Below, in pieces: positions 1 through 64,000 of a stretch of DNA of 64,000 nucleotides; the first letter of the stretch is position 1, and the number at the start of each line of letters is the position of its first letter. A model generated the notes under the pieces. It was not told the origin of the DNA, did not search any database, and was given only the letters and a program-made list of their open reading frames with translations. The translations under genes and the position numbers were made by a program. The DNA lies in the NCBI GenBank assembly GCA_051362555.1, contig CM120645.1, forward strand, positions 22,134,001 to 22,198,000, given 5' to 3'. The stretch is from Lingula anatina (lineage: Eukaryota; Animalia; Brachiopoda).

Positions 1-3000
1 CGCTTTTGTAACAACCCACCTCCAAAGTTAGGGGGGGCAAATTGTATTGGTCCCAACAGCAAGACAGTAATTTGCAACCTGAGGCCATGTCCTAGTAAGT
101 TATTTTTTATTCAGTTTTAAAAATCATGTTCACGATCGCCAGGATGTATATGTCAAAATATCACCAAAAAGTACTCAATACATGGTAACTCTTGTACAAC
201 AGTTTAGTTTGAAAATGACCATAAAATTCATAGGATAGTACGATTTTAGAGATTTTGGTTTCAATTTTTTGTTGATTGGTAATAGGTCTAGGATAAAAAC
301 TTGATTTTCATTAGAGTCATGTTTACTGTCTATATGTAAAAAGGAACCGAAGGTTTGAAAATGAAACATGGGGAAAGCCCATCTTCAATACTGGGTGTAA
401 TATTATCAAATTGCGTGAAGGCCTCTACCACTCCGCCAAGTCTAATCGAGGTCTGGCATTGCTAGGTAACTGGATTGTTTCTTACACCAGTTTCATGTCA
501 AAAGACAATAGGCCGCGTCGTGTACTACTGGGGCGTTTACAACACGGGTTGTCCACTGTATGCGACATAGATCCCATAGCTGTGAACGCTCATGCATCAA
601 GCGGACACTAATGTATTAACCGTCGATCATTCGCCTCTAAAATCATTCCCGTTTTAAAATATCTCCCCATGATATTTTCAAAAGATTTTGTAAAACCGTT
701 TGACTAATTACAAGACGTTTGCTTTCCTTCAGTACCTGTACGTAAGCGTTCAGACCACTGGTCGATTAACAATCGCTATGCATAAATTTATCTTGTGCTT
801 TGTTGGTGCCGTTGAAAGCGAAACATGAAGATGACCGGTGTGTAACGAAACTGAGTGTCCGCGCAGCAGAAAGTCCTAGAGGAACAGATCTATGATCCTG
901 TGGTGGTTGAAACAGCGTATATGTAGACCACTCCTACACAACTCTCAACACTCTCTCCGCTATATACAGCTGCTTTTAATTCTGCGAATTACTTCCGCCC
1001 ACAGTTCATATCTGGGGAGTTTGTAAGGCCAGAGCAGATGCTGAACCCCTTGGTTTTGAAGAAAAGCAGTGATTCTGCGAGCCCGATGTTGGGTTGCATT
1101 ATCGTCTTGGCACACAATGTTGTTCCTGAAGATGACTCTTACATAAGAAAGTATTGTTTGCTGTAGAATGTCTCTGCGGGAACCCTGGTTGAGATTGCCT
1201 TCTAGAAAAAACAACTGGCTCTGGCCCCCGGCATGAAATGCTCCCCATACAGAGACGCCACCACCCCCTGCTTGCACCCCAGGCAGTACACGATCATCGT
1301 TATATGCCTCTCGCACACGCTGGCGGCACGGATTCGACCGTCAACCCTAAAAACTGCATATCTGGTCTCATCGACGTAATTTCAGTGGTTTGGCTGTCAA
1401 AGGCACGTGGTCCCCAGCCCATTACAGACTTCGCTGTATATGACCTGCTGTTAACAGTGGCTTCCGTACTGGCCTTCGTGCAAAATAACCGGCTTGCAGT
1501 AACCTATTGTTCACGAGGGACCTTGAAAGGGGCGTTTGAATGACATTCTGCCACTCTCGTCTGAAAACATTGGTTGTCTTTGTACGACCAGCACGGCACA
1601 GTCTTAGGAGATGGCGATCCTGTCTTCTTCTTGTGATTCGTGGACACCCTGGTCGAGGTCTTGGAGTAGGTACGCCTGTTGCAGCATTTATTTGGAGGAC
1701 TTTACTTACGGTTCCCTGATAAATGTTGAATTGCCTGTCAATGGCTGCCCGTTTATGGCCACATTTTCTCTGAGAGCAGGAAACCCCTAGTAAAGGCCCC
1801 TTTACACTGGACGGCGTCCTTTCTGCGTCCAGCAGTACGGCCCCATTTGAGAGTTAAAAATTATAATACATTACGTGCCGACAACTGGCCGATCATTGAG
1901 CATTCATTCTGATACAAAATCAATGCTCGTGCCTCGTTAATAAGAACACAGCGATGGCAAATTTCATGGTCGCAGAAAGAACGCAGAAAGGACGCCGTCC
2001 AGTGTAAAGGGGGTATAAGATGCGTTGCTTAGCCGTCCAACCATATCTTTTCCTAGGCACTTGTCATGTTTCAGGGTGATTGATTTGTTGCTTCTTGAAA
2101 TATACTCCAAAGATTGACCAAAAACATGCGTTTTTATACAAGGGCAGAAATTCCCAAAAAGACCACCCTCACATTTCCGACCACAGAGAGTTATGAGGAA
2201 ATTAGGTAACACACCTGGCTACACATAGAGTGACACCTCAGTTTCGGATTTAAAATAGTGAGAGAGAAAATAAATATTTTGTAAAAAAAATTACTCGCCA
2301 AAAATATTCCATATTAAGTATTAACCCTGTAAGTCACTTTTAAACTTAATCATAGCAAATGCACATCTTATTGTTTATCCCATTCAATGAAAAATGGTTG
2401 TTCGTTGTAATAAAACAAACACAAGCTAAGTAACCGTTCCACTTCTTTCTATCAACAGCTGTCCTCGTGACCTCTGTTAAAATTTTTCTTGTCCATTTTT
2501 GTATGTTGTTCATCCATCCTTACCTCGGCCTGCCACGTTTTCCCTTTATCTGGACGCTTTGAAATGTTGGTGTGAACTTTTTTCCAGTCGCAGTTGATTG
2601 GCCAGAAAAATGTAAAGTATGTTTGACGTTTAAATTTTTGTGTTTTCGAAATTTTTGACTGTACGCTTCAGGCACTAGTTCATAAGCTTTTAAGGTCGCA
2701 GTCTTTACCCTGCCATAATCTGGGCTCTCAGCTACACTAAGCGCTGAGTAAACTTCGACCGCTTTGCCCCTGAGTACGCTTTGTGTCTAAAATTGACCAG
2801 AACCTCTTAAACGGCCATTTTCGAAATGTAGAAAATGTTTGTCCACACCTTTTTACTGAAATTTTGGTACCACTCTGATATTTTTGGCTGCAGCACATTC
2901 AGACCTGACAGGTAAAGTGACTGATCTTTCACTGTGCTCTTATTTGAGTTTTTCCAATTGAAAGTTCTCTTTCTAAGTGAAATGGTCTCTCTCGTTCTCT

Positions 3001-3721
3001 TTCTTCTCTTTCTAATTGCATCTCAATCTTCATTTTTTCTAATTGAATCTCATATTCTGACATTGTTCTTTCTGTTTTAACAGTTCCAACGTCTGGTGGT
3101 ACATCACCTGATGTAATTTTTTTCTAGAAACTCTCTTGTTTTCTATAACATCTAGCTTGACGTGTACACCTAAAGCAATCAACTCATCCTTTTTTATAGT
3201 GTCAAAACCTTCTACAGCCGACTTTTGAAGAAATTCTGTGACGAAAATACCATGTTTGATTTCTGCTGGCTTTAATATTTTCTAAAAATATTTCTTTAAA
3301 AAATAAACTTGTACTTAACTTGCAAATGTGCGCAAATTTAACTCTCCCGGAGGAGCCCCCAATTCTTATACGGATCAGAGTACCCCCTGACGCCAGCAAA
3401 AATCAATAACACAATTTCAAATGTAACACTTTATTTACTTAACAAAATCAACCAATTAAGTAAAATTTTACAAGGATTAACTTATCTCAAATTGTCCTTA
3501 TCTTGTTGCTTACCCTTAAAAATCTGGCACTCATATTGTAACAGATTTTCCAAGTGTATCCGATGGCGCTCCAACATGTACCAGTACACAGTAAATTAAA
3601 CAAAACAAATTAAGTCCTCAGAAAAATATGTGGCAGTTGGTAACAGTCCGATATCGAAGTCTCTCAAAGTCTCTGTCTATTAAAAGCCCCACTCTGTTAA
3701 CAGCCTCTCCCTCTCACTGTT

Positions 3722-3777
<56 letters not shown>

Positions 3778-6700
3778 TTTTTACAAATCTAGTACACTCT
3801 GGAGAACCCTCCATAGTGCATTTCCACACATGACTCGAAACCTATAGAAGGTACTTGTACCGTAGACTGTTAGTTCATAAATCATGCTAACACACATAGG
3901 TACTGACCTATTTAACCACTGACCTACTTAGCACGTAACTACAATAAGCACAACATTACCATTTCAGTTGACGGGGCTTGGGCAGACTGGGCCAGTTGGA
4001 CCCCATGTACAAGGACATGTGGTGGTGGTACCATGATGAGAAGTCGTACATGTACCAACCCGAGACCTCAACATGGAGGAAAATATTGTATCAGGGGCAA
4101 TGCATCAGAAAAATTTGATTGTAATCTGAATGCATGTTCGGGTGAGTGAGGAAGCAATCAACACCAAATGTTTATTTCACATGTTTCTTAGCAATTGTGA
4201 CACTGCTACAAAAGTAGTTCATTGAGCGGTTGCAAGCCTGGTGTAACGAACTTGTTACGTTTTTAACAAGTGCAACCATACATGATGATTAAGAAAATAT
4301 TTTTATTGTTAAATGGATGTACAAAGTAAAAAACATTTACCCATTTGCACACAGTTGACGGCGGCTGGTCTGACTGGGAGTCGTGGTCATCGTGTACGGT
4401 GTCCTGTGGAGGTGGGACCAGGATAAGACGTAGATCATGTACCAACCCCAAACCTGAACATGGAGGAAAGGATTGTCCTAGTAATGCCGGAACTCAATCA
4501 GAGATATGTAATGTAGAAGATTGTCCAAGTGAGTGAATTTGTTTTCAATTTTAAGATACAAACAGAGCGCCAATTTAATACGGTAATGTCACATATCTTC
4601 GAAATTACTGGCGAAGCATGTTTAACATGTCACGTTGGCATTAAGAATATATAAATTTGATATTTTGATCTGGAAAAGAAAAAATGATATAAGGAAAATT
4701 GATATAAAATATGAATATAGATAAATGTGGCGTTCTTTATAATTAAAAACCAAATCTTTGGTAATGATGCTTCATTGATTTTAAAATCACTGCACTTGTT
4801 TCAGCGTGCCAACTCCATGACGTCCCTGGTACTATTAGGTCCGTACCTGGTCCACTTCTGAAGGAGAACGAGTCTGTACGGTACTACTGCTTGCCGGAAT
4901 ATAAGCTTGTGGGAGGCAGCGAAATTCGAACATGTCAGCCAAACGGATTTTTGTCCAACGAAGAGCCCAAATGTACCAGTAAGTTTTGGTTCGCTTATTT
5001 AGTGTGTTTCGTCATAATGGTTTCTTACTGATTACATTGTGATGTGTGGTAGGCAAATGTGGTGTTAAAGCAACTGAAAGGGGCATAGGAAGTCCGTCGT
5101 ACGAACACTGTTCTTCGACACTTCAAAGAAAAAACAGGGCACATGCATATGTATCGATAGGGTCAATAAAATAACACACATTGTGATATTCGTCGTAAGT
5201 GACAGAGTGGAACTGAAGATAAGATCAATGTAGCGGTAGAACAGATTGATGAAACGCTTTAAAAAAGAAAGGGGCATCTGGTCCCAGGGTGGTCTCTTTT
5301 CTTTCCCGAAAGAAACTAGTTCACTCTGTAATCAGGTTAACACATTCAAAAATATATGTATGTCTTGTTTTCAGAATGTTGTGGAAAAGCGCGACATATT
5401 CCAAATGGTATCCCAGACGTCGACTCTGGTATTTGCTTTGGAGATGCTGTCACTTATCGGTGTGAAAAAGGCTATACGTCATCCAATGACACTCCCATTA
5501 TTTGCAAGTCCCCATACGAATGGCGCTACATGGAATTACCTAAGTGTAAAGGTGATTAAGAATATTGTTAGTCTTTGCCAAAACTTTTTTATTTACTGTC
5601 ATACTTGCATTCTTTTGGATATCAGATAAATATTCACGATCAATCACTAAATTACTAAACATTTAGACACGTCACGGCGGCGGATCCAGGAATATTTGAA
5701 AGGGGGGTGGGGGTCCAGAACGACAAGTCACGGATGCCAGCCAACCATCGCCCCTTGGCGTGGGGTTTGGGGCCTGTTCAACGGCCCCGAAAATTATTTT
5801 TGGTGTTTTGGAGGTCAAACGGTGCCCTTTGGTACGGTTTAGAACTATGATTTAGCCAGTCAAAATTCCGATTTAAAAAATATGATATATTTTTCATAAA
5901 GTACCCCCCTGACGCCCTCTAAATCCGCCACTGCGTCATCTTACGAGTGACGTCATAATCGTGATCAACAACATAACAAAATAGTTCAAGCAAAGTGACG
6001 GTACGAAATTGTAGCCCATAAAATTTTGGTCAACTATGCTAATTTTCTTGATAGAATTTTGTGCAAGGATGAAGTTACGCCCCGTACCGATTGCTATCGC
6101 ACATCAAAACAGAAAGGCGTTAAATTGACGATTGAAGATTTTGGCACAATAGCCCTTTACTCCCTGTCGACATTTCCGCGGTCAATGGTGGTCTGAAACT
6201 ATTTTTCAATCATTTCTCTGTCAAGGACAGTAAAGAATTATCTGACATTTTTTTGTAAAAGAAAATACATGGGTGCTTTTTTGACACCCAACGTTTTTTT
6301 TTTTTTTTTTTAATCTGTATGTACAGGTACCTTTCTTTTATCTCTTGTCATGTTAAATCCCCAATTTCTGATGCATAGTTTTGAAAACTACTACAGGGGC
6401 GTAACCAGACCTTTAAAAATTGTACGCACAGATTTTTAAAATTCCCAGCAAAATGTAGACTAACGCAAGAGATAAGGGCAGCGTAATTACAGCATATGTC
6501 ATTTAGTTAGAAATATTCTCGCAATTAAAAAAGTTTCAATATTCTTATTACCCAGAACGGTATATTTATTTAAAAGGAGGCTAGCTTCGCATATGTGGAA
6601 CCCCCTTCGAATAATCCTGGATCCACCTCTGAGTTGAACTAACATACGGTTTCATTCACCTTACATGTGGATGCATGGCTCCCAAAAACAACGACACGAC

Positions 6701-9700
6701 AGAGCTCTGATACATCTAAGTTTAATTATTTGTTTGTAAAAATTGCCCATGTCACCCTGTTAGTTTGGAGGGGTAAGCTGGGTCAAGTCCGTGTCAAAAT
6801 TCTTTGAAGCTTGATTCTGAGGAAAAATTCTTCCTTTGTTTCTCTAGCTCCTTCTTAAACCTGGCGTCCAGGTTTTATCTAGCTGCTCTTTGAAAATAAC
6901 ACTCAGGCAGATTTTTACCTGAGATAAATAACGCCAGATATTCTTAAGAAAGAGGGTACAGAAGAGTTGCGGGCCACTGAACCCTCCAATTAAGAGGTAA
7001 AGGAAGTTTCAGTTAAATGGACGATTAAGATAGGACTTGTTAAGGTTACAGGCATTGTTTACCTCATTTTGCAAGACCGGGGGGGGGGGGGCCGAACAAT
7101 TGTGCCTATACAATTGATACAGAGGATTTGTACATACAGGTGACTTTAATAAGCAGAGGATTTTCTTTTATATTCCGTGAAAAATACACTAAATTTATAT
7201 GATATAATATCATGGTTGGCCAAAAAATTGTACGCACAGTGCATCCGTGCGTATGCCTAGTTACGCCCATGTACTAACGTACATATCAAAAACAGCACAA
7301 TTGGTGGACAAATACAATAATGATTTTCTTACATGCTACTAAAAGCAAAGATTCCTTTACCTTGTTCTGTTTTTGAGTCTGACAAAACTTACCGTTAAAG
7401 TTAAAAAGTAAACCAAGGTAACTGAACTGATTCACCCTTTGTAGCTCAACACCGTTATATTTCCATGTTTCATCAGCCCTTAGCTTACACCCACTTCCAA
7501 ACACCATTGTTTTTGTTTTTACTGTATTTACTGTTAACGTTTCACTTTCACTTTTTTCTCACTGTTTATTTAATTTCTACACCTTTATTACCCTTCTAAT
7601 ACATATATCATGAGTTACAAATGTTAAATAGTATTCAACCTTGTTCAGTTTGAGAAAATCCAAGATGAATTAACAAAGCACACGTGTTCAAAAATGGCCG
7701 TCATACAGACACACCTGCCCATTAAATATTTAAGTTTGTTTCTCAGTGCTTTCCAAATTTGGGGTTTTTGAAAAATCCATATATTAAACTACTGCAAGGG
7801 TTACACTTTGGTCATTTTCAAAAAAATATTGCTTCTAAGTGGGTTTTCAGACCTTATTATCCATAAAGTATATATTTGGTGATTAATCCAAGATGGTTCT
7901 CATTGCCATCGATGTATAACTACTGTCGGGGAGATAGTGTCACTTATAAGATGAAATAATATTTAGTTTGTTTCTCAGACCTTCATCTCCCCTATGATAT
8001 TTGTGAGTATTCTGTTGGTTATCTTGATAAGTGTATGGGTATCTTGAAAATCCAAGACGGGCATCATTTCCCAAAGATTAATAGCTACATGTAGTGCATG
8101 TAATGCCAGTTAAATGTAAGCCATGCTGCTCAAAAATAGTTACTGTCCAATAAATTTTACTGTCTAATTACGTAAAACGGTAACGGGGGTCAAAACGATG
8201 CATCCACTGTGAAAAAATCATCCTAGACAGGGGCGGATCCAGGATTATTTGAAGGGAGGAGTCCGAGGATGCAAAGCCGACCACCGACTCCCAGGTGGAG
8301 TGGGACTAGGGCCCGCTGAAGGGAATTTTAGAGGGTGAAAGGTGCCATTTGGTACAGTTTCGTAGGCCTGCTATAAATCAGCTATTCAAAATTTTAATTC
8401 CAAGGGGGGGGGGGGGGCATTAGTGTGATTTGTTTTCAGAAATCGAAGAGGGGTTAGAACCCCCATTGACCCCCTCCCCCTCTAAACCTGCCACTGCTAG
8501 ATTACCGACGATACCCTGTAACCAAGGGTTGGCAACCTGACTATAACCACGTAGTAATAAAACATTTGATAGGTTTATGACATCACATATAAAATGTTGA
8601 TGATCGAGGTGCACACATTTCAAACGCTGTGAATGTCAGTCGATTTCAATATTTTATGTACATGTAGTTTTATGTCCATTTTCAGCGGATGGAAACTGTA
8701 ACTCCAGTGCCATTGCTGGACCATCAGGTGGTTATAAAGCATGCTCCGGAAGCGACACCGATAAAGTATGCTATATGCATTGTTCCAATGGCCTTACATA
8801 CACGACAGAACACAGTATATTTGAATGTGGGGCTAAGACAGGCTGGGAGTGGAAGGTTCCTATGAGAGGAGGAACCAATCATCTGCGAAGTACTGTAGGA
8901 GCATGCGACCGTAAGTTCTCCCAACAGAACCCCAAGTCTAAGAATCATGGGCATACCTATAGGGCATTCCCGATCATCAGGAGGTGTTTATTTAAAAATG
9001 ATGTTTCAACATTTAAGTCGCACCCTGTGGCAACTACGTCAACTTGTGATGACACATGGTAATAATTTCAGTTTATTTATTTAGATTATCTGATGTTATC
9101 ATAATTAGGTGTTTTTCGTCCATTCAAAGGTTGCATAGGTGCTGGTTTCTCCTTTATATACAAAATCATATGGCGCATTTCTGTTTCAGTATCTGACTTT
9201 CCAGCGGGTTGTTCAATATCCCTTGAAGGATGCGATTTAGCAATCCAAACCCCTGAATTGACCGAAGCTATAAAAGAGGAAATAAAGAGCGAAATGATGA
9301 AAGAGTTGGCAGCTCTGAATGTATGCTCAGATCCTTGTCAGGTGAGAAAAAAATGACAAATAAGTGAATTCTTTTTCATGTGGTTAGATTGATGTTTAAA
9401 TAGTTATGATACTGTTTTTTCACCGCCAAGTGGAATACAATTGATTAATAGAAAACACAATGCACGTGTTTAATTGCACGCACATCTTATTACATTTAGA
9501 TCATAGACATTGAAATAGAAACCATCGAAGCCAATGGATATAGACGAGCAGTGCTGCAAGAGAAGCTACTACGCATGAAGATCATTTTATACGCAGCTCC
9601 TCCCAAAGGGTCCGTCACCACCCAGCAATCTGCGAGGATGGAACTGTCTAAAGCCATGAAGATATTGAAGTAAGTGGCAGCGTACGCAGTCGTCAATATG

Positions 9701-12700
9701 CAGTACATCTATTTAGATGTGAACATTTGATCGCACAAAGAAGCCCGTTCATGTCAGCTGAGCAACTCTGTTGTGATTTCATTTGAAATCGTTTGATATT
9801 TAAACAGCCTTGTTTGTTTTTAACTTGTAGCACGAAGGCGGTGGCACTGAAACAGGTGATATTATCCCAGTCAGTCACACTGCATATTAATGGCACTCCT
9901 GTGAAACTGAGAGGGACAAACTTGCAGATTTCCAGACTGTCTTTAGCGTGTCCTGCAGGTTCTATTAGGAAATCCTTTGAATGCTGTATGTAAAAAATCA
10001 GGCCTACCCAACTACCAGACTCGGCACATCAGGCTCCTGAAGTAACCGGTATATCGGACCACACTACCCGTTATCAAGGTGTGTGTCAGATCACATTTCG
10101 GAGTATCATACCGCAGAACAATTTTGTAGGACGACCGCGGGCTCATCCAGTCGGTGTTTTGACTGATACTCCGAAATTCGATCTGACACACACCTTGAAA
10201 ACGGGTAGTATGATCCGATATACCGGTTAATTCAGGAGCCTTATGTGCCGAGTCTAGTAGTTGGGTAGGCCTGAAACTAATACTAATGCTGGATTAAATG
10301 AAACTGTACATTTATTAAGCAATCCTACAGAAATGTATGCCATTGGGAAATAATAACCTTACATTTAATTAGCTAATGTAAGTACAAATATACGTTTTGA
10401 AGAAAATTATATCATGGTGTAATACATGTGCAGATTAATCATTCACTTGTTGTGATAATTTTTTGGATTAACAGTCAATTGCCCGGTAGGAACATACCAC
10501 GATAAAGCCGAAAAGAAATGCGCCTCATGTCCATTTGGTCAGTATCAGGACGAACGCGGTCAGATGTCCTGTAAATTGTGCCCAAAAGGCACAACCACGG
10601 ATAGAATTGGGGTCACCAACTCTTCTCAGTGTAGAGGTAAGATCCAAATTTTTTAAGATGGATAGTTCATGGCAACTTGTTACGCCATCTAGATTATTTT
10701 GTTTAAGATTTCTCGAAACAAAGTTGATTGGCATATAGATATTTGACACACATTTTATAATTACAACATAGTAAGTGGAAATGAAAAAAAAAAACAAACA
10801 GCAAAATTTATCCAAGGTATACCTGATGTCGACTTTTAAACCGGATGGCCATTGCATTTTCAGGGTTTGCAACAAGTAGTTTTTTTTTCCATGCTCATGA
10901 TGATACTTTTTCTTCAGAGTACGAAGGTTGCGACTGCGGCATCCACCCGTGCACACTGAATGGTACTGATTTCAAATGTGATTGTCTTCCTGGGTACGAG
11001 GATACCAATGGAACGTGTACAGGTATACGATACATGTGTGTGCGTATCTATTAAGATAAACATAGTGGGCATCTTTACTCTGTATTATGCTTTGAAATGA
11101 ACCATATATACTGTTTATGTCTCGGACAGGCAGAATACGTATCGGCATGTGGTGTTGGCCTGTGCAGATTCCATAAGTGAGCTCTTTACCTTTACAGATA
11201 TTGACGAATGCCTCACTGACGTCTGTCCTCCAAACTCCCGCTGCATCAATAAAGAGGGGTCGTATAGGTGTGAATGTTTGCCTGGATACAAGGGAGGATC
11301 TTGTACTGGTAATTACATATAGCTGATTGTTTTATTTTTTGCAAGTTAAATATTTACATTATGCATTCTACTAACGAGTATACTGAAACATAATAATGCA
11401 ATTGCACTTATGTTTGAGTAGCATTTACAGTACTTATATTGTATGCAGGGGTATCTACTGTACATACAGTATATATTGAGGAGCAATATCCAGTGGGGCC
11501 AATCAATCGTAAAGCTAATAAAAGACTCCGGAGAAAATAGACTATGCCGGACGTGTGACGTCATGCGACATCAAACGGTATTAGACGTGAAGCTGGTCAT
11601 TTTCAGCTTTAGGTACACGGAGCTGAAACGTTAGTGTTAAGAAGTAGCCATTTTATTTTACAGAGTCAAGGAAGCTGAAACATCGTTATAACTGCAGCAC
11701 ATTCGATAAAGCATGAAACAATAATTTGATATGGGTATATCAGATTTCATTCATTAAAAAATCGTACATAACAACGATCAACAACCTCGCGGGGTCTTCT
11801 TCCTTTGCGTTCTTTGTCACGCTGTCGGACGATGCAGCAAGTTATCCGAAAACAAGTTGTCTGAAAAAAAGCGCAATTTGGCAACTTCAAAAACTTCGGA
11901 TACCTCGAATTTCTACAGGGATTTTCTGTTCAAAATGCAAAATAAAAAAAACTGATTAACTCACCATACCTTTGGAAAATTGGCCTCTACATGTACTTTG
12001 CACTCACGTCTCAGCTACTGTTTCCATCCAGCTAAAAATGACCAGCTAGCCTTACGTCTCATACCATTCGATGTCACATGACGTCATACGTCCGGCACAA
12101 ATTATCTTCTTCATAGTCCTCTATTAAAACTAAAAAAAAAGCATACACGTGTAAGTGTACACTTTGCCTATACTGTATGTGCATATTGTCTCATTCCAGA
12201 TATAGATGAATGCATAGACCCCTCCACATGTTCCAACCCATGGACTCAGTGTGTAAACACAGTGGGGAGTTATGAGTGCATATGTCTTCGCGGGTTCTAT
12301 GGAAGTAATTGTGGTGAGTTAAACCTGGATTACAATTAGCATGCGATGTCCGCACGGTGCACGTATAAAGCCCGTTATTTCCTTTTCATCTGAGCCGAGG
12401 TAGACGGTGGTCTTGCAAAATCGTACAGAATTTACGGTCTCATCAGTCCCTACGAATTTGTTTTATAATCTTAAGCCCGTAGTCCGTTACTATATCGAAA
12501 TGGTATGCGCAATCCCGACTCGGGCATTGCACAAGCATTTTACGGCCATTGTACGTTGGGCTAGCGGTTATCACGCAACAACGCATGGCGATCCTGCGAT
12601 ACGGAGTTATGAACATTTTAATAAGCCTAGATTCTATTTGTCACGGTAGCTGCACGATGAAAGCGTATGCGATTTCCCGTAAAATTTGTTTTCAAATCGT

Positions 12701-13667
12701 TATAACTACGGACTACGGCGCAATTGTTTACGTAATGTCCGGGAGCAGTGTCATTTCTCCAACATTACTAGTACCTCGAGGTCAAGCACCCAAGCCACCG
12801 AATCATATTTGTGGTCCATGTTTACATATTAATTTCAATGTGTTGTAGAAATTCTGCTTATGAAGATACTAGGGCAAGAGTCCGTTGAACATACCAATTA
12901 ATTGCACAAACTGCATGGCATAAAATGCTAGTTCGTGTTAGTTCATGTCTGGCATGTCGGGTTGACCGAACGATTCCGTGGTACAGATAACTTGCTTTGT
13001 CTCTGATTCAGATCAGGTGCATGCATACATACAATGTAGATCAGGAAATACTAAAGTAATACTTAATTCTTTTTGCATGTTTTCATATTTTTCAGAACGC
13101 AATTGCCCGGTAGGATTCATGCTGGGTGGTGACAGTAGCTGCTACTTGATAACGGAGAAGACGGTGACTTTTGACGATGGACGTCTCATGTGTGAAAGAG
13201 CTTACAACGGGTCACATCTGGTTGATATTAAGGACAAAAGGACTTTCAAGTTTGTCACAGAATTTCTTCAGGCCTCCGGGTCTTATTGGACAGGTAAGTT
13301 GCAATTATTGATATTATGTGTACTGTAAATGTGATATTTAGATTTTAAAGGTCTGAATACCATCATCTGAAGTTTGGAATGTCATTCATTTAGCCTATAG
13401 ATATATACCTGTAAGTACAAATCTCTAGATATATAGCAAGAGATGTGTTTTCCAGGTTTGAACGACCGATCACAAGAAGGGAAATTCGTCTACAGTGACG
13501 GGAGTCAAATGTCTGCATACAGCGAATGGGGCAACGGTGACTTTAAACCACCGTCCAATGACCGAAAGAAAAACTGCGTCATTATAAACGGGTCAGCAGC
13601 GTATATGTGGTCAGTTGTTGACTGTAACGAGAAGCACCTGGCTCTTTGTGCGCTTAAAAGAGGTTAA
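1..13667 (+). CDS. Gene A (5'-partial): secreted multidomain protein, >=3 TSP1 - 2 CCP/Sushi - Sushi-like - unassigned/SEA-like region - GCC2/GCC3 - EGF - 2 cbEGF - C-type lectin (SVEP1/polydom-like core)
   Basis: GT-AG exons in one continuous frame: <1-94 ([18 protein letters not shown]1 end), 3968-4141, 4355-4528 (TSP1, WxxWxxW), 4805-4978, 5375-5551 (CCP), 8686-8910, 9190-9341, 9500-9669, 9831-9985, 10475-10636 ([32 protein letters not shown]), 10918-11022 (EGF), 11198-11308, 12200-12313 (DIDEC..CxNxxGSYxCxC), 13096-13293, 13456-13667 (CTL, stop TAA). About 798 aa in the window, no TM segment. Exon sizes match genes B and C. Confidence 0.9.
975..2329 (-). mobile_element. Tc1/mariner transposon, truncated and frameshifted (same family as 40788-42379)
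   Basis: ORF fragment [27 protein letters not shown] (Tc1 DD34E region). TIR aatattccatattaagtattaaccctg followed by TA at 2329. Colinear with the 41-42 kb copy. Confidence 0.88.
1794..2015. mobile_element. PIF/Harbinger-type (Tourist-like) MITE inserted in the Tc1 copy
   Basis: ~32-bp TIRs (cccctttacactggacggcgtcctttctgcgt and its reverse complement) and a 3-bp TAA duplication (1791-1793, 2016-2018). The equivalent site in the sister Tc1 copy (about 42030) is empty and has a single TAA. Confidence 0.85.
2430..2570 (-). mobile_element. RTE-like LINE 3' coding fragment
   Basis: The minus strand reads ..[27 protein letters not shown], resembling the RTE C-terminal G-R-P-x-x-x-W..A-x-DR-x-x-W motif. 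Confidence 0.45.
2590..3940 (-). mobile_element. Gypsy LTR retrotransposon relic (5' LTR, PBS, degenerate gag)
   Basis: The primer-binding site TGGGGGCTCCTCCGGGA at 3361-3345 is complementary to the tRNA-Pro 3' end. A gag fragment [41 protein letters not shown] lies at about 2790-2640. The LTR extent (about 3364-3940) is approximate. Confidence 0.75.
3726..3776. repeat. (TA)n microsatellite (others at about 36330-36358, 48337-48389, 48539-48605 and 61835-61879)
   Basis: Directly visible dinucleotide runs. Confidence 0.9.
5675..5933. mobile_element. Non-autonomous DNA transposon (MITE) with 5-bp TSD
   Basis: Termini cggcggcggatcc / aaatccgccactg, flanked by CGTCA on both sides. Same family as 8228-8496 and 61532-61791. 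Confidence 0.75.
6394..7271. mobile_element. Non-autonomous DNA transposon with short TIRs
   Basis: caggggcgtaac ... gttacgcccatg TIRs, TACTA on both flanks, internal repeat aaaaattgtacgcaca near both ends. Confidence 0.65.
7300..7540 (-). mobile_element. LINE reverse-transcriptase fragment
   Basis: [39 protein letters not shown], typical of the end of the non-LTR RT domain (KTK..YLG). Confidence 0.7.
8228..8496. mobile_element. MITE with 5-bp TSD (family of 5675-5933)
   Basis: caggggcggatccaggattatttgaaggg ... ctaaacctgccactg, with CTAGA on both flanks. Confidence 0.75.
9998..10274. mobile_element. Fold-back MITE with ~110-bp inverted repeats in a gene A intron
   Basis: tcaggcctacccaactaccagactcggcaca..ttcggagtatca is mirrored by tgatactccgaa..tgtgccgagtctagtagttgggtaggcctga. 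Confidence 0.85.
11517..12126. mobile_element. MITE with ~90-bp imperfect TIRs
   Basis: taataaaagact..tgccggacgtgtgacgtcatgcgacatcaaacggtat..gctggtcatttt versus aaaatgaccagc..ataccattcgatgtcacatgacgtcatacgtccggca..agtcctctatta. Confidence 0.7.
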
Positions 13668-14331
13668 CTGGAAAGACTTACATCGAGTAAAAATAAATCT
13701 GAAAGACCTACATGTATCACAGTTAACCTGTGAGTGGAACTGCCCATTATATATAAACGCATGCTGTGAAATGGATACAGATGTGAAACAGATGTAAAGA
13801 CTTGATTGTCACTTTACTTTCTATAGATCCTGGGATAATTGGTAAAATTATATGTAACTGAATATGATTGCGCAATGATTTATCAAGTACATCATATTAA
13901 TCCCATATATGATAATTGAACTGTTAGACTATTATAGGAATCTTTTATGCTGAAAGCAGTATCCTCGTGCTTCTGTCATGAAATTGAAAAGGTTGGCAAT
14001 TTATATAGCTCCGAATTGCAGTAATTAAAGGAACACTGGTAGTAGTACATTATTATTATATTTAATGTTCAGATGAATCTGATCAGGCCAATGTGTTTAA
14101 AACTGATTTTGTGATTAATTACATGACTGCATGCCTATACTGCTTATTCATGCTGTATGTAAATCTTCCAAACTTCAGTTTAGTGGCGATAAAAATTGAA
14201 ATTCTAGATTTTGCAAGGGGGGGGGGGGGTATTGTTCTCAGTCGACCTGAAGAACATTCCTCTCTGTATATTATTAATGATTCAGAAAAAAGAGATGATC
14301 GACATACGATAAATGTACGAGGGCATTTTTC

Positions 14332-16950
14332 AATAAGGTCGCGCGACAAGGTTATTTTCAGTTGCACCCTGGATTACGCACGCTTGCTCCGCAAGGTGTC
14401 GCCTGTGGTAGGGGGGCAGCACATCCCATATGGTTGCTGTGGCAAAGGTGACAGTTACTTCCAAACATTTTTTCATAACTGTCATTTTTCCTCATTCTAA
14501 TCATGAATTTGATATTTACGGCAATTGAAAATGTGGCACCGGCAAAAGTGAATCTAGGTGCGTTGACAGGCCGCACAGGTGTCCCCAATTAACCGCCGCC
14601 AGAGAAGAGACCCCAAGCATTAAACAACACAACCTGTAGATATCGGAAATTTGGCGAAAGTTAAGCAACTGAGGCTTTATTAGATTAGGACAGAAATCGA
14701 GGGGAATGTCCAGTGACATGCCAAACCCCTAAGTTCAAGTTTTGGCCCTTGACACCAGTTACGCACCCCTTAGTCAAGAATCTGAACAAATCAATGTTGG
14801 GCAGGTATGCTCTATTTTCTACAGGCGTTTTGTGATTTTATCAACTTGATTGTCAAGTGCCAGACCTTTTGTTCCCAGGTACTAGTAGCAAACTTTATCA
14901 GATAACAATCTGACACTAGCCAAGCTGCACTAAAAGCGCTGTAAACCCAGTTATCATTGCTGTCATCTTTACCTTTATCTTTACCGGTATTATGCCAGTG
15001 GTACGTTTGATACATTTGAGTAACGTAATATGCTTTAATGCTTATGTTCATTTGTAAAACGTTAGCATCAACCTGTTAATAAAAACTTGGAAACTTTCAA
15101 TGTTATTACACAATAACAGTACAATGATGGGAGATGTTATGATTAAATGCTTAAAAGAATAATAAAAACAAATTATGTGAAATATAAAATGAATTGATTT
15201 TATTTGGGTTATTTATTTATTTATTTCAAACCAATTAATTATCAAATATGAAGCTTATTTTTAGAAACATTCGCAGATATATGAAATATAACCCTGCTGG
15301 TACACAGATCTACAGTTCTAAAATGCAAATACCAAGTACCTTTCACACACCACTGTTGAGATGTGAATAATCATATGTATAAAGTAGTAAAAATATCACA
15401 AAATGAGTGTAAGCAAGATATTTCTGCAAGTAACCTCATTAATCAGTCAGGAAACTTCATAATGCATCCAATAAATGTAGAAATTTGAGCCAGAGAAATT
15501 CTACATACAGGCATGACAGATTTACCATATATTGCCACCAACCCTTAACTGAATGGGCATAGAAAGAACAAAGTGAGTCTCCCTCCCATTAAAAATGAAA
15601 AATAAAAATAAACAAATGAAAAAAAACAGATACTGTCATTCTTAATACTGAAAAACAATGGCACCTTGCAGCCTTCACTGACTCACTATTTGCAGACAAT
15701 GTTCTCGTCACTGTAACTGTGTACTTTAGATAAGGCATAGATGCAAGAATAACTTCTTTGAAGTATATTGTGAAGGTCTCTTTTGTCATAAATCTGCCAT
15801 GTATAACCTGAATGTACATATTGCGATTCACACTGCAGCAGCTTGTCTTAGTAAGGACTCAACCAGTTTGAAAACTTGTGGCATAGCTTCAGGGACAAGA
15901 TCACACCATCTATCCTTGCTGTGATGATGGATCTACTAGTACATTATCTATGTCTTGTCCTCCTAGTTTCTCTAATACCATTTCCCCTGATCTATGCTCA
16001 CATCAATCTCTACAGCTTTACCAACTGCTACACAGTTTTTAAATCTGAAAGTATAAAGCAAAAATTGTAATAAAGCTCTATCAATTTACTTGTTAGATAT
16101 TGATTTGAGGGCAAGAGAAAAATGCAGAAATCTCATATCATAATCAAGATAATTGAAAATTAAATATGCATAATCAAATTAATAGCTTTAATTGTACATA
16201 CTACTGAAAATTTAATCTTTGAAAGTTCTGCATAAATTTCTCTTGTTAAAATATAGCCACTTTACAAAATGTGCTTGAAAAAAAATAATAATGATAATAC
16301 TAATAATCAACCTGCACACAAGATGGAACATGGAGGTCAATTGCCACAAAATAAGTTGATTTGTACTTGGTAGCCTGAGAAATAGTATAAGGTATTAATT
16401 TGAGCAGTAAATTGAGTAATAATACCACAGAGTTAAGAATGACACAAGCATTTGGTGTTGTGTAACAAAATCCATGCATTACTTGCTGTGGCAGTGTCCT
16501 CCTCAACATATCGTGAACCGCAGGTTTTGATTTTCAATGTCATCAAATATTTTTTATTGTTGTTAGTTTGATTTATGTATCTGCTATTCAAATAATACCG
16601 TTTGGAAAATAACTAACTGATTTAATCATGCTTTTGCAACATGAAATTATCATTAACTTTGCCGGTACACGTGTATACAGTACCTTGCTATCAGTGCTGC
16701 TCTTTTCTCCCCAACTCGCCACTGACAGGCTAACCACATCGTTTCAAAACAACGTTGGTATGCTCCTTTAATTTTTGTGTTGGCAGTTTCGCCCCGGGGA
16801 CATCGTTTTTTGTTGAAAACAACGTATCGTTTTCACCCATCTATGCATTGCTCCTGTACAAAATGGCCGCTTGCTGCCCCCCCAAGGGAAAAATCGTAGC
16901 ACGTGGGTAGTTACGCAAGACCTGTGACGTATAACGCGCGCGACCTTATT
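14332..16950. mobile_element. Probable 2.6-kb non-autonomous DNA element between genes A and B
   Basis: 14-bp perfect TIR aataaggtcgcgcg / cgcgcgaccttatt. No convincing ORF inside and no clear TSD. Confidence 0.5.
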
Positions 16951-19043
16951 CTAATTTAATTCAGGGGGATTTTGTTATAAGACCTCTTGGGCTTGAAAAT
17001 CCACCAAATATATCAGCCGTACACATAGATACAAATGTGTTCAATAGGAAATAATTAGGGTTTCATTTCCAATAAAAACCCATGCCTGAAACGTACCTGT
17101 GACATAATTTGACAAGAATTTACATTAGGACTAGAATTATTGTAGGTGGTAAAGTAACTCGGTGGTTTTAATTTGATAAGTATGTCTTTTTTTCTTTCTT
17201 AAATAATAAATTACGATAATTTGATTACCGGTTGGTTCAACGATGTTATTCCAATTTAATTGGTTAAATAAAATTGATTCCAGAATAACGAATGTATTTT
17301 TAAGTGACAACCAGAAACGCACATTAATTTTTTAAAGTGTCATTCATTTAACAAAAAGGCGTTGGGCAGAGCACTTAACAATTCTTTAACAGCATGTATC
17401 TAGTCTTGTGTATAGGTCAAATTGTGGAATAACGGTTCCGGCCGATGCAATATTTACAACGCGTGCGTCAAATGTACAGATACACTTACACCCTTACACT
17501 GGATAAGGACTCATTTCCAGGTCTCTTCATTATCATTTAAAAACAATCTTTATCATGTTTATGTCCTTGACTAGTAAACTCACCCTGACATTATGAGGTA
17601 ATGGGGCCGTTTATTTAGACCATGCACTAACCTGCTTTAGTTACACAGTTCTTTATCAGTTCACAATATTAGTAGGTAGATCGAGGCACTTCATATCACG
17701 TGCGATATACACGTGTGCGACACGTGAAGGTGTACATTGCACATATGTACACGGTGCATGCAGGTTACCATAATCATTATCTTCCTCATCATTTTAATCA
17801 TATTTAATATTATTATTATTACAGACGATTAAAGGTTAAAATGGGAACTCTTAGTTCGTGTACCGGTGTGGCCCCTAGTGCCAAACTGTTATCAAGGGTT
17901 TCTAAATAAAAAAAGAAATGTGTCTGGCAGAAATATACAATAAGTGACACCTAGCATACAACCTCTTTGCCTTACTCCCAATGCATCAAATCCGATGTCC
18001 GCGTGTTTATGAAGTATCAAACTTTCAAACGTCCGGTGATGCAGTATTTCTACCTCAAAACACGTTGAGAATTATAGATTCAGTGCCTACATACGATTTC
18101 CGACACCAACAAAAATCAAGGGTAGGCCGGGTTACCAATAAGGCCAAGAGACACACTTTCATTAAGTAATTCAAGGCCAAATTTATTGTTTCAAAATCTA
18201 TATATCGTATCAATATATATACTGTATCAATACACACTGTATGAATACATCACTTTCTTCCTCTAGAGATATAAAATAGCGAATTCAAAAAACACAAACC
18301 TTAAAAATGTATTTAAGTAAAAAATGTGTGCTCGGACGTGTTTAGTGAGACACGAAAGACCAATCTATAGACACATGTGCACCGTGGATATAAGAGCAGC
18401 CTTATCAAGATATCCAATGAGCTATTGATGTCATATCATTTAACCTTCACACCGACATGATCTCTGATAGCCTTTGAGCCTTAATCTTAAATGTACAATT
18501 GGGTCTATTTGGCAATAACAAACCAACAACGCAACGACTACATACTGTTAAAATTGCAGAAGAAGGAAAAATATGCCGTTATTTAAATTGCCATTACACA
18601 TTTATGTACATATATACTTTTTTTATATTATATATAAACCAAAACATTTGGAATAAGCTAAAAGTCGTCACTTCATTATCGGAAAACTGCATGCTGTTTA
18701 CTAAAGTCATCTTAACCATTTGAGTATCACCCTATAAATACCAATACCAATATTATTGTTACACCTTTTCTAAATGGGGAAGAAGTATAAACAGTCAAAA
18801 TTGCATCGTTCATCGTCGCGAATGCAAAAAGTACCACTGTGTGATTATTGGTGAATACTTATATGTCAATATAATTAAAAATGTTTTAATATTTAAATCA
18901 AATTTGAAATACACTTCCAAACATATCACGTGCTGTTTTTTCCAGTCAATCACTGGATATCACTGGACATGTTCTACAAATAATCTTATATCATCAAATA
19001 AATGTCCATGTTAACATTTATCGTCCACATTCAGAGGATATAT

Positions 19044-22000
19044 TTAAACTCTTTGGAGCTCGCAGATAATATAACGCTTGCTGCTGCAGTCAACAACTCT
19101 CCATGTAAAAGCCCTCGGCCCAGCCATAATGACACAGTTCATGTTAGGGTCATTGGACGCTGGTAAGGTGTTCCCGGTTCCCCATTCATTGTAGGTACCC
19201 ATATTGCTTCCATCACTGTACACAAAGTCACCTTCTGTTGAGAGATCGTTCAAACCTGAATAAAAGGTCGGAAATAATAAGGTGTAATGTAATAAGGTGT
19301 TTCCAAGGAAAAAACTATATATAGTTGCTGCATATTTTTTGCTTTTAGCATGCATTATGTTAACTGAAGAACCATGTACACTTTGATAGTTAGGCTAATT
19401 TCACAAACAATTAAAAGTATACATAACGGGATCTTCTTTTAATGGTTACACAAGTATCCCAGCACGTACCTATCCAATACGATCTATCCTTTAGAAGAAA
19501 ACCAGTAAGTGATTTAAATGCGAGTTTGTCTTTGATGTCAACGAGGTGGGCATTGGGATAGATGGCAGAACATGCGTGAGTGGCCTCGGAGAAATTCCCC
19601 TGTCCTTCCGAAATATGTTGACAGGTATTACCAATTAAAATGAACTTATCAGGACAGTCCTCATCTGGAATAAAATTTTAATTTACTTCAATTAAAATAA
19701 CTCCCTTAGCACATACCAGTAAACGTCAACATGAGTGAAATCATTGGAATCGTTTTTCGACACACGCAGTAAATTCTGCTGAATGTTTAATCATATTAAC
19801 TTAGTGTAGATCTGAAGCTTGCTTTATATTTGAATAAGTCGTAATTAAGCTTTTTATACTAAAGTAACTATCAATATGGAAAAAATAAAAATAAAAAAAT
19901 GATATTGGTTGAAGATAGAACCAGCTATTACAACGTTACACAAATGAGTGCGTCATTTAACGTGAACCATGCAGTCACACTTCGGTGGAAAACCCAGATT
20001 CGTATTTTTATACAACTTACCACAGTTGTCTCCGAAAAGTCCACCTTTACATGTGCAGTTATAACTCCCCACAGTGTTGTTACACTGCATCCCAGCACTG
20101 GGACATGCGTCAGGACGCTTGCACTCATCAATATCTAAACAAAACATACAGTGGTAAAATGAATAATACAAGACATTAATATACAATGTATAAGCCTACT
20201 GGGGATTGTTCCATATCTAGAACCATGGGCAATTGCACGATGTATCTTAGCCGGACGTGTGTCATATAAATGCATAACCTTCCCCTTGCATGCTCTTTTC
20301 TTTATTTAGACAGTTACGGCTGATACATTCTACCTAACAAAAGTATGTTATTCTCACTTTCTAGTGTAAGAATGCTATACCAGCTAATAGCTCTTTGTAA
20401 ACCGCCATTGTTAATCGATTTCTGTTCCAAGTAATACGTAATGCCAACATATAAGTACCAAAGCAAGTGCCTCCTTGAAAACCAGGTAAGCATTCGCATC
20501 TGTAGGAGCCTTCTTTGTTTACGCAACGAGCATTATCCGGACAGACGTCTTCAAGGCATTCATTGACATCTGGAACAAAATATGAAGCAATGTACGGTGT
20601 GGTCAGAAACAATAATGTCAACGTTTGAAAATGAATAAATTAACACACATTGAACTAAAACTGGAGATTATTACATATGAAAAAAATTAAAAATACTATG
20701 CATAATATGTTACATATAATGTTATTGATAACTATGCATATATTGAACAATACCACTGAAAGAAAACCACACCTTAATCAATTGACGGCCTTGTCGTCAT
20801 AATCTTTGCAAGGCATTTACCTGTACATGTTCCATTCATGTTTGCTTCATAACCTGGCAGACAGTCGCAGATGAAGTCTGTACCGTTTAGTATACATGGA
20901 TTTATTCCACAACTACAACCTTCATAAGCTACAAACAGTATGAACAGCCGTCTCCATTTAATATTACTTGAGAGGTATGCTTTTTATTAATGCCGTACAA
21001 TTAAAAGTTAATGTTTTAATAGAATAATTACCTTCTTTTATTAATCGATATCTAGACCCTTGACGATGCCATTCATTTTCATGACATTATAATCGCATTA
21101 TTCTAAAAAGTTATATCACAAAGTGGGATAATCCACATAATAACAGTCACATATATTGTACAGACCACTCGTTAAAATAACTTCCGGGCAGGTCACTGAA
21201 AACAGCACTAAGGAAGATCAGCTTAAACTAAAAGGGGAAAAAATTCAATTCAATGATGCTTTAATAACGTATAATTTCATCTTATAACGCTTTGGAAGGA
21301 AAGCCGCCGTATGCATGAATTCAATGAAAATGTACATTTTATGGGTCGACAACAGACATACGTACAACAATTCAACATTTTCCTGATGGAGCCCGGGGAA
21401 CACTCAAATGATGGTTGGGAAACCCTTATGTTATCACCCTTTACTGGGACGGTAACGCCATTTATTTGTAAGGACATGGTTTGGGACTCTATGGCCGATT
21501 TGATGGCTGCCGCCTGAGTTCTACAAAAAAATAATAAAACACAATTACGTATAAATACTGAACGCCTGCAGCTTTATTTTACATTTGTTAGGTTAACGCA
21601 GGTCATTGAAAATAGATCTCTTTCAGATTTTGTATTTTACCCCAGTTTTGCTTTGTACATAAAACATAGGGCAATTGATAGGGGGTGCAACATATGTATT
21701 TAAACCGGAAATACTTGATTTAAGCAATTGTCTTACCTAAGATGTTTCAGGTTTTTGGACAGAGCAAGAGTTGATGACTGCTGCGTGGTTAAGGGTCCCC
21801 TAGGGACGGCCGCATAAAGGTTAATAATCATTCTGAATAGCTTTGCTTGGGATATTGCCCGTCGTAGATAGCTTCCGTGTACCCTTTTTACTTGTATATC
21901 TTTTATCTGAAAGTGGACACAGTCCTTATTCACTTTTAACACAAGATAAATTATGATAATAGGTAAGATATCAAACCATTATTGTAACAACCAGAACTCT

Positions 22001-23112
22001 GAGAAGAATTGAAATACGCTGAAAATCAATGAACGGGTATTATACTATCTTTTATGAGCGCATTCTACTTTAACTACACTATTTATATTTTGATTGTGAA
22101 TAAGCCCCACAGATTACCTCGCATGGATCGGTGCAGACATTCATCTTTTTAAATTCTCTTTTCATTTCCGATATGATTTCCTGCTTCAATTTTTCATCAG
22201 ACTTAAATGACGCCATGGTGATCTTCGGTCCGATAATACCCATCACAATATTTACCAGTGTGTCCCCAGTAGCTGAAAAGGGTTACATGCGACATTGAGT
22301 TATTTGACTTATTTTGGTCAACTTCATGTGTTTTACTTTTCAACTGAGCAATTTGTCAAAGATACTACAGAGGGCTAAACTGTTTAAATAAAAGAAAATC
22401 GCAGTTACTTTCATTCAACAATATGTCCAAGCTGTAAAAATGATTCTTCACTTAACGAGGTGCACCTCAGCATAACTGCAGTGCCACCCGAGGACAGGTA
22501 TGTGTGCAACAAAAACCAACAAAAACCAAAAATTACTCTACAGATCATTTTCTTAGGCATAAAGGGTGACCTTATTCTGACATTTACCTTCACAACGCCC
22601 TACGTCAGCGCGCATGTACTTTCCGCTTTTATCACTGACCTTCCACCCCCATCTAGTTGGAGCACCACATTCAAACACGGTGCGGTCTGACATGTAAGTA
22701 TATCCCTTATCACAGCGAATGTAACAAACTTTATCGAGTTCACTTCCTGAGCAAGAGGCGAAACCATTCTCGGGAACTGGGACATCACTGATGTTACAGT
22801 GGCCATCAGCTGAAACCAATGGCATCCATAATTTGTAGCATATCTTGGCTACTCAATTTGTCGAAAATTTTAATTTTCTCATATTGTAGGCTCTGGAAGT
22901 CCTATACTCGAAACTTGATACTAAGGTATGTGTGCTAACCACTCCCTTATTATTATTATTAGTTACTGAAAATTGAAACATATAAAAACTGCAGTTTATT
23001 TTGAAGAACTTTATTGTTAATAAGTGTAATTTTTTTATATATTTTAAAATGTAATTCTTTAGAAATTAAAAAAAATTGTTACCTAACACCAAAGTGTTAT
23101 CTGCGTGGCCTC

Positions 23113-23165
<53 letters not shown>

Positions 23166-25604
23166 CGAAGCGCAGACATTTGGCTCAGCTTGCGGTCTGC
23201 AATATAGTATTAACATTGAAAGAAACATGTACGTTAATTCAACAGGTGTGGAGAGCAGCTAACCTAATCTGGTTAAAGAAAATTTCTTATCTTACGTTCA
23301 CATTTAGGCAGGGGTGTGTACTTCCATTCATAGTGTGACGAGCAGACGACAGGCGTGGTGTTTGAGGACTTGTAACCTCTGTCACACAGATAGTTGACAT
23401 GATCACCATAGCACAAGGTGGCAGACGTATCGGGATAGCCGTTTAGGATGAAACGTGCCTTTCCACAGCATTCTGGAAACATTTAAAAACATGTGTTACA
23501 TCAATTCCGACGTACATCCTATTCCAAGAATTAATACTTCTATCTGCTTAAATAAAACATTAGTCATTCTTTGTCACTTGCGAGGTATGCAAAGTACGAT
23601 CATAAACATGACATGAATACGATATATAAAAAGCAACACTTTGTTTATATTATTTTAAAACTTTAACGTCTGCCTGTAAATGGCACCATAACATCTAACA
23701 CTAGATTATTGCGCAATTATCTTATTTTTGCTTTCACTTACTTCTGCACTGCGGCTCCTCGTCTGTTAAAGTACCGTCTGCCTGGCATGTTCTTATCAGA
23801 CTTCCACTGACTAGTATGTGCTCAGGAAGACAGTAATAACGCACGTATTCATCTTCATTTATTCTTGCAGCAGATACCGAGGTCATGGCTCCGGGGACAT
23901 TGTGTATCTGACAGGCTGTATAAGCAAATTCAACAAAAGTTAAGTTAAAACAGGTTTGCCTGATAAATCCAACACATTGCCTTGCACTGAAGACAAATTC
24001 CCATTTCCCGACGATCAAAATCCTGCTAAAATATGCTTTATAGAACAAATTGATAAAACAACAGAACACTATAAAGGGGCACTGACGGCGCTCTTGTGGC
24101 AAACTTATTGGTAACCTAAACGTTTTACTTCATTTTGACACAAATAATTCAAATCATTAGTAGCTGTGCAAAAAGTAATATTAATTAAGCTATATGTAGT
24201 ATAGGTAGTATAACTATAATACGATTTATAATCAAACATAAAATCAATAACATTTGTCTCGCAGTGGTGTGAAGAACACTCTGTTGTTTGACGGGTTTAG
24301 CCTTAGAAACATAAACTCTGAGAGTGGTATGAAAAACGGCGTTAATCATTTCACTTTATAGCATTATGATTACATTTCTTGAATAATCAATTAATACGTT
24401 ATTAAAAGTAATTTTTTCATGCACAACGGAACCCCAATTACCTACAGTCAACATGACCCTAATACTGCAGGCAAGGTAACACATACCAGTAAGTGCATGA
24501 CCTACTTACTTGGACATTGAACACGGAAGCAAACTTCTGTTTCACGTGCAGATCCAAAGCAGGGTTTACCGAGGCCTAAAGGTTTCGGTTTATTACACTC
24601 TCGAGTCCTGTACCTCAGCCCCTGTGTACCACATGTCTGCGAACACCTACTCCAGCTTCCCCAGTCTCCCCAGGCCCCGTTCACTGAAAGTTGTCATACA
24701 TTTACAAGATGTCATATTTTAAAAGGCACAGTTGGATAATAATCGGATGTAAAATAGTGTGCGTGTGTGTGTGTGTCTATGTGTGCTAGCGTGCGTGCGC
24801 CTGTGTGTGTGTGCTATTACGCAAATGGAAACAATAAACATGAATTAGGAAAAGTTCTTATTTGCCCGACCAAAACTTGAAATTATTATTTCTATTGACC
24901 CTTTAAACCCTTTGTTTGCTTAAGAGGGCATTCATTTAAAGGTGTCCCATGAATTCATCTTGGCGTGTGTATAAAATATATATGTTATCGAGTTAAACTA
25001 TTTTCTTACCTGTGTCCTGCTGACATATATACCTATGTGTACCGTCACAACCAAAATCATGGAGACCAGATGGAAAGTCAAGAGCCACGCAGTATTCCCC
25101 ACTGCTCGGATCTGGTTGAGTGTTAGCCCACAACGTCTTATCAACTGATATGTTCTGCGAAAACCATATCCATTTATCGTTCAATTCTGGATCTCTGCCA
25201 TCAACCCAAAATAGACTTTTTCCTTAATCAATCAAGAAAAAATGAATAAATAAATGACTCCAAAAAAATTCTACCAAGGGTACTGAACATTGTTTAAGAC
25301 GTTTGTTTTAATACGTCTAATAAGACGTTTTAATATAGACGAGATACGTGCACATACCTATTTGTTTTCTAATAAATTCAAGAACAGAGTCTCTTTTCCA
25401 TACTGTATTTAGAACTGCCAGGTGGGCATCCTCAGTGGTGCATCGATTCTTTGCCTTCTCCCAGGACAATTTGTCAGTAGAAAACCGTAAACATGTTGAA
25501 GCAACCTCTTGGTACGGGGTGTTACAATGCAATCCACCCAAACTCAAATGCAAGAAACATACAATTGCTAACAACAGCAATGCAGATATTTTTTCAGTTG
25601 GCAT
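19044..25604 (-). CDS. Gene B (complete, ~808 aa): signal peptide - CTL(QPD) - TSP1 - 2 CCP - Sushi-like - unassigned region - EGF - 2 cbEGF - CTL; paralog of A and C lacking the GCC domain
   Basis: 14 exons on the minus strand: 25604-25358 (MPTEKISALLLLAIVCFLHLSLG signal peptide plus first half of CTL), 25222-25010, 24683-24510, 23915-23742, 23472-23296, 22809-22588, 22272-22118, 21906-21737, 21520-21366, 20928-20821, 20569-20459, 20134-20021, 19664-19470, 19255-19044. Total 2427 nt, in frame, all GT-AG. Confidence 0.9.
21181..21197 (-). pseudogene. Vestigial start of the GCC2/GCC3 exon in gene B
   Basis: ctgttttcag|TG ACC TGC CCG GAA G encodes TCPE, matching the start of the gene C GCC exon (TCPEGTYHD). 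Similarity then ends and the frame reaches TGA. Confidence 0.6.
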
Positions 25605-25684
25605 TGTAGATAGTGAACAGTCCCTGGGGGTTATTATACGTATGTGATCCTTTCAATAATGGCACTATAGCACAGTTTCAGAGA

Positions 25685-25832
25685 TATTTATACCGGGGCC
25701 TATATCAAGCAGATGTATGTCACTACACCAGTTGAACATGGTGTCAGTTTGCGTAAACATTGGGTTATTGCACGTGCAAGAAATGACACTCGCGGGACCC
25801 ATTTAATTCTAAAATGGGTCTTGCACGTGTAA
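25685..25832 (-). promoter_or_regulatory. Putative promoter of gene B
   Basis: TATAAATA on the minus strand at 25692-25685, about 80 bp upstream of the ATG. Also TTACGCAA (C/EBP/PAR-type) at 25756-25749, CCAAT at 25763-25759, and CACGTG E-boxes at 25771-25776 (inside the palindrome TTGCACGTGCAA) and 25824-25829. Confidence 0.45.
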
Positions 25833-26950
25833 ATTTTTATCTCGTTGACACACTTTAATATGCAGTTAAGGTGTTTATGTGCAGATACCTCTCCCTAGTC
25901 AGGTTATGATCGAGGTCTTGTGTGTATATGTTATCTTAAAGATTTCTTCCTTAGTCTATGTACACAGCTTTTTTATACCCCATAAAATGAATGCTATGAT
26001 ATTAAGGCCCTGGGTGATCTCATTGATCAGGTCATCAGGTCACAGTTGCACATTTTTCTTAAAAACTGGTATATCTCCAAATACCATCAATACCATAAAA
26101 TGACACCCATACACGTAAGAACGATTCAAGAGACGTCATCTTTATAGTCACCGCAATTGCTGTAGTTGAATATGGGGTGTATCGGAAAGAGTGTGTGCCG
26201 TGGACTGAATGTATACTCCCAGCCATAAACTTTCATTTACGCACGTTACATAATTCCAATTCTAAAAGACAGAATCTATCTGCATTTGTGTTTTACAGGT
26301 AGTCTATCGGCAATGGATTATCAAAATAGCTAATTTCACAATTTCAATTATTCACAAATAATCCACTCAGATGCTAAGGAGTATAAATAAACTTTGCCGA
26401 AACACACACACACACACGCACACGCACACACACCCACACATGACCCAGCCATCCATTCATACGCTACCCAGCAATCTTTTCACACGCCATCCACGCATCA
26501 CACAGCCAAGTGCATCGACACCATCTAGTTCTATGCCTATCACAAGCTCTAATAGTTATGAGGTCTATTACTGAGACCAATTGGCATTTCTCCCTCTCTT
26601 GAAACTGTCCACCGTGAGGCAGACGACAGACAACAAAAACACAGGAGAATTGTAGGTACTTTATTTCCCAAACATGGTGCATGTTGTATGAAGCACTGTT
26701 TTGTATTAGAAACAATCATGTTTTTTTAATGTTCATAACAACCAATGGCATCACGGGAATGTATTTTTTCATACATGGTATTTCTTATCCACTGGATTAC
26801 TAACATGACGTGAAACATAAATCTATATATAGAGAATTAATATCAAGGATGGAAATGTCTTAGGCTTTAGGATTTTTCACTTGAAATAAAGACTTCAAAA
26901 ACCATTTCAACAACCACATAGCTTATATGACAAAGGTCCTAAAAACCATT

Positions 26951-27511
26951 TCTTGTTTTACTTATTTAATTATATTGACTAGGTAAAATGCCTGGAAATT
27001 TTGATGTGACTGGAAATGACTGAGCAATCGTCTATGATATGACATGACATTTCACTCATTGCTCTTTTCTGATATCGTTGAGAAGTTTTAAGACCGCATT
27101 TCCACTAGAATTTGTAAATGAAGTCGTGAGAGAAACCTTCAAAAAGATCAACATTTGGGAGGGGGGCTGTATGCTCAGTTTGACCGTGCTTACTATAGCC
27201 GGCGCCGTTGATAAAGTATTCATATATTGCTGGTGCCCGTTTTAAACAGGACGAAAGAAGTGCTTTTGACGCCATCATTGCAAAAAGTGTCTTTGGCATA
27301 AGGCATTTCAAATAACATCATGCAGAATTTATTAAATAAAAATAAATTTCCTAAACGATAGACTAAATCTCAGTTATCAAATTTGGTACAGTAAATTTTG
27401 ACTGGCTGTATGGTAGTCATCACAATTATAGAATATACGTATGGGACTGATTGATGGATAGAATGAACTCTTGATTCGGCCCCCTCTCTGCCCATTACAT
27501 GATCCCAACAT
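26951..27511 (-). pseudogene. Relic of a fourth paralog: copy of the gene C 3'UTR plus last codons and stop
   Basis: Colinear, high similarity to 46421-46912 (e.g. ctgatatcgttgagaagttttaag, tttgaccgtgcttactatagc, cctaaacgatagactaaatctc), ending in cattacatgatc(c/t)caac(a/c)tc, which is the stop codon and terminal codons of gene C. Confidence 0.8.
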
Positions 27512-30500
27512 CGATATGTCAGAAAACCAGTACATGTTGTTTTTTAATTTCTGATTTTATCTGATAAGGACTTACAACAAGTTACAACAAATACACCCAC
27601 AATTGAGCGAATGTAATCGAGATGCTGACTGGTGAAATTATATCAAAAGATACGCTTCCGATAAAGGTTTGCTGACCTCAGGTTTGTTTCTACTGCTTTC
27701 ACTGAGTACACAGACGTATATATTTTCGAAGACTGTAATTTATAGACACCATTTGTTTTTACCTGTCCAAATAATCAATATAATATAATAATTATTTATC
27801 GGCGTTTCCCTTTACTCCACTAATTACATAGCAACAGTAAACTTGTTTTGACATCCCTTGCATTCTGATTTATTTTGCATTGTAAAATATCAATTGTTTT
27901 TTTTTTTTCTTCATTTCTGCTTTTGTTTAATTGTTTCCTTATCATTCCTTGATATAGAAAAGTAGAGTCGGAAATTTTATCCACCTTTTAGACAAACACA
28001 CATGCATTGTATACGCACATTTATATGTTTTTGATGGTACAACTGTAGGAATACATTGCTTGTTAAAGCGCACAGTTTAAGGTAGCACTTCTGTTGCGTA
28101 GGGAAAAAACACTCGAATTCGTCACGTTTTTTAAGATTCTTTACTGTAAACGTCGAAAGGAAACATTTTTCTGACAATATTTTTGTCGTGGTGATGCCCG
28201 AAGTTGATGAATTTACTAGGACTGAAGACTCAATTAAAAGTACTTATTAACCACTTAAACAAGCTCTTTTACTAAAAGAGGAGCTATGTCCGGGTACTTT
28301 ATACACTATGGCACTAAAGTGGCGACAAAAACGACCCTGATAATGAGACATATTTATGTCGGTATGGTAACGGTTAGGATAACGACAAGAAAGTATATCT
28401 GTACATCAGAAGATGGTACATGTTATAGCAGGACTATATCATTGCCCTACATGTATTTATACATTTGATATAGTCTACTTGTTAAAAGCCTATTTTAAAG
28501 ATAAATTGGCACACTATATATGTAGGGCCTATGTATATTTCAATATGTGATACGTATGAAAAAGGGAAAAATCTGAAATGAGCAGTAAAGAAAATAGGCC
28601 ACATACTTCATAACAGGGGGAGGATAAACCCTGTAGGTGTTTGTAATAATACTATTATTCTGTTTATTACACACCATTATTTCGGAGTAGAGTAGCTGGA
28701 CAGATGTTAGTCTCTATATGATTCATCGTATGAAATAGGTTACATTTTCGTATCATCAGGGCACGACATATGGAGATAAACACCATCATTCTGAATTTTA
28801 TGTCTGTCGGGGACATAATAGAAAGAGAGACTACACAAAGTGAGGTTAAGTTTTTTCTCCTATTTTCACCCTGAGTCTCAGGTATTGTCTATATTCTTTT
28901 CCACGTTTGTGTAACCCGAGTGCGACAGAACGGCGGGTGCCTAATTGCTCTATACCAGCACTTTTTGTATCAATTTTTTCAATTAAAGGTGAGTGTACGG
29001 CACTCTATTGTACTGGTAGATGACGAATTCCCTTCAGTAAATCAAACGAAAACGTTGCTAAAAGACAAAGCCAACAAAGTCCCAAGCGTGAAATAGTTCC
29101 ATTGATTTTCATAAATATATATATATCGTCCTTGAAAAAATACATTTTAAATGTATAAAAAAGATTAAAATCATGTGACTTGAATGAAATCCACGTGCCA
29201 TATATGTTTTGACCTTAACCATAGTACGTATGCATTTTAATTATAGATTTGGCCCTTTCGGGGCGACAAACCGTATATGTATGTGTTATCTGCGTTCCTG
29301 GAGCAGCAGGGAGAGCTCATATACATGACCTCACCGAACCCACATGACGCAGAGAATGACGGGAGATTTCACCAAGACCCAAGATTTCACACTTTATAGT
29401 AGAGATTTAAGATTTGAGATACAATCCTTCGCAAAGCAGTACGGCCCGTGTTAGGGAAGAATATCCAAGTAAAGGCGGTCTTCAAAGAAATTGGACATTT
29501 ATTGGTGAGTAATGTGGCAGCCAGTGCAACGCTGCTTCTCTGATTAATAATTTATCCTTTTGATAATTATGCAAAAATCTAGCCATGATCTCGCAGATTT
29601 AAGAGAAATGGACAAATGCCACTTTCATTACATTTGATAAAAATGATATTTTTATTTGTTTATTCGATGTTGTCTTATGGTTAAGAGTAAAAAAATCACT
29701 GTACGAAAAAAGCAGAAGATCGTTTTAAATTACGCAATGCATTATGGACTTCATATTACAAAAATCACTTTCTCTCGCACAAAACTGAAGTTATTTTGAT
29801 AGCTTGAATGCATAGTGCAATAAAAGAGTAAACATCATAATACATGTAGTACAAACTCCTTACAATATCTCCTGTCACCAAAGCATAGTCTTTTCTGGTG
29901 TGATTGAATAGGCGAAAACGATATTGTTAGTTAGTCATGTGAAGGAGGCCTATTTAAAATAGACATTATGATTTCATCCCAAAACACTGCAGTTAGTGCG
30001 CCATCAACTCGTTTGAATAAATACACCCGCTACATTAACGGTGCGACAGCATTATTTCGTAGTGTAGTGAAATGTTTATTTCCAGCGGATAAGGAAAAAT
30101 TCTAACGCATTGACCCCTCCCCCCCCCCCCAAAAAAAAAAGACAACAGCTACTTATTTTAGCCTACTAGTAATCATTTTGCCCTGTTGCGACGTTTTGTC
30201 CAGAGGTTAAGCACACTCGCATTGAAGTTTGACATATATGCATAAAGAAAACAGCCCCAGTCTAGATGCTACAGGCCTGATTTTTATATTTCCTCGGCAA
30301 TCTATACTCGGTTTGTCACTGTGTTATGCTAGACAAATGTATGGCGGTTTATTTCAGGGTGGTCGTCCTATAAAACCAAGGGGCCGCGCGGAAGGTGCGA
30401 AAAATGGACATTTTAGCTTAGCTGTCCATTTCTAATTGACAGTTACATAAATTTAAAAACGATTAAAACCTCGAATATCTGGAATAAACAGACAACATTA

Positions 30501-32075
30501 CTTCAAATAATATCCCTAAATATGCAATCCAAGGGACACGCAATAATTTATTTTGTAAGCTTTTTATTAGGTTTCTCCTTCTAATACTGTCATTCATGGA
30601 TGCCGAACTGCAATATCCCTACCATAATACATCGATCAAACATACGGGTATAGACGCATCAAGACACACTTTCATACGTAGGCCTCCCAGTATACTGTAT
30701 ACTACTGTGACATTGCTATGAAAACCATTATTTTAAACGAAATACGCTGATTCCTATATATCTTGCTCAGCAGAGTTTTGTGAATTATAACTGCAGGTCT
30801 CAATATAATTGCTTGATATGCACAGGGACCATATGGCAGCCAGTTTATTCTGTTCTATTTATCACAGCAACATAAAGTATATACCTCTCCGTTCGGGGCG
30901 TTCACGTGCCAGTGACAGGCCAAGTCGAATAAGAATAAGAAGAGTTATCTCCAGACCAGGGGTCTATGGTCACCGAAGGGGTCAGCACAGTAGGGTTGGG
31001 AACTGGTGGGCGAAATTGTATACGACAATGTATAGTTAAAATACAATTAAAACCAAACTTACGAAAATTTTAGCTAACTCTGAGTGTGCTAACATACACT
31101 AACGTTTGTTTGCGTACTCGAAGACTATACGACACTGGGGTAGCGCTATGGCACTTTTTTCACTTAGCCAAATCACCACATTTTTGCCAATTTGTTATCA
31201 AAATGGTTATAATTTGGCTAAAATATGTCTAATCAAGCCCTTTTTCTTAGCCAATTTAAGTCAGTTTTAGCATTTGGCTCAACGACCCATCGCTTTTGGC
31301 TCCGTTCGTCGAACAGTATAAGCAATTTCCTCACACTTTGGTGCTTTACTCTAGAACATGTCTTTTTGCACGGAGAAATGGATGAAAAGTAAGAGACCTA
31401 GGTAAAACCTTGCAGGAATCCAATAAGCGAGGGTATTTACCTTTCAAGACGTTATAACCTACTATTCGGTCTTTGTTTACGAAGCGGAATGAAATATACG
31501 TACAGCCGATAAACTTTGTGTCTAAATTAATATTAATCACCTATTTTAATTGAAATAATCTTACTTGACATAATAAATAAAACGACTACTAGTCCAGTAA
31601 ACCGGCGAAATTTCCCCATTGAAGTTGGAAAAAATGTTAACAAAGGTTTCTCAACTGAATCTGGTCCAGTTTTGGGCCAATATTACCCAGATAATTTCCC
31701 ACCAGAACCCACCCATGGCAAATGGCCAAAAATTCAAAATGGCCGCCATTGTAAGTCTAAAGTAGTCCAGTGTTTGTCTGAGTATGGGCACTTACGCTAG
31801 TGCTGTACGCTAGAGTGCGACTTTGCTTTCATTCATAGTCTGTTGTGTGCTGCAGCGGTACTCTAAGCTGATATACGGTTTAGATACGCTACTCATACGT
31901 TGATATAAACTTTGCTTTCGATGTCATGCGTTGACATATGCTTGAAAGGGTACTCGAACGGCGCAAATAAGCTAGCCATTCGCTTACTATACGCTTTCGT
32001 ACGCTGAAAGGGGGTGGCTTCATACACTTTAAGATGTGCATAAAACATATTTCTAATAAGATGTCCATACGTACA

Positions 32076-33457
32076 CACACTGGACAATAGAAGTGTCACC
32101 CCCTAAATCAGAGTAATCAAAGTAGGCAGATCTTGGGTAGTTATAATACCTGGTCTACTTATATTGTGACTAATGAGTATAAAACCGTTGTACCATGGAA
32201 TTGTATTGTTGGTCTTGTACAGTACATGTAGAGTAAATGTTATTCCTGTCTTCTTCCAATATGGCAAGATACAGGCAATTATGTAACGATTATAGACGTC
32301 AAGTTATTAACCTGAAGAGGCGGAATATAAGCAATAGGTCAGAATATCGATACAATTGAATTGTTCAGCCAGAACCGTGCAGATGGTCTGGTCTCGGTAT
32401 AGAAACACTGGATCAAGAGACAAATTGCCTCTGATGGGTCGTCCACGGAAACTACTGACCGTGAAGACCGACGAATGATTTTGATGTCCAGGTTGTCAAG
32501 GTTCGACATTGCTTGTCAGTTGACAACACAGTCAACAATATCACGCATCAGAATCTGTCTTTGAAAACTGCTAGGCGTCGGTCTAATGCTCAGAGAGTGT
32601 ACAGCAGCGTAGCAAGACTGAAACCTCTTATATCGTTACAAAAGAGGCAACGTAGAGTGAACTAGGGCCAACGGGATCTGGAACTGGACAGTCCATGACA
32701 ATTAGTCCTATATAGTTTTTCTGATGAGTGTCGCTTTGGCCTGACCTCTGATGACAGACGGGTCAGATGCAGGCGAACTGCTGGTAAAGCATTTAAATCA
32801 CATGCACTGAATTTTCGAACCCGGAGCAGCATATCCATCATGGTGTGGGGCTGCATTAGCATCCATGGCGTTGGTGAATTGGTAGTGGTTGATGGAAACA
32901 TGAATCACCAGAAATATATCGATGTTTTGGAGTCAGGCTTGCTACCATCTATTACTAACATGTTTGGTGACAGGGATTGTCCATTTGTTCACCAGGATGA
33001 CAATGGTCCTTGTCACAGACACAGAGCAGTTGATGATTGATTTGACCAACAGGACATTCGCAGGGTGATGTGGCCTGCCCAGAGTCCGGATGCAAACATA
33101 ATAATAGAAAATGTGTGGAATGATATGTCAAAACTTTTGACAAATGCCCGTCCAACCAGCAGACAAACTCTGTTAGATTCAGTGTTTCATGCTTGGGCCA
33201 GCATAAGCCATGAACGCATTAGAAAATTATATGAATCCTTGCTTGCAGACTGGCAGCTATTATTAGGTCACGTGGCTATGCCACTAGGTACTAATTTTGG
33301 ACTTGAAACAGCATATTTTGGTAGAATGTATATTTTGTTCTCATTTTTTTGTGAAATTTAGTGTTAATAAAATGATACAGGAGTATATCATTCCACAGTC
33401 ATTTATCTCCCTCAAAGAATTGGTTCATTAGGGATGACACTTCTGTTGTCCAGTGTG
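32076..33457 (+). mobile_element. Tc1/mariner transposon (second family), degenerate
   Basis: TIRs cacactggacaatagaagtgtcacccccta / tagggatgacacttctgttgtccagtgtg. Transposase pieces FSDECRF, MVWGCISIHGVG, FVHQDDNGPCHR, WPAQSPDANIIIENVW, with stops and frameshifts. Confidence 0.88.
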
Positions 33458-34190
33458 TTTACAGCCATACGCTAGAGTGTGAAATCGCTATTAGACTTTT
33501 CGATACTGAAAGTTCGCTGCACATAAGTTTGCTACCCTTAGGTACTTCCTAAGCTTTATTGTATTTGAAGTGAAACCAACTAGAGACACGCACTTGTACC
33601 TTGGATTAAGTGTTAATGGACAGAGTATACTGCTTGTACCTCTTTATATGATGGGCAAACACGGGTGGACATGTCGTGAAAGACGCTGAAAAGTTTGAAA
33701 GGCACTAATACTTTACTTAGCCAATACAAAATCACGCATTTCAGGTACGATCTGATAACGGATACACTATACGTGCGCACATATTCAACTGGTTCTAATG
33801 TTTGGGCATTAATAAAATCGAGTCCCCTGCATCTCCATGGCGTGGTTCCGACGGGGCACCAAATGAGTTTCATTCAATTACATATAATTAATAATTAATA
33901 TTCCCGTACGTTCTTAGCTGTTATTGCCCCCGGCTCCGAATCATTCAGGAAACCTTTAAATTTATTACCGGGGGACTTGAAAGAGGAATGTAGCACCAAT
34001 ATCCGACCACTCCACTCCCGGGCAGCAACGGAAGTGGAAGCCACACAATCATCTGTACCCTGTAGGAATATAACACCGTATTCTATATACGACTTGCATT
34101 ATTCGTCTCGTTTTCGATATTGAGCGCTATGCATTGTGAGTAAAGTGGGACCTATCTTGCGTTGCCGCCATTTCTGTACACAGAAATAAA

Positions 34191-34930
34191 ATGCCTCTAG
34201 GCGGTTCTATGTGTTGTGTGCCTGGTTGTTTCAACAATAAGAAGTGAGATCGAACTTTTTCATTTCATGCTTTCCCCAAGGACCCAAAAGAGAGAGGTAC
34301 TCAGTATATGGATTGACAATATTAGATGAGCGGGAATGGAAGGCAAATAGTGAATTTGAGCCCGCCAAGCATCACCGTGTGTGTAGTTCTCATTTTGAAG
34401 GAGGAAAAAAAATCGTATTTGGGTGGTAGACCAACTATATTTCTACTCAAGTAATCGAAGGTTTGTAAGCCCCAAAGAAAATTTATTAGACATTTAACTG
34501 TTGATAACTCTGAGACAAATTTGAGTGAACCTGGCGGTGAGTGGGAAGTTTAACAGCAAGGACGAAAATGGCTTCTCAAATACAGATCACGATGCCTACT
34601 GCATTGTATCAGATGCTAGCTCAGATGCACTTTTTACGACAGTAACGGAAAAACAGCATATTATTTTCACTGTGGAACAGAAAATCCAAGCTTTAGAAAT
34701 TGAACTTTCAGAAACAAGAGTGGAATTACAACGAGCAAAAAAAAAATGCTTAAAGAAATAGTGTGACAGAGGAAAAGTACATAAAAATACAGGAATAACT
34801 GTCCAAAGCACATGAGGAAGTTGACAAACACACTTTCAGCATAAAGTCTATGCAAAACAAACCTGAAATGGTTAAATTTTACATCGGTCTTGAAACCTAC
34901 GAGGAATTAAAATTTTCATGACATTTTGTA
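34191..34930 (+). mobile_element. Degenerate THAP-domain transposon ORF (ISL2EU/Harbinger-like)
   Basis: MPLGGSMCCVPGCFNN..FHAFPKDP..W..HRVCSSHFEGG..PTIF (C2CH THAP), then a coiled coil and a ..MVKFYIGLETYEE segment like that preceding DDE_Tnp_4. Several stops and frameshifts. Confidence 0.7.
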
Positions 34931-34994
34931 CCCTGATATTACCTCAGTATAAAAAAATGGCTTGAAAACTGTCATGTGAAACTTTGGTTTGATT

Positions 34995-35100
34995 TCACAG
35001 CAAGGTAACCTGGTTTAAGTTTTACTTAGGTTTTAGTGAATTGTTATCGCCATTGCTTAGACCTGAGTAAAACTAAAACCAGGTTTAAACCTGACTGTGA
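34995..35100. repeat. Short hairpin / inverted repeat element
   Basis: tcacagcaaggtaacctggtttaagttttacttaggt ... acctgagtaaaactaaaaccaggtttaaacctgactgtga. Confidence 0.6.
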
Positions 35101-36213
35101 AGGAGTATTGAATCGTATACTGCTTATGCAAATAACAAAAAAAGAGAACAATTTTACCAAACATCACATTTTTATTATCACAATGCACTTGAACATATCT
35201 TGGAAATGTTTAAAACATTGCATTTTAAAACATGAAATATCGTATGGTACCTTGGAAAGATATTTCCAAGACAACATCATTGGTTTTATTATGCAAAATA
35301 GAATTGTGAAACGAAATCTTGAATTGTATTTATTAAAAGGCAAATATAAAAAAGAAAGAAAAAAACGGTTTGGGCATTCCCTTCAAGGACTTGGTCCATT
35401 CTCCACTGCCTTGATTAGTACTGATGGATATTCAGTAGGCCTACTTCTAATTTTCTCTGCCAAACTCCACCGTCTGGATCCACTATTTTCTCTCTCTATC
35501 CCCACTGTACAGTTTACACCTATAAAACGAGTAAAAAATAGTCATGAAAATAATTATTAAAGTCATCATCAACACATCTTAAACCGTGATTTATTTACAT
35601 ACCTACATATTAGACTGATGACAAAACAGAAAACTGACATGACTAGTCATATTGTTTTAACCGAAATCTACCTGGATACACAACAGAAAGATAATGAAGA
35701 AGAAACAAATGATAGATGTACTGATTTTGACAGTGAGCTTGTACTAATTATCTGTACAGTGCACTAGCCCACCTCAGAGATTATATCAGATAATTGCCTG
35801 AACCAGGTGACAAATTTATCTTCCCAATAAATGACTCAGGTGAACATAGTTACATAATGACCACATTACGGTTTTGTATTTGGTCTTGTATTTAAGAAAA
35901 TATCGTGTAACATACCTTTTTATCAGCTCTTCTTTTTTTGCCTGATGTGCGGGCATTCCTATATTTTAACCAACGTTTCAACTCCGGCACCGTTGTCGCC
36001 TCAAATGGCTTGTTTAATATCGCCCCGGCACGTCTTTGCTTCCATCATGTGTTCTTATCGCTGTCAACAACACTTCCGGTACTATTTTGACCCCTGCAGT
36101 GCACAATTCCGGTCATGCGCACATCGCACCTTTCGAATAATGCAAGTCGTATATTATCGTTGCAGATATCACACCTAAGCCCCTCGGTACCTGTTTCACG
36201 TGCCTGTCACACA

Positions 36214-36327
36214 ATGGGGAGAATTTTGCCGTTCGCTTTGTTAGGATTCCTTTACCTTGGTCTCTTGATTGGAAGTACTCCGACGAAACAACGGTTGGTG
36301 AGATGTAGGTTAACACTATTAACTGCC

Positions 36328-36360
<33 letters not shown>

Positions 36361-36480
36361 ATTGTGTCTTAAATATTAAACATCAAAAGACGTATTTATT
36401 ACTCGCCGTAGAGCAATGCGAACATTGTTTCTTTTTTTATACAGATTTGACGTTTAATATGGAACATTTCAGTCTCGAAG
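36214..36480 (+). CDS. Candidate signal-peptide exon(s) of the DNase I gene
   Basis: ATG at 36214 gives MGRILPFALLGFLYLGLLIGS, a hydrophobic signal-like peptide, with a phase-1 donor gtaggt after 36304. An optional 36-nt phase 1-1 exon lies at 36445-36480 (tacag..gtatgc). Both are compatible with the phase-1 start of exon 38922. Boundaries are tentative. Confidence 0.45.
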
Positions 36481-37699
36481 GTATGCCCAGGCAAAATGTG
36501 TTCCTTTTTTTTTCAAAAAACGCCGAGCTTATATAAGATATGTGAATGGAGAAGTATGTAGTCAGTTGTGTCATTACCAATTAACTGACTGCCATGTGTG
36601 CTACCATGTCTGTTGCGCTGCTGCATTATGTAATATGCAGTGATTTAATTGGGTGGTGCTCCTTTCGGCTTGTCGAAGCTTGTCTTTGGCAAAGTATGGT
36701 TCTGTCAAAAAGTATCCTTATGCCGGCAACTACTAAATACAATTATTGGAAATTTTGCAGCAAGCGGTCGTTTTTGCAGTGCGTAAATTGAGTTAAGCAG
36801 TGTTTTCCAAAATTGTTAATCTGTGGCAGAATGGCGCGAAAAACACAGGCATTGCCAGACAGATTATTGTGCCTAACGGAATTATCAGCACAGTTTCATA
36901 AAGTAATAAACGAACTGGTGTACCTACACAGAATCCACACCCGATGTATTAAAATCCTACAGTGCCGCCGGATATTCCCCTTACCAAAAGGCCGCATGGT
37001 CTCCCTTTAGATCGTAAAGATGAACTATTCCCATCGTTTTGAATTACATAGGTGCGGAGTTAATATCAAAGAATGAAAGAAACAGTTGTATCAAAATTTA
37101 GGCTAAATTCTTTAATAATATTTACGCCGGTCACGTACGCACTTCCTTCTTGGTGTGCTAAAGAACCAAGTAGTCAGTCTTTCGGCCGACCACCCTTCGC
37201 CTTGTCAAATAAAGAAATTTATAATATTCGACAACTGGCCAGTTCCCCAGGCAACTATAGAAATAGAATGACCTACTATAAAAATAAATTTCAATCGTGT
37301 TTATAATATGTATATAGCAAAGACGGTTTGAAGCCTAATAAATATTACATGTACAAGTACGAGTAGTGTTTTATTTGATCTTTCATAAATTCATAAATTC
37401 ATTTATTCAATTCTATTTAATTTCAATTAATCCATAGCTACAATGTACACGAAAGTTGCTTTCATCACCGAAACTTTTTGGTAAAGTGACTTTTAAAATC
37501 AGTGTTGGCAAGTTCTTATACTTAAAATCTCCGTACCAGACTAGAGTGATCAAAGTGGAGTGAAGACACCGCGCATTAAAGGTAAATTAACGCTTGGACG
37601 AACACTTAATTGCGACCACGCTCAGCTTCGATTTTTATCTCGATCTTTAGCTCGAGCTAGTGTTAGGCTCTTTTGTCAGAAGAAAGTTTGGTACGATAA

Positions 37700-38283
37700 T
37701 TACCCGACGGGCAGGGCATGGTACTATTGTTAACAGAAACCAAACAGCGTATGGATGACAATGTTATTTACATAGTTACCGAGCCAGGCCGTCCGAACAA
37801 CCCGCAGCGACCCGCAGAGTAAGTAAGGGGAATTTCAGGCGGCACTGTACCACCGGGGTTTCAGGACTCACTGTCTTTCAGGATATGCTGCTGCAACTTA
37901 ACAAAAACCACCCAGGCCTTTCAAAATGAAGGGCAAATTGTCACCAAAACGCGTCTTACAAGGCCCTTAGCGAACACCAAACTGCTTTTAGCAGGTTAGA
38001 ATACCAGACGACCTCCGCAGAACCCACTGTAAACAGCAAAACACCGTCGTCTGTTTCTCTAATGAATTGTGGACCATGACCGTTTGAACCACATAGACAA
38101 TATTTGGGTAGCTTATCACTCGCCGAATCAAGTGCCTACATGCCCTTCAACAAAACTGGACCAAATCGGACAAATTTTGACCTATGCCTGGAATGTTATT
38201 CCAGATTGAACTCTAAAAATCTATCCCAAGGAATGCATTGACGCTTGAGAGCCCTGGTAGCAGTCAAAAGAGGTCAGGCGTAG
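37700..38283 (+). mobile_element. Old, internally deleted Tc1 relic related to the 40788-42379 family
   Basis: RALANTKLLLAG*NTRRPPQNPL*TAKHRR and AWNVIPD..KNLSQGMH*RLRALVAVKRG parallel [28 protein letters not shown] and AWNDIPIQTLKNFSQGMPCRMRALQAAAGG of the 41-kb copy. Confidence 0.6.
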
Positions 38284-38921
38284 CAGCAACAGTTGCTGTG
38301 ACTAGACACTGATACGAAGCTCCTTTGTCGGTCTCTTTTATAGACGATAATTCGGAAAATGAGGAGATCCAAAATATCGTTTTTTTATGGTTGTCGTATG
38401 ACATAGAAAAGTCAATGTATTTTTGTTTACTTCACGGGCGAATAAACTGATGTCACAATGACATTTTAAATAGACATAATTAAAGCTATTAAAATACGAT
38501 TCTAATCCTTATTTCCGTTTATCAGTCAGCAAAATAGGACAAGTTCTAATGAAAAATGATTTGGAAAAAAATTAAATGTCAAGTCTGTATTTTGTCCGTT
38601 TGATGTGTTCAGTGTCATGTTCCTTTGTTTTCGGAAAAAATATGTTACACATGCTAATTATTCTGTCACTGCTTATTAGTCATGTGCGCCCATTACTTTG
38701 TTCGTCGATACCTCCGTAATAGTGATATGTAAAAGGTCTGATATCGTGCATGCAGGTGTCACTCTAAGCAAACATTTCGCCACCGCTTTCGAAGTTAATG
38801 CTGAAGCCCTTGCGACGGATAACTAATGACGTGGGATTTAATGTAATTTTCATTTCTTTTATTTTTATGCTTTTGTGAACGAGTATTACGTTTTTATCAT
38901 GCATACATCATATTTGTTCAG

Positions 38922-41900
38922 CATCGGGTGGTACCACTGGCCTCAAAATAGCCGCATTCAATGTGCAGATATTTGGTAAAACCAAGATGTCTAAAGAAGA
39001 GGTGGTGGTTATCCTGGTCCAGGTAGGAAATGTGCATTAACATAATTATGCATCACTTATATATTCATATCTATATATTATTTATGTATATAAATGTACG
39101 GTACTGTAGCGATAATAAATTAAATCAAAATGTAACTGAGCTGACGCATTTTAGCGAAACGTTGGAAGCATTTCAGTTCCAGGACCTGTATGCACGCTGA
39201 TTACAAAGAGGGGTTCAGTCCAACCGATGTCCTTTAATCATTTTAATTTATTTTTTCGTAACCTTTAGATAGTTCAACGCTACGACATTATTCTAATTCA
39301 AGAAATCAGAGATGCTTCCCAGGAATATATATATGTGCTACTGAGTCTTGTCAACCAGTAAGTAAACTGCGACTTAGAATTCATTATCTTCTTTCTTTAG
39401 CTTAATCACTACATTTACACTTAAATCATTTGTAAATACTACACTTGCTGCACTTTAATCATTTAAAAACATTAAACCTGAAATATAAGAAAAATAAGAT
39501 TGATGGATTTTTTGTTATAGGCCTACATGTGCGTATAATGTGAGATTAAAAAATAGTTATTTGAAGTACAATATTCCGTGGATTTTTTTCAATACACGGT
39601 CAGTTCATTAAGGGTTCGTTCCTTGTATAATCGCTGTTCTACGTAGATCAACCCAACTCCGCAGTGATTCTTGTGAATGCAAACAGACCAAACGGATTAA
39701 CACGCCTCTTAAAAGCGTTAACTAGTATAGGGAAAAACTGGTGATTATGCGAGTGCTAGTGTGATGGAAACAAGAGGCTCGAGGCGTGAGTCCTGGGTTA
39801 AAGGGATAATAACTCTTCGTATGAGATCTGAGATATTTCACGATAAAAACATTGTGAACAACCAATAGAAATATAAGATATTCTGTTTTACGACCAAAAA
39901 CGGTAGTTATAGCTGTTATTCTGATATATGAGCTTGTCTTTAGACCACGTGACGTCCATTGATGGATATACTCTGTTATAATCTCTTAAGACAAAAAACT
40001 TTTTAGAAAAAAAAAACAGGGACTAACTTTGAATGTAAAAAATGGATTCATTAATCATTGGTAAGTATGGGAAAATTGTTGTTCACTCCAGGAAAATTCA
40101 TTTTTGGCCAAAACTAAGAGTTATTATCCCTTTAACTAAACACGTGAAAGGTTAAAACGCACGTAGAGTAATAACAGATAGGAAACCCCAAAGCGGACCG
40201 ATCCAGTGAGATGTACATGCATGGTAGATGTCACTAATATCAATGATACAATTAAGGGTCTTGTATTCAAGATATATAACAATAGTAAGCTAGGAATATC
40301 TCCGGTTCCAGGCAAGGCGGGCCTTCCTACTCCATGGAGCTCAGCGAACGTCTGGGACGCACGAAAGTCAAGGAACAGTACGCTTTCCTATACAGGTAAA
40401 CTACAGAAATGCCCCTCGCCTACGTGTTCGATGAAATTAAATTCACAACACTTTCTACCGACCTTTTATTTGTCCAAGTACAGACTCAAATCCACAGTGG
40501 CATGGATTACAGTCTACTAACTTACATTTTCCAAATGAGATTTCAGAATACTTTTAGTTAATTTCTTCTCAAATAAACAAGGTCAAGGTCAGTTGATGTC
40601 TGTGGGAGGGGTCATCACCAGGGGGAGGAGAATGTACAGCAAGGGGCCGTTCATTATTTAGGAGAAATTAACTGTGTATAAATCTGTTTGCTGTCTGGCA
40701 GGCATAATGATATTTTTGAGATGTTCATTCAAATTTGATGAACAAATACCCCGAGTGCTATATGTACGGGGGTAGGTGAGGTATATACAGGGTTACTACT
40801 TAATATGGAATATTTTTTATCATTGTTATTTTTGAGGGCTGATTAAAACATTTTTGGCATCAAAAAAGTATGTAATTGAGTGATAAAAATATCCAGTCTT
40901 CTATTGTGAGATATTTTGGTCAATAATATCAAATATGACAAAGATGTCATTCAAAGAAAAGAACACCCCCAGAAAACCATATCAACAGTTTGATGTCAGT
41001 ATTAATTTTAAGCTAAGATATTAAAGAAAATGATAGCCTCCCGACAGTGATATGTTACACAGTAAAAGAACTCATTACTGTTAATCATGAAAAGTCATCA
41101 ATAGCGGGTATGACCTCCAGCAGCCGCTTGCAGCGCCCTCATCCTACATGGCATACCCTGTGAAAAGTTTTTTAGAGTTTGGATGGGGATATCATTCCAC
41201 GCAGTGATATTTGCCTGTCGCAGTTCATCACTATTAACCAGCCGATGACCATAGCTATTAATTATGTGAGTTACTTCCGCCACAGATTTTCAGTTGGGTT
41301 CATATCTGGGGAGTTTGCAGGCCAGGACAGTTGCTGAACCCATTGGTTTTGAAGAAAAACAGTGATTCTGCGAGCTCGATGTGGGATTGCGCAGTCGTCT
41401 TGGTACACTAAGTTATTCCTGAAGATGACTCTTACAAATCGGATCATTGTTTGCTGTAGAGTGTCTCTGTAGGAACCCTGGTTGAGGTTGCCTCCTAGAA
41501 AAACCAACTGGTTCTGGGCACCGGCATGAAATGCTTCTAAAACAGAGACGTTAACACCCCCTGCTTGTACCCTAGGCAGTACACAATCATCGTTTTAAAC
41601 CTCTCTTACACGTCGGCGGACACGAATTCGACCGCCAACCCTAAAATCTAGCCTCATCACCGAAAACGACGTGATTCCAGTGTTTTGGCTGCAAAGGCAC
41701 GTGGTCCCCAGCCCATTGCAGACGTCGCTGTATATGTCCTGCTGTTAACAGTGGTTTCCCTACTGGTCTTCGGGCAAAATAACCGGCTTGCAGTAATCTC
41801 TTGTTCACGAGGGACCTTGAAACGGGTGTTTGAATAACATTCTGCCACTCTTTTCTGAAGACACTGGTTCTTGGTGTGATACGCGGACTCCCTGGTCGAG

Positions 41901-44900
41901 GTATTGGAGTAGGTGTCCCTGTTGTAGTATTTCTTTGGAGGACTTTACTAACGGTTCCTGTTAAATTTTGCATTGCCTGGCAATGGCTGTCCGTTTCTGG
42001 CCATTTTTTTCTGAGAGCAAGAATACCATAGTAAGCTGCGTTGCTTAGCTGTCGAACCATATCTCCTCAAAGGTACCTGTCAAGTTTCAGAGCGATCTCT
42101 TTGTTGCTTCTCTAAATACACTCCAAAGATTGGTCAAACCCATGCGTTTTTATACAAGGGCTGAAATTGCCGAAATGACCACCCCTCACATTTCTGACCA
42201 CAGAAAATGCAACTGCATACATCAATTTTTTCGACAGTTGTGTGGTAATTAGGTAACACAATTGGCTACACATGGGGTGACACCTCAGTTTTGGATTTAA
42301 AGTAGTTAGAGAGAAAATAAATATTTTGCAGAAAATTTACTCGCCAAAAAATAATATTCCATATTAAGTAGTAACCCTGTATGTTATACTCAACCTCAGG
42401 TGCATTCGCTTATAAAACAAAAATCGCTTTCCGTTAAAGAGTGGACAAGATATTAGCCAGTGAGCCATTGCAAGGTCGGGTTTTCACAGTCGATGATAGA
42501 AAGTTATCAAAATTGAATTCATTGATATTTCTGGTGTTAGTAATCTTTAGGGGACTTAGTGAGACACACAGAATGAAAGAACAACACATTTGCGTGGTTG
42601 ATTTTTCAGAAATGAATCTGCTACCGTACTTGGGTCTTATCAGTACGACGACGGACCAGATGACTTCACTGACCCATTTGAAAGAGAACCATTTTCTGTA
42701 AAGTTCCGATCCCTAATATCAGGTAATGTTACATCTGGAATGTAACGAAATAAACTGAACCACAATCACCTTTAAATTGCGCATGCACAAGACGGACAGA
42801 GTTTACTTATACATGATGAGCATTTTAAATGAAAATCAAATCAAATCTTAAGAGCTAAGCACTCAATATCGTATGCATTACATTTTTCTCTCTTAATACT
42901 CTTCTTAAACAAAATTTAGAAAACTATAAAAAATATTGCCATTTTAAATAAGGTTGAATATTTAAGTCTCTATTTCTGTCCATCTGGGATTTTTATTGAT
43001 ACAAAAATGTTTAGGTTCGAAGCCCACAAATGACGGTAATTTTGAAAGGGAAGAAATCTCAATTTAAGTTTTACTGATCACTAGAAGCATTTTGACAAAA
43101 TGATTGTTTCCATGATATTATACGGCTATGAAATGAGGGACTTTGGCCTTTAGAGTCATTAAAAAGTTAATTTAATATTTTACAGACTGTTGTTAAATAT
43201 GAAATCCAGTACACCGAAATAAATTTATGGGGGAACGCAAAGACCAGATATAAGTAGGCTATTACCATAAAGACGAGGATCATATCATTTTGGGCTAACG
43301 TTTCGTAGGAAATAAGAACAGATTTTCATTTGTATTATACCAGCTTGGGTACAGGAAATTCCTAAATGGATTAAAATCGAATTTGATATATAATTTGATC
43401 ACAACAATAAGAACTACATTCTGGTACCAAAATTTTTCTTGAAATGCCTAGTTCTGATTGTATTAGTGAAGAGGTGAAATGATGGCTAGGGAAAGTTGAA
43501 CATCTAAATCCTATTGAAAAATAAATAAATAAAACAAAACGCTGGTACCGGATTGTAGTGCACACTTCAGTAGTCAATTCCGTCAGTATCTTCAAAAATG
43601 TAGTACGTTACATCAGAGACCAATCACCATCTCCCATCAATTTCCAAAGCAGCAAAATTGACGATAAACGCGGGAGAAAAAAGCGACAGATAATGGAGTT
43701 TGTGCTCTTTAATTGGTTCTCATAACAAAAAAAAATCAATCAAACAAAAGAAATTTTGCCAAATATACTAGTAGCCCATTATAACGCATTGTTCCCCCAT
43801 AATTCATGTAATAGTAAATATGCGCATTACATTTAACAGGAAGCTACCTTCAGGCGCGTTTCTTTGGTTTTATATGAATTAATTAATAATAATAATAATA
43901 ATATTTATTTCTTAAAACCGCACTACACTAGCGTCTCAGTGCTGTTTACAGGTAAAATTATTAGGATTACAACTTATTATATATATAATAAAAGCTAAGG
44001 TAAAAAAAAAAATAATAATAATAATAATAATAATAATTAAAACTGGTTAAAATAGTAATGGTCTGAACAATAACACTTTTTTTTTCTGATAAAATGGGAA
44101 GATATTAATTAAAATACTGTGCAAATAAGAATGTTTTTAAATCTTTTTTAAAAACCTCAACACTGTCAATAGTCCGAATGTGTGAGGGTAATTGATTCCA
44201 TAAAATTGGTGCTGAAATTGAAAATGCCCTGTGGCCGTAGGTTTTGGTTGTTTTTTTATTATCATTTCTGATAAAACAAGGAGTGGAGGTGGATCTGGTA
44301 GACCTGGTGAGATTGGGTGTACTTGGATGTAGCATCGAGTTAAAATATGAGGGGCATTCACCTCTAGTGAATTTAAAAACAAACAACAGTAATTTAAAAA
44401 CAATTCTCTGTCGTACAGGAAGCCAATGTAGTTCGAATAAAATGGGTGAAATGTTTGATCTGAGAGGGATTTTGGTCAGTAGTCGTGCTGCAGCATTTTG
44501 GACAGATTGCAATTTTTCAATTTGATAGGTAGGAAGACCATACAGTAGACTGTTTCCGTAGTCAAGATGTGAAGTTAATTGTCTCCAACACACACTCTCA
44601 GTGTTACTCCACATGTCAATTACAATGTGACAGGGCTCTATAGTAGTACAAAATATCAGATTTCATATATGTCAAAACAGAATATAATTATCTCGGTTCT
44701 TTTGTACATGTTTCATGTGTGTTGACATTCCCACTTTCAGGCATAGAATTTGTCTTATGCGCGTTGCATGCTAAATATTCGGATGCCGTCAATGAACTAA
44801 ACGCTCTCGCCGACGTTGTGACTATTGACATCGCAAACGAGTGGCCAACAGATGACGTGCTTGTTTTGGGAGACTTGAACGCAGATTGCACCTACGTGCG

Positions 44901-45888
44901 CAACCTAACATGCTCTGCATTGTCACTGCGTTGTTCACCGTTCACGTGGTTGATACCTGACGACGCAGACACCACCGTGTCTCCCACGGACTGTGCCTAC
45001 GATAGGTGAGCGCTTTAAAGTCACACAATGAGCGTATAAGCTTTATACTGGAAATATTGTATCTCTGTGCATAATCATCCAGCTGCAGCTTCGTAAGTGC
45101 ATGCGTGCATGTTGAAATTGGTGCAACCTAGACTCTTACGAAAATAATTATTTATATTAATCATTTATAAGCAGACTAAGATGCAAAATGAAAATAAGAC
45201 CATTAAATCTTTACCCTTAATCACCAATTTCCAAAATGGTTAACAAAACTAGAACCATGTAAAAACTGTTTTTTGAGTTCTAAGCTAGAGATCTAAAATT
45301 TTAATCACTTTCGATGTTGACGTGGAGTCTGCATGATGTACGTCGGTTGTACCGGTGACAATTGACATAGGGAAGCTAGCAAGTCCATTTCCCTGTTTTG
45401 CGTTTCCTCGTATAATTTCCCATCCCTAAGTTTATGTAACCAATAACCAAGGAAAGCGTGTGTGGTGACGTTTTCTGTGGTGACTTTGTCGGAATATTAA
45501 ACGTTTTGATATAATTCCAGATTTGTAGCACTGGGCCAGAATTTGACCGATGGCATCAGCAACGCGAGCGTGTTCCGCTTCGACCTGGAATATGGCCTAA
45601 CATACGATGAGGTACTTATTAAACTACGTATTTGATTTCATGGTGTACCGTCAGACCATCTTGGAACAGATTTGCTTTAGTTATTACCCACTAATACAGG
45701 CCAATCGTGCTGTCGTTTTGATGAAGGTAGAATTATGTGCGAAAAGAAACAGACTAAACAGAAAAGTGGCTTGTAAATTATTTTTCAGTATAAAAAAATC
45801 CTGTTTTTTTATTTTAATTTACAACGGGGTTTCATTGCAGACCAAAGCAGTGAGTGACCACTACCCCATACAACTGGAGCTTGTGTAG
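38922..45888 (+). CDS. DNASE1: Deoxyribonuclease I family protein (DNase I / DNase1-like)
   Basis: Exons 38922-39022 (LKIAAFNVQIFGKTKMS), 39269-39357 (RYDIILIQEIRD), 40312-40395 (SERLGR..KEQYAFLY), 42610-42722 (YDDG..FEREPFSVKF), 44741-45005 (LHAK..GDLNADC..WLIPDDADTTV..CAYDR), 45521-45611, 45841-45888 (VSDHYPIQLEL, stop). All DNase I catalytic and metal-binding motifs are present. The symbol denotes the family, not proven orthology. Confidence 0.92.
39802..40131. mobile_element. Kolobok-like MITE in a DNase I intron
   Basis: TIR agggataataactctt / aagagttattatccct, with TTAA on both sides (39798-39801, 40132-40135). Confidence 0.75.
40788..42379 (-). mobile_element. Full-length Tc1/mariner element (1592 bp), transposase frameshifted, in a DNase I intron
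   Basis: 27-bp perfect TIRs cagggttactacttaatatggaatatt with TA on both flanks. ORF pieces MVRQLS..VVFGDEARF (42060-41641), YQDDCAIPHRAR..WPANSPDMNPTENLW, and ..GGHTRY* (to 41098). Confidence 0.93.
43885..44580 (-). mobile_element. 5'-truncated L2/CR1-group LINE
   Basis: ORF 44614-44105 contains LDYGNSLLYGLP..LQSVQNAAARL..LHWLPV..RAFSISAPILWNQLP..FKKDLKTFLF, followed by a 3'UTR ending tgtaaacagcactgagac..aataaat(att)n. Confidence 0.9.
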
Positions 45889-46894
45889 TCACGGACTTTA
45901 ACTGCGTGCGTTTTATTTTAATTGCATTCGCTCTTAACAGTTTCAAAGATTATAAACAGTACTGTTCATAATCAATTACACAATGATTGAGCAATTGTAA
46001 TTTGAACCAACTCTTTGGTGAAGGGATTTTGACAACTGGCTCATTTCGCTTCTGGATACAAATTTGTCTTGTTCATTTCTGTGGAAAGAAATTGTGATGG
46101 GGAAGAAATGAAAAAATAAATAAATTTAATCGGGGTAGATGGTATCTGCTTTCATTTTGGAAATGAGTCCCCTATGATGCAGGGTCAAGTGTGACAAGAA
46201 TGGTAGTCCACAGTCCGTTCCCCATTACTGTGTACAGGCGACATTCGTTCCATATACTTACGCCAATACTCCGACTTACCCTAACCTAAACTAAGCATAT
46301 GGGAGTCTGAACAATCATCCCTGTCACACCAGTTGCCGTTGTTTTATAAAGATGAGCCCCACCTTAGACAGTAGTTAAAACGAGAGACTGACATGAAATG
46401 TAGACTTTTGAAAGTTATTCCTTGTTTTACCTATTTAACTATATTAACTAGGTAAAATACCAGGAAATTTAGACGTTAATGACGATGACATTTCACTCAC
46501 CGCTATTTTCTGATATCGTTGAGAAGTTTTAAGTCCGCGCTTGCCACTATAACTTTTAAATGAAGTCGTGAGAGAAACCTTCAGAAAGATTAACATTTAG
46601 GGGGAGCTGTATGCGCAGTTTGACCGTGCTTACTATAGCGGGCGCCGTTGATAAAGTATACATATATTACTAGCTTTTGACGCCATCATTGTATAAAGTG
46701 TCTTTGGCATAAGACATTTCAAATAACATCATTCAAATTTCATTAAATAAAGATAAATATCCTAAACGATAGACTAAATCTCATTTATCAATTTTGGTAC
46801 AGTAAAGTTTGACTGGCTGTATGGTAGTTATCATATACGTATGGGGCTGATTAATGGATAGAAAAAACTCTTCATTCGGTCCCCTCTCTCCACA

Positions 46895-48331
46895 TTACAT
46901 GATCTCAACCTCACAAACAGCCAGATGTTTCCCGTTGCAGTCAACAACTTTCCACATGAAAGAATCGGGTCCGTCCATGATGACACAGTTCTTAGTGGGG
47001 TCATTGGATCCTGCTCCCCACTCGCTGTAGGAACTACCTAGCTTGGTACCATCTGTGAAGACGAACTCCCCTTCCTTGGCCTTATCGTCCATGCCTAACG
47101 AACGGAGAACATAAAGATGTGTAATAATGTTGGTATGAGTTTTCTCCTGAATTGATGTAACAAACTACCTACGTAGTGATCATGACTGTTAAGATTTGAC
47201 ACATATTATAGGCTCAACATCACATATTTAAAATTTATCTCAAAAACAATTACATATATAGATGTATACGAGAAAAACTACACTTGTAGTGAACATTTAC
47301 AGATGGGAATGATCGAGGCTGAACCCAGCGAGCAAATACAGGTAAAAGGTTCATCATGTCTTTTTTTGCAGCAATAACACGTAATATGTAATCAGCGAAT
47401 CAAAAACCTTACATTCAACAATCAAAATTATGTTTCTAAATATTGACTACAATACATTAAAAATTAAAACACGCAAAAGGGCATATGTATTCAGAAAAAA
47501 TATTATAAACCTACCTATCCAGTAGGACCACTGGGATTGAAGGGTATTGGTCACCGTCTTATATTTTCCTTTATCCTTTATATGCACCAGGTGTGCCCTC
47601 GGGGAGATACCGCTGCAGAGCCTGGCCCCGATGTCGTAACTCAACATAGTTTTCGATATAAACAAACAAGTGTTCTGTTTCTGTGAAAACATCGGAGGAC
47701 ATTTTTGGTCTGAAAATATTATTTTTGAATTATGATACTTATCTCCATCATTTAACGACCTAGAATAAGTAAGTAAACACATAGACATGTGTTAACACAA
47801 TTACGCTCAAAACAAAACATGAACATTATTATGGACATAGAACGACACTACATTTATGTATCGTGGTCTACACTCAATGCATACATTAAATGATGCGCAA
47901 TCAATGTCTCCGCCAGAGCCACACCTACCACAATGACCACCAGAGCAACACCTACCACAACGACCACCACAGTCACACCTACCACAATGATCCCCGTATA
48001 GTCCACGTTTACATGTACAAGTAAAGCTTCCCACAGTGTTATTGCATAGCATTCCTGGGTAAGGACACGTGCTAGGGAACTTGCATTCATTTATATCTGA
48101 AAACAATATGGATTAGTAAAGAAACGTTCAGAACATAAATCCTATAACTAAACATTAATAATTCATGTAAAGAAAGGCAGATGTTACTGTAATAAAAAAC
48201 AACTTTACTACATGTAACATTCAGTATTATTGTGAGCATATCCATGCGGTGGATAGTTAAAAGAAGTGAAAGTGACGCAACTATAATGTAAGTAACCACT
48301 CAGCTCACTGTAGAATCATTACACACACGTG

Positions 48332-48392
<61 letters not shown>

Positions 48393-48533
48393 AAAAGAAA
48401 AAGAAGAACAGCAACTTTCTTTAATGTTTTTGACCCCCTGAAGAAAGAAAGAAACCGGTCGGGGCAAGAAAGTTGCTGTTCTTCTTTTTCTTTTATTATA
48501 TATAATATTACTCGTACAGGAAAAACGTTTTCA

Positions 48534-48622
<89 letters not shown>

Positions 48623-51600
48623 TTTTTTTGTAACTAAGGGATGGGGGATTTATTTGATATCCTACACCCTTGGCTTGACCATATAATGTGCCACTTACCT
48701 ATACATGATCCGCCCTCAAACCCTGGCAAGCATTCACATCTGTATGATCCCTCTTTGTTGATGCAACGGGAGTTGGTAGGGCAAACATCAGAAAGGCATT
48801 CGTCAATGTCTGCAAATAAGATGATGTAGTGTAAGCATTTCAAATGAATGCTGAATAAGAATGTTAAAGTTTAAACTTTGTATTAAAAAATAATGGAATG
48901 GAACACGGTATGTGGAATCAAAATCTATCAAAAGGTAACTGATTAATGGTTTATTATACCTTTACATGTTCCATTTTTCTTTTCATATCCTGGCAAACAG
49001 TCACATTCAAGTTTGGTGCCATTGAAGGAACACGGATGAATACCACAATCGCAGCCTGCGTATTCTAAAATAGGTTCATGTACAGCGTAATGTATGATTA
49101 ATAAATACCACACAGCATTTTGCTTCTGTCAAGTAAAATATTAAGAGATCAATGCAAAATGCAAAACGTTTTCCTTCCTTACAAATAATTAAAAATTGCA
49201 CCTTCACGTGGCCCGGATAAATATTAGTGCATGGATGTAATAATTTAAACGATGTACCCGTATATATGATTGGTTCACCATTCATTTAAATATCGATTCT
49301 AGCAAAACTATTTTAGGTAACACATAAGGAGGTCACGTAGCGTTTAATCTGCGTAATGGTCTGCTGCGTAATGAGGTTTACCTTTACAGCGAGTCACGTT
49401 GTTGACACCAATTTTGTCAGTGGTGGTTCCACTTGGACACGGTTTGCAGGACATCTGACCAGGTTGGTCCTGATACTGACCAAATGGACATGAAATACAC
49501 TGCCGTTCAGCAATATCGTGGTATGTACCTTCAGGACAAGTATCTGGAAGATTGAAATGGCTTTAAAGATTATCCCAAATCTTATGTATTTGTAATATAC
49601 TGTAAATCCTTATCTTCAGCAAAATTCAAGCTTAAATGAAGACAAAGAAATTATATTCTTAACAGCAGAAAGCCAGCTTCACCTGCACCATAACTTCAGG
49701 TTCAAGCTTCAAAGAGTGAATTCAAGAGAACGTAAGTATTATTCTTATACTAAAAAGAACTTTCAAAGAGAATATTTTACATACAGCAGTTGAAGGCTTT
49801 CCTAATAGACCCATCAGGACACGCCAGTGACGGCTTGGAGATCTGGATGTTGTTTCCTTCCAATACGACGGGGGCGCCATCTATCTGAAGTGTCATTTTA
49901 TTCGCCAATATCGTCTGCTTCAGCTCAGCAGCTTTCGTCCTAATCATAAAAATATATATTATAATGAAAGCATTGGCCAATGTTTGGATTCGTTTTATAA
50001 TATCGACAAAATGAAGACGATTTGATGCTCCTACAATGCACACTACATAACATGCATCATGTCTTCATCATCACCATTCAGAGCTTAAAGTGTTCCACTG
50101 TTGGACAAAGGCCTTGGCATTCTACTTCCACTATATTCTGACTTGGGCTTAAGTTAACAAAAACATGGCTTTTTTAAACGTTTGTTGGTTGTATGAAGAT
50201 AAAGTAACGCTATAATAACGTTGTTTGCTGGAAGCATTTTTTTTTTCAGTATTCCTCTAACTCATCCCTTCAGCTCTTACGACGCTTCCTTTGTTTCCTT
50301 AATCCATATCTTTGTCTATTCTGTCAACCAAACGGTCCCATGTGGCAACAGGTGTATGTTCAGTGAAGGAAGAATAATATAGTGTAACAAGAAGGATATA
50401 TGCCAACTGAAAGTGGACACGTTTTTTCCTTTACCACTACTCGATGGTTTGATGGAATATGGTACTCACGTCAGTAATTTCAGAGTCTTTGACAGCTCAA
50501 GCCTGGCAGACTGCTGAGTGGTGATTGATCCCTTGGCAGGGGCTGCATACAAGGTGATCTTCACTCCGAAGCGTTTCTCTTGCGGCACCGCCCGTCTGTA
50601 TGCGTGGAACGCTACACGCTCTATCTCGATATCTTTTATCTAAAAATGAAGTTTGTGTTTTAGATATGTTTTACACGTAGAGTACAAATGATGTCAGTTG
50701 AAAGCTTTTTGTTTAACTGGATAAAGTTGATCACGATATAGACAAATACAAACACCAGTTACATACCATTGTCGTCAATATGTCCCGCAAGTTATATCTA
50801 ATGCATAACGTTTAGGTATACAAGAACTGCATATACCCTGTACGGCGAAATGTACCTTACATGGGTCTGTGCATATTTTCTTTGCGAGTAGTTCTTGGAG
50901 CATCCTTTTCTCTATTTCTAGCTTCAGCGCGGCATCTGGTTTAGAACTTGGAAGGGAGATACTGGGTCCACCCAGAAACAATTCCAGTCCAGATGCGTCA
51001 TCAGACACTGAAACAATATGCGTTTTAAATGGATGGAAGTTTAAAGTACATGTGTGAGTTATAATCATAATAACAGTTAGCAGTGCACTTACCAACCGCA
51101 TACATGCAGAGTATACTGTACATGTTGCATACTTACCTTGACACTTTCCTACCACAGCAGAAAGATGCTTCTCACCATCACCAAGAGGAACCTTCCAAGC
51201 CCATCCCGTGTTAGCATTACACTGGAAGACACTGTGCTTCTGCGTGTACTCCTGTCCAGTGGGACAATGCATGTAGCATACTTTGTCCAAGTCGTCACCC
51301 GAGCATGCCTTATAACCACCCTCTGGTGAGTCAAGGTCACTGGAGTTGCACTTACCATCCGCTAAGGAAAAGTATACTTACGGTAATTCAAAACGCTCAT
51401 TCAAAACAGTAGAGTATGATGAAATAATTGTGTAAGTGTAATACATGATACAGGGGGTAAGTCTTAAACTAGTCAAATGCCGTGTATTGCAATATGTCTG
51501 CATGTATCTATCGATCTATCTACAGGTATCGGTCCATTCCTTTGAGAGAGAGAGACAGTCAGAGAGAGAGAGAGAGAGAGATGAAAGCAAATAATAAATA

Positions 51601-54600
51601 ACAATACCTTCGCATGTGGGTAACTTTGTATTTGCCCAGGTGTGTGCCATGGTGCACATTACTGGAGAGTTGTTAGAAATCTTATATCCCCGGTCACAGA
51701 TATAACTGACTGTATCACCATAACAGAGTCCATCTTCTGTATCAGGATGCCCATTAAGAATGAAGCGAGCTTTTCCACAGCATTCTGGAATCGTAAATAT
51801 CAAAAACGTAGTCTTGCCTTAATTTGATTGCCTGTATTGATTAATTGCGACTTTATTGTACTCCGATGTCATACCCCTAAGACTACACAAAAACGAAAAG
51901 TAAATCCATGATAACCATTCGTACGCCATTTGGCCAGATATAGATATAGATATATACGTACTCTGACAAACTGGTTCCTCTCCCGTCAGCGTCCCGTTCG
52001 CCAGACATGTTCTTGTCAAACTGCCGCTGATTAACGTGTGTTCTGGTTTACAGAAGTACCGCACTTGATCGTTTTCTTTTAATGTATTGGTAGATAATAA
52101 TGATATTGTGGACCCCGAGACGGCGTGGACCTGGCACGCTGAAAGTGTGACTAATCAGAGTAAAGAGGGTGGCATATATCAAATAATATACACTGTACTC
52201 CAATAAGATATTTTAATAACAGTTGAGTCATTTTGACGTTAATACAGCTACTAAAACAGGTGCGTCATCATAGCACGTGTTAACATGGCAGAAACGGTAT
52301 AGCATTTACAAATACATTTTGCTCCATTTACTGAAACTTGATCAAAGTTATGTTTTACTTACTCGGGCAATGTCCCAAAGCGCACTGCTCCGACTCAGAT
52401 CCGGCATTAATAGGACAAGCCTTTCCTCCATGTTCAGGTTTGGGGTTGGTACATGATCTACGTCTTATCCTGGTCCCACCTCCACAGGACACCGTACACG
52501 ATGACCACGACCCCCAGGCCGCCCAACCACCGTCGACTGAAATGATGATGGCCAATTTTCAGGACAAACAATTAACATGTGCAGATTTCAAATTACCTGT
52601 TTGTAATCCGAGACTAATAATGAAATAACGCTTAGGTGTCGACATTTTTTTCCACATTACAAAATGGGGCAAAAAAACATTTACGTTGATAACACTCTAC
52701 CTGTTACTAAGTCCAAGTATTCCGTATATTTTGTGTTTTGGATGAAAGCCGGCAACCGTGCATAAAACAAAGATTGATTGGAATACGCACATTTAACATG
52801 CAATTTTTTGTTGAGTTTGTTTCTTTCTTTACCTGGACAATATTCACGGTTGCAAATGTTGGTTTGAATATTCTTTCCTTGGCAGTTCTTTCCGCCATTA
52901 CTTGGAGGTGGACTATTACACGCCCTGTGTCTTGTGCTGTTGCCTTGACCACAGGTTTTACTGCAAGCTGACCAATGTGTCCAGACACTCCAGACTGCGT
53001 CAACTAAAGGGACATTGTATATTATAATTATCGATCTTATGTTGCTTCTAGATATGTTTCTGAAAACTCAAATTGGAAGTAGAGCATAATTCTGTAATGT
53101 ACTAGCATAAAAACATTTTCAGGTCTGAACTAAGTACTTTATGTCCATTAGTCCATGTTTTTGTTTTATGTGCTTTATATTACGTTTGCAATTTCACATA
53201 AACCTTGTCAGTCCAGAGGACCTGCGATATCAAAAACCTTACAGGTCTTCTAACATTTCAAGTGCTCATGAACTGCCGGGCAAGTAGTACCCCTTTGTAT
53301 GTAGTTTTGATAATATTTTAACAACCCAAGGTTTAATCTTATTTTCTCAACCAATCAATAAATGCTGGTCGGTGTACCATTTTTCGAATGTGGACTTGTT
53401 AATTCAATACCTGGACAAGGTCCGTCATTGCACGACTTTGTCTTAGTACTAGAACCAGAGCAGCCATTGCTGCCGTATTGTGCAGATGGGTGGCCACATT
53501 GTCTTGTTCTTGTCTGGCTTCCTTGGCCGCAAGGAGCACTGCAGCTTGACCAGTCACTCCACGTGCCCCATGAAACATGTGATGATGTATGGCCTTTGAA
53601 AATACCAAAATTTAGACATTAACAATAATATGACTGTTACTGGTTGAAAGACGGTTAATTCCTCTACAATATACACAATATACTACAATATAACACAGTA
53701 GAAAACGACTGACAAGGATCATAACAATAGCTTTATAATATTCTTTCTTTTACGTATAAATGATACTTTCTGAAGCGACCATCTACCCCATGTAGAATTG
53801 AAAAACCTAAGCAGACTATTAAGGTAATTAAGTGTGTGTCCACGAGAAAACCAACCCAAATGTAGAAAATGCGGCAAGGTGGGGGTGAACGGATTTACAT
53901 CATATTTGGTGTGTTTGAACCTTTATATGAACAATATCTGAGGCTGCAATATTTCCTGAAAAAAATCCCTACTTACAGAGATATGGCCAGTGACAATTTG
54001 GGGGTATAATCAACCAAAAATTCTTCTGAAAAACAGGGTTATATTGATTGGCCTTAAAGTTTATACAGGTGTCACTGAGTGACTTAGTTTGGTGATATAT
54101 TATAACCTAAAGATAGGGGATTAAAATGATATACACTTTTTTCACTCTCTTTGTTTCCATGGTAACAAACCAAGCGTTTTTCTCCGGCCTACAAACCACA
54201 TGCTTTTAACACCCCCCTTCTATTTTTGACAATATCTTCATCTTCACAGGTCTTTGGGGTAAAGCTTGTTCAGGACTAACAGATAACTCATTAATCTATT
54301 TATACATGAAATCAAAACTTACTGCTGTTCTACAACTTGTCCGTTGTAACAGATAGAACATGACCTAATTTCTTCATTTTTCGTCAATCTATCCGGACAT
54401 GTATATCGGTGCAGTCAACTTCAGCTATCTCTTTCAAGTCAACAAATGGTTTAAAACACTGTTAGTTGAACTTTTTTATTTTCATTTTACCTATTTATAT
54501 TTTTTTCTGGTTAAAACAAGCATCTAACACATTTTAAAATCATGTGAAACTAATGTACTAACGTCAGAACAACACAACGTCATTATCCAACATGGCGGAA

Positions 54601-57600
54601 ATAGCAGACTGTTTCTTTGCACATCTTTCTCAACGAAGTCGTGTATCATGTGGTTTATACTCTGTGTACAGATATAAAAAAGCATGTAGTGTATTGAAAA
54701 ATTGCAACAGAGATATTAACAGTCATCTTCGTCGCGTTTACGTGGAGCAAAACAGCGTGAGTTACGAAAGCAAACTGATTCTTGTCAGGTGTGGATTATT
54801 TTGTCTCCGATGATCGCAATTGGACATTTCCAAGTATCTTTGGGAGAATGAATGGGTTACACCATGTGACCAGCACTGGGATATGGGCTTGGTTTGTGCT
54901 GGAAACCATCCACACAGGGAAAAACGAGCCTATAACGAAATATGTCATGGGATTAACTTGCAGATGTCAGTGTAGACAAAAAGCCATTTGAATATACTGG
55001 TGCCACTTGGTTCAGGTAAGAAACCGGTGTGTTTGTATTTTAATACAGACTAAAAGCCAGAAAAAAAAAGTTCACTCAGAAAAATGATCTAGGTGTAATT
55101 GTACCACCAGCGTTAGCGCTGGCGGTACACATGGTTTCGGTCCCGTCCGGATCGTTCCGCCGGCTCCGCCGGCTCCGTTGGCTCCGCCGGCTCCGCCGGC
55201 TCCGCCGGACGGCTACCGTTACCGCTTCTCCTCCTAGACGGTAAGGGCCCCCGTACCCATCTCATGGATTTAGGTCACCTATAATCTCAACTCGTTCCAC
55301 GTAAAATTTGGGCTTTGTCGGTATTGGGGTCTGGGTGTGGCACTCATTGCAATGCACCCTTGTCTAAAAATGGCAAAATTAAATGCTAATTATCTACCCT
55401 ACGGAAGGAGTTATGGGAAAAATTTCTATAGACGGCTTTCCAAAAGTCATATGTGTAGATTTCAAATATACCCTTGGATTTGACCTTTGACCTTTACTTC
55501 AAGGTCAAATGGGCCAAAATTTTCAAAAAAATTAAATTTTTTACGAAAAAAAATTTTTTTGCCCTGTTATTCAGACACCACACAGACTTAACCAATAATA
55601 TTATTGGAAGGTGTTACCCTTCAGGTCATCTTTCATCTCCATGAATTTGGGGTCAATCGGTGCATTTTCACGGGAGTAGCGGCCATAAGATACCGAAACT
55701 GAAAACTGTCTCTAATTCGGGAACCGTTAATGCTAGAGACCCATTCTTTTTTGCATTTTGTAGAGCATGTAAAGCCCAACACTGGAGGTGGTCTCGGTTT
55801 TTTTGTATTCCATACGGTTTTCGAGTTACGCTGTATCAAAAAGTACATATTGGTGGTAAAAGCAAAATGTGCAGTACGGTAATGGATAATAAATTTTGAA
55901 CTCTGGAAAAATAAAACATAAGGCTTGGCAAAGCAGACAACTTGTGTTCAAAAATGACATTATTTCATCAAATTTGAACTTCTGAAACTTCAGAGCACCT
56001 CCTATTTCAAGAATTTTGACCAAAATGACATTTTCTTTATTTTAATTAATTTTTTCTGTACGAAATTTAAGGCACATTATGGTAACTCCAAAATTATAAC
56101 ATTTAGTCCCTTATATCTCCAAAACTGGCAGAGATAGGTCCATAGTTACTATTGAAGTTGAATAGGAAGTCATATACTGGCAATCTTACTATGACCTTGA
56201 AAGTGACCTTTGACCTACTTTTCACCATGAACTGAACTTTGCAAATTTTTCTTCCCTTTTATCTCTAAAACTGGCAGAGATAGGTCCATAGTTACTATTG
56301 AAGTTGAATAGGAAGTCATATACTGGCAATCTTACTATGACCTTGAAAGTGACCTTTGACCTACTTTTCACCATGAACTGAACTTTGCAAATTTTTCTTC
56401 CCTTTTATCTCCAAAACTGGCAGAGATAGGTCCATAGTTACTATTGAAGTTGAATAGGAAGTCATATACTGGCAATCTTACTATGACCTTGAAAGTGACC
56501 TTTGACCTACTTTTCACCATGAACTGAACTTTGCAAATTTTTCTTCCCTTTTATCTCCAAAACTGGCAGAGATAGGTCCATAGTTACTATTGAACTTGAA
56601 TAGGAAGTCATATACTGGCAATCTAAATGTGACCTTAAAATTGACCTTTGACCTACTTTTCACCATAAACTGAACTTTGCAAAATTTGCTTCCCTTTTAT
56701 CTCCAAAACTGGCAGAGATAGGTCCATAGTTACTATTGAACTTGAATAGGAAGTCATATACTGGCAATCTAAATGTGACCTTAAAATTGACCTTTGACCT
56801 ACTTTACACCATGAACTGAATTTTGCAAATTTTGCTTTCCTTTTATCTCCAAAACTGGCTGAGATAGGTCCGTAGTTACTATTGAACTTGAATAGGAAGT
56901 CATATACTGGCAATCTAAATGTGACCTCAAAATTGACCTTTGACCTACTTTTCACCATAAACTGAACTTTGCAAATTTTGCTTCCCTTTTATCTCCAAAA
57001 CTGGCAGAGATAGGTCCATAGTTACTATTGAACTTGAATAGGAAGTCATATACTGGCAATCTAAATGTGACCTTGAAATTGACCTTTGACCTACTTTTCA
57101 CCATGAACTGAATTTTGCAAATTTTGCTTCCCTTTTATCTCCAAAACTGGCTGAGATAGGTCCATAGTTACTATTGAACTTGAATAGGAAGTCATATACT
57201 GGCAATCTAAATGTGACCTTGAAATTGACCTTTGACCTACTTTTCACCATGAACTGAACTTTGCAAATTTTGCTTTCCTTTTATCTCCAAAACTGGCAGA
57301 GATAGGTCCATAGTTACTATTGAACTTGAAAAGGAAGTCATATACTGGCAATCTTAACGTGACCTTAAAATTGACCTTTGACCTACTTTTTATCATGAAC
57401 TGAACTCTGCTAATTTCTTTCTCTTTTAACTTCAAACTTGACAGAGATAGGTCCATAGTTACTCTTGAACTTGAATAGGAAGTCATATACTGGCAATTTA
57501 CTGTGACCTTGAAATTGACCCTTGACCTACCTTACGAAGAACTTAAATTTGATTGTACCATATATATTTTTTGCAATAGTTTAAAAATTCTTGTTGATTG

Positions 57601-60600
57601 CATTTTTACAGCTTGTCAAGCACAAAACTGGTGGCTATGTCCCTTATTTTGTGTATGTGGGGGTCTATACGAATGCGCTTGCTCCAGCTGGTGGTACAAT
57701 ATTCGGAGGCGGTATCGCCTCTCTGATCCTCTAGTTTTTTAATGGTAAACGGTCCATTTTTAAAAAAGAAAAATGCCCCCTTTCAAATAATGAAATTGCA
57801 GCCTAAGGACCTGTGATAATTTTCTTTTAAGCTATCTTTGTGTGGGTATTTATGTAGGTTTAATGTATTTGGGTAAAATAAATTTAAGGGTAACAATTGG
57901 AATTATATTGAAGCTATGGCTGGTCTTGGCAAAATTGCTAGGCTCCTCATAATTAATATTCGAAACCATGCCTTACTTATAAAACATGGACAAATGGGAT
58001 AATAATTTATTTTTCATCAATGTATCAATTAACTTTCAGATAAGTGTTTGTATGTGTCTATATTAAGCTATATTTATATTTCAGGCATATTTGAGAAGTG
58101 TTATTTGACACACAGTGATCTTATGGTCAGCAAGAGTCCAAAGCCTTGCAGAAACTGAAACTAGTGTGGAAATGACGGCTGTTGTAGAAAGGCATATGTG
58201 TAAATGAAAGCCACAATATAACAAATGCCGAGGAGATGCATGAGGCCCTAGTTTCTGCAGTTGGAGCCATTTTCTACATCCAGCTAGACAGACATCTTCC
58301 AAACCTGCGTGGACTGGAGTGTCCAATTACAACAGTTTAACTTTCTTGATTCCTACAACATGAGAAAAGGTGTCTCCCTTCCTTGAGCAGTTTTAACATG
58401 AGTGATACTGATGTTAAAGTTAATTTGGATTTTTCTGAGGCAAATGTGCCAACTGGAACCATACCAAGCAAGATCACAAACAAGGAAATTTTTCTTGTCC
58501 AGAGAAGTCTTCTCTGAAATCTTTTGCTACCAAGACTGAAGAGTAATTGTAAGGTCCTTTTTTTAGACCACAGTTATGAAATGTGCCAAAAAAACAGCTT
58601 TTGATCAAATTAAAGTCTAGTGGGCCAACAATCTGACTAAAGAAAAACTTAAAGCACATCAGCTGTGAGAGAACTCCACCCTCTTGAATATCTCACTGAG
58701 TTACACAATGGATGAGCTTTAAAGTCATCTAAACCTTTGAAACTATATTCAAATAAAGTAAAGGAGTTTTACTGAATGAGTTTAGAAGGGCACAAGAAAC
58801 AGGCCAGCAGAACCTAGCATTTGTGAGCATGAAGATGAGATTGAAATGTCAGTAAGGAGGGTTACAGACTAATCAGGAAGAAAAATGTATTAAAAACTTT
58901 GATGTTATGAGCTGTAATGTTTGATATAAAACTGCAAAGATGTTTCATAACACCAGGATATATTTTGCAGTTGTGTTAGTTTTGCTTTTTGAATAGAAAA
59001 TTATCTTGTTTTGCTACATTATGATATAGTTTGTAATGATCACAACTAATGTTGCACTGCTTTGCATGTATTGCTGTATAACAATTTTGTGATTTTTTTA
59101 TTATTTGTAATTATTCATCTGAGACAACAATAAACTAAATTGAATAATTTTTTAGTTACTGTATGCTCATAAATAGTCACCAAAAAGTGGTGTGGATGAT
59201 TAAAAAAACCTTTTGATAATTAAAAAAGATTTGTTCTGGCTTTGCTCTCATAAATACTATGGCATATCCTGATCTCTATATGATAAATATTGCACCAAAA
59301 AGAAATCGCTACAAAACTAAGATTTTAATTTGTATTCACCAAATTGATGATATTAAAAATATATATATATATTAAAATTATCATGTAAACTCTCAAGTTA
59401 ATTGCCAGTGCCTATCCAAAGTAACAGAATCTAAGATTTATTTCCTCTAAACTTTTTGTCCATACAAATTAAAAAGTCCATATATGGCAATTTACAAATA
59501 TGAAGCCCAGTGACCTTGACCTATGACCCACTGACCTGATAATCATTAGTACACATCCACTTTCCATGCTCACCAGCCCTATTGATTTAGTAACATTATT
59601 GTAGAGCAAAATGGTTTAATATATTAATCAAACCCATTGTCTACATAGACTTGGAATGAATCCACCATGATTTTTTGCCTTAAAAATGGCCAACTTTGGG
59701 GGTATTTTTCAGTACCTGTTTTTATACAGCAGTAACTTTTGAAACTTGATTTGGAGTGATCCATATCTGCCTAAAATATTCATGCAGTTTTATAGCTGTA
59801 AACCCTGTGAAGATGGAGATATATGCAATTAAAGATGGTAGTATCAAAATTGGACTTTGGGGGGAGGGGTGTTATAAATGGGTGTGGCTCGCCCAAGCAG
59901 GGTCTTATCTGAATTCTACATATATCTGTGGCAAGCCAAATGATTGTTTTTAATGTTTGTAAGGTCTAATATTTTTTAGTTTTCTCCATTTTTGTTTAAT
60001 TTACACAAAATATATCATTATTTTTCCAAGGTAAAAATGGAGTCTCAAAGAGGCTACATAAGCCATGACTTATAATAGGCTATAATTCTCTGAAGAAAGG
60101 ATATTTTTGGGATTCCTTCCTAACTCATGAATAACTTCCTAATATGCCTCCATACAACAAATTTGGTTGAAATCCGCTGACCCCCACCTTGCCACCCTGG
60201 GCTGGTTCTCTCGTGGACGAGCTCTTAACACATTCAATGAACAAAAACTGTCGCTGTGTACCTTTACCGTCACATTTTTCCTTGCACGGTTCTGTTTCAG
60301 AATTTTCTCCAGGACAATCCTTTCCTCCAAAACGTGTCGGGGGCTTGTTGCACTCTCTGTGTCTTGTTTTATTTCCACTGCACGAAGTACAATTAGACCA
60401 ACTACCCCATTCTCCCCATTGCCCATCGACTGAAAAAAAATAATAAACACGATGCACATCTCATATGTAGGGGAACGGGTTTGTAATTGTCAGTTATTTA
60501 AGCACAAAATGGATTCGTCAGAAATGTAACTACATATATTCCATGGTCACCAGCCCTTTTACTTCTCATCTGACATCAAATATGTTTTGACTCTATGGGT

Positions 60601-61832
60601 TATCCAAATAACACTACAGTTTTTCCATACCTCCTTTGTATTCGCAAATATAAGGTATCTCTTGGTTACATTTGACGTCAATCATCCCGTACACCCATCT
60701 GCTGGTCGTTGTCGAAGTTATGCGGGAACGACCAGTTTGTGTATATCTATATGTGGTTGTGACCTTATTACGCTGCCGGTATGCCATACATTTCTGGGTG
60801 TAAGTTACACCAGATTCCCAGATAAATGGGTTAACAGTTTTATTTGTACTTCTCCAAGTCCAATGATATTGCTCCTCTTGACGGCCATTTACCCAAAGTG
60901 TAATTTCGCGCACCCCTGAAAATAGTAGTTTGTTGGTAAATCAAGTTTTATATAATAATAAACTATTTAGATCCGCCACTCATCTTGGTTTACCTTCATC
61001 CTATAGCGAGTTGGAATAAAAATGATTAAGCCAGGAATAGTTCACGGGTGTACACGTACCAATACTAATACAAAATACAGGTGGTCATATCCAAATTTTC
61101 AAAGCAAAAACATACCCTTGAAGCTTGTAACCCAAAGTGATTTCCACAGAGGTAAAAAAAAGTACATATAAAACTGAAAAAACAAGGTCAAATCTACCCG
61201 AAATTAGGATCAGAATGTTCACCTTAAAGCAATTCAATTTTTATCGCTCATTTTGATACCTTACCATGTGCCTCCAGATACAATCTAAGGGAATTAAATT
61301 TTTCCATAGTATCAAAAGCTCCAAGGTCACAGTTGTCATTTCCACACGTCTTTTTCCCATCGCTCCATGATTTCTTGTTTATAGTAGGGAGATTGAGACA
61401 CATTCCAGCGACGAGTTGATAGTTTGCTTTATTGCAATCATTGTCACCTGGAATAAAGTGTACATTATACGGAATAATATGGTTGCCAGTGAAAGCAATG
61501 ATACATTTAGATAAACATACATATACGTTAACAGGGGCGAATCCAGGATTATTTGAAGGGGGGAGCGGAACGCCAGGCCCCGGATGCGACACCGACCATA
61601 GCCCACCTCGGTGTGGGGCTCGAGCCCTGCTAAACGGCCCAAAAAATTTGGTGTTTTGGAGAGCAAACAGTGCCCTTTGGTAGGGTTTAGAACAATGATT
61701 TAGCTTGCCAAATTCTTATTTCAAAAGGGGAATATTGATGTGATGCATTTTTCAGAAACCGAACTGACCCCGCCCTCAAAATCCGCCATTGCATTTAGAC
61801 ATGTATATATGCACTGCAATATCGATGGACTG

Positions 61833-61880
<48 letters not shown>

Positions 61881-63482
61881 TACCAGTTTTAACCAACGGT
61901 CATTGGGCACTTCTTACAATCTTATTACCTAAACAAACTCCCCATTTGCGATCTGTGTCATAGTTAGGAGATGTAGCACACCAGGGTTTGTCATGTCCAT
62001 CGCTGGTGCAAGCTGTGTATAATCTTCCTTTATATCTAAAAGGTACGACACAAGGAGCACCATCGCTGGTCCCACCAGTTGTCTTAGCAACAGAACCTAA
62101 AAAACAGGATAAGCTTGAACATGAGGTGGCTCATCTTCCGAAAACTTGCATCGACAAAGTTGCTAAACTTCAATGAAAATATTAGTTTCCCTCTCCAAAT
62201 GGAATTACTACTTCATAAAAATGTATTTCACTTGACATACCTGGCGTTAAAAATGCATACTGTACACGCAGTCAACATCTACTTTTCATGTAACACACGT
62301 ATAATATATATATCTTAGGATTTGCAATACAATTTCATGCACATTTATGTAAATAAAAGTTCCGTTTTAATTTCCCTTTTTCCCCCAAACAAATTTTACC
62401 TAGACAAATCCCCCACTGTCCGTCCTTGTCATAACTATCTGTTGTTGCACACCAAGGATGATGATAGTTGTCTGTAATACAGGTAGTTTTACTGTTTCCC
62501 CGGTACGTGAATGGAAACTGACACACCTTGCCATTGGCATTCCCACCAAATGTTTTGATCTTATCTGGAACATATCCAAACAAACAAAGTACATCAAGAA
62601 CAAAAACGTTTACAAACAGCCTACTACTAAAGTTGTAGAGGCAAAATCATGAGACCCAGGGAAAGGTGGTGGAAAGGTGTCAATTATATCATGTGGAAAT
62701 TTCAAAACTGTGGCTCTTTGGCCACCATGGCCAACCACCTCCATGTGACGATATGGAAGCACGCGTACAAAATATCAGAAACTTCTTCCAGTCCATTACT
62801 TCTCAGCTAGACCCCCTCAGATGAGATAGACTTTCTTGCTGTTGGCATTCTTTCACAGTAATAACTCACAGTTAAACAGGAGGAAAGATCTTCTTTTAAC
62901 GTAAGTAAGTTTTCAGGCTCTGATAACATACCAAATTCGATACTTTAAGACTTTACTGAAATTCTCGGTGCTCTGATATGTGCAATCTGGAACAATGCTG
63001 TCAAAGAAAGTTACCAACAATTTGGAATTGTGGCAATGTAGTGCCACTACCCAAATGTAAAACAGCAGTGGAGGACAGTTTACCAGTGTAGAAAATGACT
63101 TAAGGACTGTATCCCTAACAATTAACCTAAGCAAGGAGTTGGAAGCATTCATTTTCACATGGCTGTGGAATATATTAGGCCCACATATTAAGTAAGACCA
63201 GTTTGGCAACATAACACAAAATCATCTGAATAATCATCTTCTTATAACCGTACATACCCATTTTTATTTCACAAATAAAAGGATTTTTCTCGGTACAACT
63301 CGCGTCATTGAGTCCTCCTTCACCCTTTTGTATGAATTGCATGCATCCTTCTGGTCCTCTGTGGTCATTTGGTTCGCCAGGAAGCCAAAGATTTCGGTCC
63401 ACTGTTCCACCCGTGCTGTTCCAATACCAACTTCCCGTCTCAGGGCGGAGTTCGAATGCATCTACCCAGAAATTGCCGAATC
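46895..63482 (-). CDS. Gene C (5'-partial, >1200 aa): CTL(EPN) - 2 fibronectin type II - CTL - 4 TSP1 - 2 CCP - Sushi-like - unassigned region - GCC2/GCC3 - EGF - 2 cbEGF - CTL
   Basis: 21 exons on the minus strand: 63482-63258, 62564-62400, 62096-61929, 61447-61265, 60915-60631, 60429-60268, 53593-53411, 53003-52833, 52536-52363, 52138-51962, 51784-51608, 51361-51137, 51007-50856, 50639-50470, 49939-49785, 49543-49382, 49064-48960, 48809-48699, 48096-47983, 47709-47515, 47094-46895. Phases are compatible throughout. Linking the 60-63 kb head exons to the 47-53 kb body is inferred from strand, phase 1-1 and the absence of a stop or start between them. Confidence 0.85.
47909..47989 (-). repeat. 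3 x 27-bp tandem repeat spanning a splice donor of gene C
   Basis: Units 47989-47963, 47962-47936 and 47935-47909, each C(A/G)TTGTG|GTAGGTGT..TGG(T/C)GG. Confidence 0.85.
48337..48605 (+). mobile_element. Penelope-like relic: 31-bp inverted repeat around a degenerate minimal hammerhead motif, between (TA)n tracts
   Basis: IR 48391-48421 / 48466-48496. The loop contains cccc-CTGAAGA-aagaaa-GAAA-ccgg-TC-gggg. Confidence 0.55.
55098..57737 (+). mobile_element. Helentron-associated non-autonomous element (HINE/DINE-1-like) nested in the Sola3-like element
   Basis: Subterminal IR attgtaccaccagc (55098-55111), partial IR gctggcggtaca, (gctccgccg)n microsatellite, central tandem array, 3' IR gctggtggtacaat (57687-57700), hairpin gaggcg-gtat-cgcctc, end ctag plus T-run. 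Confidence 0.8.
56114..57530 (+). repeat. Tandem array, ~9.7 copies of a 146-bp unit
   Basis: atctccaaaactggcagagataggtccatag recurs at 56115, 56261, 56407, 56553, 56699, 56845, 56991, 57137, 57283 and (degenerate) 57429. Confidence 0.95.
61532..61791. mobile_element. MITE (family of 5675-5933 and 8228-8496)
   Basis: caggggcgaatccaggattatttgaaggg ... aaatccgccattg. TSD not preserved. Confidence 0.7.
61929..62564 (-). CDS. Two fibronectin type II domain exons of gene C
   Basis: [38 protein letters not shown] (62564-62400) and [47 protein letters not shown] (62096-61929) match the FN2 consensus C-x-FPF-x-Y..C..WC-x-T-x-x-YD-x-D-x-x-WG-x-C. Confidence 0.9.
62610..63235 (+). mobile_element. Degenerate LINE reverse-transcriptase fragment (CR1/L2 group)
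   Basis: [64 protein letters not shown], matching RT motifs K-x-x-GPD, W-K-x-x-x-VVPLPK, LRPISLT and QFGF. Confidence 0.75.
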
Positions 63483-64000
63483 CTGATAAAAAAAAGTATT
63501 ACAACACTGGTACAAGACGGGTAAAGGTTTCAGTATACCAGTGAAATAATAAAAATATCAATTGTACAAGCAAACCAGTTAGGGGACGAGTCGTTGCAGT
63601 ATTCGCAGGTTTCACATTTAAAAGACAATTTTAATTAACATGGTTGTATTCGGCAAGTATTGCCAATTTCAGAACACCAAATGATGCTGATTACAAGCAT
63701 TGTGAGAGTGTGTGTGCTGTATTTTAATACTATTAAAATAGTTTGAGGCATAACCAGATTTATTTTTAATTTCATCATATTTTTTGGAATTAGATACTGG
63801 TATGATTAGAGAATTTTGCAAAATGTTCTCAAATATATTTCGAAGAGCTCACTCTCCAGTAAACAAAAAATGCTGAAGAGTATGCGCTACAGTAAACAAA
63901 GGAAATCAACATCTACTGTAGTCATCTCGCTGCAAGTAGGCTTGCTACTTAAATGTATTCTTTTTGTTTTCTTTTTCTCTCCTTTGCACCACAAAAATGC

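What the first reader, a model, noticed from the sequence alone, without database searches (positions are those of the whole stretch)
1..63482. Clustered family of secreted 'variable head / constant chassis' lectin-complement-like proteins
Seen: three paralogs share a nearly exon-for-exon C-terminal chassis (TSP1-CCP-CCP-Sushi-like-unassigned-[GCC]-EGF-cbEGF-cbEGF-CTL, with near-identical exon sizes such as 177/170/155/111/114 nt) but carry different heads. B has one CTL and one TSP1; C has CTL, 2 FN2, CTL and 4 TSP1; A has at least 3 TSP1. There is no TM segment or protease domain. Known: CTL+FN2 is the mannose-receptor combination, TSP1+CCP occurs in complement C6/C7, and CCP-linker-GCC-EGF is the SVEP1/polydom core. 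I know of no named family with this full architecture. Inference: a lineage-specific, diversifying family of soluble pattern-recognition/opsonin or matrix (mucus, adhesive, shell) proteins built by swapping recognition heads on a fixed stalk.
Basis: partly seen in the sequence, partly recalled or inferred. Interest (0 to 1): 0.85.

Follow-up and report, generated by a model that had tools for sequence, protein, structure and literature searches.

The report
Brachiopod two-ended lectin gene cluster
Three intact neighbouring genes, likely from a Lingula brachiopod, share one multi-domain stalk and are predicted to encode secreted proteins whose variable front-end lectin would bind sugars, likely on microbes, and whose predicted SEA domain would let the protein be nicked into two halves; none was seen expressed in the RNA runs tested.

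Summary
The window has three paralogs (A +, B -, C -): 50 open exons, 47 of 47 introns GT-AG, a shared chassis 52-57% identical and under purifying selection. All close relatives found are Lingula anatina RefSeq proteins (four genes), auto-named SCUBE or hemicentin but lacking their defining domains. The ground plan is signal peptide-CTL-TSP1(n)-CCPx3-SEA-GCC-EGFx3-CTL. The 'unassigned' block is predicted to be a SEA domain with a conserved dibasic pair in the loop that other SEA proteins cleave; the CCP-SEA-GCC block is weakly homologous to the SCUBE spacer. 'Swapped heads' is overstated: every full relative starts with a CTL. What varies is its sugar motif (EPN or QPD), the TSP1 count (1-4; a 92-bp gene-conversion tract links A and C) and, in C only, an added FN2-FN2-CTL module. 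C's 6.7-kb head-to-chassis gap is one TTAA-flanked transposon in a 277-nt intron, so the head likely belongs to the gene. No splicing was seen in 8 RNA runs of unknown tissue. Best guess: secreted glycan-recognition (agglutinin/opsonin-like) proteins; matrix or adhesive roles remain close rivals. New architecture from known parts; function untested.

The parts
1..13667 (+). Gene A (5'-truncated by window): TSP1 x>=3, CCP x3, SEA-like, GCC, EGF x3, CTL; chassis 85% identical to L. anatina XP_013412332 (P0006)
1..4528 (+). A TSP1 exons: 1-94 (partial), 3968-4141, 4355-4528
4380..4471 (+). 92-bp tract identical to 52511-52420 in gene C's last TSP1 exon (likely gene conversion)
4805..8910 (+). A CCP1 4805-4978, CCP2 5375-5551, CCP3 ('Sushi-like') 8686-8910
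   Evidence: Pfam Sushi for CCP1 and CCP2; CCP fold for the third
9190..9985 (+). A SEA-like domain, exons 9190-9341, 9500-9669 (dibasic loop), 9831-9985
10475..13667 (+). A GCC 10475-10636; EGF 10918-11022; cbEGF 11198-11308, 12200-12313; tail CTL 13096-13293, 13456-13667 (stop)
19044..25604 (-). Gene B, complete, 14 exons, 808 aa: signal peptide, CTL (QPD), TSP1, CCP x3, SEA-like, EGF x3, CTL; chassis 93% identical to XP_023933541 (P0001)
25010..25604 (-). B signal peptide and head CTL, exons 25604-25358 and 25222-25010
21181..21195 (-). Remnant of B's GCC exon (acceptor plus four matching codons); skipping it keeps the frame
   Evidence: P0001 keeps the domain
46895..63482 (-). Gene C (5'-truncated by window), 21 exons: CTL (EPN), FN2 x2, atypical CTL, TSP1 x4, CCP x3, SEA-like, GCC, EGF x3, CTL; no close counterpart found
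60268..63482 (-). C head: CTL1 second exon 63482-63258; FN2 62564-62400, 62096-61929; CTL2 61447-61265, 60915-60631 (about 23-residue Thr/Arg-rich insertion, no EPN/QPD); TSP1a 60429-60268
53832..60224 (.). 6393-bp element with degenerate terminal inverted repeats and TTAA on both sides, filling the intron between C's TSP1a and TSP1b (remnant intron 277 nt)
   Evidence: reads from related copies
52363..53593 (-). C TSP1b 53593-53411, TSP1c 53003-52833, TSP1d 52536-52363
46895..52138 (-). C chassis: CCP 52138-51962, 51784-51608, 51361-51137; SEA-like 51007-50856, 50639-50470, 49939-49785; GCC 49543-49382; EGF 49064-48960, 48809-48699, 48096-47983; tail CTL 47709-47515, 47094-46895

Best explanation
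These are three intact paralogs of a likely Lingula-restricted gene family, predicted to encode secreted two-ended lectin-like proteins whose front C-type lectin would bind surface sugars, likely of microbes, while the conserved stalk and rear lectin-like domain would tether the catch to host cells or mucus. Shown: the exons, the domains, purifying selection, the absence of a TM segment, a signal peptide in B and two RefSeq relatives, EPN versus QPD motifs in the head CTLs and neither in the tail CTLs, TSP1 copy-number turnover, and a 92-bp identical tract between A and C. Predicted: the linker is a SEA domain and its conserved RR/KR pair lies in the beta2-beta3 loop. Inferred: a proprotein convertase nicks that loop, leaving two halves held non-covalently that could part under force or ligand binding; the heads differ in sugar preference (mannose/GlcNAc-type EPN versus galactose-type QPD), and C adds collagen/gelatin binding through FN2; expression is limited to a tissue, stage or challenge not sampled here. 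The family grows by gene duplication and by gain, loss and conversion of phase 1-1 exons in the front third.
For: Open exons and splice sites. A-C dN 0.31, dS 2.13, ratio 0.14 over 702 codons; dS saturated for A-B and B-C with pN about 0.3. Four L. anatina relatives carry the same chassis. EPN is in the head CTL of C, P0005, P0006 and P0009, QPD in B, and neither motif in 7 of 7 tail CTLs (the meaning of the motifs is established knowledge, recalled). Head CTLs are more divergent than tail CTLs in 8 of 10 pairs. The linker model matches SEA or SEA-like domains: SorCS2 Z 8.4, rmsd 2.7, 99 aligned; mucin-16-like SEA Z 8.2, rmsd 3.3, 121 aligned; TMPRSS6 7.5; Gpr126 6.5. A dibasic pair sits at the aligned loop position in 7 of 7 proteins, between predicted strands 125-135 and 148-157. 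PMC6954182 (passages) places furin and autoproteolytic cleavage of SEA domains in this loop, with the halves staying associated. Conversion tract: synonymous differences 6 of 42 codons against 180 of 351 in the other A-C exons, p=3e-6; next-longest identical tract among 1225 exon pairs is 27 bp. No Lectin_C in the shell-proteome domain table.
Against: There are no functional data. Reads from 8 RNA runs gave zero or near-zero depth on the exons (tissue unknown, 6-26% of each run read), so splicing, and C's head-to-chassis join in particular, is not shown. The dibasic sites lack the P4 arginine of the furin consensus, and there is no GSVVV autoproteolysis motif. The SEA call rests on a model of mean pLDDT 57 and Z near 8, which the tool marks as borderline. 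The family is small (about five lineages seen) and old (dS saturated), unlike fast-expanding immune families. B's QPD site has a non-canonical beta4 motif, and C's second CTL has no sugar motif. CCP-SEA-GCC-EGF cores elsewhere (SCUBE, SVEP1) serve matrix and signalling roles, not immunity.
Confidence: 0.4

Rival explanations
1. Structural or adhesive cross-linkers of a stage- or tissue-specific extracellular layer (mucus, pedicle or burrow adhesive, egg coat, basement membrane). The two CTL-type ends and the TSP1/FN2 modules would bridge glycans and collagen.
For: SVEP1/SCUBE-type core with cbEGF, TSP1 and FN2, all typical matrix modules; 7-12 N-glycosylation sequons per protein; old paralogs under purifying selection; silence in 8 RNA runs fits a restricted tissue or stage.
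Against: EPN/QPD switching and the more divergent head CTL fit recognition of varied ligands. Not in the shell proteome domain list, which covers only the shell.
Confidence: 0.32
2. SCUBE/SVEP1-like modulators of growth-factor or morphogen signalling that bind the cell surface through the spacer and GCC region and use lectin ends in place of CUB.
For: The CCP3-SEA-GCC block aligns to crayfish SCUBE1 451-712 (E 3e-9; 61 bits; without GCC 14.6 bits against a best shuffle of 3.7). SCUBE spacers tether to the membrane and carry furin sites (PMC10214685, passages).
Against: No CUB domain, no nine-EGF N-terminus, one GCC instead of three, and B has lost GCC altogether. L. anatina has a separately listed SCUB1 gene.
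Confidence: 0.1
3. The copies are silent or decaying, and some exons (C's head) belong to a separate gene.
For: No exon coverage in 8 RNA runs; B's GCC exon is destroyed; large transposons sit in introns of A and C; no full-length C-type protein was found; a hydrophobic ATG-ORF lies just upstream of C's TSP1b exon.
Against: 50 open exons, 47 of 47 canonical introns, dN far below dS. B's GCC loss keeps the frame. Removing the transposon leaves a 277-nt intron, within the 129-693 nt range of C's other 19 introns, with little room for a gene end and a promoter. Three such hydrophobic ORFs occur in that intron, and using this one would need a 47-nt intron.
Confidence: 0.12
4. Shell-matrix (biomineralisation) proteins.
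For: TSP1, EGF, Sushi, GCC and SEA domains occur among L. anatina shell proteins; one Atlas structural row matches the head CTL to perlucin-like proteins (under the tool's bar for naming).
Against: Supplementary Table 27 of PMC4595640 lists no Lectin_C or FN2 domain among shell proteins, and its two 'hemicentin' entries are TSP_1-only proteins.
Confidence: 0.06

Closest known systems
L. anatina RefSeq models XP_013412332, XP_023933541, XP_013410227/8, XP_013410204 (auto-named SCUBE3-like, uncharacterized, SCUBE2-like, hemicentin-1)
   Same: Same chassis, 39-93% identical to the window genes; three of the four have CTL-TSP1 heads.
   Different: They are unstudied gene models with misleading names. 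None has C's FN2-FN2-CTL module, and the B-type model keeps GCC.
SCUBE family
   Same: Secreted; homologous CCP-like + spacer + GCC block with a basic loop; cbEGF repeats.
   Different: No CUB; EGFs lie after the spacer, not nine before it; one GCC or none; CTLs at both ends plus TSP1.
SVEP1/polydom
   Same: Secreted; CCP, SEA, ephrin-receptor-like and EGF modules and a furin site are reported (PMC13722417, passages).
   Different: No vWA, HYR, pentraxin or long CCP tail; about 800-1200 aa against 3571. No direct sequence comparison with SVEP1 was made here.
Mannose receptor family
   Same: FN2 next to CTL domains with an EPN motif (gene C only).
   Different: Two FN2 between two CTLs, no CTL array, no TM or tail; other members lack FN2 (family definition recalled).
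Complement C6/C7 and properdin
   Same: TSP1 next to CCP; properdin and thrombospondin-1 are the top solved-structure sequence hits through TSP1.
   Different: No MACPF, LDLa or FIM; the likeness is at single-domain level only.
SEA-cleaved proteins (GPR126, MUC1, Notch2)
   Same: Predicted SEA fold with a basic pair in the beta2-beta3 loop.
   Different: Those are membrane proteins with a full furin or GSVVV motif; these are soluble and have only a dibasic pair.

Membership tests
SCUBE | Nine N-terminal EGF repeats | tested here: not met
   B and full-length P0005/P0006 have CTL-TSP1-CCP there; definition from PMC10214685 abstract and passages
SCUBE | C-terminal CUB domain | tested here: not met
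   All end in a CTL followed by the stop
SCUBE | Spacer followed by three cysteine-rich (GCC) repeats | tested here: not met
   The spacer is weakly homologous, but there is one GCC, or none in B
SVEP1/polydom | vWA, HYR, pentraxin and long CCP array | tested here: not met
   No such Pfam hit in P0001, P0003, P0006 or P0009 or the window exons; the N-termini of A and C are outside the window
Hemicentin | vWA, long Ig array, G2F and fibulin-type end (recalled) | tested here: not met
   P0009, named hemicentin-1, has only CTL, TSP1, Sushi, GCC and EGF hits
Mannose receptor family | Transmembrane segment and CTL array | tested here: not met
   Maximum 19-residue hydropathy 0.81 in C; three CTLs split between the two ends
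Mannose receptor family | N-terminal ricin-type cysteine-rich domain | not testable with these tools
   C's start lies beyond base 64000 and no genome is held
Complement C6/C7 | MACPF domain | tested here: not met
   No MACPF hit; TSP1 and CCP exons are adjacent, with no unmodelled family-like exon
Ca-dependent C-type lectin CRD | EPN/QPD and beta4 ND motif in the head CTL | tested here: met
   C CTL1, P0005 and P0006 have EPN, the following Glu and xND; B has QPD with xHD (partial); P0009 has EPN in a truncated model
Ca-dependent C-type lectin CRD | Same motifs in the tail CTL and in C's second CTL | tested here: not met
   Absent in 7 of 7 tails and in C CTL2
Ca-dependent C-type lectin CRD | Measured sugar binding | not testable with these tools
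   Needs a glycan array
SEA domain | Ferredoxin-like beta-alpha-beta-beta-alpha-beta fold | tested here: inconclusive
   The predicted element order fits and SEA domains fill the top rows (Z 6.4-8.4), but mean pLDDT is 57, other ferredoxin folds score about 6, and Pfam SEA gives no hit
Cleaved SEA domain | GSVVV or R-X-(K/R)-R motif in the beta2-beta3 loop | tested here: not met
   Only an RR or KR pair, in 7 of 7; this fits other convertases (recalled), and cleavage is untested

The most novel reading that the evidence does not exclude
A brachiopod-specific system of secreted 'break-away' recognition proteins: a convertase-nicked SEA joint lets a variable lectin/TSP1/FN2 front half, reshuffled between paralogs by exon gain, loss and gene conversion, detach from a constant rear half that stays anchored. 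That would be the shedding logic of mucins, Notch and adhesion GPCRs rebuilt in a soluble opsonin, without a membrane anchor.
Probability: 0.13. Interest if true: 0.78.

Novelty: new variant of a known kind. Interest (0 to 1): 0.45.

Why it matters
It defines an apparently undescribed, mis-annotated brachiopod protein family and gives a compact example of how invertebrates build new secreted proteins from phase 1-1 exons around an old CCP-SEA-GCC cassette shared with SCUBE. It makes testable predictions: differing sugar preference of the paralogs, a nick at a defined loop, and a SEA fold for the SCUBE-type spacer, for which a 2023 review (PMC10214685) reports no published structure. Lineage-specific mosaic lectins are common in invertebrates, so without function it is of moderate interest.

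Tried and rejected
No whole genome is held, so the 5' ends of A and C and the family size in this assembly could not be checked. One search listed no RNA holder, only nine raw-read runs by species label. A search with C's CCP3 exon alone found nothing among 11 candidates although relatives exist, which shows the word-based search misses members; 'Lingula-restricted' is therefore only a lower-sensitivity result. The full-library phmmer gave 3 hits: two Lingula proteins and one bacterial RcpC protein (P0002) rejected as spurious. P0008 matched through GCC only and was dropped. Single-sequence folding of P0005 failed (mean pLDDT 34) and was not used for fold search. Foldseek on the linker model gave no match at E<=0.001; thyroglobulin was top at E 0.004, a lead only. 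ESM Atlas feature scores were all under 0.9. An SRCR-like look of an ORF at 54814-54972 had no Pfam support. My pattern control for B's GCC remnant was too strict and did not recover the remnant itself, so that call rests on position, phase and four matching codons. Ten paper searches, seven of them aimed at this architecture or at Lingula lectins, listed no paper whose title or abstract start describes it; most listed papers were seen only as listings. Gerdol et al. 2018 on Lingula immunity is not held and could describe these genes. Three look-ups of earlier scan findings returned nothing. No complex prediction was run.
Full report
Observation. Six-frame scans and self-comparison show three paralogous exon series. 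Models built by coordinates give gene A (+, 15 exons, 1-13667), gene B (-, 14 exons, 25604-19044, complete, 808 aa) and gene C (-, 21 exons, 63482-46895, 1218 aa inside the window). All 47 introns are GT-AG, nearly all domain exons are phase 1-1, and no model has an internal stop. The sizes 177/170/155/111/114 nt are exact in all three genes. Pfam on 33 exon-level ORFs confirms TSP_1, Sushi, Ephrin_rec_like, EGF_CA, Lectin_C and fn2. No TM-like stretch exists in 7 of 7 family proteins. Chassis identity among A, B and C is 52-57%. dN is 0.31-0.40; dS is 2.13 for A-C (ratio 0.14) and saturated for the other two pairs. These are old, constrained paralogs, not chance matches.

Source and relatives. 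A full-library profile-free search with a C fragment and two word-based searches returned four Lingula anatina RefSeq genes with the same chassis: XP_023933541 (93% to B), XP_013412332 (85% to A), XP_013410204 (58-61% to all three) and XP_013410227/8 (about 41%). The window is therefore most likely from a lingulid brachiopod. In the tree, B groups with XP_023933541 (100/99) and A with XP_013412332 (100/100); C has no partner. Their automatic names (SCUBE2, SCUBE3, hemicentin-1) are wrong by domain content. The only informative non-Lingula hit was crayfish SCUBE1 (E 3e-9). The searches are of limited sensitivity: one query missed known members. Restriction to Lingula is therefore likely, not proven.

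Ground plan and what varies. The three relatives with an N-terminal region begin with a CTL followed by TSP1; two of them have a signal peptide, as does B. The ground plan is signal-CTL-TSP1(n)-CCPx3-linker-GCC-EGFx3-CTL, so A's head is probably CTL-TSP1x3 or more, with the CTL outside the window. Variation is of four kinds. (1) Sugar motif: EPN in C's first CTL and three relatives, QPD in B, none in any tail CTL. (2) TSP1 number 1, 3 or 4, with turnover: the last TSP1 of XP_013412332 is 75% identical to A's second-last, while A's last is 79% identical to C's last. Those two exons share a 92-bp identical tract (4380-4471 / 52511-52420); the next longest among 1225 exon pairs is 27 bp, and synonymous differences are 6 of 42 against 180 of 351 elsewhere (p=3e-6). 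Gene conversion between the inverted paralogs is the simplest reading. (3) An FN2-FN2-atypical CTL module in C only. (4) Loss of GCC in B, in frame, while the L. anatina B-type model keeps it. Head CTLs are less conserved than tail CTLs in 8 of 10 pairs (27-46% against 37-50%), with the caveat that three head sequences are partial. This is exon gain, loss and conversion around a fixed plan more than wholesale head swapping.

Is C's head part of the gene? The 6674-nt gap between its first and second TSP1 exons holds one 6393-bp element with degenerate terminal inverted repeats and TTAA on both sides, with a second element nested inside. Removing it leaves a 277-nt intron, within the 129-693 nt range of C's other introns. 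Phases match, and the head exons end in donors, not stops. I put the join at about 80%. It is not shown by reads.

Expression. Eight of nine raw RNA runs listed by species label were laid (about 85 million records; 6-26% of each run; tissue unknown). Depth was zero over all bins from 17089 to 25092 (nearly all of B), at most 0.12 over A's exon bins 9085-9751 and 10419-13753, zero over most C exon bins and at most 0.64 in one strand column over its TSP1 bins. Coverage fell on repeats and on one spliced minus-strand RNA at 15-17 kb. No exon junction of A, B or C was among the joints shown. There was no single-copy protein-coding positive control. This leaves splicing unverified; it fits restricted or inducible expression and does not exclude silence.

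The unassigned block. A model from a 12-row alignment (mean pLDDT 57) shows a beta-rich first domain, then beta-alpha-beta-beta-alpha-beta. Against 48,161 representative chains, the first domain matches CCP modules (MASP-2 Z 6.9, rmsd 2.1, 64 aligned; E-selectin 6.8). The second matches SEA or SEA-like domains (SorCS2 8.4; mucin-16-like SEA 8.2, rmsd 3.3, 121 aligned; Trop2 7.7; TMPRSS6 7.5; Gpr126 6.5; MUC16 6.4-6.5). These scores are borderline, but the top rows agree. An RR or KR pair lies in the predicted beta2-beta3 loop in 7 of 7 proteins. PMC6954182 (passages) states that MUC1, Notch2 and human GPR126 are cut in that loop and stay associated until force separates them. The Lingula sites lack the furin P4 arginine, so cleavage is a prediction. 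The CCP3-SEA-GCC block aligns to the crayfish SCUBE1 spacer and first cysteine-rich repeat (61 bits; 14.6 bits without GCC against a best shuffle of 3.7 in 200; hhalign probability 77%). PMC10214685 (abstract and passages) describes that spacer as a membrane tether with furin sites and no published structure. PMC13722417 (passages) labels a SEA module and a furin site in SVEP1.

How it likely works. Shown: secreted-type architecture, conserved stalk, variable front. Inferred: the head CTL binds glycans through Ca2+, with EPN and QPD paralogs preferring different sugars; TSP1 and FN2 add reach and protein or collagen binding; the non-canonical tail CTL and the EGF/GCC half bind a host surface or partner; the SEA loop is nicked during secretion. 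I favour an agglutinin/opsonin-like role (0.40) over a matrix or adhesive role (0.32), signalling modulation (0.10), decay or mis-joined models (0.12) and shell matrix (0.06). The shell option is weak because Supplementary Table 27 of PMC4595640 lists no Lectin_C (I saw main-text passages, supplement search hits and part 9 of 24).

Comparison and novelty. The proteins fail the defining tests for SCUBE, SVEP1, hemicentin, mannose receptor and C6/C7; they work at most 'like' these at module level. The paper searches listed nothing that names this architecture; PMC9835746 and PMC10140915 were read as passages only and do not describe it in those passages. Gerdol et al. 2018, the main survey of Lingula immune genes, could not be read, so earlier description is not excluded. 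Verdict: a real, apparently undescribed lineage-restricted mosaic family built from known domains, a new variant of a known kind.

Noticed in passing
window 36214-45885 (+): A DNase I-like gene between B and C: signal-peptide-like first exon near 36214, a catalytic-region exon near 44692-45006 (weak Exo_endo_phos hit, E 0.02) and a last exon ending near 45885.
   Followed up: partly
window 53832-60224: TTAA-flanked 6.4-kb terminal-inverted-repeat element (Kolobok- or piggyBac-like by target site; label recalled). Reads show a GT-AG joint 55010>58080 on the + strand that skips the nested element.
   Followed up: partly
window 55098-57700: Nested element with perfect 14-bp terminal inverted repeats and an internal array of 9.8 x 146 bp; reads reach depths above 1000, mostly one strand in three of four runs, probably from many copies.
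   Followed up: no
window 15100-17100 (-): Spliced RNA between genes A and B (joints 16044-16684, 16044-16312, 16373-16683) seen in up to four runs, with no long ORF noticed: a long non-coding RNA or a transcribed repeat.
   Followed up: no
window 963-2334 and 41254-42384; 32699-33358: Decayed Tc1/mariner transposase copies (HTH_Tnp_Tc3_2, DDE_3); the first two are 78% alike.
   Followed up: partly
window 26948-27512 and 46417-46912: About 560-bp repeat, 78% alike, upstream of B and directly behind C's stop codon.
   Followed up: no
window 34140-34758 (+): Short ORF with a THAP-like cysteine pattern (by eye, no Pfam hit) followed by a coiled-coil ORF; possibly another transposon remnant.
   Followed up: no
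window 44108-44662 (-): ORF resembling the C-terminal end of a LINE reverse transcriptase inside the DNase gene (by eye; no Pfam hit).
   Followed up: no
P0003 / P0005 (XP_013410228 / XP_013410227): The two RefSeq isoforms differ by 40 residues of the head CTL that include the EPN site; if real, alternative splicing would switch sugar binding off.
   Followed up: no
window 47913-47990: 27-bp tandem repeat at the donor of C's second cbEGF exon that duplicates the exon end in frame.
   Followed up: no
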